A DNA stretch of 64,000 nucleotides, taken from positions 15,585-79,584 of IMG/VR virus record IMGVR_UViG_3300027970_002011, one strand, 5' to 3'. A program made the translations under genes and the position numbers. Below the pieces are notes generated by a model, which was not told the origin of the DNA, did no database searches, and saw only the letters and a list, made by a program, of their open reading frames with translations. Below, one piece after another: positions 1-64,000 of this stretch. Position 1 is the stretch's first letter. Every line of letters starts with the position of its first letter. Origin of the DNA: a virus.

Positions 1-758
1 TGCTCAAACTCATAGATGGCATTATTTTCCAATTGGGATATTTTATTTTCAAATACCCCACGTAATTCTCTTGGCGATTTTTCCATTAATTGTTGTAAAT
101 TAACAATCTCACCCCTAACTTTTTCAATCTGATAATTCAAATACTTTATTTCATTATCTTGAACATATGAAGTTTCTCTTTGTGACTTGTCCAACCAACT
201 TTCAGGGTCTTGGTAAATCAAGTCATTATACATGTCCTCAGCATATCTTTGAACACTATCATCATCAATATAATTTTCAAGAAAATTGTTTGAGAAAAAA
301 TTTATACCTTCACTCTCAATCATTTCTTTTGCGTATTCCTCAGCAGACCACTTCACTTCTTTTTCATTACCTATAGCATATTGGCTATTATCCCATGAAG
401 TTTCAAAAATTTCCATATTACTATAGAATTCTTCATTTTTTGGGATGATATCATACACATCATAATAATCATTAAACTCAGATAACTCTTCATCAATTTG
501 TTCTAACTGTTGTTGTAAACTAGTCTTTAACCCTTGGGTGTCATTTTGCATTTCATCTTCAATTTGACTTTTTCTTAACTCAAGTTGTCTTTTTCTTTCT
601 TTACCTTGTTCATCCAACGCATTTATCTCATTACTATAGACCAAATGGTCAAATAAAGCGTGCGCCATTAACCCTTCTTTAGGACAATCAGGTCCCAATT
701 TCCAAAGGTCCTTGTCTCTTCTTAATTCCGCACTGATATTATTTACTTCTGAACTCAT
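1..758 (-). CDS. Acidic hypothetical protein, truncated at left edge
   Basis: Not in ORF track; ATG at 758, open to the edge (MSSEVNNISAELRRDKDLWKLGPDCPKEGLMAHALFDHL...); TATTTAT motif just upstream. Confidence 0.8.
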   Translation of the reverse strand, partial: MSSEVNNISAELRRDKDLWKLGPDCPKEGLMAHALFDHLVYSNEINALDEQGKERKRQLELRKSQIEDEMQNDTQGLKTSLQQQLEQIDEELSEFNDYYDVYDIIPKNEEFYSNMEIFETSWDNSQYAIGNEKEVKWSAEEYAKEMIESEGINFFSNNFLENYIDDDSVQRYAEDMYNDLIYQDPESWLDKSQRETSYVQDNEIKYLNYQIEKVRGEIVNLQQLMEKSPRELRGVFENKISQLENNAIYEFE

Positions 759-824
759 TACAATTGATAAATATTCGGAGATGTCTATATTTATAGTCAA
801 TAAACCTTTAATTTAGATAAACTC

Positions 825-1412
825 GTGAATTGTGGTATCTATAAAATAACTAATGTAGTAACCAATAAAGTTTATATTGGTAGTAGTTTGAATTTATCTA
901 AAAGGGAGTACAAACATTTTTGGATGTTGGATAAAGGTTTACATGATAATTCTTACATTCAAAAGTCATATACTAAACACGGTAAAGATAGTTTTAAATT
1001 TGAAGTTATTGAGTATTGTGAGTCTTTTAAATTGATTGATAAAGAAAATTATTATATTAATTATTATAATTCAAACGATAGTCGTTTTGGTTACAATTTA
1101 GCTATCGTAAATGAGTTTAGACGAAATACCTACAATGATGAAGTTAAAATTAAATTATCAAAATATAATTTAGAAAAAAACGGAAATTTTGATAAATATT
1201 CATTAACAAATATTGAAACTAACGAGTCATTTATTTTTGAATCATTAGTTGATGGCGCAAACTATTTAATAATGAATGGATTTACCAATGGTAGTCCAAG
1301 AAATGTTAGAATGAAAATCTCAAACTCATTAAGAGAGAAAAAAGTTAATAATGGTTACAACGGTTCCATAAGAAAAACTTGTTATAAACATAAATTCAAA
1401 ATAATAAACTAA
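825..1412 (+). CDS. GIY-YIG endonuclease (free-standing, homing-type)
   Basis: CGIYKITNVVTNKVYIGSS motif, later E and GYN; GTG start. Confidence 0.85.
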   Translation: MNCGIYKITNVVTNKVYIGSSLNLSKREYKHFWMLDKGLHDNSYIQKSYTKHGKDSFKFEVIEYCESFKLIDKENYYINYYNSNDSRFGYNLAIVNEFRRNTYNDEVKIKLSKYNLEKNGNFDKYSLTNIETNESFIFESLVDGANYLIMNGFTNGSPRNVRMKISNSLREKKVNNGYNGSIRKTCYKHKFKIIN

Positions 1413-1430
1413 ATTTAAAACTAACAAATT

Positions 1431-1577
1431 ATGGGTGGATGCGGCTGTAAAAACAAAAACAACACTAACACAAATCAGATTCAAGCGCCAGTGGTTAAAC
1501 CCCAGGCTCAACCTGTTAATGAAAACATCAAAGATGCCATTAAAAGAACAGTAGAAAAGTATTACGTAAAGAAATAA
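1431..1577 (+). CDS. 48-aa small protein with N-terminal GCGC
   Basis: Below track cutoff: MGGCGCKNKNNTNTNQIQAPVVKPQAQPVNENIKDAIKRTVEKYYVKK*, followed by a terminator. Confidence 0.75.
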   Translation: MGGCGCKNKNNTNTNQIQAPVVKPQAQPVNENIKDAIKRTVEKYYVKK

Positions 1578-1601
1578 ACTAATCTGAGATGTTTTTTAGT
1601 G

Positions 1602-1628
1602 AAGGGTAGAGAAATCTACCCTTTTTTT
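1602..1628 (+). terminator. Intrinsic terminator
   Basis: AAGGGTAGA-GAAA-TCTACCCTT then T run. Confidence 0.85.
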
Positions 1629-1642
1629 ATATTTATGAAAAT

Positions 1643-2632
1643 ATGGCGTTTATTGACTTAGTAATTCAAGATTTTAATGAAGGTGATTATGACCTTTTAG
1701 AAACCGCATTTAATGGGGATGTCAACACATTTTTTAATTATGTTAATAAAAAAGGTAAATTTGAAGAGATAATTGCCGATGATTATAATCATAACGATTA
1801 TGAAAACGATTACATTCTGTGGGTTTCTAATAACAAACCAGAAATTTTCCGTAAACTTATTGAAGATAAATTATCCGATGTAACATACATTGATGGTAAA
1901 TGGTATTTTATAACATCTGATAGAGGGGATTTATCCAAACTTTATTGTGATGATAGAGATATTGGTCGTAACACAATAGAATCTATATTGTCAGGTGAAT
2001 ATGATAGTTCTGATTATTGGGATTCAGGAATAGATGTCTATGACAACGTAATTGATGATTTAAACGACCAAAACAAACAAACTTTAATTGAAAGATTATT
2101 AGAGGAATTGAAAGATGAAGAAATCTTACCATCAACAGATTTACTAAAAGAAATTGCATCGTCTCAAGGTCATGATGAGTATGTATCTTTAGACACTGAA
2201 ACATTAAGTAGAATAATCAATGATAAAAAATCTATTAAAGAAATCTTACCCGATGATTTAGAAAGTGAGTTGGTGAGTTTATACTGGAGTGCCTATAATG
2301 TGGCATATGAAGATGAACTCTACGAATCTATTTGGAGTGAACTTGATTCTATATTTGAAGGTAATGGTGAATGGACTCAAACACCTTCCCCTTATGATAA
2401 AAATAAATTTACCCAAAAATTTCAAATACCTTTTATAGATTTAGAGTCAATTGTAAAAGATTATCTTGAAGATAATCTTAGATATAAAGATAGAACCTTG
2501 GAGTATTGGGGTAATATTATTAATATAATTGATGATACACATGAGTGTTTAAGAGTTAGAGTACCTGAATATGCAGATTGGACTGAAACCAAACAAAATA
2601 TCAATTCTCTTTACAACGATTACATTTCTTAA
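1643..2632 (+). CDS. Highly acidic hypothetical protein
   Basis: 329-aa ORF, TATTTAT at 1630-1636. Confidence 0.8.
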   Translation: MAFIDLVIQDFNEGDYDLLETAFNGDVNTFFNYVNKKGKFEEIIADDYNHNDYENDYILWVSNNKPEIFRKLIEDKLSDVTYIDGKWYFITSDRGDLSKLYCDDRDIGRNTIESILSGEYDSSDYWDSGIDVYDNVIDDLNDQNKQTLIERLLEELKDEEILPSTDLLKEIASSQGHDEYVSLDTETLSRIINDKKSIKEILPDDLESELVSLYWSAYNVAYEDELYESIWSELDSIFEGNGEWTQTPSPYDKNKFTQKFQIPFIDLESIVKDYLEDNLRYKDRTLEYWGNIINIIDDTHECLRVRVPEYADWTETKQNINSLYNDYIS

Positions 2633-5600
2633 AGTAATCTTTTTTCTTTCGCCTTTACTACAAGTTTTTGAGCTCTGTCTTCAATTGAATTGATAATGAC
2701 TTCTTGCTCTTTCAAAGCCTCAATACACACGGCAATCATCTCTTTGTACTTCATGGTGTAGTTGGTCTCTTCACTACCGAATACAAGTTCAGGGAAATAT
2801 GGTAAAACTTCTTGAGCAATGAAACCAATGTTTTTGTGTCCAAGTTTTTCTTTATCATCCCAATTATAATAGAATTCAACACCACGAATTTTAATTAAAC
2901 TTTCAAGTGCAGATTCAATAGGTTCGATATTTGTCTTTAATCTAATATCAGATGGTCCTTTAGGTCCTGTAGCACCTTGAGCACCTTGTGGTCCTGCAGA
3001 ACCTGTAGCCCCTGTAGCACCTTGAGCGCCAAAACCACTGCCCGCCTTTCCTTGAGCCCCTGTAGCACCTTGAGCGCCTCCAGCACCAGGTCCTTGAGAA
3101 CCTTGAGCACCTTGTGAACCTGTAGTCGGATTTGGAGCACCTTGAGCTCCTTGAGCACCAGCTCCTTCAGAAGGGAAACCTTGAGCACCTTGCGAACCAA
3201 CAGCACCTTGAGCTCCTTGTCCTCCTTGTGGTCCTTGAGCACCTTGTGGTCCTTGTGAACCTTGGCCACCCGCAGCACCTGTTGAGCCACCTCCACCCTG
3301 AGAACCTTGTCCCCCTTGTGTACCCTGAGCACCTTGTCCTCCTTGTGAACCTGTGGCACCTCCACCACCAGTACCACCTTGCGAACCTTGTCCTCCTTGT
3401 GAACCTTGTGAACCTTGAGCACCTGTGGAACCACCACCACCCTGAGAACCTTGTCCTCCCTGAGAACCTTGCGAACCTGTGGCACCTTTACCTCCACCGC
3501 CACCTTGTGAACCTTGTCCTCCTTGAGAACCTTGTGAACCTGTGGCACCTCCACCACCAGTACCACCTTGTGCACCTTGACCTCCTGTCGGACCTGTGGC
3601 ACCTTTACCTCCTTGAGAACCTTGTCCTCCCTGAGAACCTTGTCCTCCTGTCGGACCTGTGGCACCTTTACCTCCTTGTGAACCTTGTCCTCCTTGTGAA
3701 CCCTGACCTCCTGTAGACCCTTGAGAACCTTGAGCTCCTTGACCTCCTTGAGAACCTTGAGCTCCTTTACCACCTTGAGAACCTTGTGAACCTGTGGCAC
3801 CTCCACCACCAGTACCACCTTGCGAACCTTGTCCTCCTTGTGAACCTTGTGAACCTTGAGCACCTGTGGAACCACCACCACCCTGAGAACCTTGTCCTCC
3901 TTGTGAACCTTGTGCCCCCGCACCACCTTGTGAACCTTGTCCTCCTTGAGCTCCTTGACCTCCTTGAGAACCCTGAGCACCTTGTCCTCCTTGAGTACCT
4001 TGTGAACCTTGAGCACCCTGGCTACCAACAGCACCTAACGAACCTTGAGCACCCTGACCACCCTGAGCACCTTGGAAACCTTGTCCTCCTTGAGCCCCTT
4101 GATTACCAGTAGCTCCTTGCGAACCGACAGCTCCTTGAGAACCTTGTCCTCCTTGTGAGCCTTGTGAACCAACCGCTCCTTGCGAACCTTGTCCTCCTTG
4201 AGTACCTTGTCCTCCCTGAGCACCTTGTCCTCCCTGAGCACCTTGTCCTCCTTGAGTACCCTGAGCGCCTTGCCCTCCTTGTGAACCTGTAGCTCCTTGA
4301 GCACCTTGTCCTCCTTGGGTACCCTGAGCACCTTGTCCTCCTTGTGAACCTTGTGAACCTGTGTTACCTTGGGAACCTTGAGCTCCCTGTACTCCTTGAC
4401 CTCCTTGAGCCCCTTGAGCACCCTGAGCACCCTGTCCTCCTTGTGAACCTTGAACTCCTTGACCCCCTTGAGCTCCTTGTGAACCTGTATTACCTTGAGT
4501 ACCTTGAGTTCCTTGTGCACCTTGTCCTCCTTGAGAACCTGTTGCTCCTTGAGCACCTTGTCCTCCCTGAGTTCCCTGAACACCTTGACCACCTTGAGCT
4601 CCTTGTGAACCTGTATTACCTTGAGTACCCTGTCCTCCTTGAGCTCCCTGTCCTCCTTGAGCCCCAACTGCTCCTTGGGAACCTTGACCTCCTTGTGAAC
4701 CTTGAGCACCTTGACCTCCTTGAGCCCCAACTGAACCGGGACTACCTTGTGAACCTTGTCCTCCTTGAGTACCCTGTCCTCCTTGAGCTCCAACCGCTCC
4801 TTGGGAACCTTGTACTCCTTGCGAACCTTGAGCACCTTTTCCTCCCTGAGAACCTTGAGCACCAACGGCACCTTGCGAACCAACGGCACCTTGCGAACCT
4901 TGCCCCCCTTGAGCACCTTGATTACCTGTTGCTCCTTGTGAACCAACGGCACCTTGAGAACCTTGTCCCCCTTGAGCACCTTGATTACCTGTCGCTCCTT
5001 GTGAACCAACGGCACCTTGCGAACCTTGTCCTCCTTGAGAACCTTGTGAACCTGTATTACCTTGAGCACCAATAGGACCTTGAACACCCTGAGCACCTTT
5101 AGCACCTTGAGGACCTACATTACCTTGACTTCCTTGTCCTCCTTGAAAACCTTGACCTCCTTGAGTACCTTGAGAACCTACAGGTCCAACAGCACCCTGT
5201 GAACCTTGAACACCATCAGCGCCTACCGCACCTTGAGCACCTGTATTACCCTGAGAACCTTGTCCTCCTTGAGAACCTTGTCCTCCTTGAGAACCTTGTG
5301 AACCTGTATTACCCTGAGAACCTTGAACACCCTGAGCTCCTTGTCCTCCTTGAGAACCCTGTCCTCCCTGAGTACCTTGAGCTCCTTGTCCTCCTTGAGA
5401 ACCCTGTCCTCCCTGAGCACCTTGTGAACCTACACCACCAACAGCACCTTGTGAACCTTGAGTCCCTTGAGAACCCTGCCCTCCCTGAGTACCTTGTGAA
5501 CCTTGAGGTCCTTTTCCACCTTGGGCACCTTGTCCTCCTTGAGAACCAACATTACCTGTTGCACCTTGTGAACCAACCGAACCTTGTGGACCTGTAGACC

Positions 5601-5925
5601 CAAAATCACCTTGTTTTCCTTGACCTCCTTGAGTTCCCTGAGCACCCGCAGCACCCTGAGCACCTGTTGGTCCGGTATTTGTTGTGCCAGCCCAAAGAGC
5701 ATTATTAACTACAGTACCTGCAGTTGTTGCAATAGTACTAAAAACATAAAGATTGTTAAAAAATAACCTAAATTTAGGTGAGGTATTAATAACTTTAAAA
5801 TAAACAGTAGTACTAACTTTCCAATCAAGTACAGCACTGGAGTAAACCCAAGTTGCCTTAGTATTATTTGTATCATACAACTCAACAGTTGCACTACCTG
5901 GTAATATAACGATATCCTTAGCCAC
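2629..5925 (-). CDS. Collagen-like (Gly-X-Y) fibre protein with C-terminal peptidase S74 intramolecular chaperone (chain C)
   Basis: ~907 aa of GXQ triplets then SDIRLKTNI...GFIAQEV...PELV; GTG start. Confidence 0.9.
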
Positions 5926-8900
5926 CTATTTTTATACTTAAATCTTTAAGAAAATTATTCAATACTTCAACTCTTTTTTGGTTTTCAATTAATGCCGATA
6001 TGCCAACCGAAACCAATAGCTCATATTGTAAATTCTTATAACCATATTTATCTGTCCAAACTAAATCTGGATATTTTTCTTCAATTTCTTGAGCAATAAA
6101 TCCAAGGTTTACACCTGTAATTAGGTATTTGTGTTCTGGTAAATAATCTGACAATTGAGGAATGTCCTCAACCCAATCAAATTTAACACCTCTCATGCTA
6201 ACAATGTTTTGTCTAACGTCTGTAAGAGGTTTAATGTTTGTTTTATATCTGGCATCTGATGGTGGTCCTTGAGCACCTTTAGCACCTTGAGTACCCTGTG
6301 GTCCTTTACCACCTTGAGCACCTGTACCTCCTTGCGGTCCTCTTTGGCCTTGAGAACCCTCGGCTCCTTGAGCTCCGTTACCACTCGGTCCTTTTGTACC
6401 AGTGGCACCTTGAGAACCTTGTGCACCTGCCGGCCCTTTTGGACCTTGAGCACCTTGAGCACCTGGTGTTGGAGGACCTGTGGCACCAAGAACACCTGTA
6501 GTTCCTTGAGCCCCTTGGTTTCCTGCAACTCCTGTATTTCCCGCGGCTCCTTGAGCACCTTGTGTGGATGACGCAGCACCTTGAGTTCCTTGGGCTCCTT
6601 GAGCCCCTTGTACCGAACTTTGAGCACCTTGGGCTCCTTGAGTTGTGCTATTAGCTCCCTGAGCTCCTGTATTACCTTGAGCACCTGTTGCACCTTGAGT
6701 AGAACCTTGAGCACCTTGAGCTCCTGTTGAACCTCCACCACCTTGTGAACCTTGAGCACCGGTGACACTACTTTGAGCACCTTGAGCTCCTTGACCTCCT
6801 TGAGAACCTTGACCTCCTTGTGCACCTTGTACAGAACTTTGAGCTCCTTGAGCACCTTGTCCTCCTTGGGAACCTTGACCTCCTTGTGCACCTGTACTAG
6901 CACCTTGAGCCCCTTGTGAACCCTGAGCCCCTTGGGCACCTGTGTTACCTTGTGCACCGGTACTAGCACCTTGAGCTCCTTGTGAACCTTGTGCACCTTG
7001 GGCACCTGTATTACCTTGAGCACCGGTACTAGCTCCTTGAGCACCTTGGGCTCCTTGAGCACCTTGTTTACCCGTAGCTCCTTGGTCACCTTGGACCGAA
7101 CTTTGAGCACCTTGAGCTCCTTGTCCACCCTGAGCCCCTTGTCCACCCTGAGCCCCTGTATTAGCTCCTTGGGCACCTTGAGCACCTGTTGAACCACCAC
7201 CACCTTGTGAACCCTGAGCACCCGTGACACTACTTTGAGCACCAGTATTTCCTTGTGAACCCTGAGCACCTGTTTTTCCTTGAGCACCCGTAACTCCACC
7301 TTGAGCACCTTGTGCTCCTTGAGCACCTTGTTTACCAACAGCACCTTGAGCACCTGTAATTGCTCCTTGAGGACCCTGAGTACCTTGAGCCCCTGTATTA
7401 CCTGTCGCTCCTTGAGCACCTGTATTACCACCTTGAGCACCTGTGCTACCTTGAGTACCTTGAGCTCCTTGAGCCCCTTGGGCTCCCGTATTAGCACCTT
7501 GAGCACCTTGTGCCCCTTGACCACCTTGAGCACCTGTCGCTCCTTGAGCTCCCGTAGTTCCACCTTGAGCACCTGTACTACCTTGAGCACCTGTATTACC
7601 CGTCGCACCTTGTGCTCCCGTGGTTCCACCTTGAGCTCCTTGAGCCCCTTGAGCACCTGTATTACCTGTTGCACCTTGAGCACCTGTGACTCCACCTTGA
7701 GCCCCTTGAGCACCTTGTCCTCCTTGAGCACCTGTAACTCCCGTAGCTCCTGCGGTTCCTCCTTGAGCACCTATATTACCTTGGGCACCGGTATTACCTG
7801 TAGCACCTTGTGCACCCTGTACAGAACTTTGAGCACCTTGAGCACCTTGAGCTCCTTGAGCTCCTGTATTACCTTGGGCACCTTGAGAAGCACCTTGAGC
7901 TCCTTGAGCACCTTGAGCACCTGTATTACCCGTAGCTCCTTGAGCACCCTGAACAGAACTTTGAGCACCTTGAGCTCCTTGAGCACCTTGAGCACCTGTT
8001 TTTCCTTGAGCTCCCGTAACACCACCTTGAGCACCTTGAGCTCCTTGAGCACCTTGTTTTCCGACGGCTCCTTGAGCACCTGTATTAGCACCTTGAGCTC
8101 CTTGAAATCCTTGAGCTCCTTGTGCACCCGTACTACCTTGAGCACCTGTAACACCACCTTGAGCACCTTGAGCACCTTGAGCACCTTGTTTGCCTGTAGC
8201 TCCTTGGTCACCTTGAACCGAACTTTGAGCACCCACAGAACCTTGAGTACCTTGGGCACCCTGAGCACCTTGTGCACCTGTGTTAGCACCTTGTGCTCCT
8301 TGAGAACCTGTTGGTCCCTGAGCACCTTGAGCACCTTGTGCACCTGTGTTAGCACCCTGAGCACCTTGAGCACCTTTAGGTCCTTGAGCTCCTTGTCCAC
8401 CTTGAGCACCCGTACTAGCACCTTGTGCTCCTTGAGCCCCTTGTCCACCTTGAGCTCCTTGTCCACCTTGAGCACCAGGAGTATCATCCGTACCACCCTG
8501 AGTACCTTGTGCTCCTTGAGCACCTTGGGCACCTTGAGCTCCTGTGTTTGCACCTTGAGCACCTTGAGCACCTATCGGTCCTTGAGAACCTTGTGCACCT
8601 GTTGGTCCGATTACATTACTTGCAGTTCCCTGACTACCTTGTGCTCCTTGAGCACCTGTGTTACCTTGAGCACCCGTGCTAGCACCTTGAGCTCCTTGAG
8701 CTCCTTGAGTACCTTGAGCACCTGTATTACCTTGAGCTCCTTGAGTGGTACTATTAGCACCTTGAGTTCCTTGAGCACCTTGTGCACCCGTTTTTCCTTG
8801 GGCACCTTGGACTGAACTTTGAGCACCTTGAGTTCCTTGAGCACCTTGAGCACCTTGAGCTCCTGTATTACCTTGAGCTCCTGTGTTCGCACCCTGAGCA

Positions 8901-9391
8901 CCCTGAGCACCTTGTGTACCCTGAACTCCTTGAGCCCCTGTGTTAGCCCCTTGGGCACCCTGTCCACCTTGCGTACCTTGGGCTCCCTGTCCACCTTGTG
9001 TACCTTGAGCCCCTTGAGGACCTTGACCTCCTTGAGCCCCTTGAGCACCCGTTGGTCCTTGAGTACCTTGAGCTCCTTGAGCTCCTTTAATATTGGCTTG
9101 TGAACCTATCCATTCTCCAAGATAGTTAATAATCTGAACATACGATGAACTACCATCCCACGCATAAATACCTTCACCATTACTTATGTCATTAACAGAA
9201 AAACCATTAGAAGTGACTGCTTGAGTACCAATACTACCTACAGAAGAATCCGTGGATGATGAGAATGTTAAATCACCATTAGCATTAACTTTTTGAACCA
9301 ACTGATTACCAGTGGCATCCTCATAAATAATAAAAGGTACTCCACCTGAAAAGGTGTTACCTGAAGGGTATATTATAATATCATTAGCCAT
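5918..9391 (-). CDS. Collagen-like fibre protein with periodic interruptions and S74 chaperone (chain B)
   Basis: ~942 aa repeat region then SDARYKTNI...GFIAQEI...PDLV. Confidence 0.9.
6695..8818 (-). repeat. 66-bp / 22-aa super-repeat, (GXY)6 + 4-residue break, 32 consecutive periods
   Basis: Breaks at 8807-8818 (SSVQ) and 6695-6706 (GSTQ) are 2112 bp = 32 x 66 apart, with one break per period in the translation. Confidence 0.85.
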
Positions 9392-12300
9392 TAGTAATTC
9401 TCAATATATTCCTCTAACATAGTTAATCTTTCATCAACAGATGCAATGTTATTTTGATGTTCTTTAATACCTTCAACTAAATATGCATTAAGTTGGGGAT
9501 AAAGGATATAATAAAATCCATTATCTCTCATTTTTACTACTTCAGGGATGTGTTCTCTAACTTGTTGAGCAACAAACCCTAAAGAGTGTGTTTTGTTATT
9601 TTCTAAATAATAATTGTATTCAGGAGTATCTTCGGTCCAATCAAATTCAACAGGTTGTAACATCATCAATTTTGTTAATGAACCCTCTAAAGTTATAACT
9701 TCGTTTTTAAGTCTTAAATCTGATGAGTCATCACAACACATTAATATACATTCAGGGTTCACTTGAGCCTCACCAAACGACATAAATGCACCTCCAAAGA
9801 AGGGGTCACAACTATTACAATCACCCCTATCATATACAGAATCATTAGACAAACATTGTGGGTTCATTGTAGATGAATAAACAGTATAAGAACCAACCTG
9901 ATTAGTTAAAGTACAATCCATATAAAGCTCATGCATACCCAAATTATAACATGTAGGTCCTGATGGTGGACCTGTATCACCTTGGGCACCTTGAGCACCT
10001 TGAGGACCTGTTATACCCGTTGCACCTTGAGCCCCTTGAAAACCTTGACCTCCTGTTTGTCCTTGAGCCCCTTGAGCTCCTTGAGCACCAGGAACACCCA
10101 CACCACCCTGAGTACCTTGAGCACCTGTAGGACCAGCAACTGCAACACCTTGAGCACCTTGTGAACCTTGTGATGGTAATCCCTCAGGACCTTGAGCACC
10201 TTGTCCTCCTGTTGCACCTTGAGCACCAGGACTAATTCCTGTACCTCCTTGTGCACCTTGTCCTCCTGTTGGTCCAAAACCTCCTTGAGCACCTGTCGCT
10301 CCTGTACTACCTTGAGGTCCAAGATTACCTGTATTACCTGTCGGTCCTTTACCACCTTGAGCACCTTGTGAACCTGTGGCACCTCCACCACCTGTAGGAC
10401 CAACCGCACCTACAGAACCTGTACCACCTTGAGAACCCTGAGCTCCTGTGGAACCTTGAGGTCCAAGATTACCCGTAGCACCAGTATTACCTTGGGCTCC
10501 GGTATTACCCGTATTACCTTGAGGTCCTATATTACCCGTAGCACCTGTATTACCTTGAGCACCTTGTGGTCCTGTTGCACCTTGCGAACCTGAGTGACCT
10601 GTAGCACCCTGAGCTCCTGTGGAACCTCCACCACCCGTAGCACCTTGTGCTCCTGAATGACCTGTAGCACCCTGAGCTCCTGTGGAACCTCCACCACCCG
10701 TAGCACCTTGTGCACCGGTATGTCCTTGAGCACCTACGTTACCTTGTGAACCTACAGGTCCTGTAGCACCTGTCGGACCTATATTACCTTGAGCACCAAC
10801 ATTACCTTGAGCACCCGTATTTCCTGTAGCACCTTGTGCACCTGTATTTCCTGTTGCACCGGCACCACCTTGAGAACCTTGAGCACCTGTAGAACCTTGT
10901 GGTCCAATCGCACCTGTATTACCTTGGGCACCCGTTGAACCTTGAGGTCCTGTTGCTCCTTGTGGTCCAACAGCCCCTTGAGCACCTTCATTACCAAATG
11001 CACCTGTTTGTCCTGTAGCTCCTTGTGGTCCTATTGGTCCTTGAGCACCCGTTGAACCTTGAGAACCTTGTGGACCCGTGGCTCCTTGAGGTCCAATAGA
11101 CCCTGTACCACCCTGAGCTCCTTGAGCACCCGTGTTTCCCGTTGCTCCTTGAGCTCCGGTATTACCTTGAGCACCTTGTGGTCCTTTAGCTCCTTGTGGT
11201 CCAATAGCACCTTGTGGTCCAATAGCACCTTGAGTACCCGTTGAACCTTGAGAACCTTGTGGTCCGACGGCACCTTGTGGTCCAACTTTACCTTGAGCAC
11301 CCGTTGAACCTTGAGCTCCTTGTGGTCCGACGGCACCTTGTGGTCCAACATTACCTTGAGCACCCGTTGAACCTTGAGCTCCTTGTGGACCTTTAGGTCC
11401 TTGTGGTCCAATTGACCCTTGGCTTCCTGTATTACCTTGAGAACCCGTAGGTCCTGTGTTTCCTGTCGGTCCAAGATTACCTTGAGCACCGGTGTTACCT
11501 TGAGCACCTTGTGGTCCTGTATTACCTTGTGCACCTGTATGACCTTGAGCTCCTGTTGAACCTTGAGAACCTGTTGGTCCTGTGTTCCCTGTGGGTCCAA
11601 GATTACCTTGAGCACCTATATTACCTTGAGCACCTTGTGGTCCTGTATTACCTTGAGGTCCTACCGCACCTTGAGCACCTTCATTACCAAATGCTCCCGT
11701 GGTACCTGTGGCTCCTTGAGCACCGGTATTACCTTGAGCACCTTGTGGTCCTTGAGCACCTTGTGGTCCCGTATTTCCTTGTGGTCCTAAAGCACCTTGA
11801 GCACCTGTCGAACCTTGGGAGCCGGTCGGTCCTGTAGCCCCTGTTGGTCCTACTGCACCTTGTGCTCCTATATTACCTTGTGCACCCGTGTTACCCGTGG
11901 CTCCTTGTGCTCCTGTATGTCCTATATTACCTTGAGCTCCTTGAGCACCGGTATTACCCGTAGCTCCTTGAGCACCTGTATGTCCCGTATTACCTTGAGC
12001 CCCTTGAGCACCTGTATTACCCGTAGCTCCTTGAGCACCTTTATTACCCTGAGCACCGGTATTGCCTTGAGCACCTGTATTACCCGTAGCACCCGGAGGA
12101 CCAATAGGTCCTTGAGCACCTGTATTACCTTGTGCACCTGCATTACCCGTAGAACCTTGAGCACCTGTATTGCCCGTAGAACCTTGTTTACCTTGAGCCC
12201 CTTGGTCTCCTTGAGCACCTTGGTTACCAATTTTACCTTGAGCTCCTATGGCTCCTTGAGCACCTGTGTTACCTATGGCTCCTTGAGCACCTGTGTTACC

Positions 12301-12960
12301 TTGTGCTCCTACGTTACCTTGAGCACCTTGTGGTCCTTGAGCTCCTGTAAGTCCTTGAGCTCCTTGAGCCCCTATATTACCCTGTGCACCCGTTGGTCCT
12401 ACCGCACCCGTTGGTCCAATATTACCGATTGCACCTTGAGCACCTATATTACCCTGTGCACCCGTTGGTCCTACCGCTCCTTGAGCACCTGTATTACCAA
12501 TGTTACCTTGAGCACCTGTATTACCCGTAGCTCCTTGAGCACCTGTATGTCCTGTATTACCTTGAGCACCTTGAGCTCCAACGTTTCCTTGAGCACCCGT
12601 ATCGCCCACCTTACCCTGAGCACCAATATTACCTGTATTACCTTGAGCACCTGTATTACCCGTAGCACCTTGAGCGCCAACAATATTTGTTGTGGGACCT
12701 ACCCATCCTTTAGTACCATTTAAAACTTGGACACCATTGACAGATAGATTATCTGTAACATTAAGATTTCTAACTGTGAATTCAGTATCAGATAATTTGA
12801 ATATTGTGTTAGCACCGACAATCCATTGAAAACTCGTTGTGGCTCCACCTGTTGCAAGCACACGACCAGTCATTGATGCAGTTCCACCATCAAAATAAAA
12901 ATAAGGAACTGTTATACTTGCTCCATCCCCATCGGGATAAATAGTAATATTTTTAGGCAT
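9391..12960 (-). CDS. Collagen-like fibre protein with Cys-rich tip and S74 chaperone (chain A)
   Basis: ~909 aa Gly-X-Y, 76-aa domain with 8 Cys, then SDLRLKNEV...GFVAQQV...PEVV. Confidence 0.9.
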
Positions 12961-12980
12961 CTTTGGATTTTATACTCTCT

Positions 12981-12987
12981 ATAAATA
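12981..12987 (-). promoter_or_regulatory. TATTTAT motif, candidate phage (late) promoter for the fibre operon
   Basis: Same motif on the coding strand just upstream of about 12 gene starts in the window. Confidence 0.55.
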
Positions 12988-13027
12988 CAATGAGTTCTAA
13001 AACAAATCAAGGAAAAAACAATAAAAT

Positions 13028-13051
13028 AAAAAAGGATGGTCACCCATCCTT
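13028..13051 (-). terminator. Intrinsic terminator after glutaredoxin
   Basis: AAGGATGG-4nt-CCATCCTT stem with T run on minus strand. Confidence 0.75.
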
Positions 13052-13054
13052 AAA

Positions 13055-13336
13055 TTATTTTATTAAATGTTTTTTTACTATGTCCAATGCCTCGGTGAGC
13101 TCATTATAATCTCTTTCGGGTGCGTATAAAAATGATTTACGTTTTTCACCACCATCTTTAATTATCATTAAAGCAGGTATGTATTCATTTTCAGTGGCTT
13201 TAATAAATAAATCATACTCTTCCGAATATTTGTCAATATCTCTGTCAACAAACTTAATCTTATTTTCTTTAAGTAAGTCCTTAAACTCCGTGCAGAAAGG
13301 ACATCCCTTCATAGTATAAACAACAACCGTAGTCAT
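13055..13336 (-). CDS. Glutaredoxin-like protein
   Basis: VYTMKGCPFC, later IP motif. Confidence 0.85.
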   Translation of the reverse strand: MTTVVVYTMKGCPFCTEFKDLLKENKIKFVDRDIDKYSEEYDLFIKATENEYIPALMIIKDGGEKRKSFLYAPERDYNELTEALDIVKKHLIK

Positions 13337-13647
13337 TAATACTGTCCCATAAGTTCCATTATCTGTTGTTGTGTCAAAACTCCTGAATTAGTTTTAACTA
13401 CTTCACCATCTTTGAAAATTTTTACTGTGGGTACTGAACGGATTCCCATCTCTGATGTTAATTCACGGTTTGAGTCCACATCATATTTGAACATCTCCAT
13501 TGGGAGTTCTTGACCACTGTCTGCAAGTTTTTGCATGTTACCCATTAATACTTTACATGGTCCACACCAAGTGGCGTACATATCCAAAAAGAAAGTCTCT
13601 TTGTTTGCAATTTTTACTTTAATCTCCTCTGCGGTAAGTTGTTTCAT
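13336..13647 (-). CDS. Thioredoxin
   Basis: YATWCGPCK and IRSVPT. Confidence 0.92.
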   Translation of the reverse strand: MKQLTAEEIKVKIANKETFFLDMYATWCGPCKVLMGNMQKLADSGQELPMEMFKYDVDSNRELTSEMGIRSVPTVKIFKDGEVVKTNSGVLTQQQIMELMGQY

Positions 13648-13651
13648 AATT

Positions 13652-13966
13652 TTAAATATTTGTATTTTTTTTTGTTATTAGACTTTTAATAAAGAAATTT
13701 ACATCTGTTGTTTGTTCAGGATAAAAATAAATATCCATAGTATATGTCGGACCCCCACCTCTTACGTAATGTAATATAAATCCGTTGATGGTCTTGTAAA
13801 TAATCTCACGATATTCCTCTGAAGTGTGAACCTTATCAAAATAAAGACAGGTAATTTTACCATTGTCTGTATTTGGTAAACCACAATTTATACTTCTTAT
13901 CACCGAAAATATTTTATCGGTAGACTCTTCAATTTTTCGTACAACGAAATGGTGTTTTGGAAACAT
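13652..13966 (-). CDS. Hypothetical protein
   Basis: 104-aa ORF in operon spacing. Confidence 0.65.
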   Translation of the reverse strand: MFPKHHFVVRKIEESTDKIFSVIRSINCGLPNTDNGKITCLYFDKVHTSEEYREIIYKTINGFILHYVRGGGPTYTMDIYFYPEQTTDVNFFIKSLITKKNTNI

Positions 13967-14002
13967 ACTGTTAAATTTAAATTAAAAAATTAAATGAAAA
14001 AC

Positions 14003-14281
14003 TTAGTTTAGGAAAATATTTCCGAATTTTGTTTCAAGTATGAATGACTCAATTTTTGATTTCTTTTTAGAACCACCATTAATCATTACACAAATGTCAA
14101 TAAGTTGTTTTTGAGTAAGAGATATTTCTCTACCATCTTCAACGTTAGAATCTGCAACCTCCCTGACCTTTTCATAAAAATCATCTTTTAGATTTAAAGG
14201 TATGAGATTTGCCAAATCATCAGGGTTCTGATTAAAGAACCTTTTAAATTCAGATAAATAGATTTGAACATCTACGTTCAT
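14003..14281 (-). CDS. Hypothetical protein
   Basis: 92-aa ORF. Confidence 0.7.
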   Translation of the reverse strand: MNVDVQIYLSEFKRFFNQNPDDLANLIPLNLKDDFYEKVREVADSNVEDGREISLTQKQLIDICVMINGGSKKKSKIESFILETKFGNIFLN

Positions 14282-14298
14282 AATACAAAAATCAAATA

Positions 14299-15630
14299 TT
14301 AGACTTCATCATCTTGTGAGAACTTATCCCACATACCTGTTTCCATTTCAGACCAACCATTCGCCTCTAATGACTTTGGTGCAGATACTCCTGTGTCCTT
14401 AAAGTTAATGAATTCCAAGTTTTCCATGGTTCCTAAACATTCAGGTAGACTTGTTAGTTGAGGATTACTCATAACACCTAAAATATTCAAGTTGTTCAAC
14501 TGACAAATGTAATCAGGTACATTATTAATACAATTTACCAACACCAAGTGTTTAAGATTTTTGAACCTTGTAATTGAAGGTGGGATAGTGATAATAGTAC
14601 CAGCGTTGTCTTTATTCTTAATTTTGATTTGTTCTAATGTATCAGGTAATGAATTAAACAATTCTTCCAATCCATAAAGACCTACAAACTTACCAACAGA
14701 ACCTGAACCAAATCCATCAATCTTCAAATCTTTACCAGAACCTGCCGTCAAACCTTTTGCAAATTCAGGTTTGAAGTATTGCTTAAGTTCTGCCATAGGA
14801 CCGTTTAATAAGTCCACCAAATTAACACTTCTATCATCTTTATCCATAAACTGATTAGAAGGGAAGTGAAATTGGTATCTTTCAATTGGTAATCCTGTTT
14901 GTGCAGATATCTTAGGGTCATTTGGATTGTACACAACATATAAAGGTCCGTCCTTGATGTAATTGTTAAACCAACTTAAACCAGGTGCAGAAGTACACCA
15001 TCTCGTCTCTTGTTGATTACCACCATAGAAACATGCAGCTTCTTTACCTCTTTCACCCTTATCTTCAATTTTTACAACTTTCCATGTTTCACCATCATAA
15101 CTTGAGTCAGCACCAGGGTGAACAGGAAGACTCTTTCTTTCAGCCTTTGTTGTTACCGCCAAAGTTAAATCAAAGTCCTTAATCGCATCATATAATGCAT
15201 CCACACTCAATTTATTAATATCTCTTTGTTCAACAGGAACTCTACCCTTAAATCTGTGAAACTTTTTCAAGTCATCAGTAACCTTATAAAGGTCTTCCAT
15301 GAAACGGTCTTTCATGACCTTTACTTCCTGGTCAAAACCATAATCACCAAATGCACGTTCTGTTGTAGGATTTAAATATTGTTTGATTAACCACGGTGTG
15401 TATTCACCAACTTTAACCTTTTCCAATTCTTCTTTAGTTGCATTGTCTAAATTAACATTATTCAATCTTGATGTAGGGTCGGCATTGATAAGTTTGTAAA
15501 GCTCATCTTTTTTCATTTTTGGAGCAATAACGTTCTCACCCTTTTTATTAGGTTTTACATACTTGTTCATCAAGATTTCAAATCTTGACTGTTCTAAAAT
15601 TATTTGTTTTAATACTGACGTGAATTTCAT
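14299..15630 (-). CDS. YG...TxWCT-motif phage protein with C-terminal leucine-rich repeats
   Basis: AACFYGG...TRWCTSA...GPLY; LRRs such as IPPSITRFKNLKHLVL and LPECLGTMENLEFIN. Confidence 0.75.
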   Translation of the reverse strand: MKFTSVLKQIILEQSRFEILMNKYVKPNKKGENVIAPKMKKDELYKLINADPTSRLNNVNLDNATKEELEKVKVGEYTPWLIKQYLNPTTERAFGDYGFDQEVKVMKDRFMEDLYKVTDDLKKFHRFKGRVPVEQRDINKLSVDALYDAIKDFDLTLAVTTKAERKSLPVHPGADSSYDGETWKVVKIEDKGERGKEAACFYGGNQQETRWCTSAPGLSWFNNYIKDGPLYVVYNPNDPKISAQTGLPIERYQFHFPSNQFMDKDDRSVNLVDLLNGPMAELKQYFKPEFAKGLTAGSGKDLKIDGFGSGSVGKFVGLYGLEELFNSLPDTLEQIKIKNKDNAGTIITIPPSITRFKNLKHLVLVNCINNVPDYICQLNNLNILGVMSNPQLTSLPECLGTMENLEFINFKDTGVSAPKSLEANGWSEMETGMWDKFSQDDEV

Positions 15631-15673
15631 CGTTATTATGTTTAATAATAAATATACAACCTTACAAGAAATA

Positions 15674-16522
15674 TTAATAATTCATTATTAATAACTCTTC
15701 TCCCATATTTTGTGTTTTACCTTTTTTTGCCGCTGCCGCTTTGGCAAACTCTTTTTTTACCCAACGATATTGGTTTTCAGGAAACCAATCGTGTAATAAT
15801 TCAAAGTCATAGTAAGACAACGAGAACTTACCTTGAACTTTTTGGAGAACATTTGCCAATCTTTCGTGGTCTTTCCTATCAAAGTCATGATTAGAATAAT
15901 ATGAACCTTCGCCAACAATATAATATGGTGGGTCTGTGTAAAAATATGTTTCGGGTGAATCATATTTTTCAATAACAGTTTGAAAATCCATATTTTCAAT
16001 ATGGGTTATTTTCAAAAAATGTTCAATCCAAATTGGTTTACTTAATTTATTTTTGAAAGAAGTGAATTTTGAATGGTATTTACCTTTTAAATCAATAAAT
16101 TTTGATTTTTCAGGATTTGCACCTGAAAATACTTGAGATATTACATAAGCATATTTAGCAGCAACCTCATAATCAAATTGTTTTATAATAAAATTTTTAG
16201 CAAATATTTCGATTTGAAAACTTACAAATTGTTGTTCGCAAATAGAATTAGTTGGTGTTACACCTTTTTTTTGGACTTCTATTTTTTCACATTCTTTTAA
16301 TAATTTATCAGGATTACTTAAACACTGAAATAAATTGTAATTAAGAGGATTAAAGTCATTATAAACAACTTTCTTTAAATTAGGGTATTCTTTTAATTCC
16401 ATATTAAAAAATACCCAAAACATACCTGAAAAAGGTTCAACATATGTTTCAATGTCTTTAGGAATAAATGGTACAATCCATTTACCTATTTTAGATTTTC
16501 CACCAATATATGATAATGCCAT
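15674..16522 (-). CDS. DNA adenine methyltransferase (D12/Dam-like class)
   Basis: YIGGKS, YVEPFSG, YNDFN, DPPY. Confidence 0.9.
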   Translation of the reverse strand: MALSYIGGKSKIGKWIVPFIPKDIETYVEPFSGMFWVFFNMELKEYPNLKKVVYNDFNPLNYNLFQCLSNPDKLLKECEKIEVQKKGVTPTNSICEQQFVSFQIEIFAKNFIIKQFDYEVAAKYAYVISQVFSGANPEKSKFIDLKGKYHSKFTSFKNKLSKPIWIEHFLKITHIENMDFQTVIEKYDSPETYFYTDPPYYIVGEGSYYSNHDFDRKDHERLANVLQKVQGKFSLSYYDFELLHDWFPENQYRWVKKEFAKAAAAKKGKTQNMGEELLIMNY

Positions 16523-16523
16523 T

Positions 16524-17135
16524 TTATATTATTTGTTTGAATTTTATAAATTTTCTTTCTAAGAAGGTCACCGCGTTTGAGTAAATATAATCTCTAAATT
16601 TCATAATATCCATAATTTTACTAATTTTTACGATAGAATAATTTTCATATTTATACGATTTACCATATCCAAAAAAATTAACTATATCATCATTGAAATT
16701 ATTATTTGAACATATACTAACAGAAAATGAATTAGTTCTGTTTTTTACTTTGTGAATACTTCCATCTCCGTCAAAATATCCCCTAATAAAATGAGACATG
16801 TGTGGCTCATCTAATTTTGGTAACAATATTTTTTGAGTTTTATTATTAACACATCCTAACTCAAATAGTTTATTAACTAATAAATTTGAATATAACGTAA
16901 CCATACAATATTCAGATTTACCGTCAACACCACATTTTATTGGTTTTTCACATTCTATGTCTTTAAGAAATTTTTCAATGTGGTTTTTATCAGTATTTTT
17001 TAGTTTTAATTTTATCTCACCACTTTTACCATCTTTCATTCTTACGTAACCATCGGCATATAAAAACCCCAACCAATACGCCGATTTTTCATTTAAATCA
17101 TGAAAAAAACACTCATTAAAATTATATTTTCTCAT
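16524..17135 (-). CDS. LAGLIDADG homing endonuclease (two motifs)
   Basis: AYWLGFLYADG and HFIRGYFDGDG. Confidence 0.88.
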   Translation of the reverse strand: MRKYNFNECFFHDLNEKSAYWLGFLYADGYVRMKDGKSGEIKLKLKNTDKNHIEKFLKDIECEKPIKCGVDGKSEYCMVTLYSNLLVNKLFELGCVNNKTQKILLPKLDEPHMSHFIRGYFDGDGSIHKVKNRTNSFSVSICSNNNFNDDIVNFFGYGKSYKYENYSIVKISKIMDIMKFRDYIYSNAVTFLERKFIKFKQII

Positions 17136-17280
17136 AATATTCTTTAACTAAGTTTTGAATGAATTTAGATATACTAACTTTTTCGTTTTTTAATTTGTCA
17201 AAAAGATGTTTATCAATACTAATTCCGTATTTTACTTTTTTATCTTTATCTTCTTTATTAGGTCTTCCAATTTTTGTCAT
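17122..17280 (-). CDS. 52-aa ribbon-helix-helix-like DNA-binding protein
   Basis: Below track cutoff: MTKIGRPNKEDKDKKVKYGISIDKHLFDKLKNEKVSISKFIQNLVKEYYEKI*; overlaps the LAGLIDADG start. Confidence 0.7.
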   Translation of the reverse strand: MTKIGRPNKEDKDKKVKYGISIDKHLFDKLKNEKVSISKFIQNLVKEYYEKI

Positions 17281-17460
17281 ATAGTATAAATATTACAAAA
17301 TATAATAAAAGTGCGTCAAAAATCAAATTTATCTAACAAAAAACCAAAAGCAAGTTTCCAATGTTAAATTTTTCATCTGACTTGTATTATGTGTAGTAAA
17401 TGTTATATTTATGTTAAGAGAGTGTTAACACTTTTCATAAACCAATAAATCTATAAACAC

Positions 17461-17691
17461 ATGAAAAAAATATTTTTGGTTATGATGATGGGATTAATGA
17501 TATTACCATCATTCGCTCAAGGCGGAAAAGGAAAGAAGAAACACAAAAGACAACACAATACAGAAGTGATGTCTCCAGTGCGACCAATTCACAGAGAACG
17601 TTGGGTTGAACGAAACGGTGATTTTTACGTAATTGTATCAAGAACCACTATTACTGAGGAGGATTATAGAAGAATCCAAAACAATAAGTAA
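17461..17691 (+). CDS. Small exported protein
   Basis: Sec signal MKKIFLVMMMGLMILPSFA followed by Gln. Confidence 0.7.
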   Translation: MKKIFLVMMMGLMILPSFAQGGKGKKKHKRQHNTEVMSPVRPIHRERWVERNGDFYVIVSRTTITEEDYRRIQNNK

Positions 17692-18579
17692 TTAGTCATA
17701 ACAGTTCTTATAAGGTCTACAAGAGGCTTTTTGACTGAACCCCATGTCCCCACATGGGGTTTTTTCACAATATGACTTACCATACTTTCTTGGTTTCTTG
17801 AACTTACTGTCTTCTTTAAGTTCATTGCCAGTCTTATAATTTTTAATATCCGTAGAAATTTCAATTACGGTTGAATACAACATCTTAAGAAATTCCCCCC
17901 ACATTTTAGGGTTGTTTGTCTTGATGAGCATTAAAACTTGAATTACGTGTGGTAACTCTTCATCTAAGGATTCTGATGAAATATCTAACAGAACATTTTT
18001 AGCAATCTCATCAGCCTCACCTTTAGCTGCAAAATATTTCACCAAGGATTTTAAACTGTTGAGTAACTCTTGTTTTGTTTTAACACCTAAAAGACTTTTA
18101 TACTCATTGACAATCCCCTCTAAGATTTCATTACTGTACGCTCTAAATTCAAAATCATGCCCCCAATATTCATCACTACCAGCACTTTTATATTTTTCTA
18201 TTTGTTTAGGACTTAAATAAAGAGTCGTGTTCAAATCATTAACGTGTTGAATTTCGTGATAGATTACATTGTATAGGGACTTCTTATTTGGTATTAAAAC
18301 TTTATCAGGATTGACAACCATAAAAAGGTTATCTAAAGAACGTGGTTTGGTTGGGTCGTGTTGAAAAACTGCCCCCTGTTCACTAAAGTCACTTAAATAA
18401 TAAACTGGTATATCAAACTCAGCACCCGATGGGTCATTGACATAAATTGTACCTTTCAACGGATTTTCATCATCCAAGTCTTCATAGTCTTTCCAAATAA
18501 CATCAATAACATTTTTGATGTCGGATATGGTTCTTTGATTTAACTTAACTCTTTTGGAACCCTCGTTGATTGTTTTCAT
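17692..18579 (-). CDS. Putative zincin metallopeptidase-like protein
   Basis: HEIQH plus downstream EFRAY; 4-Cys C-terminal tail. Confidence 0.6.
   Translation of the reverse strand: MKTINEGSKRVKLNQRTISDIKNVIDVIWKDYEDLDDENPLKGTIYVNDPSGAEFDIPVYYLSDFSEQGAVFQHDPTKPRSLDNLFMVVNPDKVLIPNKKSLYNVIYHEIQHVNDLNTTLYLSPKQIEKYKSAGSDEYWGHDFEFRAYSNEILEGIVNEYKSLLGVKTKQELLNSLKSLVKYFAAKGEADEIAKNVLLDISSESLDEELPHVIQVLMLIKTNNPKMWGEFLKMLYSTVIEISTDIKNYKTGNELKEDSKFKKPRKYGKSYCEKTPCGDMGFSQKASCRPYKNCYD
17738..17765 (+). terminator. Intrinsic terminator embedded in the 3' end of the convergent gene
   Basis: AACCCCATGT-CCCC-ACATGGGGTT then T run. Confidence 0.6.
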
Positions 18580-18595
18580 ACAATCATAAATACCA

Positions 18596-19522
18596 TCAAT
18601 TAGAATTCAAATCAGATTTGTTGAACTTAACTCTCAATTTGACATACATATCCCCTGTTGGGTAACCTTTACCTTTAAGTCTTAAAGGTTTGTTTGTATC
18701 AAATTCATTTGGTGACGGAATTTTAATATCACCATCAGGGTGTGGGATATGATATACATCATTTTTAAGTTCATCATAATTGAACTCTAAATTATAAATC
18801 AAATCATTACCCATCTTTTGAAACTCTTTTGTGTTGTCCATAACAACCTGAATTATCAAATCACCATAGAAACCATATGAGAAATCACCCTTTTGAGAAA
18901 TACGTAGGAACTGACCGTCATCAACATTCTTTGGGATGGTAATTTTAATGGTTTCAAATTTTGGTTTGGTACCAACACCACTACATGAATTACAATATTT
19001 TGTTAGGATTGAACCTGTCGTACCACAGTGTCCACATCCACGTCTAACAACTTGTTGTAAGAATCCTGAACCCATAACTTGAGTAGTGAATCCTTGACCT
19101 TGACAGTGATGACACGTGACTCTATCACCACCACTACCCCTACAATCACCACACGGATGGTTTCGTTGGAAGTTTAAGTCTTTCTCCACACCCTTATACG
19201 AATCTATCGGTGTGAGGTTTAGTTTGACAATCTTATCGGCATTTTTTCTTGGACTTTGTGGTCTTTGACCCCCACTAAACATGTTTTTAAAGAAATCCTC
19301 AAATTCAGTTCCATTAAATGGGTTGTTTTTCTGGCTTAAGTAGTTATTCTTTTTAGTAGGGTCTGAAAGAACGTCGTAGGCTTCGGCTATTTCACGAAAT
19401 TTTTCACCACCCTCAGGATTAACATCAGGATGGTATTGTTTAGACAATTTTCTATAAGCACGTTTAAGTTCTTCATCAGTGGCATTGTCCTGCACACCTA
19501 ATATTTCATAGTAATCTTTCAT
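18596..19522 (-). CDS. dnaJ: DnaJ co-chaperone
   Basis: J-domain with HPD, four CxxCxGxG repeats, C-terminal domain. Confidence 0.93.
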
Positions 19523-20168
19523 GTTAGTAAATCCAAAGTATCAAATAGTTCTTTTCAAAGATAAGGTTAAGAAAAAGATAATAAAGAAGTTTAACAATTT
19601 CAAAAATTGTGAAAACTTTTTTAATTTATTATTGGAAGAATCTGACAAAGTTATCTTCCCAAAACAAATTGAGGGTACTGTAGAATGTAAATTTGAATTG
19701 GGTATACTCCAAGATGGTTATAAGTCTGATATTCCACAATACACCACCGATGAATTTGGTAGGAATGTCAAAATACAATTGATTGATAATAAATGGGGAC
19801 TAATTAAGGTATCCATATACAATCAAGAAGAAAAGATTTACGATATCAAAAACAAAAAGAAGGTCACAGTATCACAATTAATTTCAAAACATTTAAGGGG
19901 TGACGGTCTAAAGATGATTAACTCACTACACAATAAAATCATCATACAAAAAGATGATGATTTTTCAGTATTTACAACTAAGTCACCATCTGAGACATCA
20001 AGATTACTTGATTGTCTTACCGAACACTTTATAAAATCACAAAAGAAAGACTGTCTTATTGTAAAAGACACATCAACGGCTCAGAAAAAATATTTAATAG
20101 ATTTTTTAAATAGTAATGGGTTTGATAAAAAACTACTTTACAGACAATACACTACTTTTCCTCGGTAG
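19521..20168 (+). CDS. Hypothetical protein
   Basis: 215-aa ORF divergent from dnaJ. Confidence 0.7.
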
Positions 20169-20427
20169 GCTCCTCAAGAGTTTCTTTGGGAGTTTCCTCA
20201 ACCTCTTTTTTCAACATGAAGTAAAATTCAACACCTGAGATATCAATCAAGAACTGTTTGTGATGTCTATCAATCTCCCTGAAATGACCTAAGATTTTGT
20301 CGTATTCGGGTTTATCTAATTCAAAAACCATCATCCTATCATAATTTGGAAATAGGTCATTGATTGCGTCAGATAACAACGCTAATTTTTCTAATTCCCC
20401 CAAAGGAGCTTCTGTATTCTGTTCCAT
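20152..20427 (-). CDS. Hypothetical protein
   Basis: 91-aa ORF. Confidence 0.7.
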   Translation of the reverse strand: MEQNTEAPLGELEKLALLSDAINDLFPNYDRMMVFELDKPEYDKILGHFREIDRHHKQFLIDISGVEFYFMLKKEVEETPKETLEEPTEEK

Positions 20428-20573
20428 ATTGAATTTTTCGGTTTTTGAAATAAATCAGTTTTTTTCATTTGAATGAGTTGTTGAGTAAATCTTTCCTTTT
20501 CCCTCATCAACTCAGCTTGGTCTTTTTGTTTTTCCTTATTCAGCCAGTCCAATAGTTTCTCCTTGTGGTTCAT
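20391..20573 (-). CDS. Small hypothetical protein
   Basis: ATG at 20573 (MNHKEKLLDWL...). Confidence 0.6.
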   Translation of the reverse strand: MNHKEKLLDWLNKEKQKDQAELMREKERFTQQLIQMKKTDLFQKPKNSIWNRIQKLLWGN

Positions 20574-20964
20574 CTGTCTCAACATTTAAATTTGCGGTTT
20601 CATCAAATCCAATTGAAAGATTTTGTAAATGTTTCAAATCAGTTTTTTCAAAAGTCTTTTTCAACTCTGCGACTACATTATGAAATAGTCTCTCTTTCTC
20701 TTCTCTTTCTCGGTTCAACTTAATTACCTTGAGAATCATTTCAACGTTTTTCTGAACAGTCTTTTCATCAAACTCACAAACAAAACTCATTCCTCTCCAA
20801 CCTTCTTCTTTATAATCAAAAGGAACTACTTGAAATTCTGTTGTAGTACTCTTTGGCATTGACCAGTTAGCTGGGAATTTAACATCTAGACTCATATGAG
20901 TCTCAAGTCGTCTTATTGCAACGAAAAAATTTTCAAACTGATTTAATACTGTATAAAGTGTCAT
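20536..20964 (-). CDS. Hypothetical protein
   Basis: 142-aa ORF. Confidence 0.72.
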   Translation of the reverse strand: MTLYTVLNQFENFFVAIRRLETHMSLDVKFPANWSMPKSTTTEFQVVPFDYKEEGWRGMSFVCEFDEKTVQKNVEMILKVIKLNREREEKERLFHNVVAELKKTFEKTDLKHLQNLSIGFDETANLNVETDEPQGETIGLAE

Positions 20965-21140
20965 GTCCTAATAATATAAGTGATAATATAACTCAAGGAA
21001 AGTCCAAAAAACAAAAGGTCCCTACTGGAGAAATCAATTTCTTTCCCCAATAGGATACCCATGAGCTTAATGAAATTTTTGAATAGGACAAACAATGAAA
21101 AAATAAAAATAAATAAGAACAGTGTGTCCGTATTAAACAT
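20961..21140 (-). CDS. 59-aa membrane protein with two hydrophobic segments
   Basis: Below track cutoff: MFNTDTLFLFIFIFSLFVLF...LLFFGLSLSYIITYIIRT*; ATGA overlap with next gene. Confidence 0.7.
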   Translation of the reverse strand: MFNTDTLFLFIFIFSLFVLFKNFIKLMGILLGKEIDFSSRDLLFFGLSLSYIITYIIRT

Positions 21141-21141
21141 A

Positions 21142-21315
21142 TTAGTCTTTTTTTGAATGTTCCAAAATTTCAGCTCTTAATTGTTGTAGTAAACTCTTAA
21201 GTTCTTGAGCAGATTTACGAGCTCTTGTACCAGCGCTCTTGTTACCTTTGTAGAACTTTTCTGAATCAACAGATAGAGTTTCACAAGCTTCCTTAATTTT
21301 TTGTAATGTTTCCAT
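21142..21315 (-). CDS. Histone H1-like protein, Hc1 family
   Basis: Below track cutoff: METLQKIKEACETLSVDSEKFYKGNKSAGTRARKSAQELK...; GNKxAGTRARK signature. Confidence 0.88.
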   Translation of the reverse strand: METLQKIKEACETLSVDSEKFYKGNKSAGTRARKSAQELKSLLQQLRAEILEHSKKD

Positions 21316-21363
21316 AAATTATTTTAAATTAAAAATAGTGGATTATGTTCTCTCGTCAATAGA

Positions 21364-21831
21364 TTAACCAATATGAATTACTTTATTTTGTAATGTTTTG
21401 TATAATTCGGTTAAAATATCTAAATCAGATTTTGCGAACGGTTTATTTAAATCAAACAACTCCTCAATAAATTCAGGAATTGCTTCCCGATAATTACCTT
21501 GAGATTGTGAGTAAAAACTATCGTGAAAGAAATTCCACAAATATTCTTTGTGCTCACCATCAGAGTCAATCAATATGTTTTCTTTTTCATAATCTTTTAT
21601 CATTTTACTCCAACACCAATCAAAATGGTTCTTCTTATCGTGGTTGGATAATACTACTTTAGTTTCGTGACTTTCCTCACCAAAATATGTATCAATTATT
21701 AAAATCGCTAAAGAGTTGAAGATATCGCCGAAAAGTTCAACTCTTTCCGGGATGATGTTATGCACGCTGAACCATATATCAACTTCACTAAACGGAAGTG
21801 ACTTGGACATCCAATTATAAAAATTCTCCAT
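21364..21831 (-). CDS. Hypothetical protein
   Basis: 155-aa ORF. Confidence 0.72.
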   Translation of the reverse strand: MENFYNWMSKSLPFSEVDIWFSVHNIIPERVELFGDIFNSLAILIIDTYFGEESHETKVVLSNHDKKNHFDWCWSKMIKDYEKENILIDSDGEHKEYLWNFFHDSFYSQSQGNYREAIPEFIEELFDLNKPFAKSDLDILTELYKTLQNKVIHIG

Positions 21832-21851
21832 AGGGTCTCTATGGAGAATTT
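21821..21851 (-). terminator. 13-bp perfect hairpin containing the start codon of 21364..21831; probable terminator
   Basis: AAATTCTCCATAG-GGTCT-CTATGGAGAATTT, T run follows on minus strand. Confidence 0.6.
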
Positions 21852-21876
21852 AATATAAAATTAAAATTATTAAAGA

Positions 21877-23445
21877 TTATTGAGTTTTTTGGTTGTATCC
21901 AACGATATTCATCATTCTTGAAATCTGTTCATTCATAAGATTTGTTTTCTTATCTTCTTTAGATTCCAATTGTTTAAAAATCTTTTCGGATTTTTGAGAA
22001 CCTTTTTTCAATTTCAAATCACCATCTTCAGTTCCTTCACCAGCTTGGTCAACAGGTTGAGGATATCTCTTATAAGATGCATTCATTTGTTCTGCACCAT
22101 ATACGTTATCCTTGAAATTTTTATACATTTTTTCACCAAGTTCAGATGATACAACATTACCTAAGTCATTACCATCTTTGTCTTTTGTAGCGTTTCCTGT
22201 TTTTGAAGAACCTTTCAAATTTGCCTCAATCCACTCATCATTTGGTTTGATTTCATCATAAACCAAATTTGTTTGACCTGGGTAAGCAAATGCATCAATA
22301 TACTCTTCAACCGCGTCTGAAGGTTTGTAAGCTTTCTTATCCATTTCCTTCATTTCACCATTACCTTTAGGGAAATGTTTAGGTTCTGTTGTATATCCCT
22401 CAACATTACTATCTTTAGACCATTTTTCAAGTTTCTCTTTAGTTGCCTTTAAACTTTCTTGGTTTGTATTTTTGTTCTGTTTAGATACTTTTTTCAAGTC
22501 AGCATCTGCAGCTATTTTATTTTGTTCCATAACAAGTCTTTCAATTAATTCAATAACTTCAGATTCTGTCATTTGAACACTTTCGTGTTTAGCACCTTTG
22601 AATCCTCCAATGTTTTTAGCAAAATTAGCCATTTTAACAACTTTACTGTCATCTGACTTCATTGCTTTATCAATACATTTTTTAGTAACTTCACCGTCTT
22701 TATCTAAACCTTCTTTTTTACACCACTGACCAAATTTACCTGAAGTACCTTTCTTTTCCATTTTTTTGGTTACTTTTTGAATAAAATTATCTTTTTCACC
22801 TTCTTCACCAATAAACATATGTGATGAATATTCATCATCATCATCTTTGTACTCGTCAAAATCATTATAATCCTTTTTTGGAACCATAGTTTGTTCTTTG
22901 TCTTTTTTAGGATATAATCCCGTATTTCTTTTTAAAGCATTTTTTATGAAATTGGATAAAAAATCTCCATCATCAGTTTTCTCAGGATAAACTTGACCTT
23001 CTTTAACTTCATAAGTTTTACCGTCAACTTCAAAAGACGATTTACCGTCTTTTTTAGCTTTTGCTAACGCTCCTGAAAACGCATTACCTTCTTCCATATC
23101 ATTTTCATTGAACTCTTTCGCAACTTTCCTTTCATAGTTATATCCTACGTTCTTCACTTTACCAACTTTTTTAGGACTATCTGTTGAGAAATCTCCATAG
23201 GGTTCAACCTTTTCAATTTGGTCATCACCCATAGTGTATTCTTTCATATCTTTTTTAGTTCTTAATTTTTTGAAGTCATCGGCGGTAATTTTACCTTTTG
23301 GTTCGGCAACATCAATTTTGTGTTGTCCACCATGTAACTTAGATTTTTTTTCAATCTCAGATACAAGATTTCCAACTTTTTTATTTAAAGTTTCATCAAG
23401 GACTTGTTTCACAACTTTATCCAAATATTTTTCAAATCTATCCAT
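21877..23445 (-). CDS. Charged low-complexity protein, probable internal head/core protein
   Basis: K/E/D-rich; LHGGQHKIDV...ITADDFKKLR motif; many hydrophobic-x-E sites; TATTTAT upstream. Confidence 0.6.
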   Translation of the reverse strand: MDRFEKYLDKVVKQVLDETLNKKVGNLVSEIEKKSKLHGGQHKIDVAEPKGKITADDFKKLRTKKDMKEYTMGDDQIEKVEPYGDFSTDSPKKVGKVKNVGYNYERKVAKEFNENDMEEGNAFSGALAKAKKDGKSSFEVDGKTYEVKEGQVYPEKTDDGDFLSNFIKNALKRNTGLYPKKDKEQTMVPKKDYNDFDEYKDDDDEYSSHMFIGEEGEKDNFIQKVTKKMEKKGTSGKFGQWCKKEGLDKDGEVTKKCIDKAMKSDDSKVVKMANFAKNIGGFKGAKHESVQMTESEVIELIERLVMEQNKIAADADLKKVSKQNKNTNQESLKATKEKLEKWSKDSNVEGYTTEPKHFPKGNGEMKEMDKKAYKPSDAVEEYIDAFAYPGQTNLVYDEIKPNDEWIEANLKGSSKTGNATKDKDGNDLGNVVSSELGEKMYKNFKDNVYGAEQMNASYKRYPQPVDQAGEGTEDGDLKLKKGSQKSEKIFKQLESKEDKKTNLMNEQISRMMNIVGYNQKTQ

Positions 23446-23487
23446 AACGGTCGTTTTAATCTATAAATATCTAAACTTACAGAATGA

Positions 23488-24228
23488 TTACTTTTTCTTC
23501 TTTTTAAAATGATTATAAAGAATCCTTTTTATTATTTGTTCTTCAACACCCAATCTTGTACTCACATTTTTAATTGCTTCATCTAAAGATGACTTATTTT
23601 TGTAAACAACAGCACCAGCTCCTTGATTACAATATGGGAATGTTAAACATTTCTTTTTAACTTGTGCGAACTTACCACCTTTGTAAATTGGTTTTTTACC
23701 ACCTCTCCAATTCTTATCGTTTTTAGCAACAAATGCCGGTGTTGAATATTGACCCGAAGACGCTGTGGTAGTTGCTTCCGTTGCTTCAATTTTCTTTAAA
23801 TTATCGTAATAATTTGGGTCTTCAAAAAGATGGTCTTTAGCAATTTCCATTGCAACATCAACACTATTGGTATGTTCCATTTCAACTTTAATACCTTTCA
23901 CCAATTGACTCTTCAAATGTTTTACCATATCATCAATATGGTCATATCCTTTCTTGTCGTGTTTTTTTGCAATGTCTTTTAATGTCTTGTTTTTTGAAAG
24001 ACCTCCAGGTATTTTTTCCTCTTCTTTAGTTTCTTCCTTGGCAAATAATGGTGCCGAAAATGCTCCCGCAGAAGCCGCCCCTGTAGCTTCAGTGGTTTCT
24101 TCATTTTCAGTCATCTCATCAGAATACTTATCTAAATCTGACACAACATCAATATCTTTTGATATTGTTGGGTCGTTTATGTAAGCCTTTTCAAGACTCT
24201 GTTTGAATAAATTAGATGATGATTTCAT
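23488..24228 (-). CDS. DUF5661-like phage protein
   Basis: GIKVEMEHT...AMEIAKDHLFEDPNYY. Confidence 0.65.
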   Translation of the reverse strand: MKSSSNLFKQSLEKAYINDPTISKDIDVVSDLDKYSDEMTENEETTEATGAASAGAFSAPLFAKEETKEEEKIPGGLSKNKTLKDIAKKHDKKGYDHIDDMVKHLKSQLVKGIKVEMEHTNSVDVAMEIAKDHLFEDPNYYDNLKKIEATEATTTASSGQYSTPAFVAKNDKNWRGGKKPIYKGGKFAQVKKKCLTFPYCNQGAGAVVYKNKSSLDEAIKNVSTRLGVEEQIIKRILYNHFKKKKK

Positions 24229-24232
24229 TTGA

Positions 24233-24478
24233 TTATGCGTTCTTTAATCTTGGTTCCCAATAACTTCTATTCATCCACATGAATTGGTAGAATTCTCGGA
24301 ACATTCTAAGTGTAATGTCTTTAATATCACCCTCAAGTTTACCTCGTTTAATTTCTTTAGCAATCTTATCAATTAACTTATCTTCAAATTGTTTTAATGT
24401 ATTGCTCTCCAAGAAACTTTTCATCTCTTTTCTAATCAATACTTCAACTTCTTTTACTTCTGAACTAGTTAGTGCCAT
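24233..24478 (-). CDS. Hypothetical protein
   Basis: 81-aa ORF. Confidence 0.7.
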   Translation of the reverse strand: MALTSSEVKEVEVLIRKEMKSFLESNTLKQFEDKLIDKIAKEIKRGKLEGDIKDITLRMFREFYQFMWMNRSYWEPRLKNA

Positions 24479-24480
24479 AG

Positions 24481-24912
24481 TTATTTTGTTATGTATAAAT
24501 AGGTTAATGTACCAATTAAAACTCCTGAAATTATATTAGTAAAAGTTCTTTTAGCTTTGATTCTCTTTAATTCCTTTTGGGTAATCTTGAGTTCTTTTTG
24601 ATAAATTTCTGTCTTCTTTTTTTCATCTGATATAATCAAATTGTAATTTTCTTCTTTCAACTTCATCTTATCAATTACAGAATCTTTTAAAGAAACAATG
24701 TTCTCAAGTTCAATAATGTGTTGATTGGACATTTTCAATTGAGCAAATGCCGAATCCCCCCTCAATAAATCAATTACTATTTGTTTTGCCACAGGGACTG
24801 GCAAAACTATCTTTTGTGTATCAGTATAACTCTTTGTAACGGTCTGCGAAAAACATGTCGAGCTCAACATGACCATACTTAGAAGCATCACTAATTTTTT
24901 TACTAAACTCAT
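24481..24912 (-). CDS. Exported coiled-coil protein with C-terminal TM (spanin-like)
   Basis: Signal peptide ...STCFS|Q, coiled coil, C-terminal hydrophobic helix; overlaps upstream gene. Confidence 0.55.
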   Translation of the reverse strand: MSLVKKLVMLLSMVMLSSTCFSQTVTKSYTDTQKIVLPVPVAKQIVIDLLRGDSAFAQLKMSNQHIIELENIVSLKDSVIDKMKLKEENYNLIISDEKKKTEIYQKELKITQKELKRIKAKRTFTNIISGVLIGTLTYLYITK

Positions 24913-25195
24913 TTCCTATTTGGGTTTTTGTTTCTTTTATGGTTTCAACTCTTGTCTCCACTACCTTAATTTCTTCACTTACTTTATCAATGTCCGATTG
25001 AATTAGTTGTTGGTTAAACTCAACCATTTCTATATGGGACTGTAAAGAATCAAGTTCTCTTTTACTTTCTTTTGATATCTTAACTACCGTTGTTATTTGT
25101 ATCAAATACCAAAGTATTACTAAAACAAGAATAACCTTGAGAACATTTTTCAAGGTTAAATCTTTTTTATCAAATATTTGATTAGGACTAATCAT
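24821..25195 (-). CDS. N-terminal TM plus coiled-coil protein (i-spanin-like)
   Basis: VLKVILVLVILWYLIQI then coiled coil; start placed at ATG 25195. Confidence 0.55.
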   Translation of the reverse strand: MISPNQIFDKKDLTLKNVLKVILVLVILWYLIQITTVVKISKESKRELDSLQSHIEMVEFNQQLIQSDIDKVSEEIKVVETRVETIKETKTQIGNEFSKKISDASKYGHVELDMFFADRYKELY

Positions 25196-25772
25196 AATCT
25201 TCAGGAGCTTGTTTTCTTGCCGCCAATACTTTAGACCACTTGGATTTAAACTTTTCATAAAAAGTCTTCAACTTATTAATCATCTCTAAAGTTGAATCGT
25301 CAATTTTTAACATGTTACCATTAATATAGATTCCACTGTCCTCACCAATAGTATAAATGAACTCAACATCACTGTCAATGATTTTACCTGACCATTCTAC
25401 CGTGTTTGGATAAACGTTCAATTGATTGAAATCAACCAAGTCAGATACTTCTTCAGTGAATTCATCAATGGTGTCTTGGAATGAAACTTTATCATCTGAA
25501 GTAATATCGGTTTCAGCCTTTGTCTTACCATGAATCGCCATTATTGAACCAGAAATTTTATATCTCTGCACAAAATTAGTTTCTTCTTCCTCACCTCTGT
25601 TTTTTGGTTTTTCAATGGCGGTTTCAAATGTATTGTCATCAATACTTGCTTCAATGTCAGCTGCGACATTTATTGGTCCAAGTTTTTCGGCATTAAGTTG
25701 TTCGTTGATTAGTCTTGCTCTTTTGACTAAATCTTTAATAGAGTCATACCTTTCGTTCATATAATTGTTCAT
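25188..25772 (-). CDS. Hypothetical protein
   Basis: 194-aa ORF. Confidence 0.72.
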   Translation of the reverse strand: MNNYMNERYDSIKDLVKRARLINEQLNAEKLGPINVAADIEASIDDNTFETAIEKPKNRGEEEETNFVQRYKISGSIMAIHGKTKAETDITSDDKVSFQDTIDEFTEEVSDLVDFNQLNVYPNTVEWSGKIIDSDVEFIYTIGEDSGIYINGNMLKIDDSTLEMINKLKTFYEKFKSKWSKVLAARKQAPEDYD

Positions 25773-26361
25773 TTTCTAATTCTTTTTTAAAGTTATCAAA
25801 ATCAAATGCCGGACTAACATCTGTATATCTTTGATGGTAATTACTTCTTGTTGTTACACCTTGAAATAATTCTATACCATCAACTTTTACATTGTGTCCA
25901 ACGAATTTATTAGGGATTTCAAAATCTTTACACAACATCTTACACAACTGAGCCGTTTTGATAATCTGCTCGTTTGTATATGGTTGCCAAAAATTATAAT
26001 CTCTCCATTTTTTTTCGTAAACCTCTTGTTTATAAATATTACCAAACCAATTAAGGTAAAACGATGATAATGGTTTTTTATTTAACCAACCCAAATTTTC
26101 AAGGACAATTGAAATCCCCGCACTTTTCATTGAATTATCTGAAAAGAATTCTGAACTGTATTTCGGATTTAACAACTCATAAATCACACCTTCCTGTGAA
26201 ATTACATAGTTAGGTATCTTTTTGTATTTACCATTATACCTAAATTTAAGAGAGGTCAAGTATTCACCGACCTCCCTTGAAGTATGACAAAGAATTATTT
26301 GTCTTTTTTTCTTGGGTTTACCAAACCCTTTAAAATTACCATATTTGATAATATCAACCAT
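25744..26361 (-). CDS. N-acetylmuramoyl-L-alanine amidase-like (Amidase_2 fold), degenerate active site
   Basis: IILCHT, NYVISQEGVIYEL, YTNEQ, DVSPAF. Confidence 0.75.
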   Translation of the reverse strand: MVDIIKYGNFKGFGKPKKKRQIILCHTSREVGEYLTSLKFRYNGKYKKIPNYVISQEGVIYELLNPKYSSEFFSDNSMKSAGISIVLENLGWLNKKPLSSFYLNWFGNIYKQEVYEKKWRDYNFWQPYTNEQIIKTAQLCKMLCKDFEIPNKFVGHNVKVDGIELFQGVTTRSNYHQRYTDVSPAFDFDNFKKELENEQLYERKV

Positions 26362-27064
26362 TTCTACCAGTATATCTTAATACTTTTTTCTCAGGTTGTG
26401 TAATGTTTTCATCTTCTTCCTCTGTTAATACAGAAAACTTATTGGATGTAATATGTTGTAATACGTCTTCAAGTTTTTCTAAATCTTCAGGTGTTGGGTT
26501 AATTTTTTCAGGTTCTTCATTCAATAACTCACCTTCCTTCTTACCCGCATCTTTAGAAATTTTCTCAATATCAACTTCTTCTTTTGGATTAACATTGTTT
26601 TTCCCTGTCTCTTCAAACTTGACTAACATATGTAAGAATGATAATGAAATAAGTGGTAACATACCACCAGAAAACAACGCTAAGAATCTTTTATGTGAAA
26701 CCATACTACCTGACTCAACACCAATATAAGAAACTATTGGGTCAACCATCTCCACCCAACTTTGGAATGACGCTGAGTTAACATCTATGTACTGATAAGC
26801 AAAGAAGATATTACCTAAGAACTGAATTAACGTAACAATACCAAATGGAAAATATACTTTATTTCCCATCTGTGCCGATATTGCGGCAAGAGCTGCCAAT
26901 GCCGCAATTTCAATACCAACTGACAAATATATTGCCCAACTAATTGGGTTTGTTATACCATACCAAGTTGTTACGTGAGATATTGAGACAAACGCAACTG
27001 TTAATATTGGTACTAAAAACGCAATATAGATTATGGTTTTGAAGTTTTTCTGAAACCAATTCAT
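26354..27064 (-). CDS. Membrane protein with about four TM segments
   Basis: Four hydrophobic segments, charged C-terminal tail. Confidence 0.75.
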   Translation of the reverse strand: MNWFQKNFKTIIYIAFLVPILTVAFVSISHVTTWYGITNPISWAIYLSVGIEIAALAALAAISAQMGNKVYFPFGIVTLIQFLGNIFFAYQYIDVNSASFQSWVEMVDPIVSYIGVESGSMVSHKRFLALFSGGMLPLISLSFLHMLVKFEETGKNNVNPKEEVDIEKISKDAGKKEGELLNEEPEKINPTPEDLEKLEDVLQHITSNKFSVLTEEEDENITQPEKKVLRYTGRNG

Positions 27065-27334
27065 TTATTTAATATCAAGTTTTTTTATTTCTTCGTCAAT
27101 TTCAGTTTGTCTTCTAACATCTAAAAGTTTTCTATCAGTTGCCTGAATCATTCTTTTTTCAGCCTCTAACCCACTTCTTTTCAACTCTTTAGTCATTTCT
27201 TCTTTAGTAACCAAAGTTTCCATTTGTTTATTTATTTTTGATAATTGTCTCGTATCTCCGCAACTTTTAAATAAACCTAAAACAGCAATTACTAAAATAA
27301 TTACGTTAAAATTCTTTTTTACAAATTCTTTCAT
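27065..27334 (-). CDS. Small membrane-anchored or lipoprotein-like protein
   Basis: VIILVIAVLGLFKSC. Confidence 0.65.
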   Translation of the reverse strand: MKEFVKKNFNVIILVIAVLGLFKSCGDTRQLSKINKQMETLVTKEEMTKELKRSGLEAEKRMIQATDRKLLDVRRQTEIDEEIKKLDIK

Positions 27335-27354
27335 AGTTTTTTTATTAATAAATA

Positions 27355-28155
27355 TTATAGATACTCAAACAGGTCGTTAGACTCATTACGAAGTTTACGT
27401 AATGCCTTTTCTTTAATTTGTCGTACACGTTCTTTTGTCAGTTTGAAGTCATTACCGATGTCCTCTAAAGTTCTTGTTTGACCTGACAAACCAAAGTAAT
27501 CTTCAATAATAATTTTTTCTCTATCATCCAAGATTCCCAAAATTTCTTTTAATTTCTCTTTGAGTATTTCCTTTGTGTCAAATATTGAGTCAGGTAATTC
27601 TGCATCAGGATTCTTAATCAAATCCAACAACGTATCACCTTCTTCATTTAGAGGTGCATCATAATTTATTGTCGTTGGGAGATTAACAAACTTATCAGGT
27701 AAATCCGCCCCGTTTTTTTCAACTTCTTTCTTGGCCTTCTGAAGTTCTTGTACGACGTTAACCGGGAGTCGGATAGTACGAGCATTTTCATTTAGAGATT
27801 GAAGAATTGATTGACGAATCCACCAAACTGCGTATGAAATAAAACGTAGTTGTTTAGTCCAATCAAAATTCCCAACCGCCTTTAATAGTCCCAAATTACC
27901 CTCAGCAATCAAATCTGATAATTCAAGCCCTTGGTTTTGATACTGTTTAGCCACAGTTATAACAAATCTCAAGTTACCAATTAAAAGTTCCTGTTCAATT
28001 TGTTTCTTTTCTGATTCTGTAATATCACCTGATAGAATTTTTTGAGCCAATTCACGTTCTCGCTCAACTGTCATTACTTTAATCTTGCGAATATCTTTAA
28101 GATATGTTGCAATTTCTTCTTGATTGATTGGAATTGTAGATATTTTGTCTTTCAT
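27355..28155 (-). CDS. RNA polymerase sigma70-family factor, Bacteroidota primary-sigma-like
   Basis: NLRFVITVAKQYQNQG, DLIAEGNLGL, FISYAVWWIRQSILQ, TLEDIG...LTKERVRQIKEKAL; no region 1.1. Confidence 0.93.
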   Translation of the reverse strand: MKDKISTIPINQEEIATYLKDIRKIKVMTVERERELAQKILSGDITESEKKQIEQELLIGNLRFVITVAKQYQNQGLELSDLIAEGNLGLLKAVGNFDWTKQLRFISYAVWWIRQSILQSLNENARTIRLPVNVVQELQKAKKEVEKNGADLPDKFVNLPTTINYDAPLNEEGDTLLDLIKNPDAELPDSIFDTKEILKEKLKEILGILDDREKIIIEDYFGLSGQTRTLEDIGNDFKLTKERVRQIKEKALRKLRNESNDLFEYL

Positions 28156-28156
28156 G

Positions 28157-28696
28157 TTATTTAGATAGTTTTTGTAGTAATTTTTTTTCGTTTTCAGTTA
28201 AAGAGTTAAAACCAAATTCTGTGATTTTATCCAATAAGTCATCCAAAGATAATGTTTTCTTTTTAGACTTTTGAATAATTGTTTTAATTTCATCCTCATC
28301 ATCATCGTCATCATCATCCTCTTCCATCATGTCAATAATCTCCTGTTGTAATTTTTCAAAATCACTATGAATTTTAACAGTGTCGGATTGAACATTGGAG
28401 TTTTCATTCTCTTGTTCTAAATCCGTTAAGTTACTTGCAAAGTCATTATTGACAAGTACGCTAACATTTTCCGAAGGTGAAACTATAACCATATCAACAT
28501 GGTTATTCAAAACATCTTTAACATAACTGGTTATATTGTTTAAATTCCAGTCAGATTCAAAATGTGATATGATAAAGGTATTCGTATTTGAAAGTTTTAA
28601 CTTTTTTGAGCTAACCATAGGTGCGAGACAAATATTAATCGCCCTAACTCTATCATTGACTTGGAAATCACCCAACATTGTAATTAAATAATTCAT
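28157..28696 (-). CDS. Hypothetical protein with acidic tract and DUF6576-like C-terminus
   Basis: LDDLLDKITEFGFNSLTENEKKLL. Confidence 0.65.
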   Translation of the reverse strand: MNYLITMLGDFQVNDRVRAINICLAPMVSSKKLKLSNTNTFIISHFESDWNLNNITSYVKDVLNNHVDMVIVSPSENVSVLVNNDFASNLTDLEQENENSNVQSDTVKIHSDFEKLQQEIIDMMEEDDDDDDDEDEIKTIIQKSKKKTLSLDDLLDKITEFGFNSLTENEKKLLQKLSK

Positions 28697-28714
28697 ATGT
28701 CTTTTTATTTACTA

Positions 28715-28747
28715 CAAATGTAATACCAAAATGGTAATAGAACCAAA
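28715..28747 (-). promoter_or_regulatory. Bacteroidota sigmaA-type promoter
   Basis: Minus strand TTTG-N21-TACATTTG upstream of the sigma-factor operon. Confidence 0.7.
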
Positions 28748-28748
28748 C

Positions 28749-29276
28749 TTATTTACGAAAAATCCAACAGTTTTCCATGATTGTTCGTGTGGGTAACATT
28801 TCGTCTACCGCTTTAACAACACCAGGCCATGAATCCTCATAATCATGACCTGATAGTATTCCCCCCCTTTTAACTTTTGGTAACCACAAACCGATATCTT
28901 CTTTAACAGATTCGTAAGTGTGTGTTAAGTCAATGAACACGACATCCAAACTTTCATCTTCAAATTGACTTACAACTTCTGAAGACAACCCTCTGATTGA
29001 TTTGTAGGTTCTTTCCCCCATGTTTTTTTTAAAAACTTCATAGATATCAACTTCAGTTGCCAACTTATGTGTAGAGGTTAACTCATTAGGGGAACCCTTC
29101 CATGAGTCAATAATGATTACATTACGATTAATGGCTTTGTCAACTAAATAAGATGATGACTTACCAAGCCACGCACCTAATTCAACCATTGTACCACCCT
29201 CAGGACATTGTTCTATTAGGTAGTCATAACTCTTAAGGTGATTAAACCACCCTTTAATCTCAGTATAATCTTTCAT
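28749..29276 (-). CDS. Class I SAM-dependent methyltransferase (Methyltransf_24-like)
   Basis: VELGAWLGKS, DVVFID..H.Y, GGILSGHDY. Confidence 0.85.
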   Translation of the reverse strand: MKDYTEIKGWFNHLKSYDYLIEQCPEGGTMVELGAWLGKSSSYLVDKAINRNVIIIDSWKGSPNELTSTHKLATEVDIYEVFKKNMGERTYKSIRGLSSEVVSQFEDESLDVVFIDLTHTYESVKEDIGLWLPKVKRGGILSGHDYEDSWPGVVKAVDEMLPTRTIMENCWIFRK

Positions 29277-31648
29277 TATTGTATGACTCTTGATACGTTT
29301 TCTTCTTTTTTAATTCTAACAACATTGTCAGCCCAGTTCGTAACCAAAGGATTGTGTGTGATTACAAATACCTTTTCAAAGTAATCTTTAATCTTAGTGA
29401 AGAACTCTCCAACTAATTCTAAGTTATCGTTTGAAATTTTTCCAAACACCTCATCCCAAACAATGATATTTGGTTTTGGTAATGAACATATCTTACTCAA
29501 CACGGCTCTAAGTGCCATACTCGCAATTGTTCTTTCATAACCTGAACCTGATGACATCAACTTTTCAATACCCGTTGAATTGTCAATCATGATGAACTCC
29601 ACTTCATTCTTATCATTGATTCTAATCTCCAAGTTAAAGTAACAAGAATCTTGTAACAATCTTTGAAGTTCTTGATTAATCAATGGCATCATGGTTTTCA
29701 TGATGATTTTTGAAATACCGTTCTTACCAAACAATTCCAAGTAGATTTTATAAATCTTTTCCTTCTCAAATTCAACTTTAATCTTTTCAATGATTTCAGA
29801 ATTTGTTTGAATCTTGGCCGTTGCTGAATTAATATCATTGTTGTTATTGATTTGGGCTCTTTCAAGTTCTCTCTTTCGGTTAATCAATTCATCAATACGT
29901 AATTGAGCCTTAATAATCTTTGCCTCAAGTTCTTGGTTCTTCTTAATCTTTTCTTGAGACTCAATGTATCTTTTAAGTACATCTTGTTTTTTCTCAAGTT
30001 TAAGTTTTTCTGCTTCCAATCCAACCTCAAATTTTTCCTTAATGAGTTTGTTACGTTCATACTCATCAAAGTCTTTTTTGAGTTGCGTGTAGGACTTTTC
30101 TTTGAAATCAAGGTCTTTCCACTGTTTTGATAACTTGTCAACCTTCTTCTCACAATCACCCAACTCATCAATCTTTTTCTTTGTCAGTGCGGCTTCCATC
30201 AATTTGATTCCACAGTGCTCACACTGAATCCCATCTCCAAACTTCTTAACCAATTCTTCAATATCTTCAACTTTTTTCTGAGCAAGAATAAGTTCACCGT
30301 TTGTGGTTTTCATCTCATTTCTAATCTCATCATGTTTGTCCTCATGATAGTATGATGTGGGTTCCTTAATTATAACACCATTGATTTGGGTTTTAATTTT
30401 TTCACATTCCCTTTCTGAGTTTGAAATTTCACTTTGTATGTTGATTGGGTTTAAACCTAAAAGTTCTTTATCTATGTCAGAGTATTTCGCATTTAACAAA
30501 CCGTCTTTATATTCTTGACCAGTTGATAATCTTTCGGTAACATCAACAATCTCCTTTTCAACATCAACATTAGTCTGTTTAAGGGTGGTGATTTTTTCTT
30601 TCAATAAATCAATATCACCCTTTAATGTCTCAGTATTGTAGACATTAGACATCATACTTTTGGTAAAGGTAGAAACGATTTCTTTACCCGTCTCTTCTTT
30701 TATTTTCAAGAATTCAAGACCCATAAACCTACTCAGGACTTGTCCACGAGCAGTTGGTTTAGAATCAATGAGTTCCTCCAAATTAGTAGATGTAGTTAAA
30801 ATAGTCATCAAGAAGTCATCCATATCACCAATAGAATTCTTAATAAACTTCTCAGTTTCTCTTCTTTGTTCTCCTGTAAAGTTTTGGTAAGAACCATCCC
30901 CCAATTTTTTTAAGAAATCCAATTCGGTTTTGACATTCCAATCACCAGACTTAGACTTCTTTCTTTCAATTGTACGAGAAACCACATACTCATCGCCATC
31001 AATAACGATGTCACCCCTAACCTGTACTTTATTAGAGTCACGGAACCTATTGAAAATTTCTTCCGCCTTCTGTGTTTTAGTGGTGGTGTTAAAGAATAGA
31101 AACATCAATAAGTCCACAGTTAAAACTGTTTTACCACCAAAGTTTGGTGGGTCTGATTCCACAACAGTTATACCGTTACACTTCTCAAAGTCCAACACTT
31201 GATTGTCACCATAACTCAAAAAGTTAGAGAAGTGAATCTTCTTAATATACCACTTTTGAAATGGTGTAACCTCAACATTCTGTTGAATTAACTTATTCTC
31301 AACCGCCTCATCAATTTTTACAATGTCATCATACTTATCACCACTACCCTTACTTTCCAAAAAAGATTTCATCAACTCACGTTGATAGTTCTTATCCATA
31401 ATGTTAAATGAAACATCCACAGTTTGTTGTCCTGTTTCAGTTTGTTTTGTCTTGGTAATGACATTAACATTTAATGAATTGTATTTCTTTTGAAAATAAG
31501 TTTTTACACTCTTAATTCTCTCTTGAGTGAAGTTTTCAGGCGTGTCTTCCCAAACAACCTGAATGTAAGGATTTTCGTATTCTTCTAATTTTATTTTTTC
31601 TGACATAGTAGTTAAATCGTAATTAATTGGTGGATTAAATAAGTCCAT
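29276..31648 (-). CDS. SbcC/Rad50/gp46-like recombination ATPase
   Basis: FSNFLSYG, NFGGKT, CEHC hook in coiled coil, SGYE signature, WDEVFG, ITH. Confidence 0.9.
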   Translation of the reverse strand: MDLFNPPINYDLTTMSEKIKLEEYENPYIQVVWEDTPENFTQERIKSVKTYFQKKYNSLNVNVITKTKQTETGQQTVDVSFNIMDKNYQRELMKSFLESKGSGDKYDDIVKIDEAVENKLIQQNVEVTPFQKWYIKKIHFSNFLSYGDNQVLDFEKCNGITVVESDPPNFGGKTVLTVDLLMFLFFNTTTKTQKAEEIFNRFRDSNKVQVRGDIVIDGDEYVVSRTIERKKSKSGDWNVKTELDFLKKLGDGSYQNFTGEQRRETEKFIKNSIGDMDDFLMTILTTSTNLEELIDSKPTARGQVLSRFMGLEFLKIKEETGKEIVSTFTKSMMSNVYNTETLKGDIDLLKEKITTLKQTNVDVEKEIVDVTERLSTGQEYKDGLLNAKYSDIDKELLGLNPINIQSEISNSERECEKIKTQINGVIIKEPTSYYHEDKHDEIRNEMKTTNGELILAQKKVEDIEELVKKFGDGIQCEHCGIKLMEAALTKKKIDELGDCEKKVDKLSKQWKDLDFKEKSYTQLKKDFDEYERNKLIKEKFEVGLEAEKLKLEKKQDVLKRYIESQEKIKKNQELEAKIIKAQLRIDELINRKRELERAQINNNNDINSATAKIQTNSEIIEKIKVEFEKEKIYKIYLELFGKNGISKIIMKTMMPLINQELQRLLQDSCYFNLEIRINDKNEVEFIMIDNSTGIEKLMSSGSGYERTIASMALRAVLSKICSLPKPNIIVWDEVFGKISNDNLELVGEFFTKIKDYFEKVFVITHNPLVTNWADNVVRIKKEENVSRVIQ

Positions 31649-31652
31649 AACA

Positions 31653-31838
31653 TTATTGTCCTGACATTACAAATCCTGTGTTTTCTTCTGTCGTACCCGT
31701 TGAAGCTTGTTCTCTTAGGTCCTCCAAATACTTCTTCAATTTCTCATTGTAAAGTTTTTCATAGGTGTGTTGAGCACTTTTGATTTTTTGGTTGCGAGCA
31801 GCAACTTTTTTTCTGTGTTCTTTTTCTCTTTTTCCCAT
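31653..31838 (-). CDS. Small basic hypothetical protein
   Basis: 61-aa ORF in operon spacing. Confidence 0.65.
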   Translation of the reverse strand: MGKREKEHRKKVAARNQKIKSAQHTYEKLYNEKLKKYLEDLREQASTGTTEENTGFVMSGQ

Positions 31839-31840
31839 TT

Positions 31841-32161
31841 TTATTTTTCGTTTTCAAACCATTCAATAATTGAGTTCACCGCCCATACACCTCCCGATGC
31901 CAATAGTCCGTCAAAGAACCATGAAATCCATGTTGGTGTGTCATACAAGAAACTTGTAGGTGAAAATAAAGTTAGACCCAAAAAGAATCCAACCCATGTT
32001 GATGTACACATCATACAAGAAATCAAACCTGAGATGAATTTCAAAATTGGTGAAAGTTCCGCCCAAGCGTGTACCCATTGTCTTTGTGTGTCAAAGATAG
32101 AACCGTAAACCAAAATTTGGCTCAGTCCATACGCTAAAATAATCCAAGTGAATATTATCAT
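31841..32161 (-). CDS. DUF1360-like membrane protein
   Basis: TM segments around LISCMMCTSTWVG. Confidence 0.6.
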   Translation of the reverse strand: MIIFTWIILAYGLSQILVYGSIFDTQRQWVHAWAELSPILKFISGLISCMMCTSTWVGFFLGLTLFSPTSFLYDTPTWISWFFDGLLASGGVWAVNSIIEWFENEK

Positions 32162-32169
32162 AATTTATT

Positions 32170-32991
32170 TTATTTATAAAGTTTATTGTCCAAGTTGGAC
32201 CCTTTTAAATATAAGGCTTTTTGGTCTTGTTGTAACTTATTTAGTTCGTTAATTTTACTTTTTAATTCAGAAATTTCAACATCTCTATCAATTACTTGTT
32301 GCCTAATTTTTTGTAGAGTCTCTTGAAGTTTATTTGTGTTATCGGGATTGTCGGTCTTTTGTTTAAGAATGTCTAAAGAATGTCTAAGTTCATCTAGTTC
32401 TTCATCTTTCTTAGACATTTTATAGTGGAAAATATTTTCGTTTTCTGTGGTTATAGTGGAAAATTCTCGCTCTTTATCGGTAATTTCACCCTCTTTAGTG
32501 GAAAATTTTCGTCTAAGTTCATCTAGTTCACTATCCTTTTTAGACATTCCATTTTCCAACTGTTGTATTTTTAACAACAGTTCATTTTCACTACTGTTGT
32601 CGTAAATTGTTACAATTTTTTCGACAGGAACCTCTTTGATAATTTCCTTGATAACTACTTTGTCAACGGGAACCTCTTTGATAACCTCAACCAATTTTTC
32701 AACGGTTACAACTTTTTCAACGGGGACCTCAACGTATTCAATCTTAACCACTTCTTTGATAACCTCAACAGGTATTTCCACCCGTTTTTCACGAATTACC
32801 TCTTTTTCCACCCATTTTTCTTGAATCCCACCCATATTTCCCAAAAGTCCATACTTTTCAATACGGTAACCTTGTTTGAATGAATCCTTTATTAAAGTAT
32901 CAATATCCAAACCGTTTAAAGCACAGAAGGATTCTAAGTCTTTTAACTCTTCCTTAGTTAATACTATTGCCTTCTGTACTCCAAAACTCAT
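32170..32991 (-). CDS. Coiled-coil protein with EVPVEKV repeats
   Basis: Several EVPVEKVV-type units; duplicated MSKKDxELDELR. Confidence 0.75.
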   Translation of the reverse strand: MSFGVQKAIVLTKEELKDLESFCALNGLDIDTLIKDSFKQGYRIEKYGLLGNMGGIQEKWVEKEVIREKRVEIPVEVIKEVVKIEYVEVPVEKVVTVEKLVEVIKEVPVDKVVIKEIIKEVPVEKIVTIYDNSSENELLLKIQQLENGMSKKDSELDELRRKFSTKEGEITDKEREFSTITTENENIFHYKMSKKDEELDELRHSLDILKQKTDNPDNTNKLQETLQKIRQQVIDRDVEISELKSKINELNKLQQDQKALYLKGSNLDNKLYK

Positions 32992-33770
32992 TAGACGTTT
33001 GCTAACTTTTCCTTACCCGTCTCTAAGTCTTCGTAAGAAGATATCTTGAATGACAAAAAAGGTTTTGGATTTGGCAAATCAACGAAGGTGTATTCATCGG
33101 ATTCCAAGTCATAAACACCATAACCATGCTTTGTAATACTTTCCCCAAAATTTTGTTGTACAGTTGAACCTATCATATATGCTTTCTTACCCCCTGGGAT
33201 ATCAAATACTTGACGTTTGTGAATATCACCGCAGAGTACCAAATCACACCCTTCAAACTTCGAAGCCTCAAAACCATCTTCAAATTTGTAACCAATGTCT
33301 GTTGAAAGCCCGATAACAGGTCCATGAAATAATCCAATCTTAACCCTATCAGTTTGAGGAATCTCAGGTTTAATGTTGTGGTCCATAAGCGAGTAAACCA
33401 CCCATTCAATGTTCTCATCTTCGTAAGAACCTCTGTTTTTATAGTATACAATGTTTTCATTCTTAAGTGAATCAATAATCGGAGACAAAGCATCCAACCT
33501 TGATTGGTTATTTTCAAGGAAGTCGTGATTACCAATAATTAGAATGGTTTTAGTAATTGATGCACATTCGGTTAAAATCCAAGCAACAAACTCTACCAAT
33601 TCAGGTGTCATTTGATTCTTTGAATGTACCAAATCACCAGTAAAAACAATACGGTCAGGTTTTAAAGCTTTCCACTCACTCAAAGCTTGTGTTAAGATTT
33701 GTTTATACAAGTCGTGGTCTTTAAATAGACGCACGTGTAAATCCGAAAAGTGAATTAATCTTTTTATCAT
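32991..33770 (-). CDS. SbcD/Mre11/gp47-like metallophosphoesterase nuclease
   Basis: SDLH, GDLVH, GNHD, GDIH; start placed at ATG 33770. Confidence 0.9.
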   Translation of the reverse strand: MIKRLIHFSDLHVRLFKDHDLYKQILTQALSEWKALKPDRIVFTGDLVHSKNQMTPELVEFVAWILTECASITKTILIIGNHDFLENNQSRLDALSPIIDSLKNENIVYYKNRGSYEDENIEWVVYSLMDHNIKPEIPQTDRVKIGLFHGPVIGLSTDIGYKFEDGFEASKFEGCDLVLCGDIHKRQVFDIPGGKKAYMIGSTVQQNFGESITKHGYGVYDLESDEYTFVDLPNPKPFLSFKISSYEDLETGKEKLANV

Positions 33771-33973
33771 TCTGGCATTGCAAATTCTGAGTTGATGTGA
33801 CCACAACTGTCACACTTATAGATTGGGAACGGCACAATTCCGTCGTTCATTGAACCAGTCATAAGTTTAGACACTTTTTTGAATTGGAATGCTTCAACAA
33901 AAGTGGTGTTTTCACACTGTTCACATTTAAGTGTTTCAGCGGTTTTTAGATTTATAGTTAATTTTTGTTCCAT
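33767..33973 (-). CDS. Small zinc-ribbon protein
   Basis: CEQC...CDSCG. Confidence 0.75.
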   Translation of the reverse strand: MEQKLTINLKTAETLKCEQCENTTFVEAFQFKKVSKLMTGSMNDGIVPFPIYKCDSCGHINSEFAMPE

Positions 33974-33977
33974 ATTA

Positions 33978-34850
33978 TTAGAAATTTTCAATTTTTGTTA
34001 TCATTTGTTTCATGACTTGCTCAATCATATTAATAACATTATCTTGGTTCTCACCATCGTGTCGTGTTACAATTTTCAAATCTTTTTTAAGTTCATCCAA
34101 ATCCAAATTTTTAATCAGTCCAATTTTCTTGTCAACATTATTCTTAGCCTTACGATATTGAAACCTATTAAGAGCCTCCACACGAAATATAAAAATGAAT
34201 TTAGACAAGTCTTCATATTCCCACCCGTTTTTGTTAACCAAATGGTCTTCAATCGCACTATCTATCTGATTGTATATTTGGACAGTACCACCAAGAGCAT
34301 TTTGAGTTTCCTCGGTAAAGAATGCCAATTTATTGTAATTACTATTCTTCTGCTCACCCTTTCTAATTAGATAAGCTAAGAAACCATTCTTAGAATATCT
34401 TACAAAAGAAAAGTTATCAGTTTTTGCCGCAGTACACCACTTTGTATTAGAACCATATTTTAAAGAACCTATTTTAGTTAAAGGCTCCAAAAACAAATAA
34501 TTCTTATCCTCATAGAGAATACGTATGTGTTCATCACGATTGAACTCAGAATCAAATTTTTTATTTCTAGCAGTTTCAACAACAGACAATAATGTTTGCC
34601 AAGATTTATATTTTTCATGATACAAATCTTTTTCTTCAATCAAATGAATGTATAATTCAAAATCTTTTACCGTATCAATAATTTCTCTACTAACATAGTT
34701 TAGATTTTCGTTTTTTCTATTGACCCACATACTACAAAAGTATCTCAAATACTTTGTGGTTTGAGTGTAGTCTGCATTGGAAAACTTATTAAACATCACC
34801 TTCCCAATCTGTGACTCATATTGTTGTCTTAATTCATCTCTCTTAGACAT
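33978..34850 (-). CDS. YG...TxWCT-motif phage protein
   Basis: GSLKYGSNTKWCTAA; shares motif with 14299..15630. Confidence 0.7.
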   Translation of the reverse strand: MSKRDELRQQYESQIGKVMFNKFSNADYTQTTKYLRYFCSMWVNRKNENLNYVSREIIDTVKDFELYIHLIEEKDLYHEKYKSWQTLLSVVETARNKKFDSEFNRDEHIRILYEDKNYLFLEPLTKIGSLKYGSNTKWCTAAKTDNFSFVRYSKNGFLAYLIRKGEQKNSNYNKLAFFTEETQNALGGTVQIYNQIDSAIEDHLVNKNGWEYEDLSKFIFIFRVEALNRFQYRKAKNNVDKKIGLIKNLDLDELKKDLKIVTRHDGENQDNVINMIEQVMKQMITKIENF

Positions 34851-34885
34851 AACTTAATTTTTTATAAAAAATACAAAACTTTTTT

Positions 34886-35746
34886 TTACTTACCAAGTAT
34901 TGTTTTCATATTCATGTTCATAATCGTTGACATAATATCTTTTGGAACTCGGAACTCTTGATAGGTCTCATCGTCCTTGAGTAATACCACAATACATCCC
35001 AGTAGTTTGATGTTCTCATATTTTGTCCCTTCCAACATCTTAACCAATAACTTACCGTAAAAAGGTAGTTGAAGATAGTAGTGACCCAATGCGTTGTTTG
35101 GGTATGAATCAAACGGAGCATACATTGATTTTGTAAACCTATTGGTTTCAAAGTTTTTTTCTTTATTTGTCTTCCAATCCGTAATCAACAAACCAAACTC
35201 ATCACCTTTAGCATTCGTAGTCAACCATACCTTGTCAGGTTGCCCTGTATATCCCAACTCAGGATGACCCAACACCATTTCCGTATCTAACAAAACCAAA
35301 CCTCGTTGTTCTGACAAATCAAGGTAATGTTTACCAGCACGAATCATGGAGTCACTTTTCGCTTGAGCAAAAATGTCACATTCAAAAACAGGTTGACGAA
35401 CTTCCTTATAACCCCCATTTCGGGCGATGGTCTCAGTTTCCAAATGAAAGTGAGTTCTACTTCCCAAGTTGGTGGATTCAAGTCCAAGTTGTTTCCACTC
35501 TTCCATCAAACGTTCGGATTCAATGTAATCACCACCAGCCTTTTTCAAAGCAGCTTCTTCAGTTGGGAACTCATCATAAAACTTCTTTAACACCTTTGAT
35601 ACTGATGGGAAGTTATCACGGACGTTACCATCCAAATCTTTCATCAAGTATTTGTGTTCATCTTCAAAGAACTCTAATCCAAATTCTTCTCGTTTCTTCT
35701 CAATAATCAAACGGATGTCTTCCGCAGTCTCGTTTAGGTTTATCAT
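34886..35746 (-). CDS. PD-(D/E)XK nuclease (exonuclease-like)
   Basis: PSVS, GSRTH, GQPD, DWKT, YYLQL. Confidence 0.85.
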   Translation of the reverse strand: MINLNETAEDIRLIIEKKREEFGLEFFEDEHKYLMKDLDGNVRDNFPSVSKVLKKFYDEFPTEEAALKKAGGDYIESERLMEEWKQLGLESTNLGSRTHFHLETETIARNGGYKEVRQPVFECDIFAQAKSDSMIRAGKHYLDLSEQRGLVLLDTEMVLGHPELGYTGQPDKVWLTTNAKGDEFGLLITDWKTNKEKNFETNRFTKSMYAPFDSYPNNALGHYYLQLPFYGKLLVKMLEGTKYENIKLLGCIVVLLKDDETYQEFRVPKDIMSTIMNMNMKTILGK

Positions 35747-36657
35747 TTTATTTCGTAGTAGTATTCGTCAATCTTGCCTTTTAAGTCACATACGTCCTTA
35801 TCCTTCGGCAATTTAAGGATTTTAATTTTATTATACAAGCGTCCACCATTTAAATTGTGATAGACTCTAAGTGCGTTCTCCCAAGCGTCACCATCCAAAC
35901 AAATATGAATATCACCCTGTACCTTTTCATATAGGGTGGTAAACAAATTCTCAGATAACATCTTTCCTAGCATAGGGATTGGGTTGGGTAAAAAGAAACC
36001 GTCAAACACACCTTCACAAAGATACACATCTTTTGTCCAATCTATTCTACTTTCGTTAAAAATAATTTCATCTTTTGGAACTGATGGGTTTTTGTATTTC
36101 ATTTTCTTTGGTGTCCACGCCCTGGCAATAAAGTAATTCAATTTGCCATCCATGTCATATGACGGAACAATAATCCTGTAGGCATAATCACCGGTAACTG
36201 TATATCCAATGTCGTATTTCTGAATTATCTCATCAGTGATACCACGAGAATAAAGATAGGTAATCGCCTCACGGTGTGGTATAAACCTTATGTTAGAGTC
36301 TTCAAACTTTTTATAACCTTCAGGGAGTCGTGCCCATACTTTTGGTTTTTCTCTAACAAACTCTTCAGATGGACGGATAAGTTCGTATGTCTTCTTTTGT
36401 TGTTTGGTTCCAAAATGGTCAAGTAACTTACCGAGGGGTCCTTGGGTTCCGTTAGTTTCGGAACAAGCCCAACATTTGTAAACCCCTCGGATGTAATTGA
36501 TTTCCAAGTTACCCTTACCATCAGACTCAAGACCCTTTTCTTGGGCACATACGGGACAGTCAAAAGATATCTGTCCCTTTGACTCATAGTGCTGTTTCTC
36601 ATTACCTAATACGTCAATGAGAAGTTCTACTATTACCTCGTTTTCTTGAGTCATCAT
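35743..36657 (-). CDS. DNA primase (Zn-binding + TOPRIM)
   Basis: CPVC...CWAC, KYKNP, CEGVFD, LDGDA, KDVCD. Confidence 0.88.
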   Translation of the reverse strand: MMTQENEVIVELLIDVLGNEKQHYESKGQISFDCPVCAQEKGLESDGKGNLEINYIRGVYKCWACSETNGTQGPLGKLLDHFGTKQQKKTYELIRPSEEFVREKPKVWARLPEGYKKFEDSNIRFIPHREAITYLYSRGITDEIIQKYDIGYTVTGDYAYRIIVPSYDMDGKLNYFIARAWTPKKMKYKNPSVPKDEIIFNESRIDWTKDVYLCEGVFDGFFLPNPIPMLGKMLSENLFTTLYEKVQGDIHICLDGDAWENALRVYHNLNGGRLYNKIKILKLPKDKDVCDLKGKIDEYYYEIK

Positions 36658-36679
36658 TTAAAGATAGTAAACTTCACTA

Positions 36680-37060
36680 TCAATTCCAAATAATATTTTT
36701 GATTTTGATTGTACCATACGATTTCACATCCAAACCAACAAGCTCACAAAATGACTCTACTGAATCTTCAAGTCTCCTTCTAAAAAATTTATTCAGTTTA
36801 ACCTTGGATATACCATTTTGACTAAGAATCTCACTACTTAACCAATTACTTCCACTACCCACACTAGCATAAATTTTACCTTCAAAAATTATGTCCACCT
36901 CATGAAAAAAAGGCGCCCAACTCCATTCGGTTTTGTACTTACGAACTTTTTTAATTTTAAGTTTACCATCGACATGACTGTTACTAACCATAACACCTCT
37001 TCTGTTTATTTTTTGAATCAGAGTGTTTAGTTTTTGGTCCTTAATGAGTTCTTTTTTCAT
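36680..37060 (-). CDS. Hypothetical protein
   Basis: 126-aa ORF. Confidence 0.7.
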   Translation of the reverse strand: MKKELIKDQKLNTLIQKINRRGVMVSNSHVDGKLKIKKVRKYKTEWSWAPFFHEVDIIFEGKIYASVGSGSNWLSSEILSQNGISKVKLNKFFRRRLEDSVESFCELVGLDVKSYGTIKIKNIIWN

Positions 37061-37064
37061 ACCT

Positions 37065-37096
37065 CAAAGGTATGCCAAGTTTGTTAAACTACCAAA
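37065..37096 (-). promoter_or_regulatory. Bacteroidota sigmaA-type promoter
   Basis: Minus strand TTTG-N20-TACCTTTG, 4 nt before the ATG at 37060. Confidence 0.7.
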
Positions 37097-37685
37097 TTTT
37101 TTCTGTATTCATATAACCAAGAACACAGGTATATGAATCGCTCATATCAAAATTTTCTTTCTTAAGTGTGTTGTTCTTAGTATAGAGCCAAGTAATTTGT
37201 GGTTCTTTTTTGGCAACTTGTTGCCAAATGATTTCTTTCTTGTCGGCGTTTTTGGGATACCCGCCAAATAAAACAAACTTGTTCTTATCGTTCTTTTGAA
37301 CTAATTCAGGAAATGCCGCCTTACGAGCATTGTAAGTTGAAATAAGTTCAGGTATAACACCCAACACATCCCAAACCTCTTTACAGATTAGAGTATTGTA
37401 TCTCATAAGAGTTCCTACAGTATAAACATTATTTGAGTTCAACAATGGTTCCTCAATAATAACTTTGGTAATACCAAAATCTTTATACTCAATTAATTTT
37501 TGACGAACAATTTCACTCTTACGAATTAGTTCTTCAATCTTATTTTCACTCTTTGGTTTTGGTACCGGTGATACGTGCGTTAATTCCAATAATTGTTGGG
37601 ATGGTATATCAAAAAGTGCAATACCGATTGTTTTAGTACTTACATCTAAACCAAGTACTTTTGGTGTGTTTTGGAATTTTGCCAT
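37089..37685 (-). CDS. RuvC-like Holliday junction resolvase
   Basis: LGLDVSTKTIG, IIEEP, DMSDS. Confidence 0.8.
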   Translation of the reverse strand: MAKFQNTPKVLGLDVSTKTIGIALFDIPSQQLLELTHVSPVPKPKSENKIEELIRKSEIVRQKLIEYKDFGITKVIIEEPLLNSNNVYTVGTLMRYNTLICKEVWDVLGVIPELISTYNARKAAFPELVQKNDKNKFVLFGGYPKNADKKEIIWQQVAKKEPQITWLYTKNNTLKKENFDMSDSYTCVLGYMNTEKIW

Positions 37686-37686
37686 A

Positions 37687-39876
37687 TTAAAAGTCTAACT
37701 TCACTACAAACTGTTGAATACCCTGTCTTTTAACGGGAGATTGTAGCTTAGAAATAACTATAAGGTCTTTGGCGGAATCGTAAAGTCCAATTTCCGTAAT
37801 ATATGGATTTGTACCTAACACATACGATGGATTTGATGAAGAAGTGAACTGATTTTGTCCCAAATTAATCAAATACTTCATTTCATAAATGGTTGCTTGA
37901 ATATCCGTTTCTAAATTACCATAGAAGAAATACTCATCACCAAAGTTCAAAACATTTGGTTCATTTAACTCAGGTAAGTCAATATAGTTTGCCAAGTTGT
38001 AAGTTGTTGCTCCTGTGTAATCTTCAAGTGATACTTGGAACACTTGACCTGTCACACCACTTACAGGAATAAATCCATTAACCAAAGTTATCTGACTTGT
38101 TACATCAATTTCTTTCCATGCAGTAGCACTTGGTTTTGTGTCACCCGATATTTTCTGAACCAACAACTTCATTGAAGTTGCGGTAAATCCTGTTAGTGGG
38201 TCTTCACCCATAAACGGAAACTCATCTCCGAATCTAACTGCAACATTCTGTGAAATTGTACCAACAGTTTTAATAGGTCCTGAAATCTTAGAGTAGTAAT
38301 TACAATGTAATGAGTCTGTGAATCCTGTGGTATCAAATCTATATGTTAACCATAGTTTATCAGCTTCGTTATTTAATATACCTGTAGATGTCTCATCAGT
38401 GAAACAAGAGTTTGGTGTTAATAAACTTAATTGTGGTGCGGGTAATGTCCAATTTCTATTTGCTTTATATGACATCGCAGCAATAACTTCCTCATCATCA
38501 ATAATCACAATTTCTTGGTCAGGGAAGACTTTACCAATACGATTCAAATTACCATTAGCATTTGCATTTAAATCATATAAATGATAGTATCTAATACCCG
38601 GGTCATTCATGTCAAGATTCTCAGTTGACTTTATGTATTGAGGATAACACAAGTCATAACCTGGAGGGTCAATATAAAACACTTCACCAATTGTAGTTCC
38701 TGTGGTTTTGTGCCACATCAATGTTGGAATTGTCAATTTAAAACTTCTTGCTAATCCTGGGTCAGTTGTTGGGTTCTGTGGGTCAAACGGATTTGTTGCA
38801 AATTTCTCACCATAAACATTATCAATAGATTGATTTGTGTAGTGAATAATTGCAATGGCTTTTTGTTCTCTTGGTTCAACAATAATTTTATCGTTAAATG
38901 AATTGTAGTAGAACGTAGAACTTGTATCAGTTTGACCACTATTTTGTTGGTAACCCAAATATTCTTTAGTCCCAATATAATCCACCGAACCATAATATGG
39001 ATATGACTCATAAATGTTTGAGAATACACCCGCAGGGCTTTCACTCCATGGAATATTCATATTCCAAATAGGTGTTATCTCACGTTGGGATACATCACAC
39101 GGACTTTCAAAATTAAATGAATCGTTTTGCCAATAAGGTGCCGGTGTTACAGTATCATACAACTGAGTCATTCCTGAAGGGTAAATTAAAACTCTACCAA
39201 TGGTTCCGCCAGGTAAACTTGAATAATCAGGTACCGACCTATCCAAAGTCAAATTCCAAGTTGTTGTTCCTGTAGTTCCTGTCGTAGGGTTTAAACTAAC
39301 AATTTGATAAGTTAAAATTGGTGATGTTGTGAATTCTCCAGTATTACTACCATTACCATCCAAATACATAACGATGATATCACCAATACTTGGTGTTCCT
39401 GATGTGGTCGCCGCAAAATCATAATTAATAGTTACACCACTTGTTTGACCCGTTAAGGTTCCCATATCAACAATATAATTTGATGTTACGGTATAGGCCG
39501 ATGAAGTTTGTGCTGAGAAGGGATATGATGAACCTGTGAAAAATCCTAAAGGCGATTGTGAATTGTAAATAGGTTCAACTTGAGCATCCATAAATGGAAT
39601 ACCATATGTGTTACCTGAAGTACCATCAACATATAACGGGTATTTAATATTTTGTTTGTTTGATTGTGGTGAACCGGTATCATTTTGAGCATTAAATGCC
39701 GGCATTAAAATACTATTATTTGTTAAATTATAATTCGGTACTGCAGTATAATTAACCTCACTATCACCGATTGAAAAATATGATACTACGAAATTACCCT
39801 GCGATATATTTCTTCTACCAACATCAGTGATTCTTGTGTTGATTAACCCCGCGGTATTTTTGATAATGTATGCCAT
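37687..39876 (-). CDS. Probable virion structural (baseplate/tail-associated) protein
   Basis: Beta-rich; TDVGRR...FSIGDSEVNY start and YITEIGLYD...LIVISKL end reminiscent of tail/baseplate proteins. Confidence 0.6.
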   Translation of the reverse strand: MAYIIKNTAGLINTRITDVGRRNISQGNFVVSYFSIGDSEVNYTAVPNYNLTNNSILMPAFNAQNDTGSPQSNKQNIKYPLYVDGTSGNTYGIPFMDAQVEPIYNSQSPLGFFTGSSYPFSAQTSSAYTVTSNYIVDMGTLTGQTSGVTINYDFAATTSGTPSIGDIIVMYLDGNGSNTGEFTTSPILTYQIVSLNPTTGTTGTTTWNLTLDRSVPDYSSLPGGTIGRVLIYPSGMTQLYDTVTPAPYWQNDSFNFESPCDVSQREITPIWNMNIPWSESPAGVFSNIYESYPYYGSVDYIGTKEYLGYQQNSGQTDTSSTFYYNSFNDKIIVEPREQKAIAIIHYTNQSIDNVYGEKFATNPFDPQNPTTDPGLARSFKLTIPTLMWHKTTGTTIGEVFYIDPPGYDLCYPQYIKSTENLDMNDPGIRYYHLYDLNANANGNLNRIGKVFPDQEIVIIDDEEVIAAMSYKANRNWTLPAPQLSLLTPNSCFTDETSTGILNNEADKLWLTYRFDTTGFTDSLHCNYYSKISGPIKTVGTISQNVAVRFGDEFPFMGEDPLTGFTATSMKLLVQKISGDTKPSATAWKEIDVTSQITLVNGFIPVSGVTGQVFQVSLEDYTGATTYNLANYIDLPELNEPNVLNFGDEYFFYGNLETDIQATIYEMKYLINLGQNQFTSSSNPSYVLGTNPYITEIGLYDSAKDLIVISKLQSPVKRQGIQQFVVKLDF

Positions 39877-39902
39877 CTATATTAAATACTTACAAAGAAA
39901 TT

Positions 39903-41900
39903 TTATACCCCACCGCCAGCTTGATTAGCCCCAAGAGCATGTTGCATTATTGCCGTTCCTTCACTATTCACAACTGAACAACAAATACATCCTGAGATAG
40001 ATTGATTTGTGGTTGATACTGTCACATTTTGTTTAATAACTGTTGAACATCCTTGGACATTTCTTGGTAGAGTAACTTCCATGTCAGATACTGATGTACC
40101 GCTAACAACATCATTATAACCCATCGTAATTGTTGTATAGGTTGAAACATCAACGGTTTGAGTTTGTGTATTTGGTGAACAATATGGTCTATTAGTTGTT
40201 GATGAACTTGATACTGGTGTAGTTGTTAATGTTGTGTTGTTTTTCTTAACCACATTTGTATAATCAATTATACCGTCACCAGGTCTTTGAACCAATTGGT
40301 CGTTATTAATTAACAAATCAAATGTGATTTGTGTACCTTGTGGGATTGGTGGTATAATATTAACCTTCCAAGTCATTGACTCTTGATTTACTCCAATTGG
40401 ATTTGATAGTTTCTGAACACCAATACTATAAGTTGTAACCGATGCTTGGTTTGCAACTGTTGTTACTTGAGAGTACTCATCACCATTTGAATCTTTTACC
40501 ACAACACTATAACTTCCACCACACAAATCAGAGAATATGTTTGATGTTTGGTATGTTGTTCCATTGTTAATAGAATATTGGTAAGGTCCTGTTCCTCCAA
40601 TCGGATTAATTAAGATTGAACCGTTACAAACTGCTTCACAGTCTGCCAAACTTGTAAGAATTTGTGCCGATAAGAATACCGCAGTTGCACATGATTCATC
40701 CTGAACACTAACAGTTGCAGGAATTTCTGAACCAACTGAATACCAACCACTCAATGGTGGTACTGTTGGTGATTGTGAGTTAAGTGTTCCACCATATGCT
40801 GTGTATCCACTCGTTACCCACACACCTTGAGTTGGGTTCCATACAACATTGTATCCTGAACCATTTGTCCATGATGGTTTACCATTGACAACACCATTTG
40901 GTGTAAATTCAATTTGAACAGGAACTTGTTCTTGCCAAATAATATTAAAACAAAGTGTTGGATAAACTGGTGATGGTGTTGGTGTATTTGTTGGTGTAAG
41001 TGTTGGCGTTGGTGTTGGTGACGGAACTATCATTGAACATGTTGTAGTCGCTGTAAAATCACCATAAAAATCAACAACAGTTACTGTGTATTCACCCCCA
41101 TCTAAATTAAATAGGTATGGTGTTTTTTGTCCACCCTCCCAAGTAATATTATAAGGAGCAGTTCCACCTGTTATTCTCAAATATAATTTTCCATCGTAAC
41201 TTGTTGAAGACGATGGGTTGGTTCCATAACATTCAACCCCAAGTGGAAACAATGTAATTACATCACAATTGTTCGCTAATTTTGTAAAGGATTGATTACT
41301 TGGAGTAATCGTTGGAGTAGGTGTTAAAGTTGGTGTGGGTGTTGGTGTCTTTGTATTTGTCGGTGTTGGTGTAAGAGTATTTGTTGCCGTTATTGAAGGT
41401 GTGGGTGTTGGTGTTACACAAGACGTTGACGCTGGTACCCCCAATTTAACAACACCGTTGTATGGCTTTGTGTAATCAAAAATAATTGCGGTTTCTTCTC
41501 CGTTTCCTTCTTGAAACACTCCACAACAATCATAATAATAGTATTGTCCTGTTGTATAACCTGAACCACAAACTATTAATGTTGGTGTTGGTGTGTGGTT
41601 TGGGGTTCTTGTTGGGAATGGACTTGGGGTAAACGAAGGTTCAGGAGTTTCCTCACAAGGATAAAGTAATATACCCTCAAAATTAATATAACCTGTTCCA
41701 CCATTTTCAATATAGACATCCTCAGAATCTGAGTAAGCACCGTTCTCTAAACAACCACAAACACTTGAAAATTGTCCCGCACCAATAACATGACTTTCAA
41801 GAGATAAGGTGGTACAATTATAGGTATAATAAATCTGATTTACATCAGAATTATTCCATACCATCCATCTAACACAAGTTGTACAAGCCATCAGGGACAA
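39903..41900 (-). CDS. Cys-rich structural protein with Thr-Pro linkers and SprB-like repeats
   Basis: [12 protein letters not shown]...GEYTVTVVD and [14 protein letters not shown]...GSYSVVVKD. Confidence 0.75.
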
Positions 41901-42538
41901 ATAATAAAGTCAATTATGATTCCTGTTGAATCTATTTGTACCGCGTATGTATTAGCACCAAATGTCATTTTTCTCCACCTATTAATTTGATTTACCGGAT
42001 TGTATAAAACACCCCCAAGATTTGTTGAATAAACCTCCGCACCCAATACAGGTATTGTTGGTGTATCAACATAATAAGTATAGTATTGAGTCACCAAAAG
42101 TGAATCATCACAAACACCTGAAGAACCAACATATAAATTAGCACCTATGGTGTGTCCATAAACTAATGGAGTTGGAGTTGGAGTAGGTGTTTTAGTTGGC
42201 GTTGGAGTCGGTGATGCAACTACACTGGTTGATACAGTTGGTGTAACAGTTGGTGTCACCGTTTTAGTTGGTGTTGGAGTTGCCGTCTTAGTTGGTGTTG
42301 GCGTTTGTGTGGGCGTTGGAGTTGGTGTTATGGCAACTGTATGATAAACTATACAACCAGCAACGTCCACAACTTTAATTATAAAATTTTCTGTAGCATA
42401 TGTGTCATCAACTTCAAACACATATGGTGCATTTGCAACAGTTGAGACATAGGTACAACTACCACTTAAAGCATCACAAACATACACATCAAAAGGTGTG
42501 TTAGCTGTAATTGTAGTTATTTCTATATTAACTGGCAT
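41891..42538 (-). CDS. Thr-Pro-linker protein
   Basis: N-domain PFDVYVC...IKVVD..GC paralogous to 42556..43815. Confidence 0.75.
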
Positions 42539-42555
42539 CAGTTATAAATAATATT

Positions 42556-43815
42556 TTATTGGTATTTTATGTATACCGGTTGATTAACAACAAAATTTAT
42601 TGGTGAACCCGAAATCAATACAAGTTGTCCCGCTTGAAGTGGTGCTGTTTCATCATGGAAGAAGTTAGAACCATCAACCGCGAAACTATTTGTATTACCA
42701 CTATAAGTTGCCGTAGCACCACTTTGAGAGAATGATATTGAATAAGAACTTGTTGTTAACAAGTTGGAATAATAACTGTATCTGCTTGTACCACTAATGT
42801 CAACATAACTCCAATAAACCGCTCTATCAGAAATTCCGAATTGATTTGGTGTTGTAATACCTGTTGATGTTATGTAGTTTAAGAACACTGTTTCACCGGT
42901 AGGTGGAGTGTTAAAATTCGTATTCAAATCATACGCAAAACCAAGTAATGGTCCTCCTGATGGAGTTACCGTTGGTGTTGGTGTAGTACTCGGACTAAGA
43001 CCAGGTGTTACTGACGGTGTTGGTGTGGGCGATTGAGTCGCCTCAGGAGTTATTGAAGGTGTTACCGAAGATGTTGGTGTAGGACTAACAATCAAGGAAC
43101 TAGTCGGAGTAATAGTGTTTGTTGGAGTAACTGATGGACTTACTGTTATACTCGGTGTAATTGTTTGAGTTGGTGTTAAAGAATTTGTCGGAGTTACTGT
43201 TGGTGTTACTGTAACTGTTGAAGTTGTCGTTATTGTTGGAGTTGGTGTTTGAGTTGATGTTGGTGTTTGAGTTGGAGTTTCAGTTGGGGTTGGGGTTTGA
43301 GTCGCTGTTTGTGAAGGTGTGTTAGTTGGTGTGTATGTTGGAGTAACTGTAGGAGTTGGTGTCTTACTTGTTGTTGGAGTAAGTGAGTTTGTTGGCGTTA
43401 CTGTAGGTGTTAACGAGTTCGTGGGGGTTGAAGTTTTAGTAGGTGTAACGGTTGGAGTTGAAGTTTTGGTTACAGTTGGTGTCGGTGTTTGTGTTGTAGT
43501 ACTAGTTGGTGTTACAGTGTTTGTTGGTGTGAGTGATGGAGTTAAACTTATTGACGGTGTAACAGTCGGCGTTGGTGTTGGAGTTACGGTATATGCAATT
43601 GATGTGATACCTGTTATCACACAATTTTCATCATCCACAACTTTAACCATGTAACTATCACCATTGTTGTACGGTGATGGTATATCAAATATGTATGGTA
43701 AATCGCCAGTCACAATAGTTGATATGTAAAAGCATGAGGTACCACCACTTTGACAGATATAAACATCATATGGTGACGTTCCTGTAAGAGAATTGATTGT
43801 AACTTTTATTGCCAT
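42556..43815 (-). CDS. Mucin-like Thr-Pro repeat protein
   Basis: ~210-aa T/P/S tract between two globular domains. Confidence 0.8.
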
Positions 43816-43816
43816 T

Positions 43817-46800
43817 TTAACATTCGGTTATTGTTGATGGTGTAATACTTTTAACCATCAAAGGACTTGTTGATACCGTATCAGGTAATGAAGTGTAAGG
43901 ACAAATATCACAAGTTGACGAGTTGTATACTTTAGAACCTGTTGTTTGACCTTGTTGGATTGTTACTGTAAGTTCAGTAGTACTGTTACCTAAACAGTCA
44001 AAAGTTTCCATTTCAAATACCACTTGTACGGTTTGTGTTGCAGCTACAGGAATTCCGTTATTTAATAATGTAACCGTTATTTTATTTTCTGTTCTTGTAT
44101 ATCCTCCACACTGGTCAGGTAAGTTATTATTATAATTCGCATCATCCCAAGAAATACAAGCGATTTGACTATTAGTACCTGTTGAACCAACACAAGTTTC
44201 ACAATCTTGGTAAACAACTGTTTGTAGTCCCGCGAAATAATCACCACTGTAGTTTATGATGTTGGTATTACCCACAGGGTAGTAACTTTGGTATTGTCCA
44301 ACATATACCCAACAATTACCTTCTGAGTCTTTGAATGATTTAGTTGGTGTTAATGCAAATTCAACAAATGAAGTTTGAAGAACTGTTGTCTGAGAATATC
44401 CAAAACTATTCTGAGAACAAGATTGGAATACATATATCCATGCCACGTTAGTTGATGATGGTGTTGGTGTTAATGTCGGTGTAATTGAAGGTGTTGGTGT
44501 CATTGTTGGTGTTAATGTTGGTGTTGGTGTAAACGCAACTTCACAATCCACACAATTACCATACATGGCTTTAACTTCACTAACGGTTGAGTTAGAAGAT
44601 AAATTCTCATCATTTCTAACATAAGTTAAACAGAAGATATCCCCGTTAAGTACTCCTAAGAATGTTGTACCAGCAACTAAAGGTGTTCCACTAAACACAA
44701 GTGAATCATTTGTATAGAACTCAAGGTCACTTTGACAATCCTTCAATACTTTTGTGGTTACACAAGTAAATGCATCATCCACAAATCTGTATGTCACAGC
44801 CCCAGCAACATCCACAGTTCTTGTTGGACTTAAAGATAATGTTGGGGTTGGTGATGGAGTTTCAGGTAAGAATCTTTCAAAATCAAAATCAATACCCGTA
44901 TTACATGTAGGTGTTGATGGTGTCGGTGTTGGCGTAACCGCAAACTTAGTAAATTCAAAATTAACTACGTCACAAGTTATTGATGGTGTTGGTGATGGAT
45001 ATGGAACATAGTCACAATCAAAATACGCAACAAAATCTAAAGTGTTACAATTTATCGGCGAAGGCGTTGGTGTTGGACAAATTCCTGTTGTAAAGTAGTT
45101 GGCTGAAATGTCAGGACAAGGATTATAACATGGGTGTGCTCCCTCTAATAAACAACTACCACCCAAAGTATCACTTAAACACCAAAACGAACCTGTGTAG
45201 TAAATGTAACCTGTTGTAACACTATCTCCTGTATAATAATATCTTGAGTTATATGTTCCCCCAATTTCATAGTTACCTGAGTAATCTACCAAATCAGGTA
45301 GACTGGTTCTCAAGCAAAATTCTGTAGTTGCACACACACCCACCGATGGTGTTGGTGTTGGAGTAGCATTTGGGGTTCTTGTTGGACTTGGTGTTGGATT
45401 AATTACACAAATACCTGTTTGAACCACAATTACCTCAGAAGGTGCAATTATAGTATCTTCACAAACACAATATGTTGTTACCTCTAAAGGTGCCAATTCA
45501 ACGGTCAATTCATTTCCATAACAATCAATGTAACTAACTTCAGCAAAGGTAGTGTCACTAGTGTTTGTTATATCATATTCCAAACAATTACAAAGAATTG
45601 TTGGGGTATCTGTTACTGAAGGTGTGATAGTTGGTGTAACCGAAACACTTGGTGTTATAGATACTGATGGTGTAACGGTTGGAGTTGTTGTTGGAGTAAC
45701 TGTTGGTGTTTTTGTAACTGTTGGTGTAACAGATACTGATGGCGTAACAGAAACCGAAGGAGTTACCGACACAGAAGGTGTAACTGATGATGTAGGTGTT
45801 AGTGTCGGTGTAACACTTGAAGTTGGCGTTGTTGTTGGAGTGTTGGTTGGGGTTATAGTTGGGGTTGGTGTCAAAGAGGGACATACGTATGGTTGTAACG
45901 TAAAACAATCATTACAAGTTAAATAAAACGTAAGTGTATGTCCAACAGCATTATAAATTGGACCACTTGCAACATATGGTATTACTGTCGCACACCCTGT
46001 AAATGAAGGTCCTGTAATACCATAGGTATCACCCTCATTTAAAATACCCGAAACATTTTGGAATCTAAATACGTTACTTGGGTTACAACAATCTTGAAAT
46101 AAATAAATGTCATAAGGTTCCGATGGAGTAACCGTAGGAGTTACCGTTGGAGTTACTGATATACTTGGTGTAATAGAAGGCGTGTTTGTAGGAGTTACCG
46201 TTGGAGTCGTTGTTGGCGTATTTGTGGGAGTATGTGTTGGTGTTACAGACTCTGTTGGAGTTGGTGTAATTGTTGGCGTTGATGTCGGTGTATCCGATGG
46301 AGTTACCGATGCCGTAATTGATGGTGTATTAGTAGGTGTAGAAGTTGGTGTGTCTGTTGGAGTAACCGATGGTGTGACTGTTGGTGTAACAGAAGACGTT
46401 GGAGTTATTGTATTAGTTGGAGTTATTGTATTAGTTGGAGTAATTGTATTAGTTGGAGTAACTGTTGGTGTTAAAGATTCTGTCGGAGTTACTGACGGTG
46501 TATTGGTTGGTGTTGTTGATGGCGTTAATGGTGGTGTACCTGTTGGTGTAACAGAAGACGTTGGAGTTATGGTATTAGTTGGTGTAATTGTTGGGGTAAC
46601 AGTGTTGGTTGGTGTAGTACTATTTGTAGGAGTCACCGTTGGAGTTACGGATTCTGTTGGTGTCACAGTAACTGACGGTGTTAAAGAACTTGTTGGCGTA
46701 AGTGAAGGTGTATTTGTAGGAGTATTGGTTGGTGTATTTGTAGGAGTATTTGTTGGTGTAAGTGTTGGTGAATTTGTAGGAGTATTGGTTGGTGAATTTG

Positions 46801-47806
46801 TAGGAGTATTTGTTGGTGTTAAACTATTTGTTGGTGTATTGGTAGGTGTGATGGTTGGAGTATTTGTTGGTGTTTCAGTCGGTGTTGGTGTTAATGTTGG
46901 TGTTGGAGATGGACAAATAACACACTCAGAACAATTTGAGAAAATTTCGGTAGATTGTATTAAAACAGAACCTGTACCACCTAAAGTAACACTCTGAACT
47001 TCCCAACAAGTGCCTAAATAAGAAATAACATTACCATTTATTGGTACCGTACATCCCGCAGCATCAATTGATGATGTATTTGTACCATCACAACAATCTA
47101 TTAACGTTGCTGTCCAATCAAAACAAGGATTAACTCCTTCACACTCAACACAAGAATTATGAAAAGTCTTGTAAACACCAATAGAAGCCCCTGGTGTTCC
47201 TGAAATAATTTCAAAACAACATCCATCAACATCATATACAAGTCCAACACTTGAACTCGCATTTGGTACCGTAATGGTTAATTGTACAGTACCAGTACAA
47301 CAGTCTTCTACTAAAACATCAGTTAGAGTTTGTCCAGGAGATATTGTTGGTGTTGGAGTTTGTGTAGGAGTTTTTGTAACCGTTGGTGTTACAGTTGGCG
47401 TTTTTGTTTGAGTGGGTGTAACTGAAGGTGTTGTTGTTGGTGTTCTTGTTGGTGTTCTTGTTGGTGTTACAGTAGGTGTTTTTGTTTGAGTTGGTGTTGG
47501 TGTTGGTGAAGGAATTAAAGTAACCGCCAATGAACATGCACCAAGACCACACGCAGGGTCAGTACAATCAGTTGCGACTAACTGTAATGATGTTACTGTT
47601 CCAACAAAAGTACTATTTCCAGAACCAGGATTAACTAAAGATGGTCCGTATACAATCTCAAAACAAACACCACCGCCGCCTACAGCCCTGAAAACATCAC
47701 CAACAGAAATAATTCCCGATGGATATAACGGACTTGATACACTGTTAAGAGTAACAATATTAAAAGGGTTTTTACAACACTGTAATTGAATATATGCGGT
47801 TGCCAT
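43817..47806 (-). CDS. Large mucin-like Thr-Pro repeat protein with repeated Cys-rich modules
   Basis: Long (TPTx)n tracts alternating with DCC...C...CxxC modules. Confidence 0.82.
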
Positions 47807-47870
47807 CTAAGAAATCTCTACCTAATAAATACCCAAATGATATTTTTCATCAAAAAAAGATATAGTTATT

Positions 47871-48095
47871 ATGAGATTAATAAAGGAATTCTTCAATATA
47901 TTTATAATTGTGAGACTTTTAAAAACAATCAAGAAAGTAATTGAGGAGGCTGAGGATAGATATCTCTCAGCATGTGAAAATAATGTTCCATTAAAAGAGT
48001 TGGACAAACTTGAGGAGAATTATAAAAAATCACTAAAGTTAATGGAGATGTTAGAAACAAAATCTCCTGAAAAAACAATCAAAAAGAAATCTTAA
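47871..48095 (+). CDS. Small hypothetical protein
   Basis: 74-aa ORF filling the gap; start uncertain. Confidence 0.5.
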   Translation: MRLIKEFFNIFIIVRLLKTIKKVIEEAEDRYLSACENNVPLKELDKLEENYKKSLKLMEMLETKSPEKTIKKKS

Positions 48096-48855
48096 ATTTC
48101 TCATCGGGTAAGGATACTCCTTTTTTACTTACCACATCTGAACAAACCTCGTTTGCAAAAGATATTGATTGAATTAAGTCATTTGTTTTGATATAGTAGG
48201 ATACAAATGATGCAACAAAAGTATCACCAGCGCCACTAACATCTATAGTATCTTGTGGTTTTGGTGACCTATAAATACTACCCATATACATCGCTCCTTT
48301 AGAACCCAAAGTTATTATAAATTTATCGGGATGTTCGTCAACCAAATTTTTATTGTTATTATATTCTATTTCATTTTGTTTGACAAAAGAAATATTTTCA
48401 ATAATATCCCAACTCAATTTCTTCTTAGTATCTAAAATAGATAAACTAGCAATTTTACTTATATCACGAATCATTTGTTCACTAACATATCCCTTATTAT
48501 AATCACTTATTATAACAACATCGGATTCCATGATAGTTTTTTTCTGTTCAGGTGAAAGAAAATTCAAACTTTCACATGGTTGTAATTCACCCTCATCAAC
48601 ACGTGTAATCATTTGATTACTTTTTTTCTCAACATATCTTGTTTTTTCAATTTTATTGTGTTGATACCAATGAACAATATCACCCTCAGGTAATAGAGTT
48701 TTTAAGTTTTCAACAACATTACCCGCCATACCATTGTTGGTGGTTGTTTGAATCGGGTTCAATACCGGAACAGGTGCCTCAGGACACAATCTTTTTATTT
48801 CACAATACACAAATCGGTCAACACAAAGTTCACCTATAACTAAAATTTTTGCCAT
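48079..48855 (-). CDS. Heptose-7-phosphate kinase (HldE/RfaE kinase domain, PfkB family)
   Basis: RLCPEAPVPVL, GMAGNV, ISDYNKG, DVSGAGDTF. Confidence 0.9.
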   Translation of the reverse strand: MAKILVIGELCVDRFVYCEIKRLCPEAPVPVLNPIQTTTNNGMAGNVVENLKTLLPEGDIVHWYQHNKIEKTRYVEKKSNQMITRVDEGELQPCESLNFLSPEQKKTIMESDVVIISDYNKGYVSEQMIRDISKIASLSILDTKKKLSWDIIENISFVKQNEIEYNNNKNLVDEHPDKFIITLGSKGAMYMGSIYRSPKPQDTIDVSGAGDTFVASFVSYYIKTNDLIQSISFANEVCSDVVSKKGVSLPDEKFKISF

Positions 48856-49643
48856 TACATTAACAAATATTCTTGAGATTGACCTTTATTAAACCAAGGT
48901 CTACTTATTATGCCAGCCCAAGCATCCATAGTTGCTCCCATGTCAAGAGCTATCTTACCAAACTCATCTCTGAGAATTACCCCATAATCTTTTTGTAAAC
49001 CAACACCTAACAACACAACATCTTCTTTAATATTCTCAAAAGATTTTAAAAACTCATCTCTATTTCTAAAGTTAATCTCTTTAGAGTGTGTTGTAAAGTT
49101 TACAGTTGTTTGTAACTTTTCTTCAAGTTTTTTTGTTGATAATAATTCGGTATTAGGTGAGACAATGTTTACAGATACACCATCAAGTATGTCTTTTAAT
49201 TGATTAACATTCCCAAGTTGTGGACTACGTGCAATCATGTGGTCACATACTTGTATGTTTTTTAAATTAGTTCCCCACAACTCAGCTTTAAACTTTTCAA
49301 TAGACCAAGTATTGTAATTGTACGCAATATTAACAATTTTTGTCTTCGGGTCCATCAACCCAATTATGTCGGATTTAACAAAAGCGTTTTTTATTATATC
49401 ACCAGCATCACCATAAAATTGATTAACTTCTTGAGGGTATTTATATCCCCAAAGTTTGCAATTTTTTTCCTCAAAACCACCACCACCTGAACGGTTTAAA
49501 ATATAAATTTCACCATCACCAAATCTTGTTAATGCAAACGGTGTTTTATTTAAGATTTTATCTTTAATAATCCCAATTGTTTCCTCAATAGTTTTGTTTG
49601 GTGTAATGTAATTCAGGTTAGAAGTTGATACCATATTTTTCAA
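48855..49643 (-). CDS. GT-D fold (DUF1792-like) glycosyltransferase
   Basis: FALTRFGDGE, ALDMGATMD. Confidence 0.7.
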   Translation of the reverse strand: MKNMVSTSNLNYITPNKTIEETIGIIKDKILNKTPFALTRFGDGEIYILNRSGGGGFEEKNCKLWGYKYPQEVNQFYGDAGDIIKNAFVKSDIIGLMDPKTKIVNIAYNYNTWSIEKFKAELWGTNLKNIQVCDHMIARSPQLGNVNQLKDILDGVSVNIVSPNTELLSTKKLEEKLQTTVNFTTHSKEINFRNRDEFLKSFENIKEDVVLLGVGLQKDYGVILRDEFGKIALDMGATMDAWAGIISRPWFNKGQSQEYLLM

Positions 49644-50250
49644 TAATTTTTTGTCCCCGAGGCATTATTTCACCTCTACGACAAACACTAATATACCAGT
49701 GATAATCTAATAGATAAATATTATGTGGATTTTTATTCAAACGAATACTACCATTTATTTCATTTTCCCAAGGATTCTCGTTAGGTAAAACATTATCTTT
49801 TAATTTACTTTTTCTCCAAAGACCAAATTGATGGTTCTGAGTATATTCAGAATCTTGAGCAAACTTTAATAAATTATCTTTAATTTTAATGGTTTTTATT
49901 AGATTAATATTTTCCTTAATATGTAATTGGTCCATTTTATATTCTTCAAACATTTCAAGAATATTATCCTTTAATTCAAAATCTTTAATACACCAAAAAT
50001 CCTCTTGCATATAAAATACAAGTTCAGATTCAATTTGTTCTAAAGCAATTAATAGTCTTTCACCCCACTCACCTTTACCAGTTTTAATGTGAGTAACATC
50101 ATTCACAAAATCAGGTTCTTTTTCTTCAGATAAAAAGATAATTGGTCCGTGATTTTTACAATGTAAATTAAATAAGTGATACCATGGATTCCAAAATTTG
50201 GAATATGAATCCATTGAATGTAATATTACTGGTATCTCATTAATTTTCAT
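49618..50250 (-). CDS. Putative GT-A-like glycosyltransferase
   Basis: WGERL, YMQEDFW, LWRK, PWENE; context. Confidence 0.5.
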   Translation of the reverse strand: MKINEIPVILHSMDSYSKFWNPWYHLFNLHCKNHGPIIFLSEEKEPDFVNDVTHIKTGKGEWGERLLIALEQIESELVFYMQEDFWCIKDFELKDNILEMFEEYKMDQLHIKENINLIKTIKIKDNLLKFAQDSEYTQNHQFGLWRKSKLKDNVLPNENPWENEINGSIRLNKNPHNIYLLDYHWYISVCRRGEIMPRGQKIIEKYGINF

Positions 50251-50654
50251 CTATCTCTCAATATTTTTGTTGTAGAGAACTCTCCTACTTTTGGAAAAAA
50301 GATAACTTGTTTTGCGAACTGACCACCAATAACTTCTTTAGTTTCGTATTCACTACCAACAACTAAGATATCAGGATTCCATTCTTTAATTTGTCTTTCA
50401 AGTTCTTCCCTTGTTCCAAATCCAACCACACTATTAACACCTTTAATCTTAGACATAAAATATTCTCTGTCCTCAAAAGAATTGAAGGGTCTATTATGTC
50501 CCTTAAATTCTTTTATTCTTTCATCAGTGTCAATCCCTACTCTTAAAGTACCAAACTTTGACGCAAATTGAATGAGTTCAATGTGCCCTCTGTGAAGAAC
50601 ATCAAAAGAACCATTAACCCAAACCTTTATTTCGGTTGACTGTCTCCCTTCCAT
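50247..50654 (-). CDS. Heptose-1-phosphate adenylyltransferase-like (HldE/RfaE domain II, HxGH nucleotidyltransferase)
   Basis: NGSFDVLHRGH, KGHNRP, VVGSEY, FSTT. Confidence 0.88.
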   Translation of the reverse strand: MEGRQSTEIKVWVNGSFDVLHRGHIELIQFASKFGTLRVGIDTDERIKEFKGHNRPFNSFEDREYFMSKIKGVNSVVGFGTREELERQIKEWNPDILVVGSEYETKEVIGGQFAKQVIFFPKVGEFSTTKILRDR

Positions 50655-51016
50655 ACGCGATAAGAATCAGAATCAAAATGTTGTGTTGACACTTCAAATA
50701 CGGTTCCATCGGTCAAAGCCTCCAACTGGTGTGGTTGACCTGGTAATTGTCTTACAGTATCACCAACTTTTAAATGTTGCTCAATGACTTCAGCGGTTTT
50801 GGTGTCTATCCATCTATAGATAAATTCACCTTCATCAACATACCAAGTCTCATCTTTTATTAGGTGGTAGTGCATTGAAAATTTCGCACCTTTTTTGAAC
50901 ACTAATAGTTTACCACAATATAATTCGTTATTCACGAATATCACTTCATGTCCCCATCCTTTGGGAACATTACACCCTTCACATTCAATTGCGTTAATTA
51001 CCTTTGGTTTTTCCAT
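50627..51016 (-). CDS. Cupin, sugar-phosphate isomerase-like
   Basis: KGWGHE, SMHYHLIKDETW, PGQPH, EVST. Confidence 0.8.
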   Translation of the reverse strand: MEKPKVINAIECEGCNVPKGWGHEVIFVNNELYCGKLLVFKKGAKFSMHYHLIKDETWYVDEGEFIYRWIDTKTAEVIEQHLKVGDTVRQLPGQPHQLEALTDGTVFEVSTQHFDSDSYRVWKGDSQPK

Positions 51017-51017
51017 T

Positions 51018-51770
51018 TTACAAATTTATTTTTTTATAACCTAAGTCACTAATTAAATGATGTAATTCATCATCAGATGAAATCAAGTCTTTCATCTTAT
51101 CACTTAAGTTTAATTCATGATATCTTTCTTCAACTTTATCCCATGTTTGAAAAGAACTTTGACTTCCTTTAATACCGTCTAACCCATAATGGTCTTTGAC
51201 ACCAAAAGTTTCAAACAAAAATTTATCACGAACTTCTTTATTACTAATCCAATCTTCAAACTTTAAAAAAGATACTTGGTTGTTTGCACAAGCCCTTGCA
51301 TGACTCTTCCAACGTTCAATGAATATCTCATCAACTTTAAAAAGATGTGGTTCTTGAGTGTCCCATTTTGTAAAAATGGTTCTCTCATTTGAACGAATAC
51401 GTGATGATAAATTATTATAAAAATCTCTTAAAAAACAAACCCGACCTAAATGGTCTATATTATATTCGTTTCTTTTTTCAAGTGATAATGGTGCCTTATA
51501 AATTCTATCTTCATTAAAGATAGTATAATCATAAGGAGCGTCTTCATAATTGACAAAAATTAAACCAATAGATTCTTTATGTTCATCTAAAAATTTAAAA
51601 CTTAATGGTATATCGTGGTTTGCCTCACCTAAATGAAAAAAATTAGTTCCTGAAGCATTAATCATTTTGAATTTCCACTCTAATTGGAAACCAACTAAAT
51701 TTCTAATAATCCAATTTTTAATTGAGTGGTGTCCTGAACGGCTTAATGCCATTGTTTCGTACATTCTCAT
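51018..51770 (-). CDS. Sulfotransferase-like hypothetical protein
   Basis: N-terminal SRSGHH..W and LRDFYNNLSS resemble PAPS-binding motifs. Confidence 0.45.
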   Translation of the reverse strand: MRMYETMALSRSGHHSIKNWIIRNLVGFQLEWKFKMINASGTNFFHLGEANHDIPLSFKFLDEHKESIGLIFVNYEDAPYDYTIFNEDRIYKAPLSLEKRNEYNIDHLGRVCFLRDFYNNLSSRIRSNERTIFTKWDTQEPHLFKVDEIFIERWKSHARACANNQVSFLKFEDWISNKEVRDKFLFETFGVKDHYGLDGIKGSQSSFQTWDKVEERYHELNLSDKMKDLISSDDELHHLISDLGYKKINL

Positions 51771-52585
51771 TTTTTCTCAAGATATTCTTTGTAATCTTTT
51801 ATTCCCATTTCTAAATCCCACTTGGATTCCCAACCATTCATCCATTTTGATTTATTACTACACGTATAGAATTGATATCCATTTGGAATTACATCTTCTG
51901 ATGTATAACCATATTCAATACCCATATTATTAAGGACATCTTCAAAGGTTCTTGCGGTACCACTACCTACTTCATAGTATTTACTACCCAATTCTTCATA
52001 GTTTTCCAACGCATGAATGTTGGCTGAAACAATATCTTTGATGTAAACAAAATCTCTTTGTGGTTTTTTCGGGAACAGTGTTATTTTTTCACCTTTAGTA
52101 TTCTTTATAAACATCTGATAAGCAACGGACGCCATTTTACCTTTGTCTTCTTCTCCTGGTCCATAGACATTGAAATATCTAAGAGCAATGCCTCCATTGG
52201 ATATTACATATCCCTCACCAACATATTTACTCCAACCATATAAGTTTGATGGATATAAATTATTAGTTCCATAATTCGCAGCAGATGATGAGTAAATCAT
52301 TGGTTTGTTATTCTTAACACACCAATCCATTATGATTTTAGTTGATTCGTAATTACGAGTCATCATATAATCAACATTGGTTTCTAAAGTATCTGAACAC
52401 GCTCCAACATGGAATACCGCATCATAATTCATACTTTCAAGTATTTGTAATAATTTTTCACCCCAATTTAAGTTTAAAAAATATGAATCATCAAATTGAG
52501 TGACTAAATAACCATCTCTTTCAAGTTGAAATGCTAATGATTTCCCGATGAAACCTCTTGTTCCTGTAACAATAACTTTTTTCAT
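51767..52585 (-). CDS. hldD: ADP-L-glycero-D-manno-heptose 6-epimerase
   Basis: TGTRGFIG, HVGACSDT, SSAANYG, YGWSK, RYFNVYGPGEEDKGKMASV, RDFVY, YQFYT. Confidence 0.9.
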   Translation of the reverse strand: MKKVIVTGTRGFIGKSLAFQLERDGYLVTQFDDSYFLNLNWGEKLLQILESMNYDAVFHVGACSDTLETNVDYMMTRNYESTKIIMDWCVKNNKPMIYSSSAANYGTNNLYPSNLYGWSKYVGEGYVISNGGIALRYFNVYGPGEEDKGKMASVAYQMFIKNTKGEKITLFPKKPQRDFVYIKDIVSANIHALENYEELGSKYYEVGSGTARTFEDVLNNMGIEYGYTSEDVIPNGYQFYTCSNKSKWMNGWESKWDLEMGIKDYKEYLEKK

Positions 52586-52637
52586 AATCTATTTTCAATA
52601 ACATAATTATAAACTATTTTTTTAAAAAAGTAATATT

Positions 52638-53045
52638 ATGACATTGAATATTCACCCTCCCCAAAAAATTTATGTAAAAAATTCACCTGTACACGGATTA
52701 GGTGTTTTTGCAAGTGAAAAAATTAACAAAGATGAAATTTTTGAAGTATGTCCAATTTTGTCACTACCAATGAAATTCGGTGAAGTAAGTCCTTTGTTTA
52801 TTGACTATAGATTCAATTGGCCATCGGGAACTTCAGATTGGAAAGAACAAGTTATTTCTTTAGGGTTCGGTAGTCTTTATAATCACAGTGAAAGTCCAAA
52901 CGCTTATTGGTTTTCAGATAACGAAACAAGAACATTTAAATTTGTTGCACATCGTGATATTGAACCAGAAGAAGAAATTTTTGTTTGGTATGGTGATGTT
53001 AACTATTGGAACGATGGTAGGACATCAATAGAGGTTATTTCTTAA
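52638..53045 (+). CDS. SET-domain protein-lysine methyltransferase
   Basis: HGLGVFA, LYNHSESPNA, RDIEPEEEIFVWYG. Confidence 0.9.
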   Translation: MTLNIHPPQKIYVKNSPVHGLGVFASEKINKDEIFEVCPILSLPMKFGEVSPLFIDYRFNWPSGTSDWKEQVISLGFGSLYNHSESPNAYWFSDNETRTFKFVAHRDIEPEEEIFVWYGDVNYWNDGRTSIEVIS

Positions 53046-54834
53046 AGGCAATTGAGACACCTTTTTCTCTATAGGTTTGAAATCCCTTTTCAATTAAAAA
53101 GTTATTAATCAATTCTCTCTCCTTGTCACTTGAGTTATTATATTCATAAATAATAATGTCAAGATGTGATAATTGTTCATCCGTTAATGACATTATTAAT
53201 TCAAAATCAATACCTTCCACATCAGTGTGAACCCAATTAACATCAGGTGTTATTAATTCAGAAAATTTAATTGATTCTCTAACAGTTTCAGTTATTGGTT
53301 CTGTCTCCCAATAATCAATAACTCTTTTTACAACAGTGTTTGTATACCCTTTACCACCTTCGTAAAAGACCGTATCAGTTCCATCTTTAGTAACTAGTTG
53401 ATTTATAAATTTTAGATTCTCAAATGACGAGTAATTTTTAATTAACTCATTGAATTGTTTTTTACTAACCTCAATAAGTGTTATTTCGGATAACTTATCA
53501 ATCGCAACAGGAACCCATTCACCAAATTCACCATTATGAGTTCCAACAACAACACCTTTAGATTTTTCTTTGTTTTTACAATAGTTCCACAACTTTTTGT
53601 AAATAAAATCACCATCAGTATTTACATCCCATTTTCTATGATACACCAGTTCATCTTGATTGTCTTTGACAACAACATCGACAATTTCAGTATCAGGAAA
53701 TGTTGCCCAAGAATCTGAATATAATTTTACATCCCAAATTTTACGCTGGTTAATTTGTCTTTTAAATTCAAATGAAAATGGTAGTTTATCTTTATTAAAT
53801 ACTCTAATCAAATCTTTAGTGTTTATACGTATTTCGTGTGAGTAATCTATTTCAAAAGGTATTTCATCGTAGTAAAATATGTTACGATTTGTTTTTTTTA
53901 TGGTATCCGAATAATCATAAGTCATTTCACCATCAAAAATTACAAATTCATCTATTTTAGTTGAGTCGTAATCTAATTCAATTACCACCGTGTCATTAAT
54001 CTTGAAGTTATGTGTATCTCCGTTAATATTTAAACTAAAATCAATATTTTCTTTGACATCATAGAAGAAAATTTTTAATTTACCGTTAATCCATCCTTTT
54101 GTTGGTCCATCTTCTAACCAAATTTCCCCATCATCGTTCTTATTAAAGTATAATTTATACTTCTCATTCTTAGAGTAATTAAAAAAATCTGTGTCCTCCC
54201 AATAATAAATTAGGTCTTTAACGGGTTGGTTTGATGTTGGTATATTGTATTTATTTTTCCATTTTAAAACTTCACCTTCTGCGACACCATTTGTTCTCAA
54301 ATACTCATCAAGTTCTATTTCACTAACAATTTTTTCCATCATAGGTCTATCAAAAACCATAAAGTGTAAAGTTGTTTCCCATAACGTATCAGGATTATGT
54401 GGGTCTCTTCTTGGGTGGATGATATTTGTAGTGTCGTTAGTTAGTTCGTTTTCTACAACGTCATCAATTACTAAGTCATATATCATATGATAAAAAATGT
54501 CATAATCATAAGATAATGCAATTTGAGATAACTTTTTAACTTGGTATAATCCAGCCCATCCATAATCCGCCAAATTGTGGTGCATTTTAACCCACCCTTC
54601 ATCAGTATAGACTGACTTCCAAAAAGTAAAAGAACGAACAGGCCAAAGCAATAAAGGATTTTCTTTAGTAAAGAAAACAAAATCAGACAATTCAATAATT
54701 TCTGATGGTAATGTTAATGGACTTATTACTAAAACATCTAATCCAAAAGATTTTATTTTAATAATATTTTCTTTTAGAATTTCAATTTTTTCTATTGTGT
54801 CACAATATGTACTAATTAAAACTATTTTTTTCAT
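53035..54834 (-). CDS. Multidomain protein: putative GT-like N-domain + FkbM-like methyltransferase
   Basis: C-terminal VGTHNG...IE...HTDVEGID...YEY; N-domain paralogous to 56865..57866. Confidence 0.65.
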   Translation of the reverse strand: MKKIVLISTYCDTIEKIEILKENIIKIKSFGLDVLVISPLTLPSEIIELSDFVFFTKENPLLLWPVRSFTFWKSVYTDEGWVKMHHNLADYGWAGLYQVKKLSQIALSYDYDIFYHMIYDLVIDDVVENELTNDTTNIIHPRRDPHNPDTLWETTLHFMVFDRPMMEKIVSEIELDEYLRTNGVAEGEVLKWKNKYNIPTSNQPVKDLIYYWEDTDFFNYSKNEKYKLYFNKNDDGEIWLEDGPTKGWINGKLKIFFYDVKENIDFSLNINGDTHNFKINDTVVIELDYDSTKIDEFVIFDGEMTYDYSDTIKKTNRNIFYYDEIPFEIDYSHEIRINTKDLIRVFNKDKLPFSFEFKRQINQRKIWDVKLYSDSWATFPDTEIVDVVVKDNQDELVYHRKWDVNTDGDFIYKKLWNYCKNKEKSKGVVVGTHNGEFGEWVPVAIDKLSEITLIEVSKKQFNELIKNYSSFENLKFINQLVTKDGTDTVFYEGGKGYTNTVVKRVIDYWETEPITETVRESIKFSELITPDVNWVHTDVEGIDFELIMSLTDEQLSHLDIIIYEYNNSSDKERELINNFLIEKGFQTYREKGVSIAFKK

Positions 54835-56324
54835 AACATAAATCCAAATCTATAATCTTTTTTAACACCTAAAATTTCTTCAACACTTTTTTTAGTTATA
54901 ATAATACAATTCTTATAATGCGTAATTGATTCAATATTTTGGTGATTTTTAACCCTACTAAAGTTAGAGTTTATTTTGTGTGGGACTGAAGAAAAATAAT
55001 CAATAACATTATAATTACCAATCTCATATCCATATATGGTTTCTTTGGGATTCCAATAGTTACATTCAATATCTTCAATGATGTAAACTCCACCTTCTTT
55101 TAACATATTTTCAAATAGGTAATTAAATGTTTCTATTTGGTGTTGTGGTTGGTGACTTCCGTCATCAATAATAACATCACACTGACCTATCAAATTAAAC
55201 ATTCTTTCCAAGTCTTCGATTTTACTTTGGTCACCTTTATACATAATACCTCTTTCTTGATTTCTTTCTTCAGAGATATCCATAGCGTAAATCATACCGT
55301 TTTTAAAATATTCAATCCACATTCTAAAAGACGCCGCTTCGCTACCAGAACCAATTTCAAATAATTTTATTTTTTTATTACTTAATGGTTCCAAAAACTT
55401 TTCATAAATTCTATCATATCTATGTTCCAATACTTTGTCTGTATTGTATTTTAGACCCAGACCATACATATCACTATTGTTCTGATTTTCAAGAATAATA
55501 TTTACAACCTCATCAATAGCATCTTTATAATCACTGTAAGGTCTAACACAATTAACATCAATATAAAAACCTTGTTTCAACTTATCTAAATCATACACCC
55601 CATATTTTTTTTGGTTTTCTATTTCACCGTCCCATTTTAATTCTACAGGAAAGTTATGTCTTTCAATTCTCCTTGGGGTTAAAAATTTACTATAATGCCC
55701 TCGTTTTAATTTGATGATTTCAACATCGTGTTGATTGGTATTTACACAATCTGAAAAATAGAACTCATCAATCAACCACATAATTTTATAACCATCTTTG
55801 TAGTTTGAGTGTCTATTCATAAATTCGTCAAAAGAACAATCAGAATTTAAAATTTTTGTAAAAGTTTTACCCTTACCTGCGTTGTAGATATAACCATACA
55901 TCTCTTGTTTGAATGGTAGTGGTTCTTCTTGAAACAAGTCATTTGATTCAGGTCTGCTTAAGTCATATGCATCACTCGACATGATAACTAAAGAATCTTC
56001 TGAGTAGTGTTTTAGTTGTTCGACAAAATAATTTTTATTAATCATCAACATATCTAAATCACCACAAATACAAACATCATCAGGAAAGTATTTGGTACCG
56101 AACATTCTAACGGTACAGGCTTGAATTGCTGTGTGTATTCCTTCAACAAATTTAACATTTTTTACCAATCCGTTTCCATCATCATAGAACTCACTATCTT
56201 CATCAGAAATTTTAAAAAGGACTGGTTCCCAACCAAATAGTTCTCGACACAATTTAGCCTGAATTGGCCAAAACTCTAAGAAATAAGAGTCATCACTTGC
56301 AAATATTATTTTTTTAATTTCCAT
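54831..56324 (-). CDS. Putative glycosyltransferase-like domain + class I SAM sugar O-methyltransferase
   Basis: N-part GDLDM (DxD); C-part TDK..H.Y...Y, FEIG, GDQS, IIDDGSH, GGVYIIED. Confidence 0.75.
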   Translation of the reverse strand: MEIKKIIFASDDSYFLEFWPIQAKLCRELFGWEPVLFKISDEDSEFYDDGNGLVKNVKFVEGIHTAIQACTVRMFGTKYFPDDVCICGDLDMLMINKNYFVEQLKHYSEDSLVIMSSDAYDLSRPESNDLFQEEPLPFKQEMYGYIYNAGKGKTFTKILNSDCSFDEFMNRHSNYKDGYKIMWLIDEFYFSDCVNTNQHDVEIIKLKRGHYSKFLTPRRIERHNFPVELKWDGEIENQKKYGVYDLDKLKQGFYIDVNCVRPYSDYKDAIDEVVNIILENQNNSDMYGLGLKYNTDKVLEHRYDRIYEKFLEPLSNKKIKLFEIGSGSEAASFRMWIEYFKNGMIYAMDISEERNQERGIMYKGDQSKIEDLERMFNLIGQCDVIIDDGSHQPQHQIETFNYLFENMLKEGGVYIIEDIECNYWNPKETIYGYEIGNYNVIDYFSSVPHKINSNFSRVKNHQNIESITHYKNCIIITKKSVEEILGVKKDYRFGFML

Positions 56325-56868
56325 AAAACTTATTAATAAACCCATCTATATCATCGGACCACATATCCATTGCATTGTCTCTAATTTTTTGTTCATCCCA
56401 ATCCCACCAAGAAATTGATAATAGTTTTTCAATTTGCTCTTCGGTAAATCTATACTTAACAACTTTAGCAGGATTACCGGCAACAATTGCGTATGGAGGA
56501 ACATCTTTAGTAACTGTAGAACCAGCCGCCACTATAGCACCATTACCAATTTTTATACCTGACATAATCGTTGAGTTAGCACCAATCCATACGTCATTTT
56601 CAATAATAATGTCACCTTTGCAGGATGGGTGGCCCATATCCATATGCATTTGAGCAATCTCGTGATTTACAGGACCCCAAAGTTGTGATGAGGTTGTAAC
56701 CCAGTCAGGTCTGTGATTAGCGTGTAAGAAAAAATTACAATCCCTACCAATTGAATTGTATTTACCAACCCTAACATTGTATTGGTCACTCCATGAAATT
56801 ATGTTTACATGTCGGTCAAAATAGGTACCCCTATCTGCATGCCAAAGATGTATGTTTTCTATATTCAT
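56314..56868 (-). CDS. CatB/Vat-related hexapeptide O-acetyltransferase
   Basis: KGDIIIENDVWIG, VTKDVPPYAIVAGNPA, WWDW. Confidence 0.88.
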   Translation of the reverse strand: MNIENIHLWHADRGTYFDRHVNIISWSDQYNVRVGKYNSIGRDCNFFLHANHRPDWVTTSSQLWGPVNHEIAQMHMDMGHPSCKGDIIIENDVWIGANSTIMSGIKIGNGAIVAAGSTVTKDVPPYAIVAGNPAKVVKYRFTEEQIEKLLSISWWDWDEQKIRDNAMDMWSDDIDGFINKFYGN

Positions 56869-57866
56869 ATTTGAAATGATTCTTTATATCTGAAACTACT
56901 TTTTTTGAAGATATCAATTTCTTCATTACTATTTAATTTAAATTTATTTCTAATTTCACCATTTTCAATTATTAATATACTTTGGATTTCATTTACATTA
57001 CCTAAATTAACTAATCTCCAATGGTTTAATAATGTTGTTGGTATATTAACAATCCTATCATTATTAAGAATTATAATGTGTTCAACACCATTTTGATTTT
57101 TTGTATTCCAAACAACAAATCCAATAGTATCGTTTAATTTATCGTAAAAAGGTACCGCCCATGGTATAAACTTAACACCAACTTGTCCATCAATTATACC
57201 GAATTTATTTCCATTTACTTCGAGACTATGTCTGTCTTTTTTAAAAACTTTTCCACTATCTTCCAATATTTTCTGAAGCATCAATTCAGGTGATTTAGTT
57301 TCTGATTGTCTAATCATCTCAACTATTTTTCCCTCATCTAAATTAATCAGAAACTTATCTAATGTTGGTAACAAATATGATTGGAAACTTCCGAATAAAA
57401 TGTCATCAACATTTTCTCTACTATCAATATAAATTACAGAATCAAATTCATCTAATAATACAGAGTTATTTTTAAACTCTTCAATGTTTTCAATATTACA
57501 ATCGTACTCAATGTGGTGAACTTTGTTATATCCCATATTTTTTGCTAACGAAAATCCCAATATCATCATTCTCCATATTGCAAGATGTGTATTTTTTCCA
57601 GTTAAAAATGAAGACTGAATTCTTCTTTCATTATTTGGATTAAACCAAGGTTGGTTAAGTAAATCCCAATCAGTAAGTATCTCATTTTTACTATCATAAA
57701 AACAATAATTAACTTTATTTTGAATATCAAAAGGGATTGGTGTATGACTAACAATTAAAGTATCAAAAGTATCTTTAAATTTTAAGAGTGAATTTACTAA
57801 ATTTCTTAGAATATTTTCTCTATGTTCGTCAGGACAATAAGCGGTAATTAAGATTAAATCTTTCAT
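56865..57866 (-). CDS. Hypothetical protein, possible glycosyltransferase
   Basis: ILITAYCPD...HHIEYD; paralog of the 53035..54834 N-domain. Confidence 0.6.
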   Translation of the reverse strand: MKDLILITAYCPDEHRENILRNLVNSLLKFKDTFDTLIVSHTPIPFDIQNKVNYCFYDSKNEILTDWDLLNQPWFNPNNERRIQSSFLTGKNTHLAIWRMMILGFSLAKNMGYNKVHHIEYDCNIENIEEFKNNSVLLDEFDSVIYIDSRENVDDILFGSFQSYLLPTLDKFLINLDEGKIVEMIRQSETKSPELMLQKILEDSGKVFKKDRHSLEVNGNKFGIIDGQVGVKFIPWAVPFYDKLNDTIGFVVWNTKNQNGVEHIIILNNDRIVNIPTTLLNHWRLVNLGNVNEIQSILIIENGEIRNKFKLNSNEEIDIFKKSSFRYKESFQI

Positions 57867-58444
57867 TATAATATTTTTTTTGTTGGGACACCGACATAAA
57901 TTCCTAGTTCTTCTATGTCTTTAACAACCGCACCATTCATACCTATAGTTGTTAATGAATGAATTGATAATTTTTCCTTAATTGATGAATTATTACCCAT
58001 ATAAACTAAATCATGAATTGTAACATTACCTGAAACAATTGCTCCTGGCATCGCACTAAAATAATTACCAATTTCACAATCGTGACCAATATGGTTACCT
58101 CTATTTAGTAACGCATGTTTACCTATTTTTATATTAGTTGTTAAGATTGAATGAGCACCTATAAAACTACCTTCACCAATTTCAACATCATCACTCATGA
58201 TTAAAGCAGTTGGGTGAATCCAAGTAAAATATTTTGTTTCTTTTGGTAATCTTTGAACTATATCAAACCTATCCTTTGAGTCTGCAACTGCAACCATCAA
58301 AGCATATTTTTTTGGGTTAAACTTTGATAATGGTAGTGTTCCTTCAACAACATATTCATCGTCAACAAAACAAGTAAGTTTAACTCCCATTTGAGCCATA
58401 ACCTCACGAGCGTGTCCCCCATACCCAATCAAAGCTTTTTTCAT
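57866..58444 (-). CDS. PglD/NeuD-family sugar acetyltransferase
   Basis: IGYGGHAREV, IHPTA, IGHD, YVGVP. Confidence 0.9.
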   Translation of the reverse strand: MKKALIGYGGHAREVMAQMGVKLTCFVDDEYVVEGTLPLSKFNPKKYALMVAVADSKDRFDIVQRLPKETKYFTWIHPTALIMSDDVEIGEGSFIGAHSILTTNIKIGKHALLNRGNHIGHDCEIGNYFSAMPGAIVSGNVTIHDLVYMGNNSSIKEKLSIHSLTTIGMNGAVVKDIEELGIYVGVPTKKIL

Positions 58445-59085
58445 TGTTTATAAACATCAAACTTTGATAAATCAGGATATGGTAATTCCAAATCCTCGTT
58501 ATGTTTTTTACTACCATCAAGATTGTAGAATTGGTTCATAAGAAGTAATCCTCTTGCAGCCAATTCAGGCATCATGTAGAAGTTCCACCCTATCATATCT
58601 AAGTAATCGTCATGATAAGAACATTCACGTCTTCCACTATATCTCGCTCTTTTAAACCAGTGATACGCCTCAAGACTATCTGTCAATATTGCACCACCCT
58701 TACTTAATTTGAAATGTTTGTAAGGACCTGTGAATGAAACACAAATGTGTTGGTTTGGTTTATACATATCAGCTGTAAAACTTAATGCCGAATCCCAAAC
58801 ATTACTTCCCTTGAGTTGGTACATACCTTTAATTGTTTTACCTTCAATAGGTTCAAAATCAACTTTAAGACCCGCATGAATAATCTCACACGGAACCGAA
58901 GGATATGTTCTACAAGGAATTCCTACTTTATCATCAGTAATACTTTTTTTAACGTTTTTTTCATAATACAACGCCAAAAACAAAGCATTACTCATATTAT
59001 CTACGGTAATCACATATGGTGCACCCGTATAATCTGAAAGAGCTTTCTCAAAATCTTCTGTAATTTTATAAATACCATTTGCCAT
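58441..59085 (-). CDS. DegT/DnrJ/EryC1/StrS aminotransferase (short form)
   Basis: FEKAL, TYPSVP, DSA, SFTGPYK, GGAILTD, GWNFYM; start placed at ATG 59085. Confidence 0.85.
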   Translation of the reverse strand: MANGIYKITEDFEKALSDYTGAPYVITVDNMSNALFLALYYEKNVKKSITDDKVGIPCRTYPSVPCEIIHAGLKVDFEPIEGKTIKGMYQLKGSNVWDSALSFTADMYKPNQHICVSFTGPYKHFKLSKGGAILTDSLEAYHWFKRARYSGRRECSYHDDYLDMIGWNFYMMPELAARGLLLMNQFYNLDGSKKHNEDLELPYPDLSKFDVYKQ

Positions 59086-59141
59086 ATGTTGAAAAAATAG
59101 AATAAAATAATATATTTTCAATAATCAACTTAACACTTTAT

Positions 59142-61433
59142 ATGGAAAAACCAAAAATTTATGTTCATGGGTCTTACATCGGAACAACAGGGTATAATAA
59201 CCACACAAGAGATTTTTTAAGAGAACTATCAAAACACACAAAAGTTAAAGTAAGAAACTTTACTGTTGGTAACAGTTGGAATGGTTATAACTTAACCCCC
59301 CATGATAACGAACCTTACATTAATGATGTCGATAAATCAATGTTATACAAACAGATTTTGTATAACTCTGAAGGTAAGTTAGAGGACTTTCTAATTTACC
59401 CTGACAAGTCAAAAGAGTTTTTTCAAGACGTTAACATTGTATTAAGTGAAACAAACCATCATATCTTCTATCAAGATTATGTTGGTCCAAAAATAGCGTA
59501 TAACGTTTGGGAATCAACTTTACAACCTGAAGAGTTCTTCAACGAACTTTTAAAGTACGACGAGATTTGGGTTCCAAGTAAATGGCAAAGAGAATGTACT
59601 ATCAACCAAGGCGCTAACCCAAACAAAGTTAAAGTTGTACCTGAAGGTGTTGATATTCATACATTCTTTCCTGAAGAAGTTGAAAAGTTGGAACAATATA
59701 ATGATGGTCGGTTCAAGTTTCTATTGTTTGGTCGTTGGGATTACAGAAAATCAACCAAGGAAATAATTCAAACATTCTTAAAGACGTTCTCACCTGACGA
59801 ACCCGTAGATTTGGTTGTGTCGATTGACAATATGTGGGGTGAAGAAATGGATGGTTATAAAACCACTGAGGAACGATTGGAGGCTTACGGTCTAACTGAC
59901 CCAAGAATCAAAATGATTCACTTCCCAACAAGAGAAGATTATATCAAATACCTTAAAACAGGTCACGTGTTTGTTTCTTGTGCAAGGTCTGAAGGATGGA
60001 ACTTACCACTTATCGAAGCCATGGCTTGTGGTACCCCGTCAATTTATTCTGAGTGTTGCGCTCAAATGGAGTTTGCCGAAGGTAAGGGTATTCCTGTAAA
60101 GATTATTGGTGAAAAACCGGCGAATTCAAATGACTACGGTAGATACACAATGAGCGATTTACCAGGAAACTATTATGAACCTGATTTCAATGATTTATCA
60201 GAAAAGATGAGGTTTGTTTATAAAAATTACAAACAATGTAAATTAGACGCAATTAAAGATGCTATTGAGATTCATAAAGAATTCTCTTGGGAAAGAATTG
60301 GTGAAATCGGTTATAATACCGTTGTTGAGTTCATGAAAAACCATAAAAAGACCGACGTTGACAATAATAAAATTTCTGTTTTTTATCTTGACGGCCCAAA
60401 GGTTGATATATCAGGTGATGAAGATAGAACTTATTTTGTTGAGTTTTTAGATGAGAAAGATAATGTAATTCATTCTCATACCATGAAAAACAATCATTGG
60501 GTTCAATGTGGTAGAAAATATTATACAAAGTGGAGGATTAGAGTTAATGGTAAAATTGTTGGGGAACTTGATTTAACAGGAAAAAGAGTTCTTATTTCAT
60601 TTGAATCAAAATCAATTGGTGATACAATTGCTTGGGCACCATATGCAATAGAATTTCAGAAAAAACATAACTGTCAGGTAGTTTTGAGTACCTTCCACAA
60701 TAGTTGGTTTAAAAATAACCCTAACTATGAAAGTATTGAATTTATTGAACCAGGACGTTCTACAAACTGTCACGCACTTTATAGAGTTGGTTGGTTTATG
60801 TCTGAAGAAGGAAAATGGAATAAGTTAGACAGTTATCCGAACTATATTCAAACACTACCACTTCAACAAACCGCAACAGATATTTTAGGTCTTGATTATG
60901 TTGAACGTAATTATGGTATTTTCTTTGATGTAAAGGAAAGACCATTCAAAAACAAATACGTTGTCTTGGCTCCCGAATCAACAGCGGGTTGTAAAGAATG
61001 GACTTATGAAGGATGGTGTTACTTAACAGACCAATTAATTAAAAAAGGTTATGAAGTTGTAATTCTTACAACAAAACCATACTCTGTTAAAGGTGCGAAA
61101 TGTATTTACGGAAAATCTCTCAATGATGCACTTAACATCCTTTATCATTCAGAATTCTTAGTATCCCCAAGTTCAGGCATGGCTTGGATGAATTGGGGTG
61201 TTGGTAAACATACCGTAATGATTAGTGGATTCACCCCCAAACACCACGAGTTTCAAACCAACATCACAAGAATAATCAACGAAAACGCTTGTAACTCTTG
61301 TTGGGCAAATACCAACTTTAAGTTTGACCCAGGTGATTGGGATTGGTGTCCTGTTTGGAAAGGAACGGATAAACAACACATTTGTGAAAAGTCTATTTCA
61401 CCATTAACAGTGTTCAATAGTTTACCAATATGA
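59142..61433 (+). CDS. GT4 glycosyltransferase fused to Aah/TibC-type (BAHT) protein O-heptosyltransferase
   Basis: GT4: RSEGWNLPLIEAMACG; BAHT-like: RKYYTKWRIRV, LDLTGKRVLISF...SIGDTIAWAPY..EFQKKH, CNSCW...WCP...HIC. Confidence 0.88.
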   Translation: MEKPKIYVHGSYIGTTGYNNHTRDFLRELSKHTKVKVRNFTVGNSWNGYNLTPHDNEPYINDVDKSMLYKQILYNSEGKLEDFLIYPDKSKEFFQDVNIVLSETNHHIFYQDYVGPKIAYNVWESTLQPEEFFNELLKYDEIWVPSKWQRECTINQGANPNKVKVVPEGVDIHTFFPEEVEKLEQYNDGRFKFLLFGRWDYRKSTKEIIQTFLKTFSPDEPVDLVVSIDNMWGEEMDGYKTTEERLEAYGLTDPRIKMIHFPTREDYIKYLKTGHVFVSCARSEGWNLPLIEAMACGTPSIYSECCAQMEFAEGKGIPVKIIGEKPANSNDYGRYTMSDLPGNYYEPDFNDLSEKMRFVYKNYKQCKLDAIKDAIEIHKEFSWERIGEIGYNTVVEFMKNHKKTDVDNNKISVFYLDGPKVDISGDEDRTYFVEFLDEKDNVIHSHTMKNNHWVQCGRKYYTKWRIRVNGKIVGELDLTGKRVLISFESKSIGDTIAWAPYAIEFQKKHNCQVVLSTFHNSWFKNNPNYESIEFIEPGRSTNCHALYRVGWFMSEEGKWNKLDSYPNYIQTLPLQQTATDILGLDYVERNYGIFFDVKERPFKNKYVVLAPESTAGCKEWTYEGWCYLTDQLIKKGYEVVILTTKPYSVKGAKCIYGKSLNDALNILYHSEFLVSPSSGMAWMNWGVGKHTVMISGFTPKHHEFQTNITRIINENACNSCWANTNFKFDPGDWDWCPVWKGTDKQHICEKSISPLTVFNSLPI

Positions 61434-62176
61434 TAGATATTTCAAATTTTGATTGGGGTTGGATGAGTAATCCTGTTGAATACGACGTTGATGGTGAGAC
61501 ACAATATCTTTGGCACATAAATCAAGATGGTTCTGCAATTCATATAAGTGAGTTTCATAAGAATTCTTTAATATCTGAAATTTTTGAATGGAGGATTTAT
61601 GAAAGATTTTTTGAAGTGGAACCAAGTGATATTGTTTTAGATATCGGGGCAAGTCTTGGTCCTTTCACATATTCAATTTTACATAAAAATCCAAAACACG
61701 TTTTTTGTTTTGAGCCAAGTAAAAAAGAGTTTAAAACTTTAGTTAAAAACACTATAGGTAATCCTGTAACTCAAATATTCAAAGGGATTGGACCCGAAAA
61801 TAATATTATTGAAAATTCACAACTTTTTGGTGGGGAAAATGAAATGGAGTCTATTAAATTCTCAACATTTATAGATTTATATTCATTGGGTAAGATAGAT
61901 TTTATGAAAACTGATTGTGAAGGTGGTGAATACGATATATTCAACGATGAGAATATTGAGTATATTCTTTTGAATGTGAAAAAAATTACAGGTGAGTGGC
62001 ATTTGAATACCCCACTGAATAAGAATAAATTTAGAAATTTTAGAGACAACTACTTAACTAAATTTAAAAAATTTGAAATATACTCTATTGATGGTTTTGA
62101 TATAAAATGGGACTTATGGAACGAACATTTTATAGAGTATTATAATGAAGTTATTATTTATATTGACAATCGTTAA
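61430..62176 (+). CDS. FkbM-family methyltransferase
   Basis: VLDIGASLG, FEP, IDFMKTDCEGGEY, EWH. Confidence 0.9.
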   Translation: MIDISNFDWGWMSNPVEYDVDGETQYLWHINQDGSAIHISEFHKNSLISEIFEWRIYERFFEVEPSDIVLDIGASLGPFTYSILHKNPKHVFCFEPSKKEFKTLVKNTIGNPVTQIFKGIGPENNIIENSQLFGGENEMESIKFSTFIDLYSLGKIDFMKTDCEGGEYDIFNDENIEYILLNVKKITGEWHLNTPLNKNKFRNFRDNYLTKFKKFEIYSIDGFDIKWDLWNEHFIEYYNEVIIYIDNR

Positions 62177-62180
62177 ATAA

Positions 62181-62210
62181 AAAAGGGGGTTTTTCAACCC
62201 CCTTTTCTTT
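62181..62210. terminator. Bidirectional intrinsic terminator
   Basis: AAAAGGGGGTT-TTTC-AACCCCCTTTT between convergent genes. Confidence 0.88.
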
Positions 62211-62218
62211 TATAATCT

Positions 62219-64000
62219 TTATTCTTTTATCGGTTTGTATTCCAACAGAACTTTAGATACATCCTTACGTTCTGCGAAGACTGTGAAGTAACAATTTGGT
62301 GTTCCATCTTGACAGTTAATGTAAACCTTATTGTTTTCAATCTTCTCAACCCAGTGAACACAAGGTCCTGAGATTGGTGTAAGTTGAACTGTCCAATCTG
62401 TGTCGTGAACAAGTCCTATCCAATAATCAGGGAGTTCAATCACTTTACTTGTTGCGTGTCCTCTGAAGTAAACTCCGTGTTCAGGACCTTCCAAGTTACC
62501 GTATCTCAATCTCCATCCTTCTTTTGTTGGGTGAGGAATATCAAACGACTTACTGTTTGCGGTGACGTTATCAAAGTTAAGAAGGTTTGCAACACCACCA
62601 CCTTCGATGTTACCAGGCGCAGCACTCATGTCAATGTCACCACCAACAAGGGTTATAGTACCAGCTCCGGTATTAATTCCACCACCACCAGTATCAATAC
62701 CACCTCCGGTTGTTTTAAGTATTGAACCGTCATAAGTAAGATTACTTTCAGCGTTTAGTTCTCCTGCGGTGTCACTACCTGTGATAAGTCTGTTGTTAGC
62801 GTTATTGTTGATAGTTGCAGCTCCTGATGTTCCTGAAGAACCACTAGTTCCCGAACTTCCGCTAGTTCCTGATGAACCTGAAGTTCCGCTTGAACCGCTA
62901 GTTCCCGATGAACCTGATTTACCTGAAGAACCTGACGAACCACTTGAACCGCTAGTTCCTGAAGAACCGCTAGTTCCCGATGAACCTGATTTACCTGAAG
63001 AACCTGACGAACCACTTGAACCGCTAGTTCCTGAACTTCCACTAGTTCCCGAACTTCCACTAGTTCCCGAACTTCCACTAGTTCCTGATGAACCTGATTT
63101 ACCTGATGAACCACTTGAACCGCTAGTTCCTGAAGAACCTGACGAACCACTTGAACCGCTAGTTCCTGAAGAACCTGACGAACCACTTGAACCGCTAGTT
63201 CCTGAACTTCCACTAGTTCCCGAACTTCCACTAGTTCCTGATGAACCTGATTTACCTGAAGAACCTGATGAACCACTTGAACCGCTAGTTCCTGAAGAAC
63301 CTGACGAACCACTTGAACCGCTAGTTCCTGAAGAACCTGACGAACCACTTGAACCGCTAGTTCCTGAACTTCCACTAGTTCCCGAACTTCCACTAGTTCC
63401 TGATGAACCTGATTTACCTGAAGAACCTGATGAACCACTTGAACCGCTAGTTCCTGAAGAACCTGACGAACCTGAAGTACCATCATCACCAGCAGTTTCA
63501 AAGAATACTGTGAATTGTTCACCATCACTCCAAGTACCCGATGCGATACCGTTAGTTACAAAATATCTAACCCAACCTGTTTGGTCAACACCGTCAGCAT
63601 CCATGAAATAGTATGCGTAATTGGTTGAAGGGTTTGTCACACTGACAAACTTAATCCAAGTTCTAAATAATGCCGGTGTAAGTATATTTTGGAAATTTGC
63701 TGAAGGTGTTAATGCCTCATAATCAATTGCGATTGCACTTACGGATGATAAAGTCGCAGTATTGAATCTAAAATTAGATATACCTGGGTCAGCTATGGTT
63801 GTTGAAGTATTGTATCTCCAAATAGCTATATGACCTTCTAAACCGCTAGTTCCCGATGAACCTGACTTACCTGAAGAACCTGAAGAACCACTTGAACCGC
63901 TAGTTCCTGATGAACCTGAAGAACCACTTGAACCGCTAGTTCCTGATGAACCTGAAGAACCTGAACTTCCACTAGTTCCGCTTGAACCACTAGTTCCCGA
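62219..64000 (-). CDS. Ser/Thr-rich Gly-X-Y (GSSGTS)n fibre protein, 5' end outside the window
   Basis: Frame stays open from 63640 to 64000 with more GSSGTS repeats; C-terminal KSFDIPHP...LEGPEHGVYFRG...LPDYW...VQLTP domain seen in phage fibres. Confidence 0.88.
   Translation of the reverse strand, partial: SGTSGSSGTSGSSGSSGSSGTSGSSGSSGSSGTSGSSGSSGSSGKSGSSGTSGLEGHIAIWRYNTSTTIADPGISNFRFNTATLSSVSAIAIDYEALTPSANFQNILTPALFRTWIKFVSVTNPSTNYAYYFMDADGVDQTGWVRYFVTNGIASGTWSDGEQFTVFFETAGDDGTSGSSGSSGTSGSSGSSGSSGKSGSSGTSGSSGTSGSSGTSGSSGSSGSSGTSGSSGSSGSSGTSGSSGSSGSSGKSGSSGTSGSSGTSGSSGTSGSSGSSGSSGTSGSSGSSGSSGTSGSSGSSGKSGSSGTSGSSGTSGSSGTSGSSGTSGSSGSSGSSGKSGSSGTSGSSGTSGSSGSSGSSGKSGSSGTSGSSGTSGSSGTSGSSGTSGSSGTSGAATINNNANNRLITGSDTAGELNAESNLTYDGSILKTTGGGIDTGGGGINTGAGTITLVGGDIDMSAAPGNIEGGGVANLLNFDNVTANSKSFDIPHPTKEGWRLRYGNLEGPEHGVYFRGHATSKVIELPDYWIGLVHDTDWTVQLTPISGPCVHWVEKIENNKVYINCQDGTPNCYFTVFAERKDVSKVLLEYKPIKE

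Follow-up and report, generated by a model that had tools for sequence, protein, structure and literature searches.

Phage fibres with a Peptidase_S74 chaperone that have been characterised, such as the endosialidases K1F/NF and pb1 of T5, are homotrimers. Complement C1q, encoded by three clustered genes (A, C and B), has a heterotrimeric collagen stalk. To our knowledge, heterotrimeric collagen has been documented so far only in animals, and the collagens of prokaryotes and viruses are regarded as homotrimers. The presence of collagen motifs in the tail fibres of phages is long-established (references in PMC4621102), and the collagen-like proteins characterised in prokaryotes form homotrimers (PMC8968730).

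Here we describe three neighbouring minus-strand genes, A, B and C, from an uncultured ~300-kb T4-like lake phage, for which a search of the phage collection turned up no cultured close relative. They lie in a 64,000-nucleotide stretch of IMG/VR record IMGVR_UViG_3300027970_002011, hereafter the window, and each encodes, from N- to C-terminus, a small beta N-domain followed by ~300 Gly-X-Y units and, at the end, a Peptidase_S74 chaperone. Judging from sequence, we put at roughly three in four the probability that their products form one A·B·C heterotrimeric fibre, nucleated by the three paralogous S74 domains and ending in a single hypervariable Cys-rich tip supplied by chain A.

Gene layout, domains and ancestry

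ORF A (9391-12960, 1189 aa), ORF B (5918-9391, 1157 aa) and ORF C (2629-5925, 1098 aa, GTG start), like all features below, are on the minus strand. The preliminary description had them as overlapping genes, and this holds: read directly, the A/B junction is TAATG at 9391 and the B/C junction is an 8-nt overlap, GTGGCTAA, at 5918-5925. The TAATG and GTGGCTGA stop/start overlaps, with the translational coupling they bring, are kept across related trios. A terminator-like hairpin (13032..13051, an 8-bp stem and then a T-run) separates the upstream glutaredoxin gene from the trio and marks the latter off as a separate transcription unit. A putative late-promoter-like motif, TATTTATA (12980..12987), was read from the sequence ~20 nt upstream of the start codon of chain A.

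Chain A begins with a beta domain (residues 1-94, 12679..12960) which belongs to the A-type group in the N-domain tree and is presumed to be the virion anchor. Its collagen region (residues 95-999, 9964..12678) is followed by a Cys-rich tip (residues 1000-1079, 9724..9963, eight Cys) and by the chaperone, recognised by its Pfam profile, from Ser1080 of S-D-L-R-L-K (9394..9723). In chain B, the N-terminal beta domain (residues 1-102, 9086..9391; AlphaFold model with nine strands, pLDDT 79) and collagen region (residues 103-1044, 6260..9085) lead straight into the Peptidase_S74 chaperone (5921..6259), with Ser1045 directly after the last triplet. The N-terminal beta domain of chain C (residues 1-84, 5674..5925) has its GTG start within the B overlap, and the cleavage Ser992 of its Peptidase_S74 chaperone (2632..2952) doubles as the Y residue of the last triplet of the collagen region (residues 85-992, 2950..5673).

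All three chains match Pfam Collagen (PF01391, E 1e-53 to 1e-115), with 303 (A), 288 (B) and 299 (C) uninterrupted triplets. Chain A exceeds the other two in its content of X-position Pro and Y-position Thr, and chain C is rich in GSQ/GGQ, with Gly at X in 24% of triplets. The C-terminal S74 domain proposed for all three was found in each (Peptidase_S74, PF13884; 38.6, 42.6 and 53.2 bits, curated cut-off 22), and exactly three copies exist in the whole record. The S74 domain has a sequence match to the solved tail fibre 8JOV, and the cleavage Ser and catalytic Lys lie in a shared S-D-x-R-x-K motif (SDLRLK in A, SDARYK in B, SDIRLK in C), whose Ser, Asp and Lys do not vary across the A-type alignment. 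Likewise, the shared N-terminal motif M-x-x-[DN]-I-x-I-x-P ... W-x-G proved real, being kept in 72 related sequences among which I7, P9, W and G are invariant.

Identity between the chains is low, only 23-29% for the N-domains and 29-33% for the S74 domains, therefore A, B and C are old paralogues rather than recent copies. N-domains and S74 domains each split into three groups of 30, and A, B and C represent three orthologous types of ancient origin, invariably found as a set. Even the lineage in which the linkage of N-domain to S74 is permuted (L094, L178) still has one domain per type and is still length-matched. The collagen parts show many alignment gaps even against the nearest distinct relative.

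A homologous-protein search with the chain A N-domain returned no match, a Foldseek search with the chain B N-domain model returned nothing at E <= 0.001, and a search of the ESM Atlas gave no usable match. The best VIA-align scores for the N-domain model (Z 7.7) were to generic beta-meanders, with phage spike/fibre beta-helices among the weak matches. S74 was the only C-terminal family found, with no homology to the domains that trimerise animal collagens (C-propeptide, NC1, gC1q); the trio is analogous to the animal heterotrimeric collagen families without belonging to them.

The chain A tip is hypervariable, at 46% identity to the close relative L008 compared with 92-94% in the flanking domains. 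Its number of Cys is even (6, 8 or 10) in every A-type chain whose tip could be delimited by script. An AlphaFold model of the tip reached a pLDDT of only 40, too low for a usable fold. The tip would be the only distal globular domain remaining after S74 cleavage.

Repeat length among related phages

Earlier hand counts gave the three chains repeat regions of about equal length, and our counts bear this out at 908 aa in chain C, 942 aa in chain B and residues 95-999 in chain A, or 918 aa when its first irregular triplets are included. The claim of ~300 triplet units in each also stands, at 306 Gly-register units in A (with the irregular start), 303 in B and 302 in C. The decisive test named in the preliminary description was whether repeat lengths co-vary in relatives. 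Our sample comprised 30 distinct A-B-C trios from related phages; distant collagen-S74 genes of other jumbo phages (L023, L033 and others), which have unrelated N-domains and unmatched lengths, were set aside.

Repeat lengths do co-vary. Unit counts span more than 3-fold across phages, from 98 to about 362, and are correlated within the 30 trios (r = 0.98-0.99). Agreement to within 3 units was observed in 17 trios, compared with 0.3 on average and never more than 4 in 20,000 shuffles; examples of matched trios are 306/305/306, 270/270/273, 255/254/253 and 195/195/194, and also 142/142/141, 98/99/98 and 363/361/362. Given these relatives, the length match is far beyond chance. The mean range within trios is 1.7 units, versus 7 triplet-equivalents when residues are counted, and A-type inserts of 64-221 aa leave the unit match unchanged; units, not residues, are the matched quantity. 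Ten of the 30 trios are mismatched, by 7-42 units and usually by a multiple of 7 or 14; the cause is either that repeats collapsed in short-read assembly or that the variation is genuine and tolerated. Gene conversion was considered as a cause of the length match and rejected, with paralogue DNA identity at 64% within and 62% between genomes.

Matched lengths might also arise in three separate homotrimers (A3, B3 and C3), kept from mixing by orthogonal S74 domains and selected for equal physical length through homologous N-domains with the same reach. Characterised S74 fibres and prokaryotic collagens are indeed homotrimeric, three divergent S74 types could provide the orthogonality, and length-mismatched trios do occur. 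However, if physical length were what is constrained, residue numbers should be equal to a few percent, whereas it is Gly-register units that agree to +/-1-3, whatever the length; B3 and C3 would, moreover, be rods without a tip. We consider separate homotrimers unlikely on these grounds and on the register of breaks and charges described below.

Register of breaks and charges between chains

Chain B is interrupted by 38 breaks, each adding one residue (+1), which follow a lattice of 7 units (22 residues). The preliminary description gave ~38 four-residue breaks; our count has 24 of one residue and 14 of four residues, and two further breaks of two residues. Chains A and C have three to four breaks each, every one near the C-end, where irregularity had been reported for them. 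Ile/Val/Leu/His 'nodes' in chain A are in phase with the chain B breaks.

Across the related trios, all 29 of the -1 breaks of chain C that fall inside the break range of chain B sit in holes of B's 7-unit +1 lattice, although such holes make up only ~20% of that range, and this pattern occurs in about eight lineages. In L091, all three chains have five 14-unit repeats, of 42, 43 and 41 residues. Within the C-terminal 36 units, breaks of different chains from the same genome coincide 44 times (p about 2e-4; mean 25.9 and maximum 41 in 5000 permutations). These patterns suggest that the breaks of different chains are placed in one common register. Separate homotrimers explain neither the filling of B lattice holes by chain C breaks nor the within-genome coincidence of C-terminal breaks, although a B3 helix would have all its chain B breaks matched. 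At the helix/S74 junction, B (G-x-P-S-D) is offset by one residue from C (mostly G-P-S-D), which resembled a built-in chain stagger; as the offset is present in only 9 of the 13 lineages listed, we gave it no weight.

Charges follow a register as well, with acidic residues of one chain facing Lys/Arg of another exactly one unit N-terminal. The clearest case is L080, where all 26 chain A Asp/Glu at X are met at this offset by a Y-position Lys in B and a Y-position Lys/Arg in C, with net charges of -21 (A), +27 (B) and +24 (C). In the window, 13 units bear an acid, and for 7 of these a Lys partner lies in another chain at the +1 offset, compared with at most 6 in 5000 random relative shifts (p about 2e-4), and the offset stays constant over about 20 of chain B's +1 breaks. 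The same test in L093 gave no significance, and in most lineages the chains are almost uncharged, with too few charges for the test. Axial pairs of Lys at Y with Asp/Glu at X are a known determinant of designed ABC collagen heterotrimers, and an acid at X with a base at Y one unit N-terminal is the geometry of an axial pair within one helix (PMC7824840). This facing of acid and base at a fixed +1 unit offset between chains is unexplained by separate homotrimers, which in L080 would carry unpaired charges of about -63, +81 and +72.

Some other in-register co-assembly, either a nine-chain bundle of side-by-side homotrimers or another stoichiometry (such as AAB) alongside ABC, is a further alternative. 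Equal units, common break levels and same-level acid/base nodes also suit laterally aligned rods, and unpaired Lys/Asp drive the lateral association of designed helices (PMC7824840). We nevertheless regard it as improbable: the one-unit N-terminal placement of Y-base relative to X-acid is that of an intra-helix pair, a bundle offers no reason for the mutual exclusion of B and C breaks on one lattice, and it would have little holding force in most lineages, where the chains are almost uncharged. Furthermore, the conserved 1:1:1 translational coupling and the presence of one domain per type in each genome fit ABC best.

Residual shared ancestry or an assembly artefact without function is barely credible as the source of the length match: repeats are error-prone in metagenome assemblies and mismatches affect about a third of the trios, but the globular parts are only 23-33% identical and the paralogues predate the phage radiation, lengths have moved together through a more than 3-fold change, errors of assembly would break a match rather than make one, and identical lengths recur in independent assemblies.

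The 1:1:1 co-assembly first proposed in the preliminary description is therefore the reading that length co-variation, complementary breaks, coincident C-terminal breaks and +1 acid/base pairs together favour. A 1:1:1 triple helix is preferred because a single register extends between different gene products, which separate homotrimers would leave unexplained.

The proposed fibre and known systems

In the proposed heterotrimer, the three S74 paralogues would associate 1:1:1 at the C-terminus, in the manner of procollagen C-propeptides, and would serve as the nucleus from which an ABC triple helix (about 303 units, about 260 nm) zips up from C to N. Each S74 would then cleave itself at the Ser of S-D-x-R-x-K. 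The extra residue that chain B carries per 7 units would bulge outward, leaving the register unshifted, and short units of chain C would become stretched. The mature fibre would bear one disulfide-rich, hypervariable chain A tip, likely an adhesin, and the three N-domains may form a pseudo-threefold beta domain anchoring the fibre to the virion of the ~300-kb T4-like myophage. Besides the mismatched trios, two points weigh against the ABC helix. About 80 residues separate the helix end from S74 in chain A only, hence the chain A tip would have to loop out from the S74/helix junction. We also know of no experimental precedent for 38 single-chain bulges at such density combined with very little proline.

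If so assembled, which we consider likely, this would be the first natural non-animal heterotrimeric collagen to be described, in which a self-cleaving S74 'C-propeptide' would select one A, one B and one C to build a shared-register rod with a 7-unit bulge lattice, a Lys(Y)/Asp(X) code in some lineages and an adhesin tip from one chain. A self-selecting, self-processing ABC collagen encoded by three phage genes would change the animals-only view and would mean that S74 chaperones can form mixed trimers. It would also represent a new fibre architecture, a ~260 nm rod with a single monomeric tip, in a widespread group of freshwater jumbo phages. Register-defined heterotrimeric rods are a long-standing difficulty in collagen engineering, and the trio would offer a genetically encoded, hydroxyproline-free source of them with tunable length (98 to about 360 units in nature).

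Among animal proteins, C1q resembles the trio in its clustered paralogous genes, its length-matched collagen regions and its single ABC helix (in our case proposed), and in having interruptions in only some chains, such as the Thr inserted in one C1q chain. It differs in that chains are selected via a C-terminal gC1q head which is retained on the molecule and does not cleave itself, and its stalk has about 80 residues as opposed to about 900 here. In procollagen I and collagen IV, a C-terminal domain selects the chains and sets the register of a C-to-N zipper, as proposed here; the selector domain of type I procollagen is afterwards removed, and collagen IV tolerates many interruptions, both again as proposed for the trio. 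However, the domain families are unrelated, removal would here be autocatalytic where procollagen uses a separate proteinase, and the trio is almost without proline and presumably has no hydroxyproline.

Designed ABC heterotrimers (Hartgerink and others; PMC7824840) use the same code as L080, an acidic X chain with basic Y chains one triplet N-terminal, and the window has seven such axial pairs. In contrast to these designs, the trio occurs in nature, is roughly 30 times as long and carries charges only sparsely, with almost none in most lineages. Scl1/2, BclA and prophage/tail-fibre collagens share with the trio Thr/Gln/Ala-rich Gly-X-Y surface rods that lack hydroxyproline, but none of these prokaryotic and phage collagens is a three-gene set with co-varying length. 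The S74 fibres and spikes of phages (endosialidase K1F/NF, the T5 L-shaped fibre pb1, the GA-1 neck appendage and 8JOV) likewise have a C-terminal S74 with the Ser...Lys motif right after a trimeric segment. Those are single-gene homotrimers, whereas here three paralogous S74 types occur together on rods in one register, and in two of the three chains the rod runs into the chaperone with no folded domain in between.

Anatomy and setting of the three genes

Positions 2629–12960 are occupied by three neighbouring minus-strand ORFs which encode the collagen-like chains A (9391–12960, 1189 aa), B (5918–9391, 1157 aa) and C (2629–5925, 1098 aa). Each chain comprises an N-domain of 84–102 aa without a Pfam family, ~900 residues of Gly-X-Y repeats (Pfam Collagen) and a C-terminal Peptidase_S74 (S74) chaperone domain with its S-D-x-R-x-K motif intact; pairwise identity between the globular parts is just 23–33%. 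In A alone, a further domain of 80 residues with 8 Cys separates the helix from S74. The stop of A carries the start of B (TAATG), B and C overlap by 8 nt (GTGGCTAA), and as A is preceded by a terminator-like hairpin (13032–13051) and a TATTTATA motif, the trio looks like a transcription unit of its own. Directly upstream of A lie a glutaredoxin gene (13055–13336) and an adjoining thioredoxin gene (13336–13647), both on the minus strand and kept in position in all ~20 relatives checked (58–83% identity). The pair adjoins the gene for the disulfide-rich-tip chain, but the hairpin stands between the pair and the trio.

Other minus-strand genes encode a 443-aa protein (14299–15630; 60–76% identity across the family), whose sole outside similarity (29% over ~170 residues) is to proteins labelled hypothetical or 'structural' in PA5oct-like Pseudomonas jumbo phages, and a full-length DnaJ-like chaperone (18596–19522) with J domain, CXXCXGXG zinc centre and C-terminal domain, at about 50–74% identity across relatives. 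A GIY-YIG homing endonuclease (825–1412, plus strand) and a LAGLIDADG endonuclease (16524–17135, minus strand) were each detected at their site in just one or two relatives checked, and owing to this sparse occurrence both are probably mobile insertions. Large minus-strand ORFs of 665, 419 and 1329 aa (39903–47806) may encode additional surface proteins; the first matches the SprB repeat, which hints at a Bacteroidota host, and the other two match phrog_15511. A fourth Gly-X-Y protein (62219–64000, minus strand, GSS/GTS triplets, Pfam Collagen E = 4e-33) lacks an S74 domain, extends past the contig end and lies outside the trio.

The IMG/VR virus record is 79.6 kb long with an estimated completeness of 26%, the window being its final 64 kb. 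Relatives with complete genomes are phages of ~320 kb, one classed with direct terminal repeats, in which the capsid gene is of the T4 Gp23 type and a ~1070-aa ORF matches the tail-sheath profile weakly, below threshold. Searching viral and metagenome contigs with alignments of the N-domain and the A-type S74 domain yielded ~130 additional loci (L076–L209). Gene order A-B-C was near-universal, with all three genes complete at 54 loci and the remainder truncated by contig ends.

Chain lengths and shared register

The preliminary description had counted about 300 triplets per chain and proposed 1:1:1 co-assembly from this match. Its counts were borne out (A 303, C 299, B 288 plus 38 breaks each adding one residue), and in Gly-register units, where a one-residue insertion counts as zero and a two- or four-residue break as one, the totals are A 306, B 303 and C 302. 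The co-variation expected among relatives was also found: across 30 distinct complete trios, ranging from 98 to about 362 units, chains of one genome were no more than three units apart in 17, whereas shuffling chains between genomes gave a mean of 0.3 matched trios (maximum 4 in 20,000 trials). Pairwise correlations of unit counts were 0.98–0.99. The nearest distinct relative (L021) shares only 57–66% identity with the window chains, with many gaps, yet has 306/305/306 units.

The match is much tighter in units than in residues, with a mean range in matched trios of 1.7 units versus 7 triplet-equivalents by residue count. Locus L080 is an example: the residue counts of A, B and C are 765, 762 and 724, yet the unit counts are 255, 254 and 253, since C is short by one residue at each of 35 breaks. 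Globular inserts of 64–221 aa interrupt the collagen region in A-type chains of L077 (9997–13069), L177, L099 (mid-rod), L204, L117 and L092, and in gene 1 of L094 and L178; the unit match to the partner chains is preserved. Gene conversion was rejected as the cause of the match, paralogue DNA identity over the last 110 collagen codons being 64% within versus 62% between genomes. Ten of the 30 trios were mismatched by 7–42 units, mostly multiples of 7 or 14, some being near-identical phages that differ in just one gene (L091, L179, L190); these mismatches may plausibly stem from short-read assembly having collapsed near-identical repeats of 63 or 126 bp. Two close relatives, L185 and L078, have 263/270/266 and 270/270/273 units, so that A and C are both 7 shorter in the former with B constant, which may represent a captured intermediate of stepwise length change.

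The interruptions themselves also share a register. One-residue-long (+1) breaks in B-type chains are arranged on a 7-unit lattice, with holes (intervals of at least 11 units) making up about 20% of B's range. At every such hole, C from that genome carries a one-residue-short (−1) break: all 29 of C's −1 breaks inside B's range, from about eight lineages, fell within holes, usually one each. Locus L091 has five copies of a 14-unit repeat in all three genes, of 42, 43 and 41 residues. In the irregular C-terminal 36 units, inter-chain breaks coincide (±1 unit) more within genomes than between them (44 observed; permuted mean 25.9, maximum 41, 5000 permutations); counted from the C-end, breaks of A, B and C all fall at unit 23 in the window, and at units 26–27 in L021. 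Ile/Val/Leu/His nodes in A keep a constant phase relative to B's breaks along the full rod, seen at 30 of 40 B breaks in the window and with the same phase in L021, L100 and L178.

Charge placement is the sharpest test of a common register. The L080 chains have net charges of −21 (A), +27 (B) and +24 (C). With these chains matched unit for unit starting at the C-end, every one of A's 26 Asp/Glu(X) residues is faced by a B Lys(Y) and a C Lys/Arg(Y) exactly one unit N-terminal, at sites irregularly spaced by 6, 7 or 13 units. The window has few charges; with this +1 offset, 7 of its 13 acid-bearing units again lie opposite a Lys from a different chain (A-Asp994 and A-Glu at units 114 and 191 with B-Lys; B-Asp at units 89, 208 and 237 with C-Lys; C-Asp at unit 251 with A-Lys), a number never attained by random relative shifts (5000 trials). 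This offset stays the same through roughly 20 +1 breaks in B, hence B's extra residues leave the register unshifted. The composition and register of designed ABC collagen heterotrimers are set by an axial salt bridge between Lys(Y) and the Asp/Glu(X) located one triplet later on the neighbouring strand (PMC7824840).

Three chain types and a permuted lineage

N-domains form three groups of 30 sequences, as do S74 domains, so the three types are older than the radiation of these phages. Linkage between the domains is altered in one lineage, L094 (4107–12917) and L178 (77–12745), where gene 1 joins an A-type N-domain to a B-type S74, gene 2 a C-type N-domain to the Cys-rich tip and an A-type S74, and gene 3 a B-type N-domain to a C-type S74. 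Units are still matched (223/221/222 and 363/361/362), and one domain of each type is retained per genome irrespective of linkage. Recombination within the collagen repeats that exchanged the inner blocks S74-A/N-B and S74-B/N-C in a single swap would produce this permutation, and is supported by the characteristic GTGGCTGA junction moving together with the S74-B/N-C block.

A candidate heterotrimeric fibre and known systems

Anatomy, gene coupling, co-variation and common register are established at the level of sequence, and we put at roughly three in four the probability that A, B and C form one heterotrimeric fibre, nucleated by S74 and with a single Cys-rich tip. A mixed trimer of the three S74 domains would start the ABC helix at the C-end and then self-cleave. 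B's additional residues, in most cases Thr or a unit of the S-S-V-Q type, would bulge outward every 7 units, one strand turn in a 7/2 collagen helix, and would therefore share one rod face. The mature fibre would measure about 260 nm (about 303 × 0.86 nm) and end in the tip supplied by A. Between the window and a relative this tip shares 46% identity, against 92–94% for the domains that flank it, a divergence that fits a receptor-binding role. In all delimitable chains its first Cys lies 1–5 residues past the helix and its last 0–6 before the cleavage Ser, which would suit a domain looping out at the junction. Structure prediction (pLDDT 79) gives the N-domains, presumably the virion anchor, the form of a beta meander with nine strands, for which structure comparison returned no significant match.

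Both component families, the collagen repeat and the S74 chaperone, are already known, but the three-gene arrangement is not known from the literature searched. To our knowledge, all characterised S74 fibres are homotrimers. Collagen fibres as such are already known from phages (PMC4621102), and characterised prokaryotic collagens are all homotrimers (PMC8968730). Our literature search found neither a natural non-animal heterotrimeric collagen nor a mixed S74 trimer, and the nearest analogues of the trio, in logic, are C1q and procollagen.

Follow-up and report, generated by a model that had tools for sequence, protein, structure and literature searches.

The BclA protein of the Bacillus anthracis exosporium has a collagen-like repeat with hydroxyl residues in every triplet, and is O-glycosylated by an oligosaccharide with an acylated, methylated amino sugar. 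Mimivirus decorates its surface fibrils with its own sugar-nucleotide enzymes and glycosyltransferases, as proposed here for a phage, and possesses collagen-like genes and L230, a collagen-modifying hydroxylase-glycosyltransferase. In mycobacteriophages, phage-encoded transferases glycosylate the structural proteins of the phage itself in the cytoplasm.

For the BAHT enzyme TibC, Asp-110 is the catalytic base, Thr-226, Lys-230 and Trp-305 are donor contacts, and Arg-286 contacts adenine N1 (ADP specificity), and its mutation cripples the enzyme; a β-hairpin thumb is required for dodecamer assembly. Passengers of autotransporters, β-helical and with a strand-loop-strand acceptor, are the acceptors known for BAHT enzymes; collagen-like repeats are not among them (PMC4358343). 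A review of jumbo phages has assigned cyanophage clusters that combine genes for a PfkB kinase, a HIGH-superfamily nucleotidyltransferase, an SDR, a cupin and glycosyltransferases to capsule/LPS modification (PMC7824862), and the rfaE and glycosyltransferase genes of the host-recognition cluster of pelagimyophages were likewise read as surface modification (PMC7029224).

Organization of the sugar island

The DNA comes from a T4-like lake phage with a large genome of about 300 kb, represented by a 79.6-kb fragment, which amounts to 26% of the genome by the CheckV estimate. The window, that is, the whole stretch analysed, comprises 64,000 nucleotides. ORF calls and Pfam/NCBIfam scans reproduced the sugar island of the original prediction at 48079-62176, where 16 tightly packed genes occupy 14 kb (Table 1), and recovered the kinds of genes ascribed to it: kinase, nucleotidyltransferase, HldD-like epimerase, BAHT domain, glycosyltransferase-like genes, two hexapeptide acetyltransferases, and FkbM and other methyltransferases. 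The supposed aminotransferase is present as a conserved DegT-like gene, whose orthologues in relatives are 69-85% identical, but it is truncated, with 214 aa and a start ATG at 59085.

Table 1. Features of the sugar island and of the genes on both sides of it (window coordinates)
Position	Strand	Feature	Evidence
39903..41900	-	Thr-Pro-linker protein 1, 665 aa, Cys-rich modules and SprB repeat	Pfam SprB E=3.8e-9
41891..42538	-	Thr-Pro-linker protein 2, 215 aa	phrog_15511
42556..43815	-	Thr-Pro-linker protein 3, 419 aa	phrog_15511
43817..47806	-	Thr-Pro-linker protein 4, 1329 aa, repeated Cys modules with TPT tracts between them	phrog_15511 E=8e-35
48079..48855	-	PfkB sugar kinase of HldA type, probable heptose-7-phosphate kinase	TIGR02198 rfaE_dom_I; GAGD motif
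48855..49643	-	GT-D-fold-like glycosyltransferase candidate	Pfam GT-D-like E=2.5e-9, over cut-off
49618..50250	-	Soluble protein, 210 aa	No Pfam, NCBIfam or PHROG match
50247..50654	-	HldC-type sugar-1-phosphate nucleotidyltransferase	TIGR02199 rfaE_dom_II; HRGH motif
50627..51016	-	Small cupin, 129 aa, candidate sugar isomerase/epimerase	Pfam Cupin_2 E=7e-7
51018..51770	-	Sulfotransferase-like protein, 250 aa, lead only	ESM Atlas; SRSGHH motif near N-terminus
51767..52585	-	HldD-like ADP-heptose 6-epimerase (SDR)	TIGR02197 heptose_epim
52638..53045	+	SET-domain protein, 135 aa, inside island	Pfam SET E=9e-15
53035..54834	-	Two-domain protein, 599 aa	N-terminal paralogue of GT-A gene; C-terminal FkbM-like by motif
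54831..56345	-	504-aa protein, C-terminal SAM methyltransferase domain	phrog_21658 methyltransferase E=7e-18
56314..56868	-	Hexapeptide O-acetyltransferase (Vat/CatB-like)	Hexapep E=4e-11; NF000311 134 bits
56865..57866	-	GT-A-fold glycosyltransferase candidate, C-terminal beta domain, 333 aa	AF2 pLDDT 78; Foldseek
57866..58444	-	NeuD/PglD/VioB-type amino-sugar N-acetyltransferase	TIGR03570 152 bits (cut-off 160.8); PglD_N
58441..59085	-	Short DegT-family PLP/PMP-enzyme-like protein, 214 aa, putative	Pfam DegT E=1e-11, N-terminal part only
59142..61433	+	Fusion of GT4 (EX7E motif; about aa 130-315) and BAHT (TibC/Aah-type, aa 418-759)	TIGR04414; Glycos_transf_1
61430..62176	+	FkbM-family methyltransferase	TIGR01444 43.9 bits, over cut-off
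62219..64000	-	Proline-free collagen-like fibre gene, globular C-terminal domain	Pfam Collagen E=8e-41; tail-fibre PHROGs

In the main alternative reading, the island remodels a host surface polysaccharide (LPS core, O-chain or capsule), for example blocking superinfection. This is the usual published interpretation of sugar clusters in T4-like aquatic phages (PMC7824862, PMC7029224), and ADP-heptose is the classical LPS-core donor. LPS-core transferases are likewise soluble or peripheral. Against this reading, membrane proteins are missing, as no 19-residue window in any island protein reaches the Kyte-Doolittle value of 1.6 expected of a transmembrane segment, and the Pfam/NCBIfam scans of the island left unmatched the families of Und-P-dependent O-antigen/capsule assembly, namely the initiating phosphoglycosyltransferase, flippase/ABC transporter, polymerase and ligase. 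A stand-alone WaaC/WaaF-like gene was not found either, in line with the first reading of the sequence, which had recognised neither this nor a flippase or polymerase. In addition, the island of close relatives belongs to the module of virion structural genes, where those for tail sheath, tube and baseplate hub immediately follow it. Remodelling of the host surface is, in our judgement, distinctly unlikely.

At least five glycosyltransferase-like proteins are encoded by the phage. The model of the GT-A-fold candidate matched TarS, glycogenin and TarP in Foldseek (E~1e-6 to 1e-5, query TM-scores of 0.33-0.38), and its family comprises viruses only in the Atlas. The N-terminus of the 599-aa protein aligns with this candidate (P0128; BLASTP E=7e-5); the protein carries the VHTDVEGIDFELI motif, and its counterpart is split into two genes in related locus L012. 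A DxD motif occurs in the N-terminal part of the 504-aa protein, which also has weak Methyltransf_24/31 matches. The 250-aa protein may be a sulfotransferase: its closest named ESM Atlas clusters are sulfotransferases (score 0.96), and an orthologue of its gene adjoins the epimerase in L003 and L004. The SET gene next to the epimerase is conserved in L011 and L012. For the small cupin an informative PDB match was not found.

Candidate heptose-activation genes

The kinase, nucleotidyltransferase and epimerase have heptose families as their top matches, all three under the respective equivalog cut-offs: TIGR02198 with 124 bits (cut-off 345), TIGR02199 with 84.6 bits (181.5) and TIGR02197 with 193.7 bits (274.6), GalE being second for the epimerase with 52 bits. 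The motifs GAGD, HxGH, GxxGxxG and YxxxK are present in this set. Orthologues of the epimerase in L003, L004 and L012 are 62-68% identical, and the kinase and nucleotidyltransferase are absent from five related partial contigs. The expectation that the phage makes its own donor holds for three of the five steps on the DNA available (HldA-, HldC- and HldD-like); GmhA and GmhB were not found, the 79.6-kb record matching neither SIS_2 nor TIGR01656.

The GT4-BAHT transferase

The region 60361-61433, which had been singled out as an Aah/TibC-like heptosyltransferase, corresponds to the C-terminal part of a longer fusion protein, and comparison with profiles and with TibC placed it in the BAHT family: TIGR04414 gives 215 bits, clearing the NCBIfam equivalog cut-off of 200, and TibC (PDB 4RAP) aligns with E=1.6e-37. 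The preceding GT4 domain matches Glycos_transf_1 with E=9e-11. An identity as an LPS enzyme of the GT9 type (WaaC/WaaF) was rejected, TIGR02193 scoring 18.6 bits against a cut-off of 185.3; Pfam Glyco_transf_9 reaches 22.3 bits, barely at its 22-bit cut-off, because the BAHT fold is related to GT9. The sole heptosyltransferase-like domain of the island is therefore of the protein-modifying BAHT type and not WaaC/WaaF, which also argues against remodelling of LPS.

The positions of Asp-110 (SIGD), Thr-226, Lys-230 and Trp-305 of TibC are conserved in the phage domain and invariant across 9 phage and 15 mixed homologues. The four-Cys finger (Cys-339/342/358/370), predicted to bind iron, is kept as a CNSC...WCP...C pattern. 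On the other hand, Arg-286 is replaced by Ala in the window and by Val, Thr or Ile in the GT4-fused T4-like clade, while bacterial stand-alone homologues and megaphage L015 retain it, and TibC residues 264-272, the β-hairpin thumb, have no aligned counterpart in the phage domain. The donor and mode of action of the phage clade may therefore differ from those of TibC. Since the adenine-contacting Arg is Ala here, the nucleotide of the donor is uncertain, although it is probably the ADP form. The position of TibC Pro-300 and AAH Ser-294 is Ser in the phage domain; this variant is compatible with L,D-heptose, in agreement with the HldD-like gene in the island.

The start of the FkbM gene overlaps the stop of the BAHT gene by 4 bases; in Microcystis phage Mel-JY01, GT4, FkbM and BAHT form a single polypeptide.

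The collagen-like fibre and its linkage to BAHT genes

The repeat-rich fibre gene that was said to flank the island is a collagen-like gene, 42 bp from the end of the operon. Its 5′ end is lost at the contig end; the visible part holds 94 triplets, among them 56 GSS, 28 GTS and 6 GKS, with Ser at the Y position in 90. These uninterrupted Gly-X-Y repeats are predicted to form a triple helix. No autotransporter passenger was found beside the BAHT gene, where this GSS/GTS protein stands instead. Three further collagen-like chains (GxQ/GxT) are encoded at 2629-12960.

GSS/GTS-dominated collagen-like genes are also found less than 10 kb from BAHT homologues in Mel-JY01, in a 735-kb megaphage and at 8 of 19 genome-collection loci, whose GC content spans 31% to 66%; in one more relative the distance is about 15 kb. 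The same pairing occurs in related IMG/VR contigs and in five whole bacterial genomes (2.5-9.2 Mb), where GSS/GTS genes are rare and the majority are beside a BAHT gene. Six of the seven full bacterial BAHT genes have a GSS/GTS gene within 10 kb, another GSS/GTS gene adjoins a BAHT remnant, and the proteins encoded next to BAHT there are lipoproteins of small size, rich in GSS. For several close relatives the accessible sequence, made up of fragments 18-40% complete and often cut beside the island, contains no GSS/GTS gene. In the related phage loci L008 and L013, a GT4-GT25-2OG-oxygenase fusion is found beside collagen-like genes.

The supposition that the transferase and its repeat substrates travel together is thus borne out for the GSS/GTS genes, whose linkage to BAHT is present in related and distant phages and in bacteria, but not for the four genes with long Thr-Pro tracts at 39903-47806. 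These had been proposed to encode mucin-like substrates, and no counterpart of them stands beside BAHT in any related locus compared; by gene neighbourhood they are neighbours of the island, not demonstrated partners. That BAHT genes track GSS/GTS protein genes, also in bacteria, is a further point against an action on host polysaccharide.

Gene neighbourhood suggests the GSS/GTS fibre as the best acceptor candidate. The glycosylated virion proteins might instead be mainly others, such as the capsid, sheath, other fibres, the Thr-Pro proteins or the GxQ/GxT chains. Glycosylation of capsid and tail tube in mycobacteriophages is a precedent, the phage has several additional repeat proteins, and its number of glycosyltransferase-like proteins suggests multiple acceptors or linkages; no GSS/GTS gene is visible in L003/L004, L009 and L010, where the sheath and tube genes directly adjoin the island. 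We regard this as unlikely, given that the pairing of GSS/GTS and BAHT genes recurs far beyond the phage lineage, that Thr-Pro genes never accompany BAHT in related loci, and that the relatives in question are the incomplete fragments mentioned above.

It is very improbable that BAHT acts on Gly/Ser-rich lipoproteins or adhesins of the host, or that the product of the cluster is a free glycoconjugate or metabolite instead of a virion coat. The lipoproteins adjoining BAHT in bacteria indicate that such cellular proteins exist, but the phage has a GSS/GTS protein gene of its own immediately past the operon. DegT-like, acetyl-, methyl- and sulfotransferase-like enzymes are known from secondary-metabolite pathways too, but an export or carrier component is absent.

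Proposed glycosylation pathway

We propose, with a probability of about 0.6, that the island encodes a cytoplasmic protein O-glycosylation system whose most probable acceptor is the adjoining GSS/GTS collagen-like fibre. This keeps the BAHT identity and the link to the GSS/GTS fibre from the original prediction, drops the Thr-Pro substrates, and has a donor pathway that is incomplete on the 79.6-kb fragment.

Judging the enzyme types by homology, the kinase, nucleotidyltransferase and epimerase would make NDP-L,D-heptose, probably as the ADP sugar, from heptose-7-phosphate, with the isomerase and phosphatase supplied by the host or by phage DNA outside the record. The BAHT domain would then move heptose onto Ser hydroxyls of the repeat, an acceptor suggested by the conserved gene neighbourhood. 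The fused GT4, together with the GT-A-like and GT-D-like proteins, could extend the glycan, perhaps with an acetamido sugar from the DegT-like/PglD-like pair, and O-acetyl-, methyl- and possibly sulfotransferases could decorate it. More speculatively, the glycosylated fibre would join the particle, where the glycan might stabilise or hydrate the proline-free triple helix or serve in adhesion or shielding.

A broader idea, to which we give somewhat less than even odds, is that BAHT and proline-free Gly-Ser/Thr-Ser collagen-like repeats are a conserved enzyme-substrate pair in phages and several bacterial phyla, in which heptosylation would replace hydroxyproline. If so, the triple helix would owe its stability to dense O-heptosylation, to which the fused GT4 and the tailoring enzymes would add further in phages, and these proteins would represent an undescribed class, a 'glyco-collagen', serving as phage fibres and bacterial lipoproteins.

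Comparison with known systems

The rhamnose/anthrose genes of BclA include tailoring kinds similar to those of the island (aminotransferase, acyltransferase, methyltransferase), but the initiating transferase and sugars are unrelated, the repeats are GPT-rich, and the surface is that of a spore rather than a virus. Mimivirus is a eukaryotic giant virus with other sugars and enzymes and without BAHT. Mycobacteriophages differ in that their acceptors are the C-termini of capsid and tail-tube proteins, with no heptose pathway, BAHT or collagen-like repeat.

The phage transferase shares with the E. coli pairs TibC-TibA and Aah-AIDA-I (PDB 4RAP/4RB4) a homologous catalytic domain over the equivalog cut-off, the catalytic Asp, the β-phosphate and heptose contacts, the four Cys of the putative iron finger and a candidate ADP-heptose-type donor pathway; like them, it is a predicted soluble cytoplasmic enzyme whose gene adjoins that of a highly repetitive Ser-rich protein. 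Unlike them, it has an N-terminal GT4 fusion and is followed by FkbM, lacks the dodecamer-building thumb and Arg-286, has a collagen-like G-S/T-S repeat as neighbour instead of a β-helical autotransporter, and is phage-encoded, in a 14-kb set with further glycosyltransferases and tailoring enzymes. The 'LPS/capsule' clusters of T4-like cyanophages and pelagimyophages have a similar gene mix in a variable region near the tail-fibre genes (PMC7824862, PMC7029224); those were read as host-surface modification, whereas the lead enzyme of this island belongs to a protein-modifying family that tracks a specific repeat protein.

Gene content and organization of the island

The 16 genes of the island (window 48079-62176) would most likely serve the cytoplasmic O-glycosylation of the phage's own Gly-Ser/Thr-Ser collagen-like fibre, begun by a domain of the TibC/Aah heptosyltransferase (BAHT) type; from the sequence data, we give this function a probability of about 0.6. 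ORF calls, Pfam and NCBIfam agree with the original prediction on the gene content and on the flanking repeat genes; we regard the feature as real and most of the enzyme assignments as sound.

The window covers bases 15585-79584 of a linear IMG/VR record of 79.6 kb. The record is 26% complete according to CheckV, which places the phage genome at roughly 300 kb. Genes for a primase, an exonuclease, a SbcC-like protein and a sigma factor are located upstream of the island. The DNA of the record is almost fully present in 14 lake-water metagenome runs, and the island gave no megablast match in the phage collection, no cultured phage being similar at the DNA level. At the other end of the record, before the window (L036:3-3292), Glf (UDP-galactopyranose mutase) and two GT2 genes form a second sugar cluster.

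Features of the island and of its flanks in the window
Feature	Position	Strand	Best model or observation	Source
Thr-Pro-linker proteins TP1-TP4	39903-47806	-		
PfkB kinase	48079-48855	-	rfaE domain I	Pfam/NCBIfam
Nucleotidyltransferase	50247-50654	-	rfaE domain II	NCBIfam
250-aa protein	51018-51770	-		
SDR (HldD-like epimerase)	51767-52585	-	ADP-heptose 6-epimerase, 194 bits; GalE just 52	NCBIfam
Operon 2	52585→48079	-	Tightly packed	ORF calling
Small SET-domain gene	52638-53045	+	Between both minus-strand operons	ORF calling
599-aa protein	53035-54834	-		
333-aa protein	56865-57866	-		
DegT-like protein	58441-59085	-		Pfam/NCBIfam
Operon 1	59085→53035	-	Tightly packed	ORF calling
Divergent gene pair	59142-62176	+		ORF calling
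GT4-BAHT fusion	59142-61433	+		Pfam/NCBIfam
GT-D-like protein				Pfam/NCBIfam
Cupin				Pfam/NCBIfam
Hexapeptide acetyltransferases (two)			One Vat/CatB-like, one NeuD/PglD-like	Pfam/NCBIfam
FkbM methyltransferase				Pfam/NCBIfam
Further SAM methyltransferase				Pfam/NCBIfam
Collagen-like fibre gene	62219-64000	-		
Hairpin	62181-62207		Between convergent FkbM and collagen-like genes	
12-mer, exact copies	52590-52601; 59113-59124; 48393-48404 (minus strand)			

Most adjacent island genes overlap by 1-32 bases in the ORF calling. The SET gene, of the lysine methyltransferase type, is kept beside the epimerase gene in two related phage loci (L011 and L012) with about 63% identity, and the periodic GKS triplets of the neighbouring fibre could be a candidate target of its product. 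The G+C-rich hairpin GGGGGTTTTTCAACCCCC, with A and T runs on either side, looks like a bidirectional terminator. The 12-mer TTATTGAAAATA has its three exact copies of the window all within the island, two of them inside the two divergent intergenic regions (52-56 bp); when one mismatch is allowed, the count rises to 9, where 2.6 would be expected, and the 12-mer is not conserved in the related loci. The TATTTAT late-promoter motif stands ahead of two Thr-Pro genes, TP4 and TP2, and ahead of none of the island operons.

Three lake or freshwater metatranscriptome libraries contain short contigs that align with segments of the BAHT, DegT-like, N-acetyltransferase, epimerase and kinase genes, with 90-99% identity to window 48000-62250 (longer pieces mostly 95-99%). 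Such contigs, which are no proof of transcription, give a weak hint that the phage or its close relatives are active in lakes.

Predicted heptose and glycan enzymes

All three predicted heptose enzymes score below the equivalog cut-offs and retain the signature motifs GAGD, HxGH, GxxGxxG and YxxxK. The isomerase GmhA and the phosphatase GmhB were not found on the record, at its 26% completeness, therefore three of the five steps of heptose activation have a candidate gene (kinase, nucleotidyltransferase and epimerase); the proposal that the phage makes its own donor holds only in part. Neither the kinase nor the nucleotidyltransferase was found in five related contigs, all partial fragments.

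For the 333-aa protein, a model built from it and its orthologues and paralogues (pLDDT 78) predicts a GT-A fold, with TarS, glycogenin and TarP as matches. The N-terminal part of this protein is a paralogue of the corresponding part of the 599-aa protein, which has an FkbM-like motif in its C-terminus and corresponds to two separate genes in one relative. Language-model neighbours of the 250-aa protein are sulfotransferase-like, which is a lead only; compared with the phrog_13607 genes of the phage relative L008, this protein proved unrelated. A PDB sequence search returned nothing for the 599-aa and 333-aa proteins, a chance-level match for the 250-aa protein (E=0.14) and no informative match for the cupin. 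The DegT-like protein is a conserved short form of 214 residues (AlphaFold2 pLDDT 36). Taken together, these genes imply an oligosaccharide that bears acetyl, methyl and perhaps sulfate groups, not a single heptose.

The island proteins are free of hydrophobic segments of membrane strength, and Pfam and NCBIfam matched none of them to a flippase, polymerase, ligase or initiating transferase family, which bears out the earlier claim of an island without flippase or polymerase. This lack of membrane machinery weighs against the alternative that the island modifies a host surface polysaccharide (LPS or capsule). LPS-core transferases are likewise soluble, and the literature interprets comparable sugar clusters of cyanophages (PMC7824862) and pelagimyophages (PMC7029224) as such a modification; on the whole evidence, we consider this alternative unlikely.

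Identity of the BAHT domain

The lead gene encodes a 763-residue fusion, whose C-terminal domain reaches 215 bits on TIGR04414 (cut-off 200 bits) and just 18.6 bits on the LPS heptosyltransferase I model, hence the transferase is TibC-like as predicted and does not group with the LPS GT9 enzymes. The only strong PDB match of the domain is TibC (E=1.6e-37). A transferase of protein-modifying type argues against a role in LPS modification, and DNA glycosylation was likewise rejected as a reading, since the lead enzyme comes from a family of protein-Ser transferases.

The residue roles of TibC (PMC4358343) were mapped onto the phage alignment. The catalytic Asp-110, Thr-226, Lys-230, Trp-305 and the iron ligands Cys-339/342/358/370 are retained here and in all phage and bacterial homologues aligned. 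At the position of TibC Pro-300 and AAH Ser-294, where the AAH residue permits the use of L,D-heptose (PMC4358343), the phage domain has Ser, which fits the presence of the HldD-like gene.

Repeat genes beside BAHT genes

The fibre gene, interrupted by the contig end, contains 56 GSS, 28 GTS and 6 GKS triplets; the other three collagen-like chains of the phage have GxQ/GxT triplets, not GSS/GTS. Repeat genes were sought around each BAHT homologue retrievable. Collagen-like genes dominated by GSS/GTS were present within 10 kb in the window, in phage Mel-JY01 (202 triplets), in a 735-kb megaphage and in 8 of 19 genome-collection loci, several of the remaining loci being only 2-8 kb long or truncated by a contig end. 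The GC content of the loci with such a gene ranges from 31% to 66%, and their labels span at least five bacterial lineages. One more phage relative has a GSS/GTS gene about 15 kb from BAHT, and the BAHT partners in two Gammaproteobacteria-type genomes are small lipoproteins.

As a control, the repeat was searched across five whole genomes of 2.5-9.2 Mb. The lone strong match in one 9.2-Mb genome is a BAHT neighbour, as are both matches in a 3.8-Mb genome; in a third, four of about seven matches flank the two BAHT paralogues and a fifth adjoins a BAHT pseudogene remnant. Across the five genomes there are seven full BAHT genes, six of them with a GSS/GTS neighbour. Since a 20-kb neighbourhood represents about 0.2-0.8% of such genomes, the pairing is far beyond chance, and it is read here as an association, not as proof. 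This pairing also weighs against the modification of host LPS and is in line with fibre O-glycosylation.

In two bacterial MAG contigs (Arenicellales and a gammaproteobacterium; L026:8462-11844 and L027:7902-11074), a DUF6502 gene is followed by a stand-alone BAHT gene, flanked by small GSS-rich proteins with lipoprotein-type signals, one of them with a twin-arginine-like motif. In Mel-JY01 (PP395634.1), a plus-strand stop-free frame of 1016 residues (L002:2-3052) encodes a G/S/T collagen-like protein with 77 GTS and 57 GSS triplets; the region was deposited as minus-strand hypothetical CDSs together with one short CDS on the plus strand, which probably leaves the fibre gene unannotated. In the bacterial genome G008, a BAHT fragment with two in-frame stops (C27:8073-8216) adjoins another GSS-repeat gene, where the pairing appears to persist beyond the decay of the enzyme gene.

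On the flank opposite to the fibre, four proteins present long Thr-Pro tracts between Cys-rich modules. No Thr-Pro-rich gene or homologue of these proteins was found in any related BAHT locus, and their proposed role as substrates is not sustained; the expected co-occurrence of BAHT with repeat genes thus held for the GSS/GTS genes and for none of the Thr-Pro genes. Common to the four proteins are small Cys-rich modules and PHROG 15511; a SprB repeat (Pfam E=3.8e-9) is present in one of them. SprB domains are typical of Bacteroidota gliding adhesins, and the repeat is a possible clue to the host.

Distribution and comparison with known systems

The GT4-BAHT architecture gave 1566 metagenomic matches, the best 120 of which are mostly of about 763 residues, on contigs that reach 176 kb. 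A search with the BAHT domain in 50%-identity clusters (E<=1e-3) gave 1324 representatives; the best 150 are mostly of 500-2000 residues, far longer than a stand-alone BAHT. Among deposited phages, only Microcystis phage Mel-JY01 and three megaphage records carry the domain. In Mel-JY01, GT4, FkbM and BAHT form a single 1226-residue protein, which ties these activities to one task.

A core of BAHT, FkbM, DegT-like, N-acetyltransferase, GT-A, O-acetyltransferase, methyltransferase, epimerase and SET genes is common to eleven related IMG/VR loci. In five of these loci the island lies immediately ahead of the tail sheath, tail tube and baseplate hub genes, and is therefore part of the virion structural module, a placement that also disfavours host LPS modification.

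To our knowledge, the BAHT protein-glycosylation family has been described only for a small number of adhesin systems in enterobacteria, and our literature search found no paper on phage BAHT enzymes, on BAHT or heptosyltransferases with collagen-like proteins, or on phage Mel-JY01. If fibre O-glycosylation is true, the family would become a very large, mostly phage-borne radiation, and the heptose and glycosyltransferase genes of aquatic phages would have an alternative to the routine label of LPS auxiliary metabolic genes. The system is widespread, and its reading as fibre O-glycosylation contradicts the routine annotation of such clusters. It would also account for the possible stability of proline-free Gly-Ser collagen-like fibres, and glycan-coated fibres would matter for how the phage adsorbs, how it persists in water and how grazers or immune systems recognize it.

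In TibC, a β-hairpin thumb builds the dodecamer and Arg-286 contacts adenine N1 (PMC4358343), whereas the phage domain has the thumb deleted and Ala at position 286. The GT4-fused relatives have Val, Thr or Ile at this position; Arg is retained by the stand-alone homologues of bacteria and by one megaphage. It cannot be taken for granted that the phage domain shares the donor nucleotide or the oligomeric mechanism of TibC. In two of the five related loci with the island ahead of the tail genes (L008:4854-7940 and L013:5503-8474), an 823-residue fusion of GT4, GT25 and a 2OG-Fe(II) oxygenase, plus a separate 2OG oxygenase, is located just upstream of the island, between the BAHT gene and collagen-like genes rich in proline. 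This set is reminiscent of collagen lysyl/prolyl hydroxylase and collagen glycosyltransferase.
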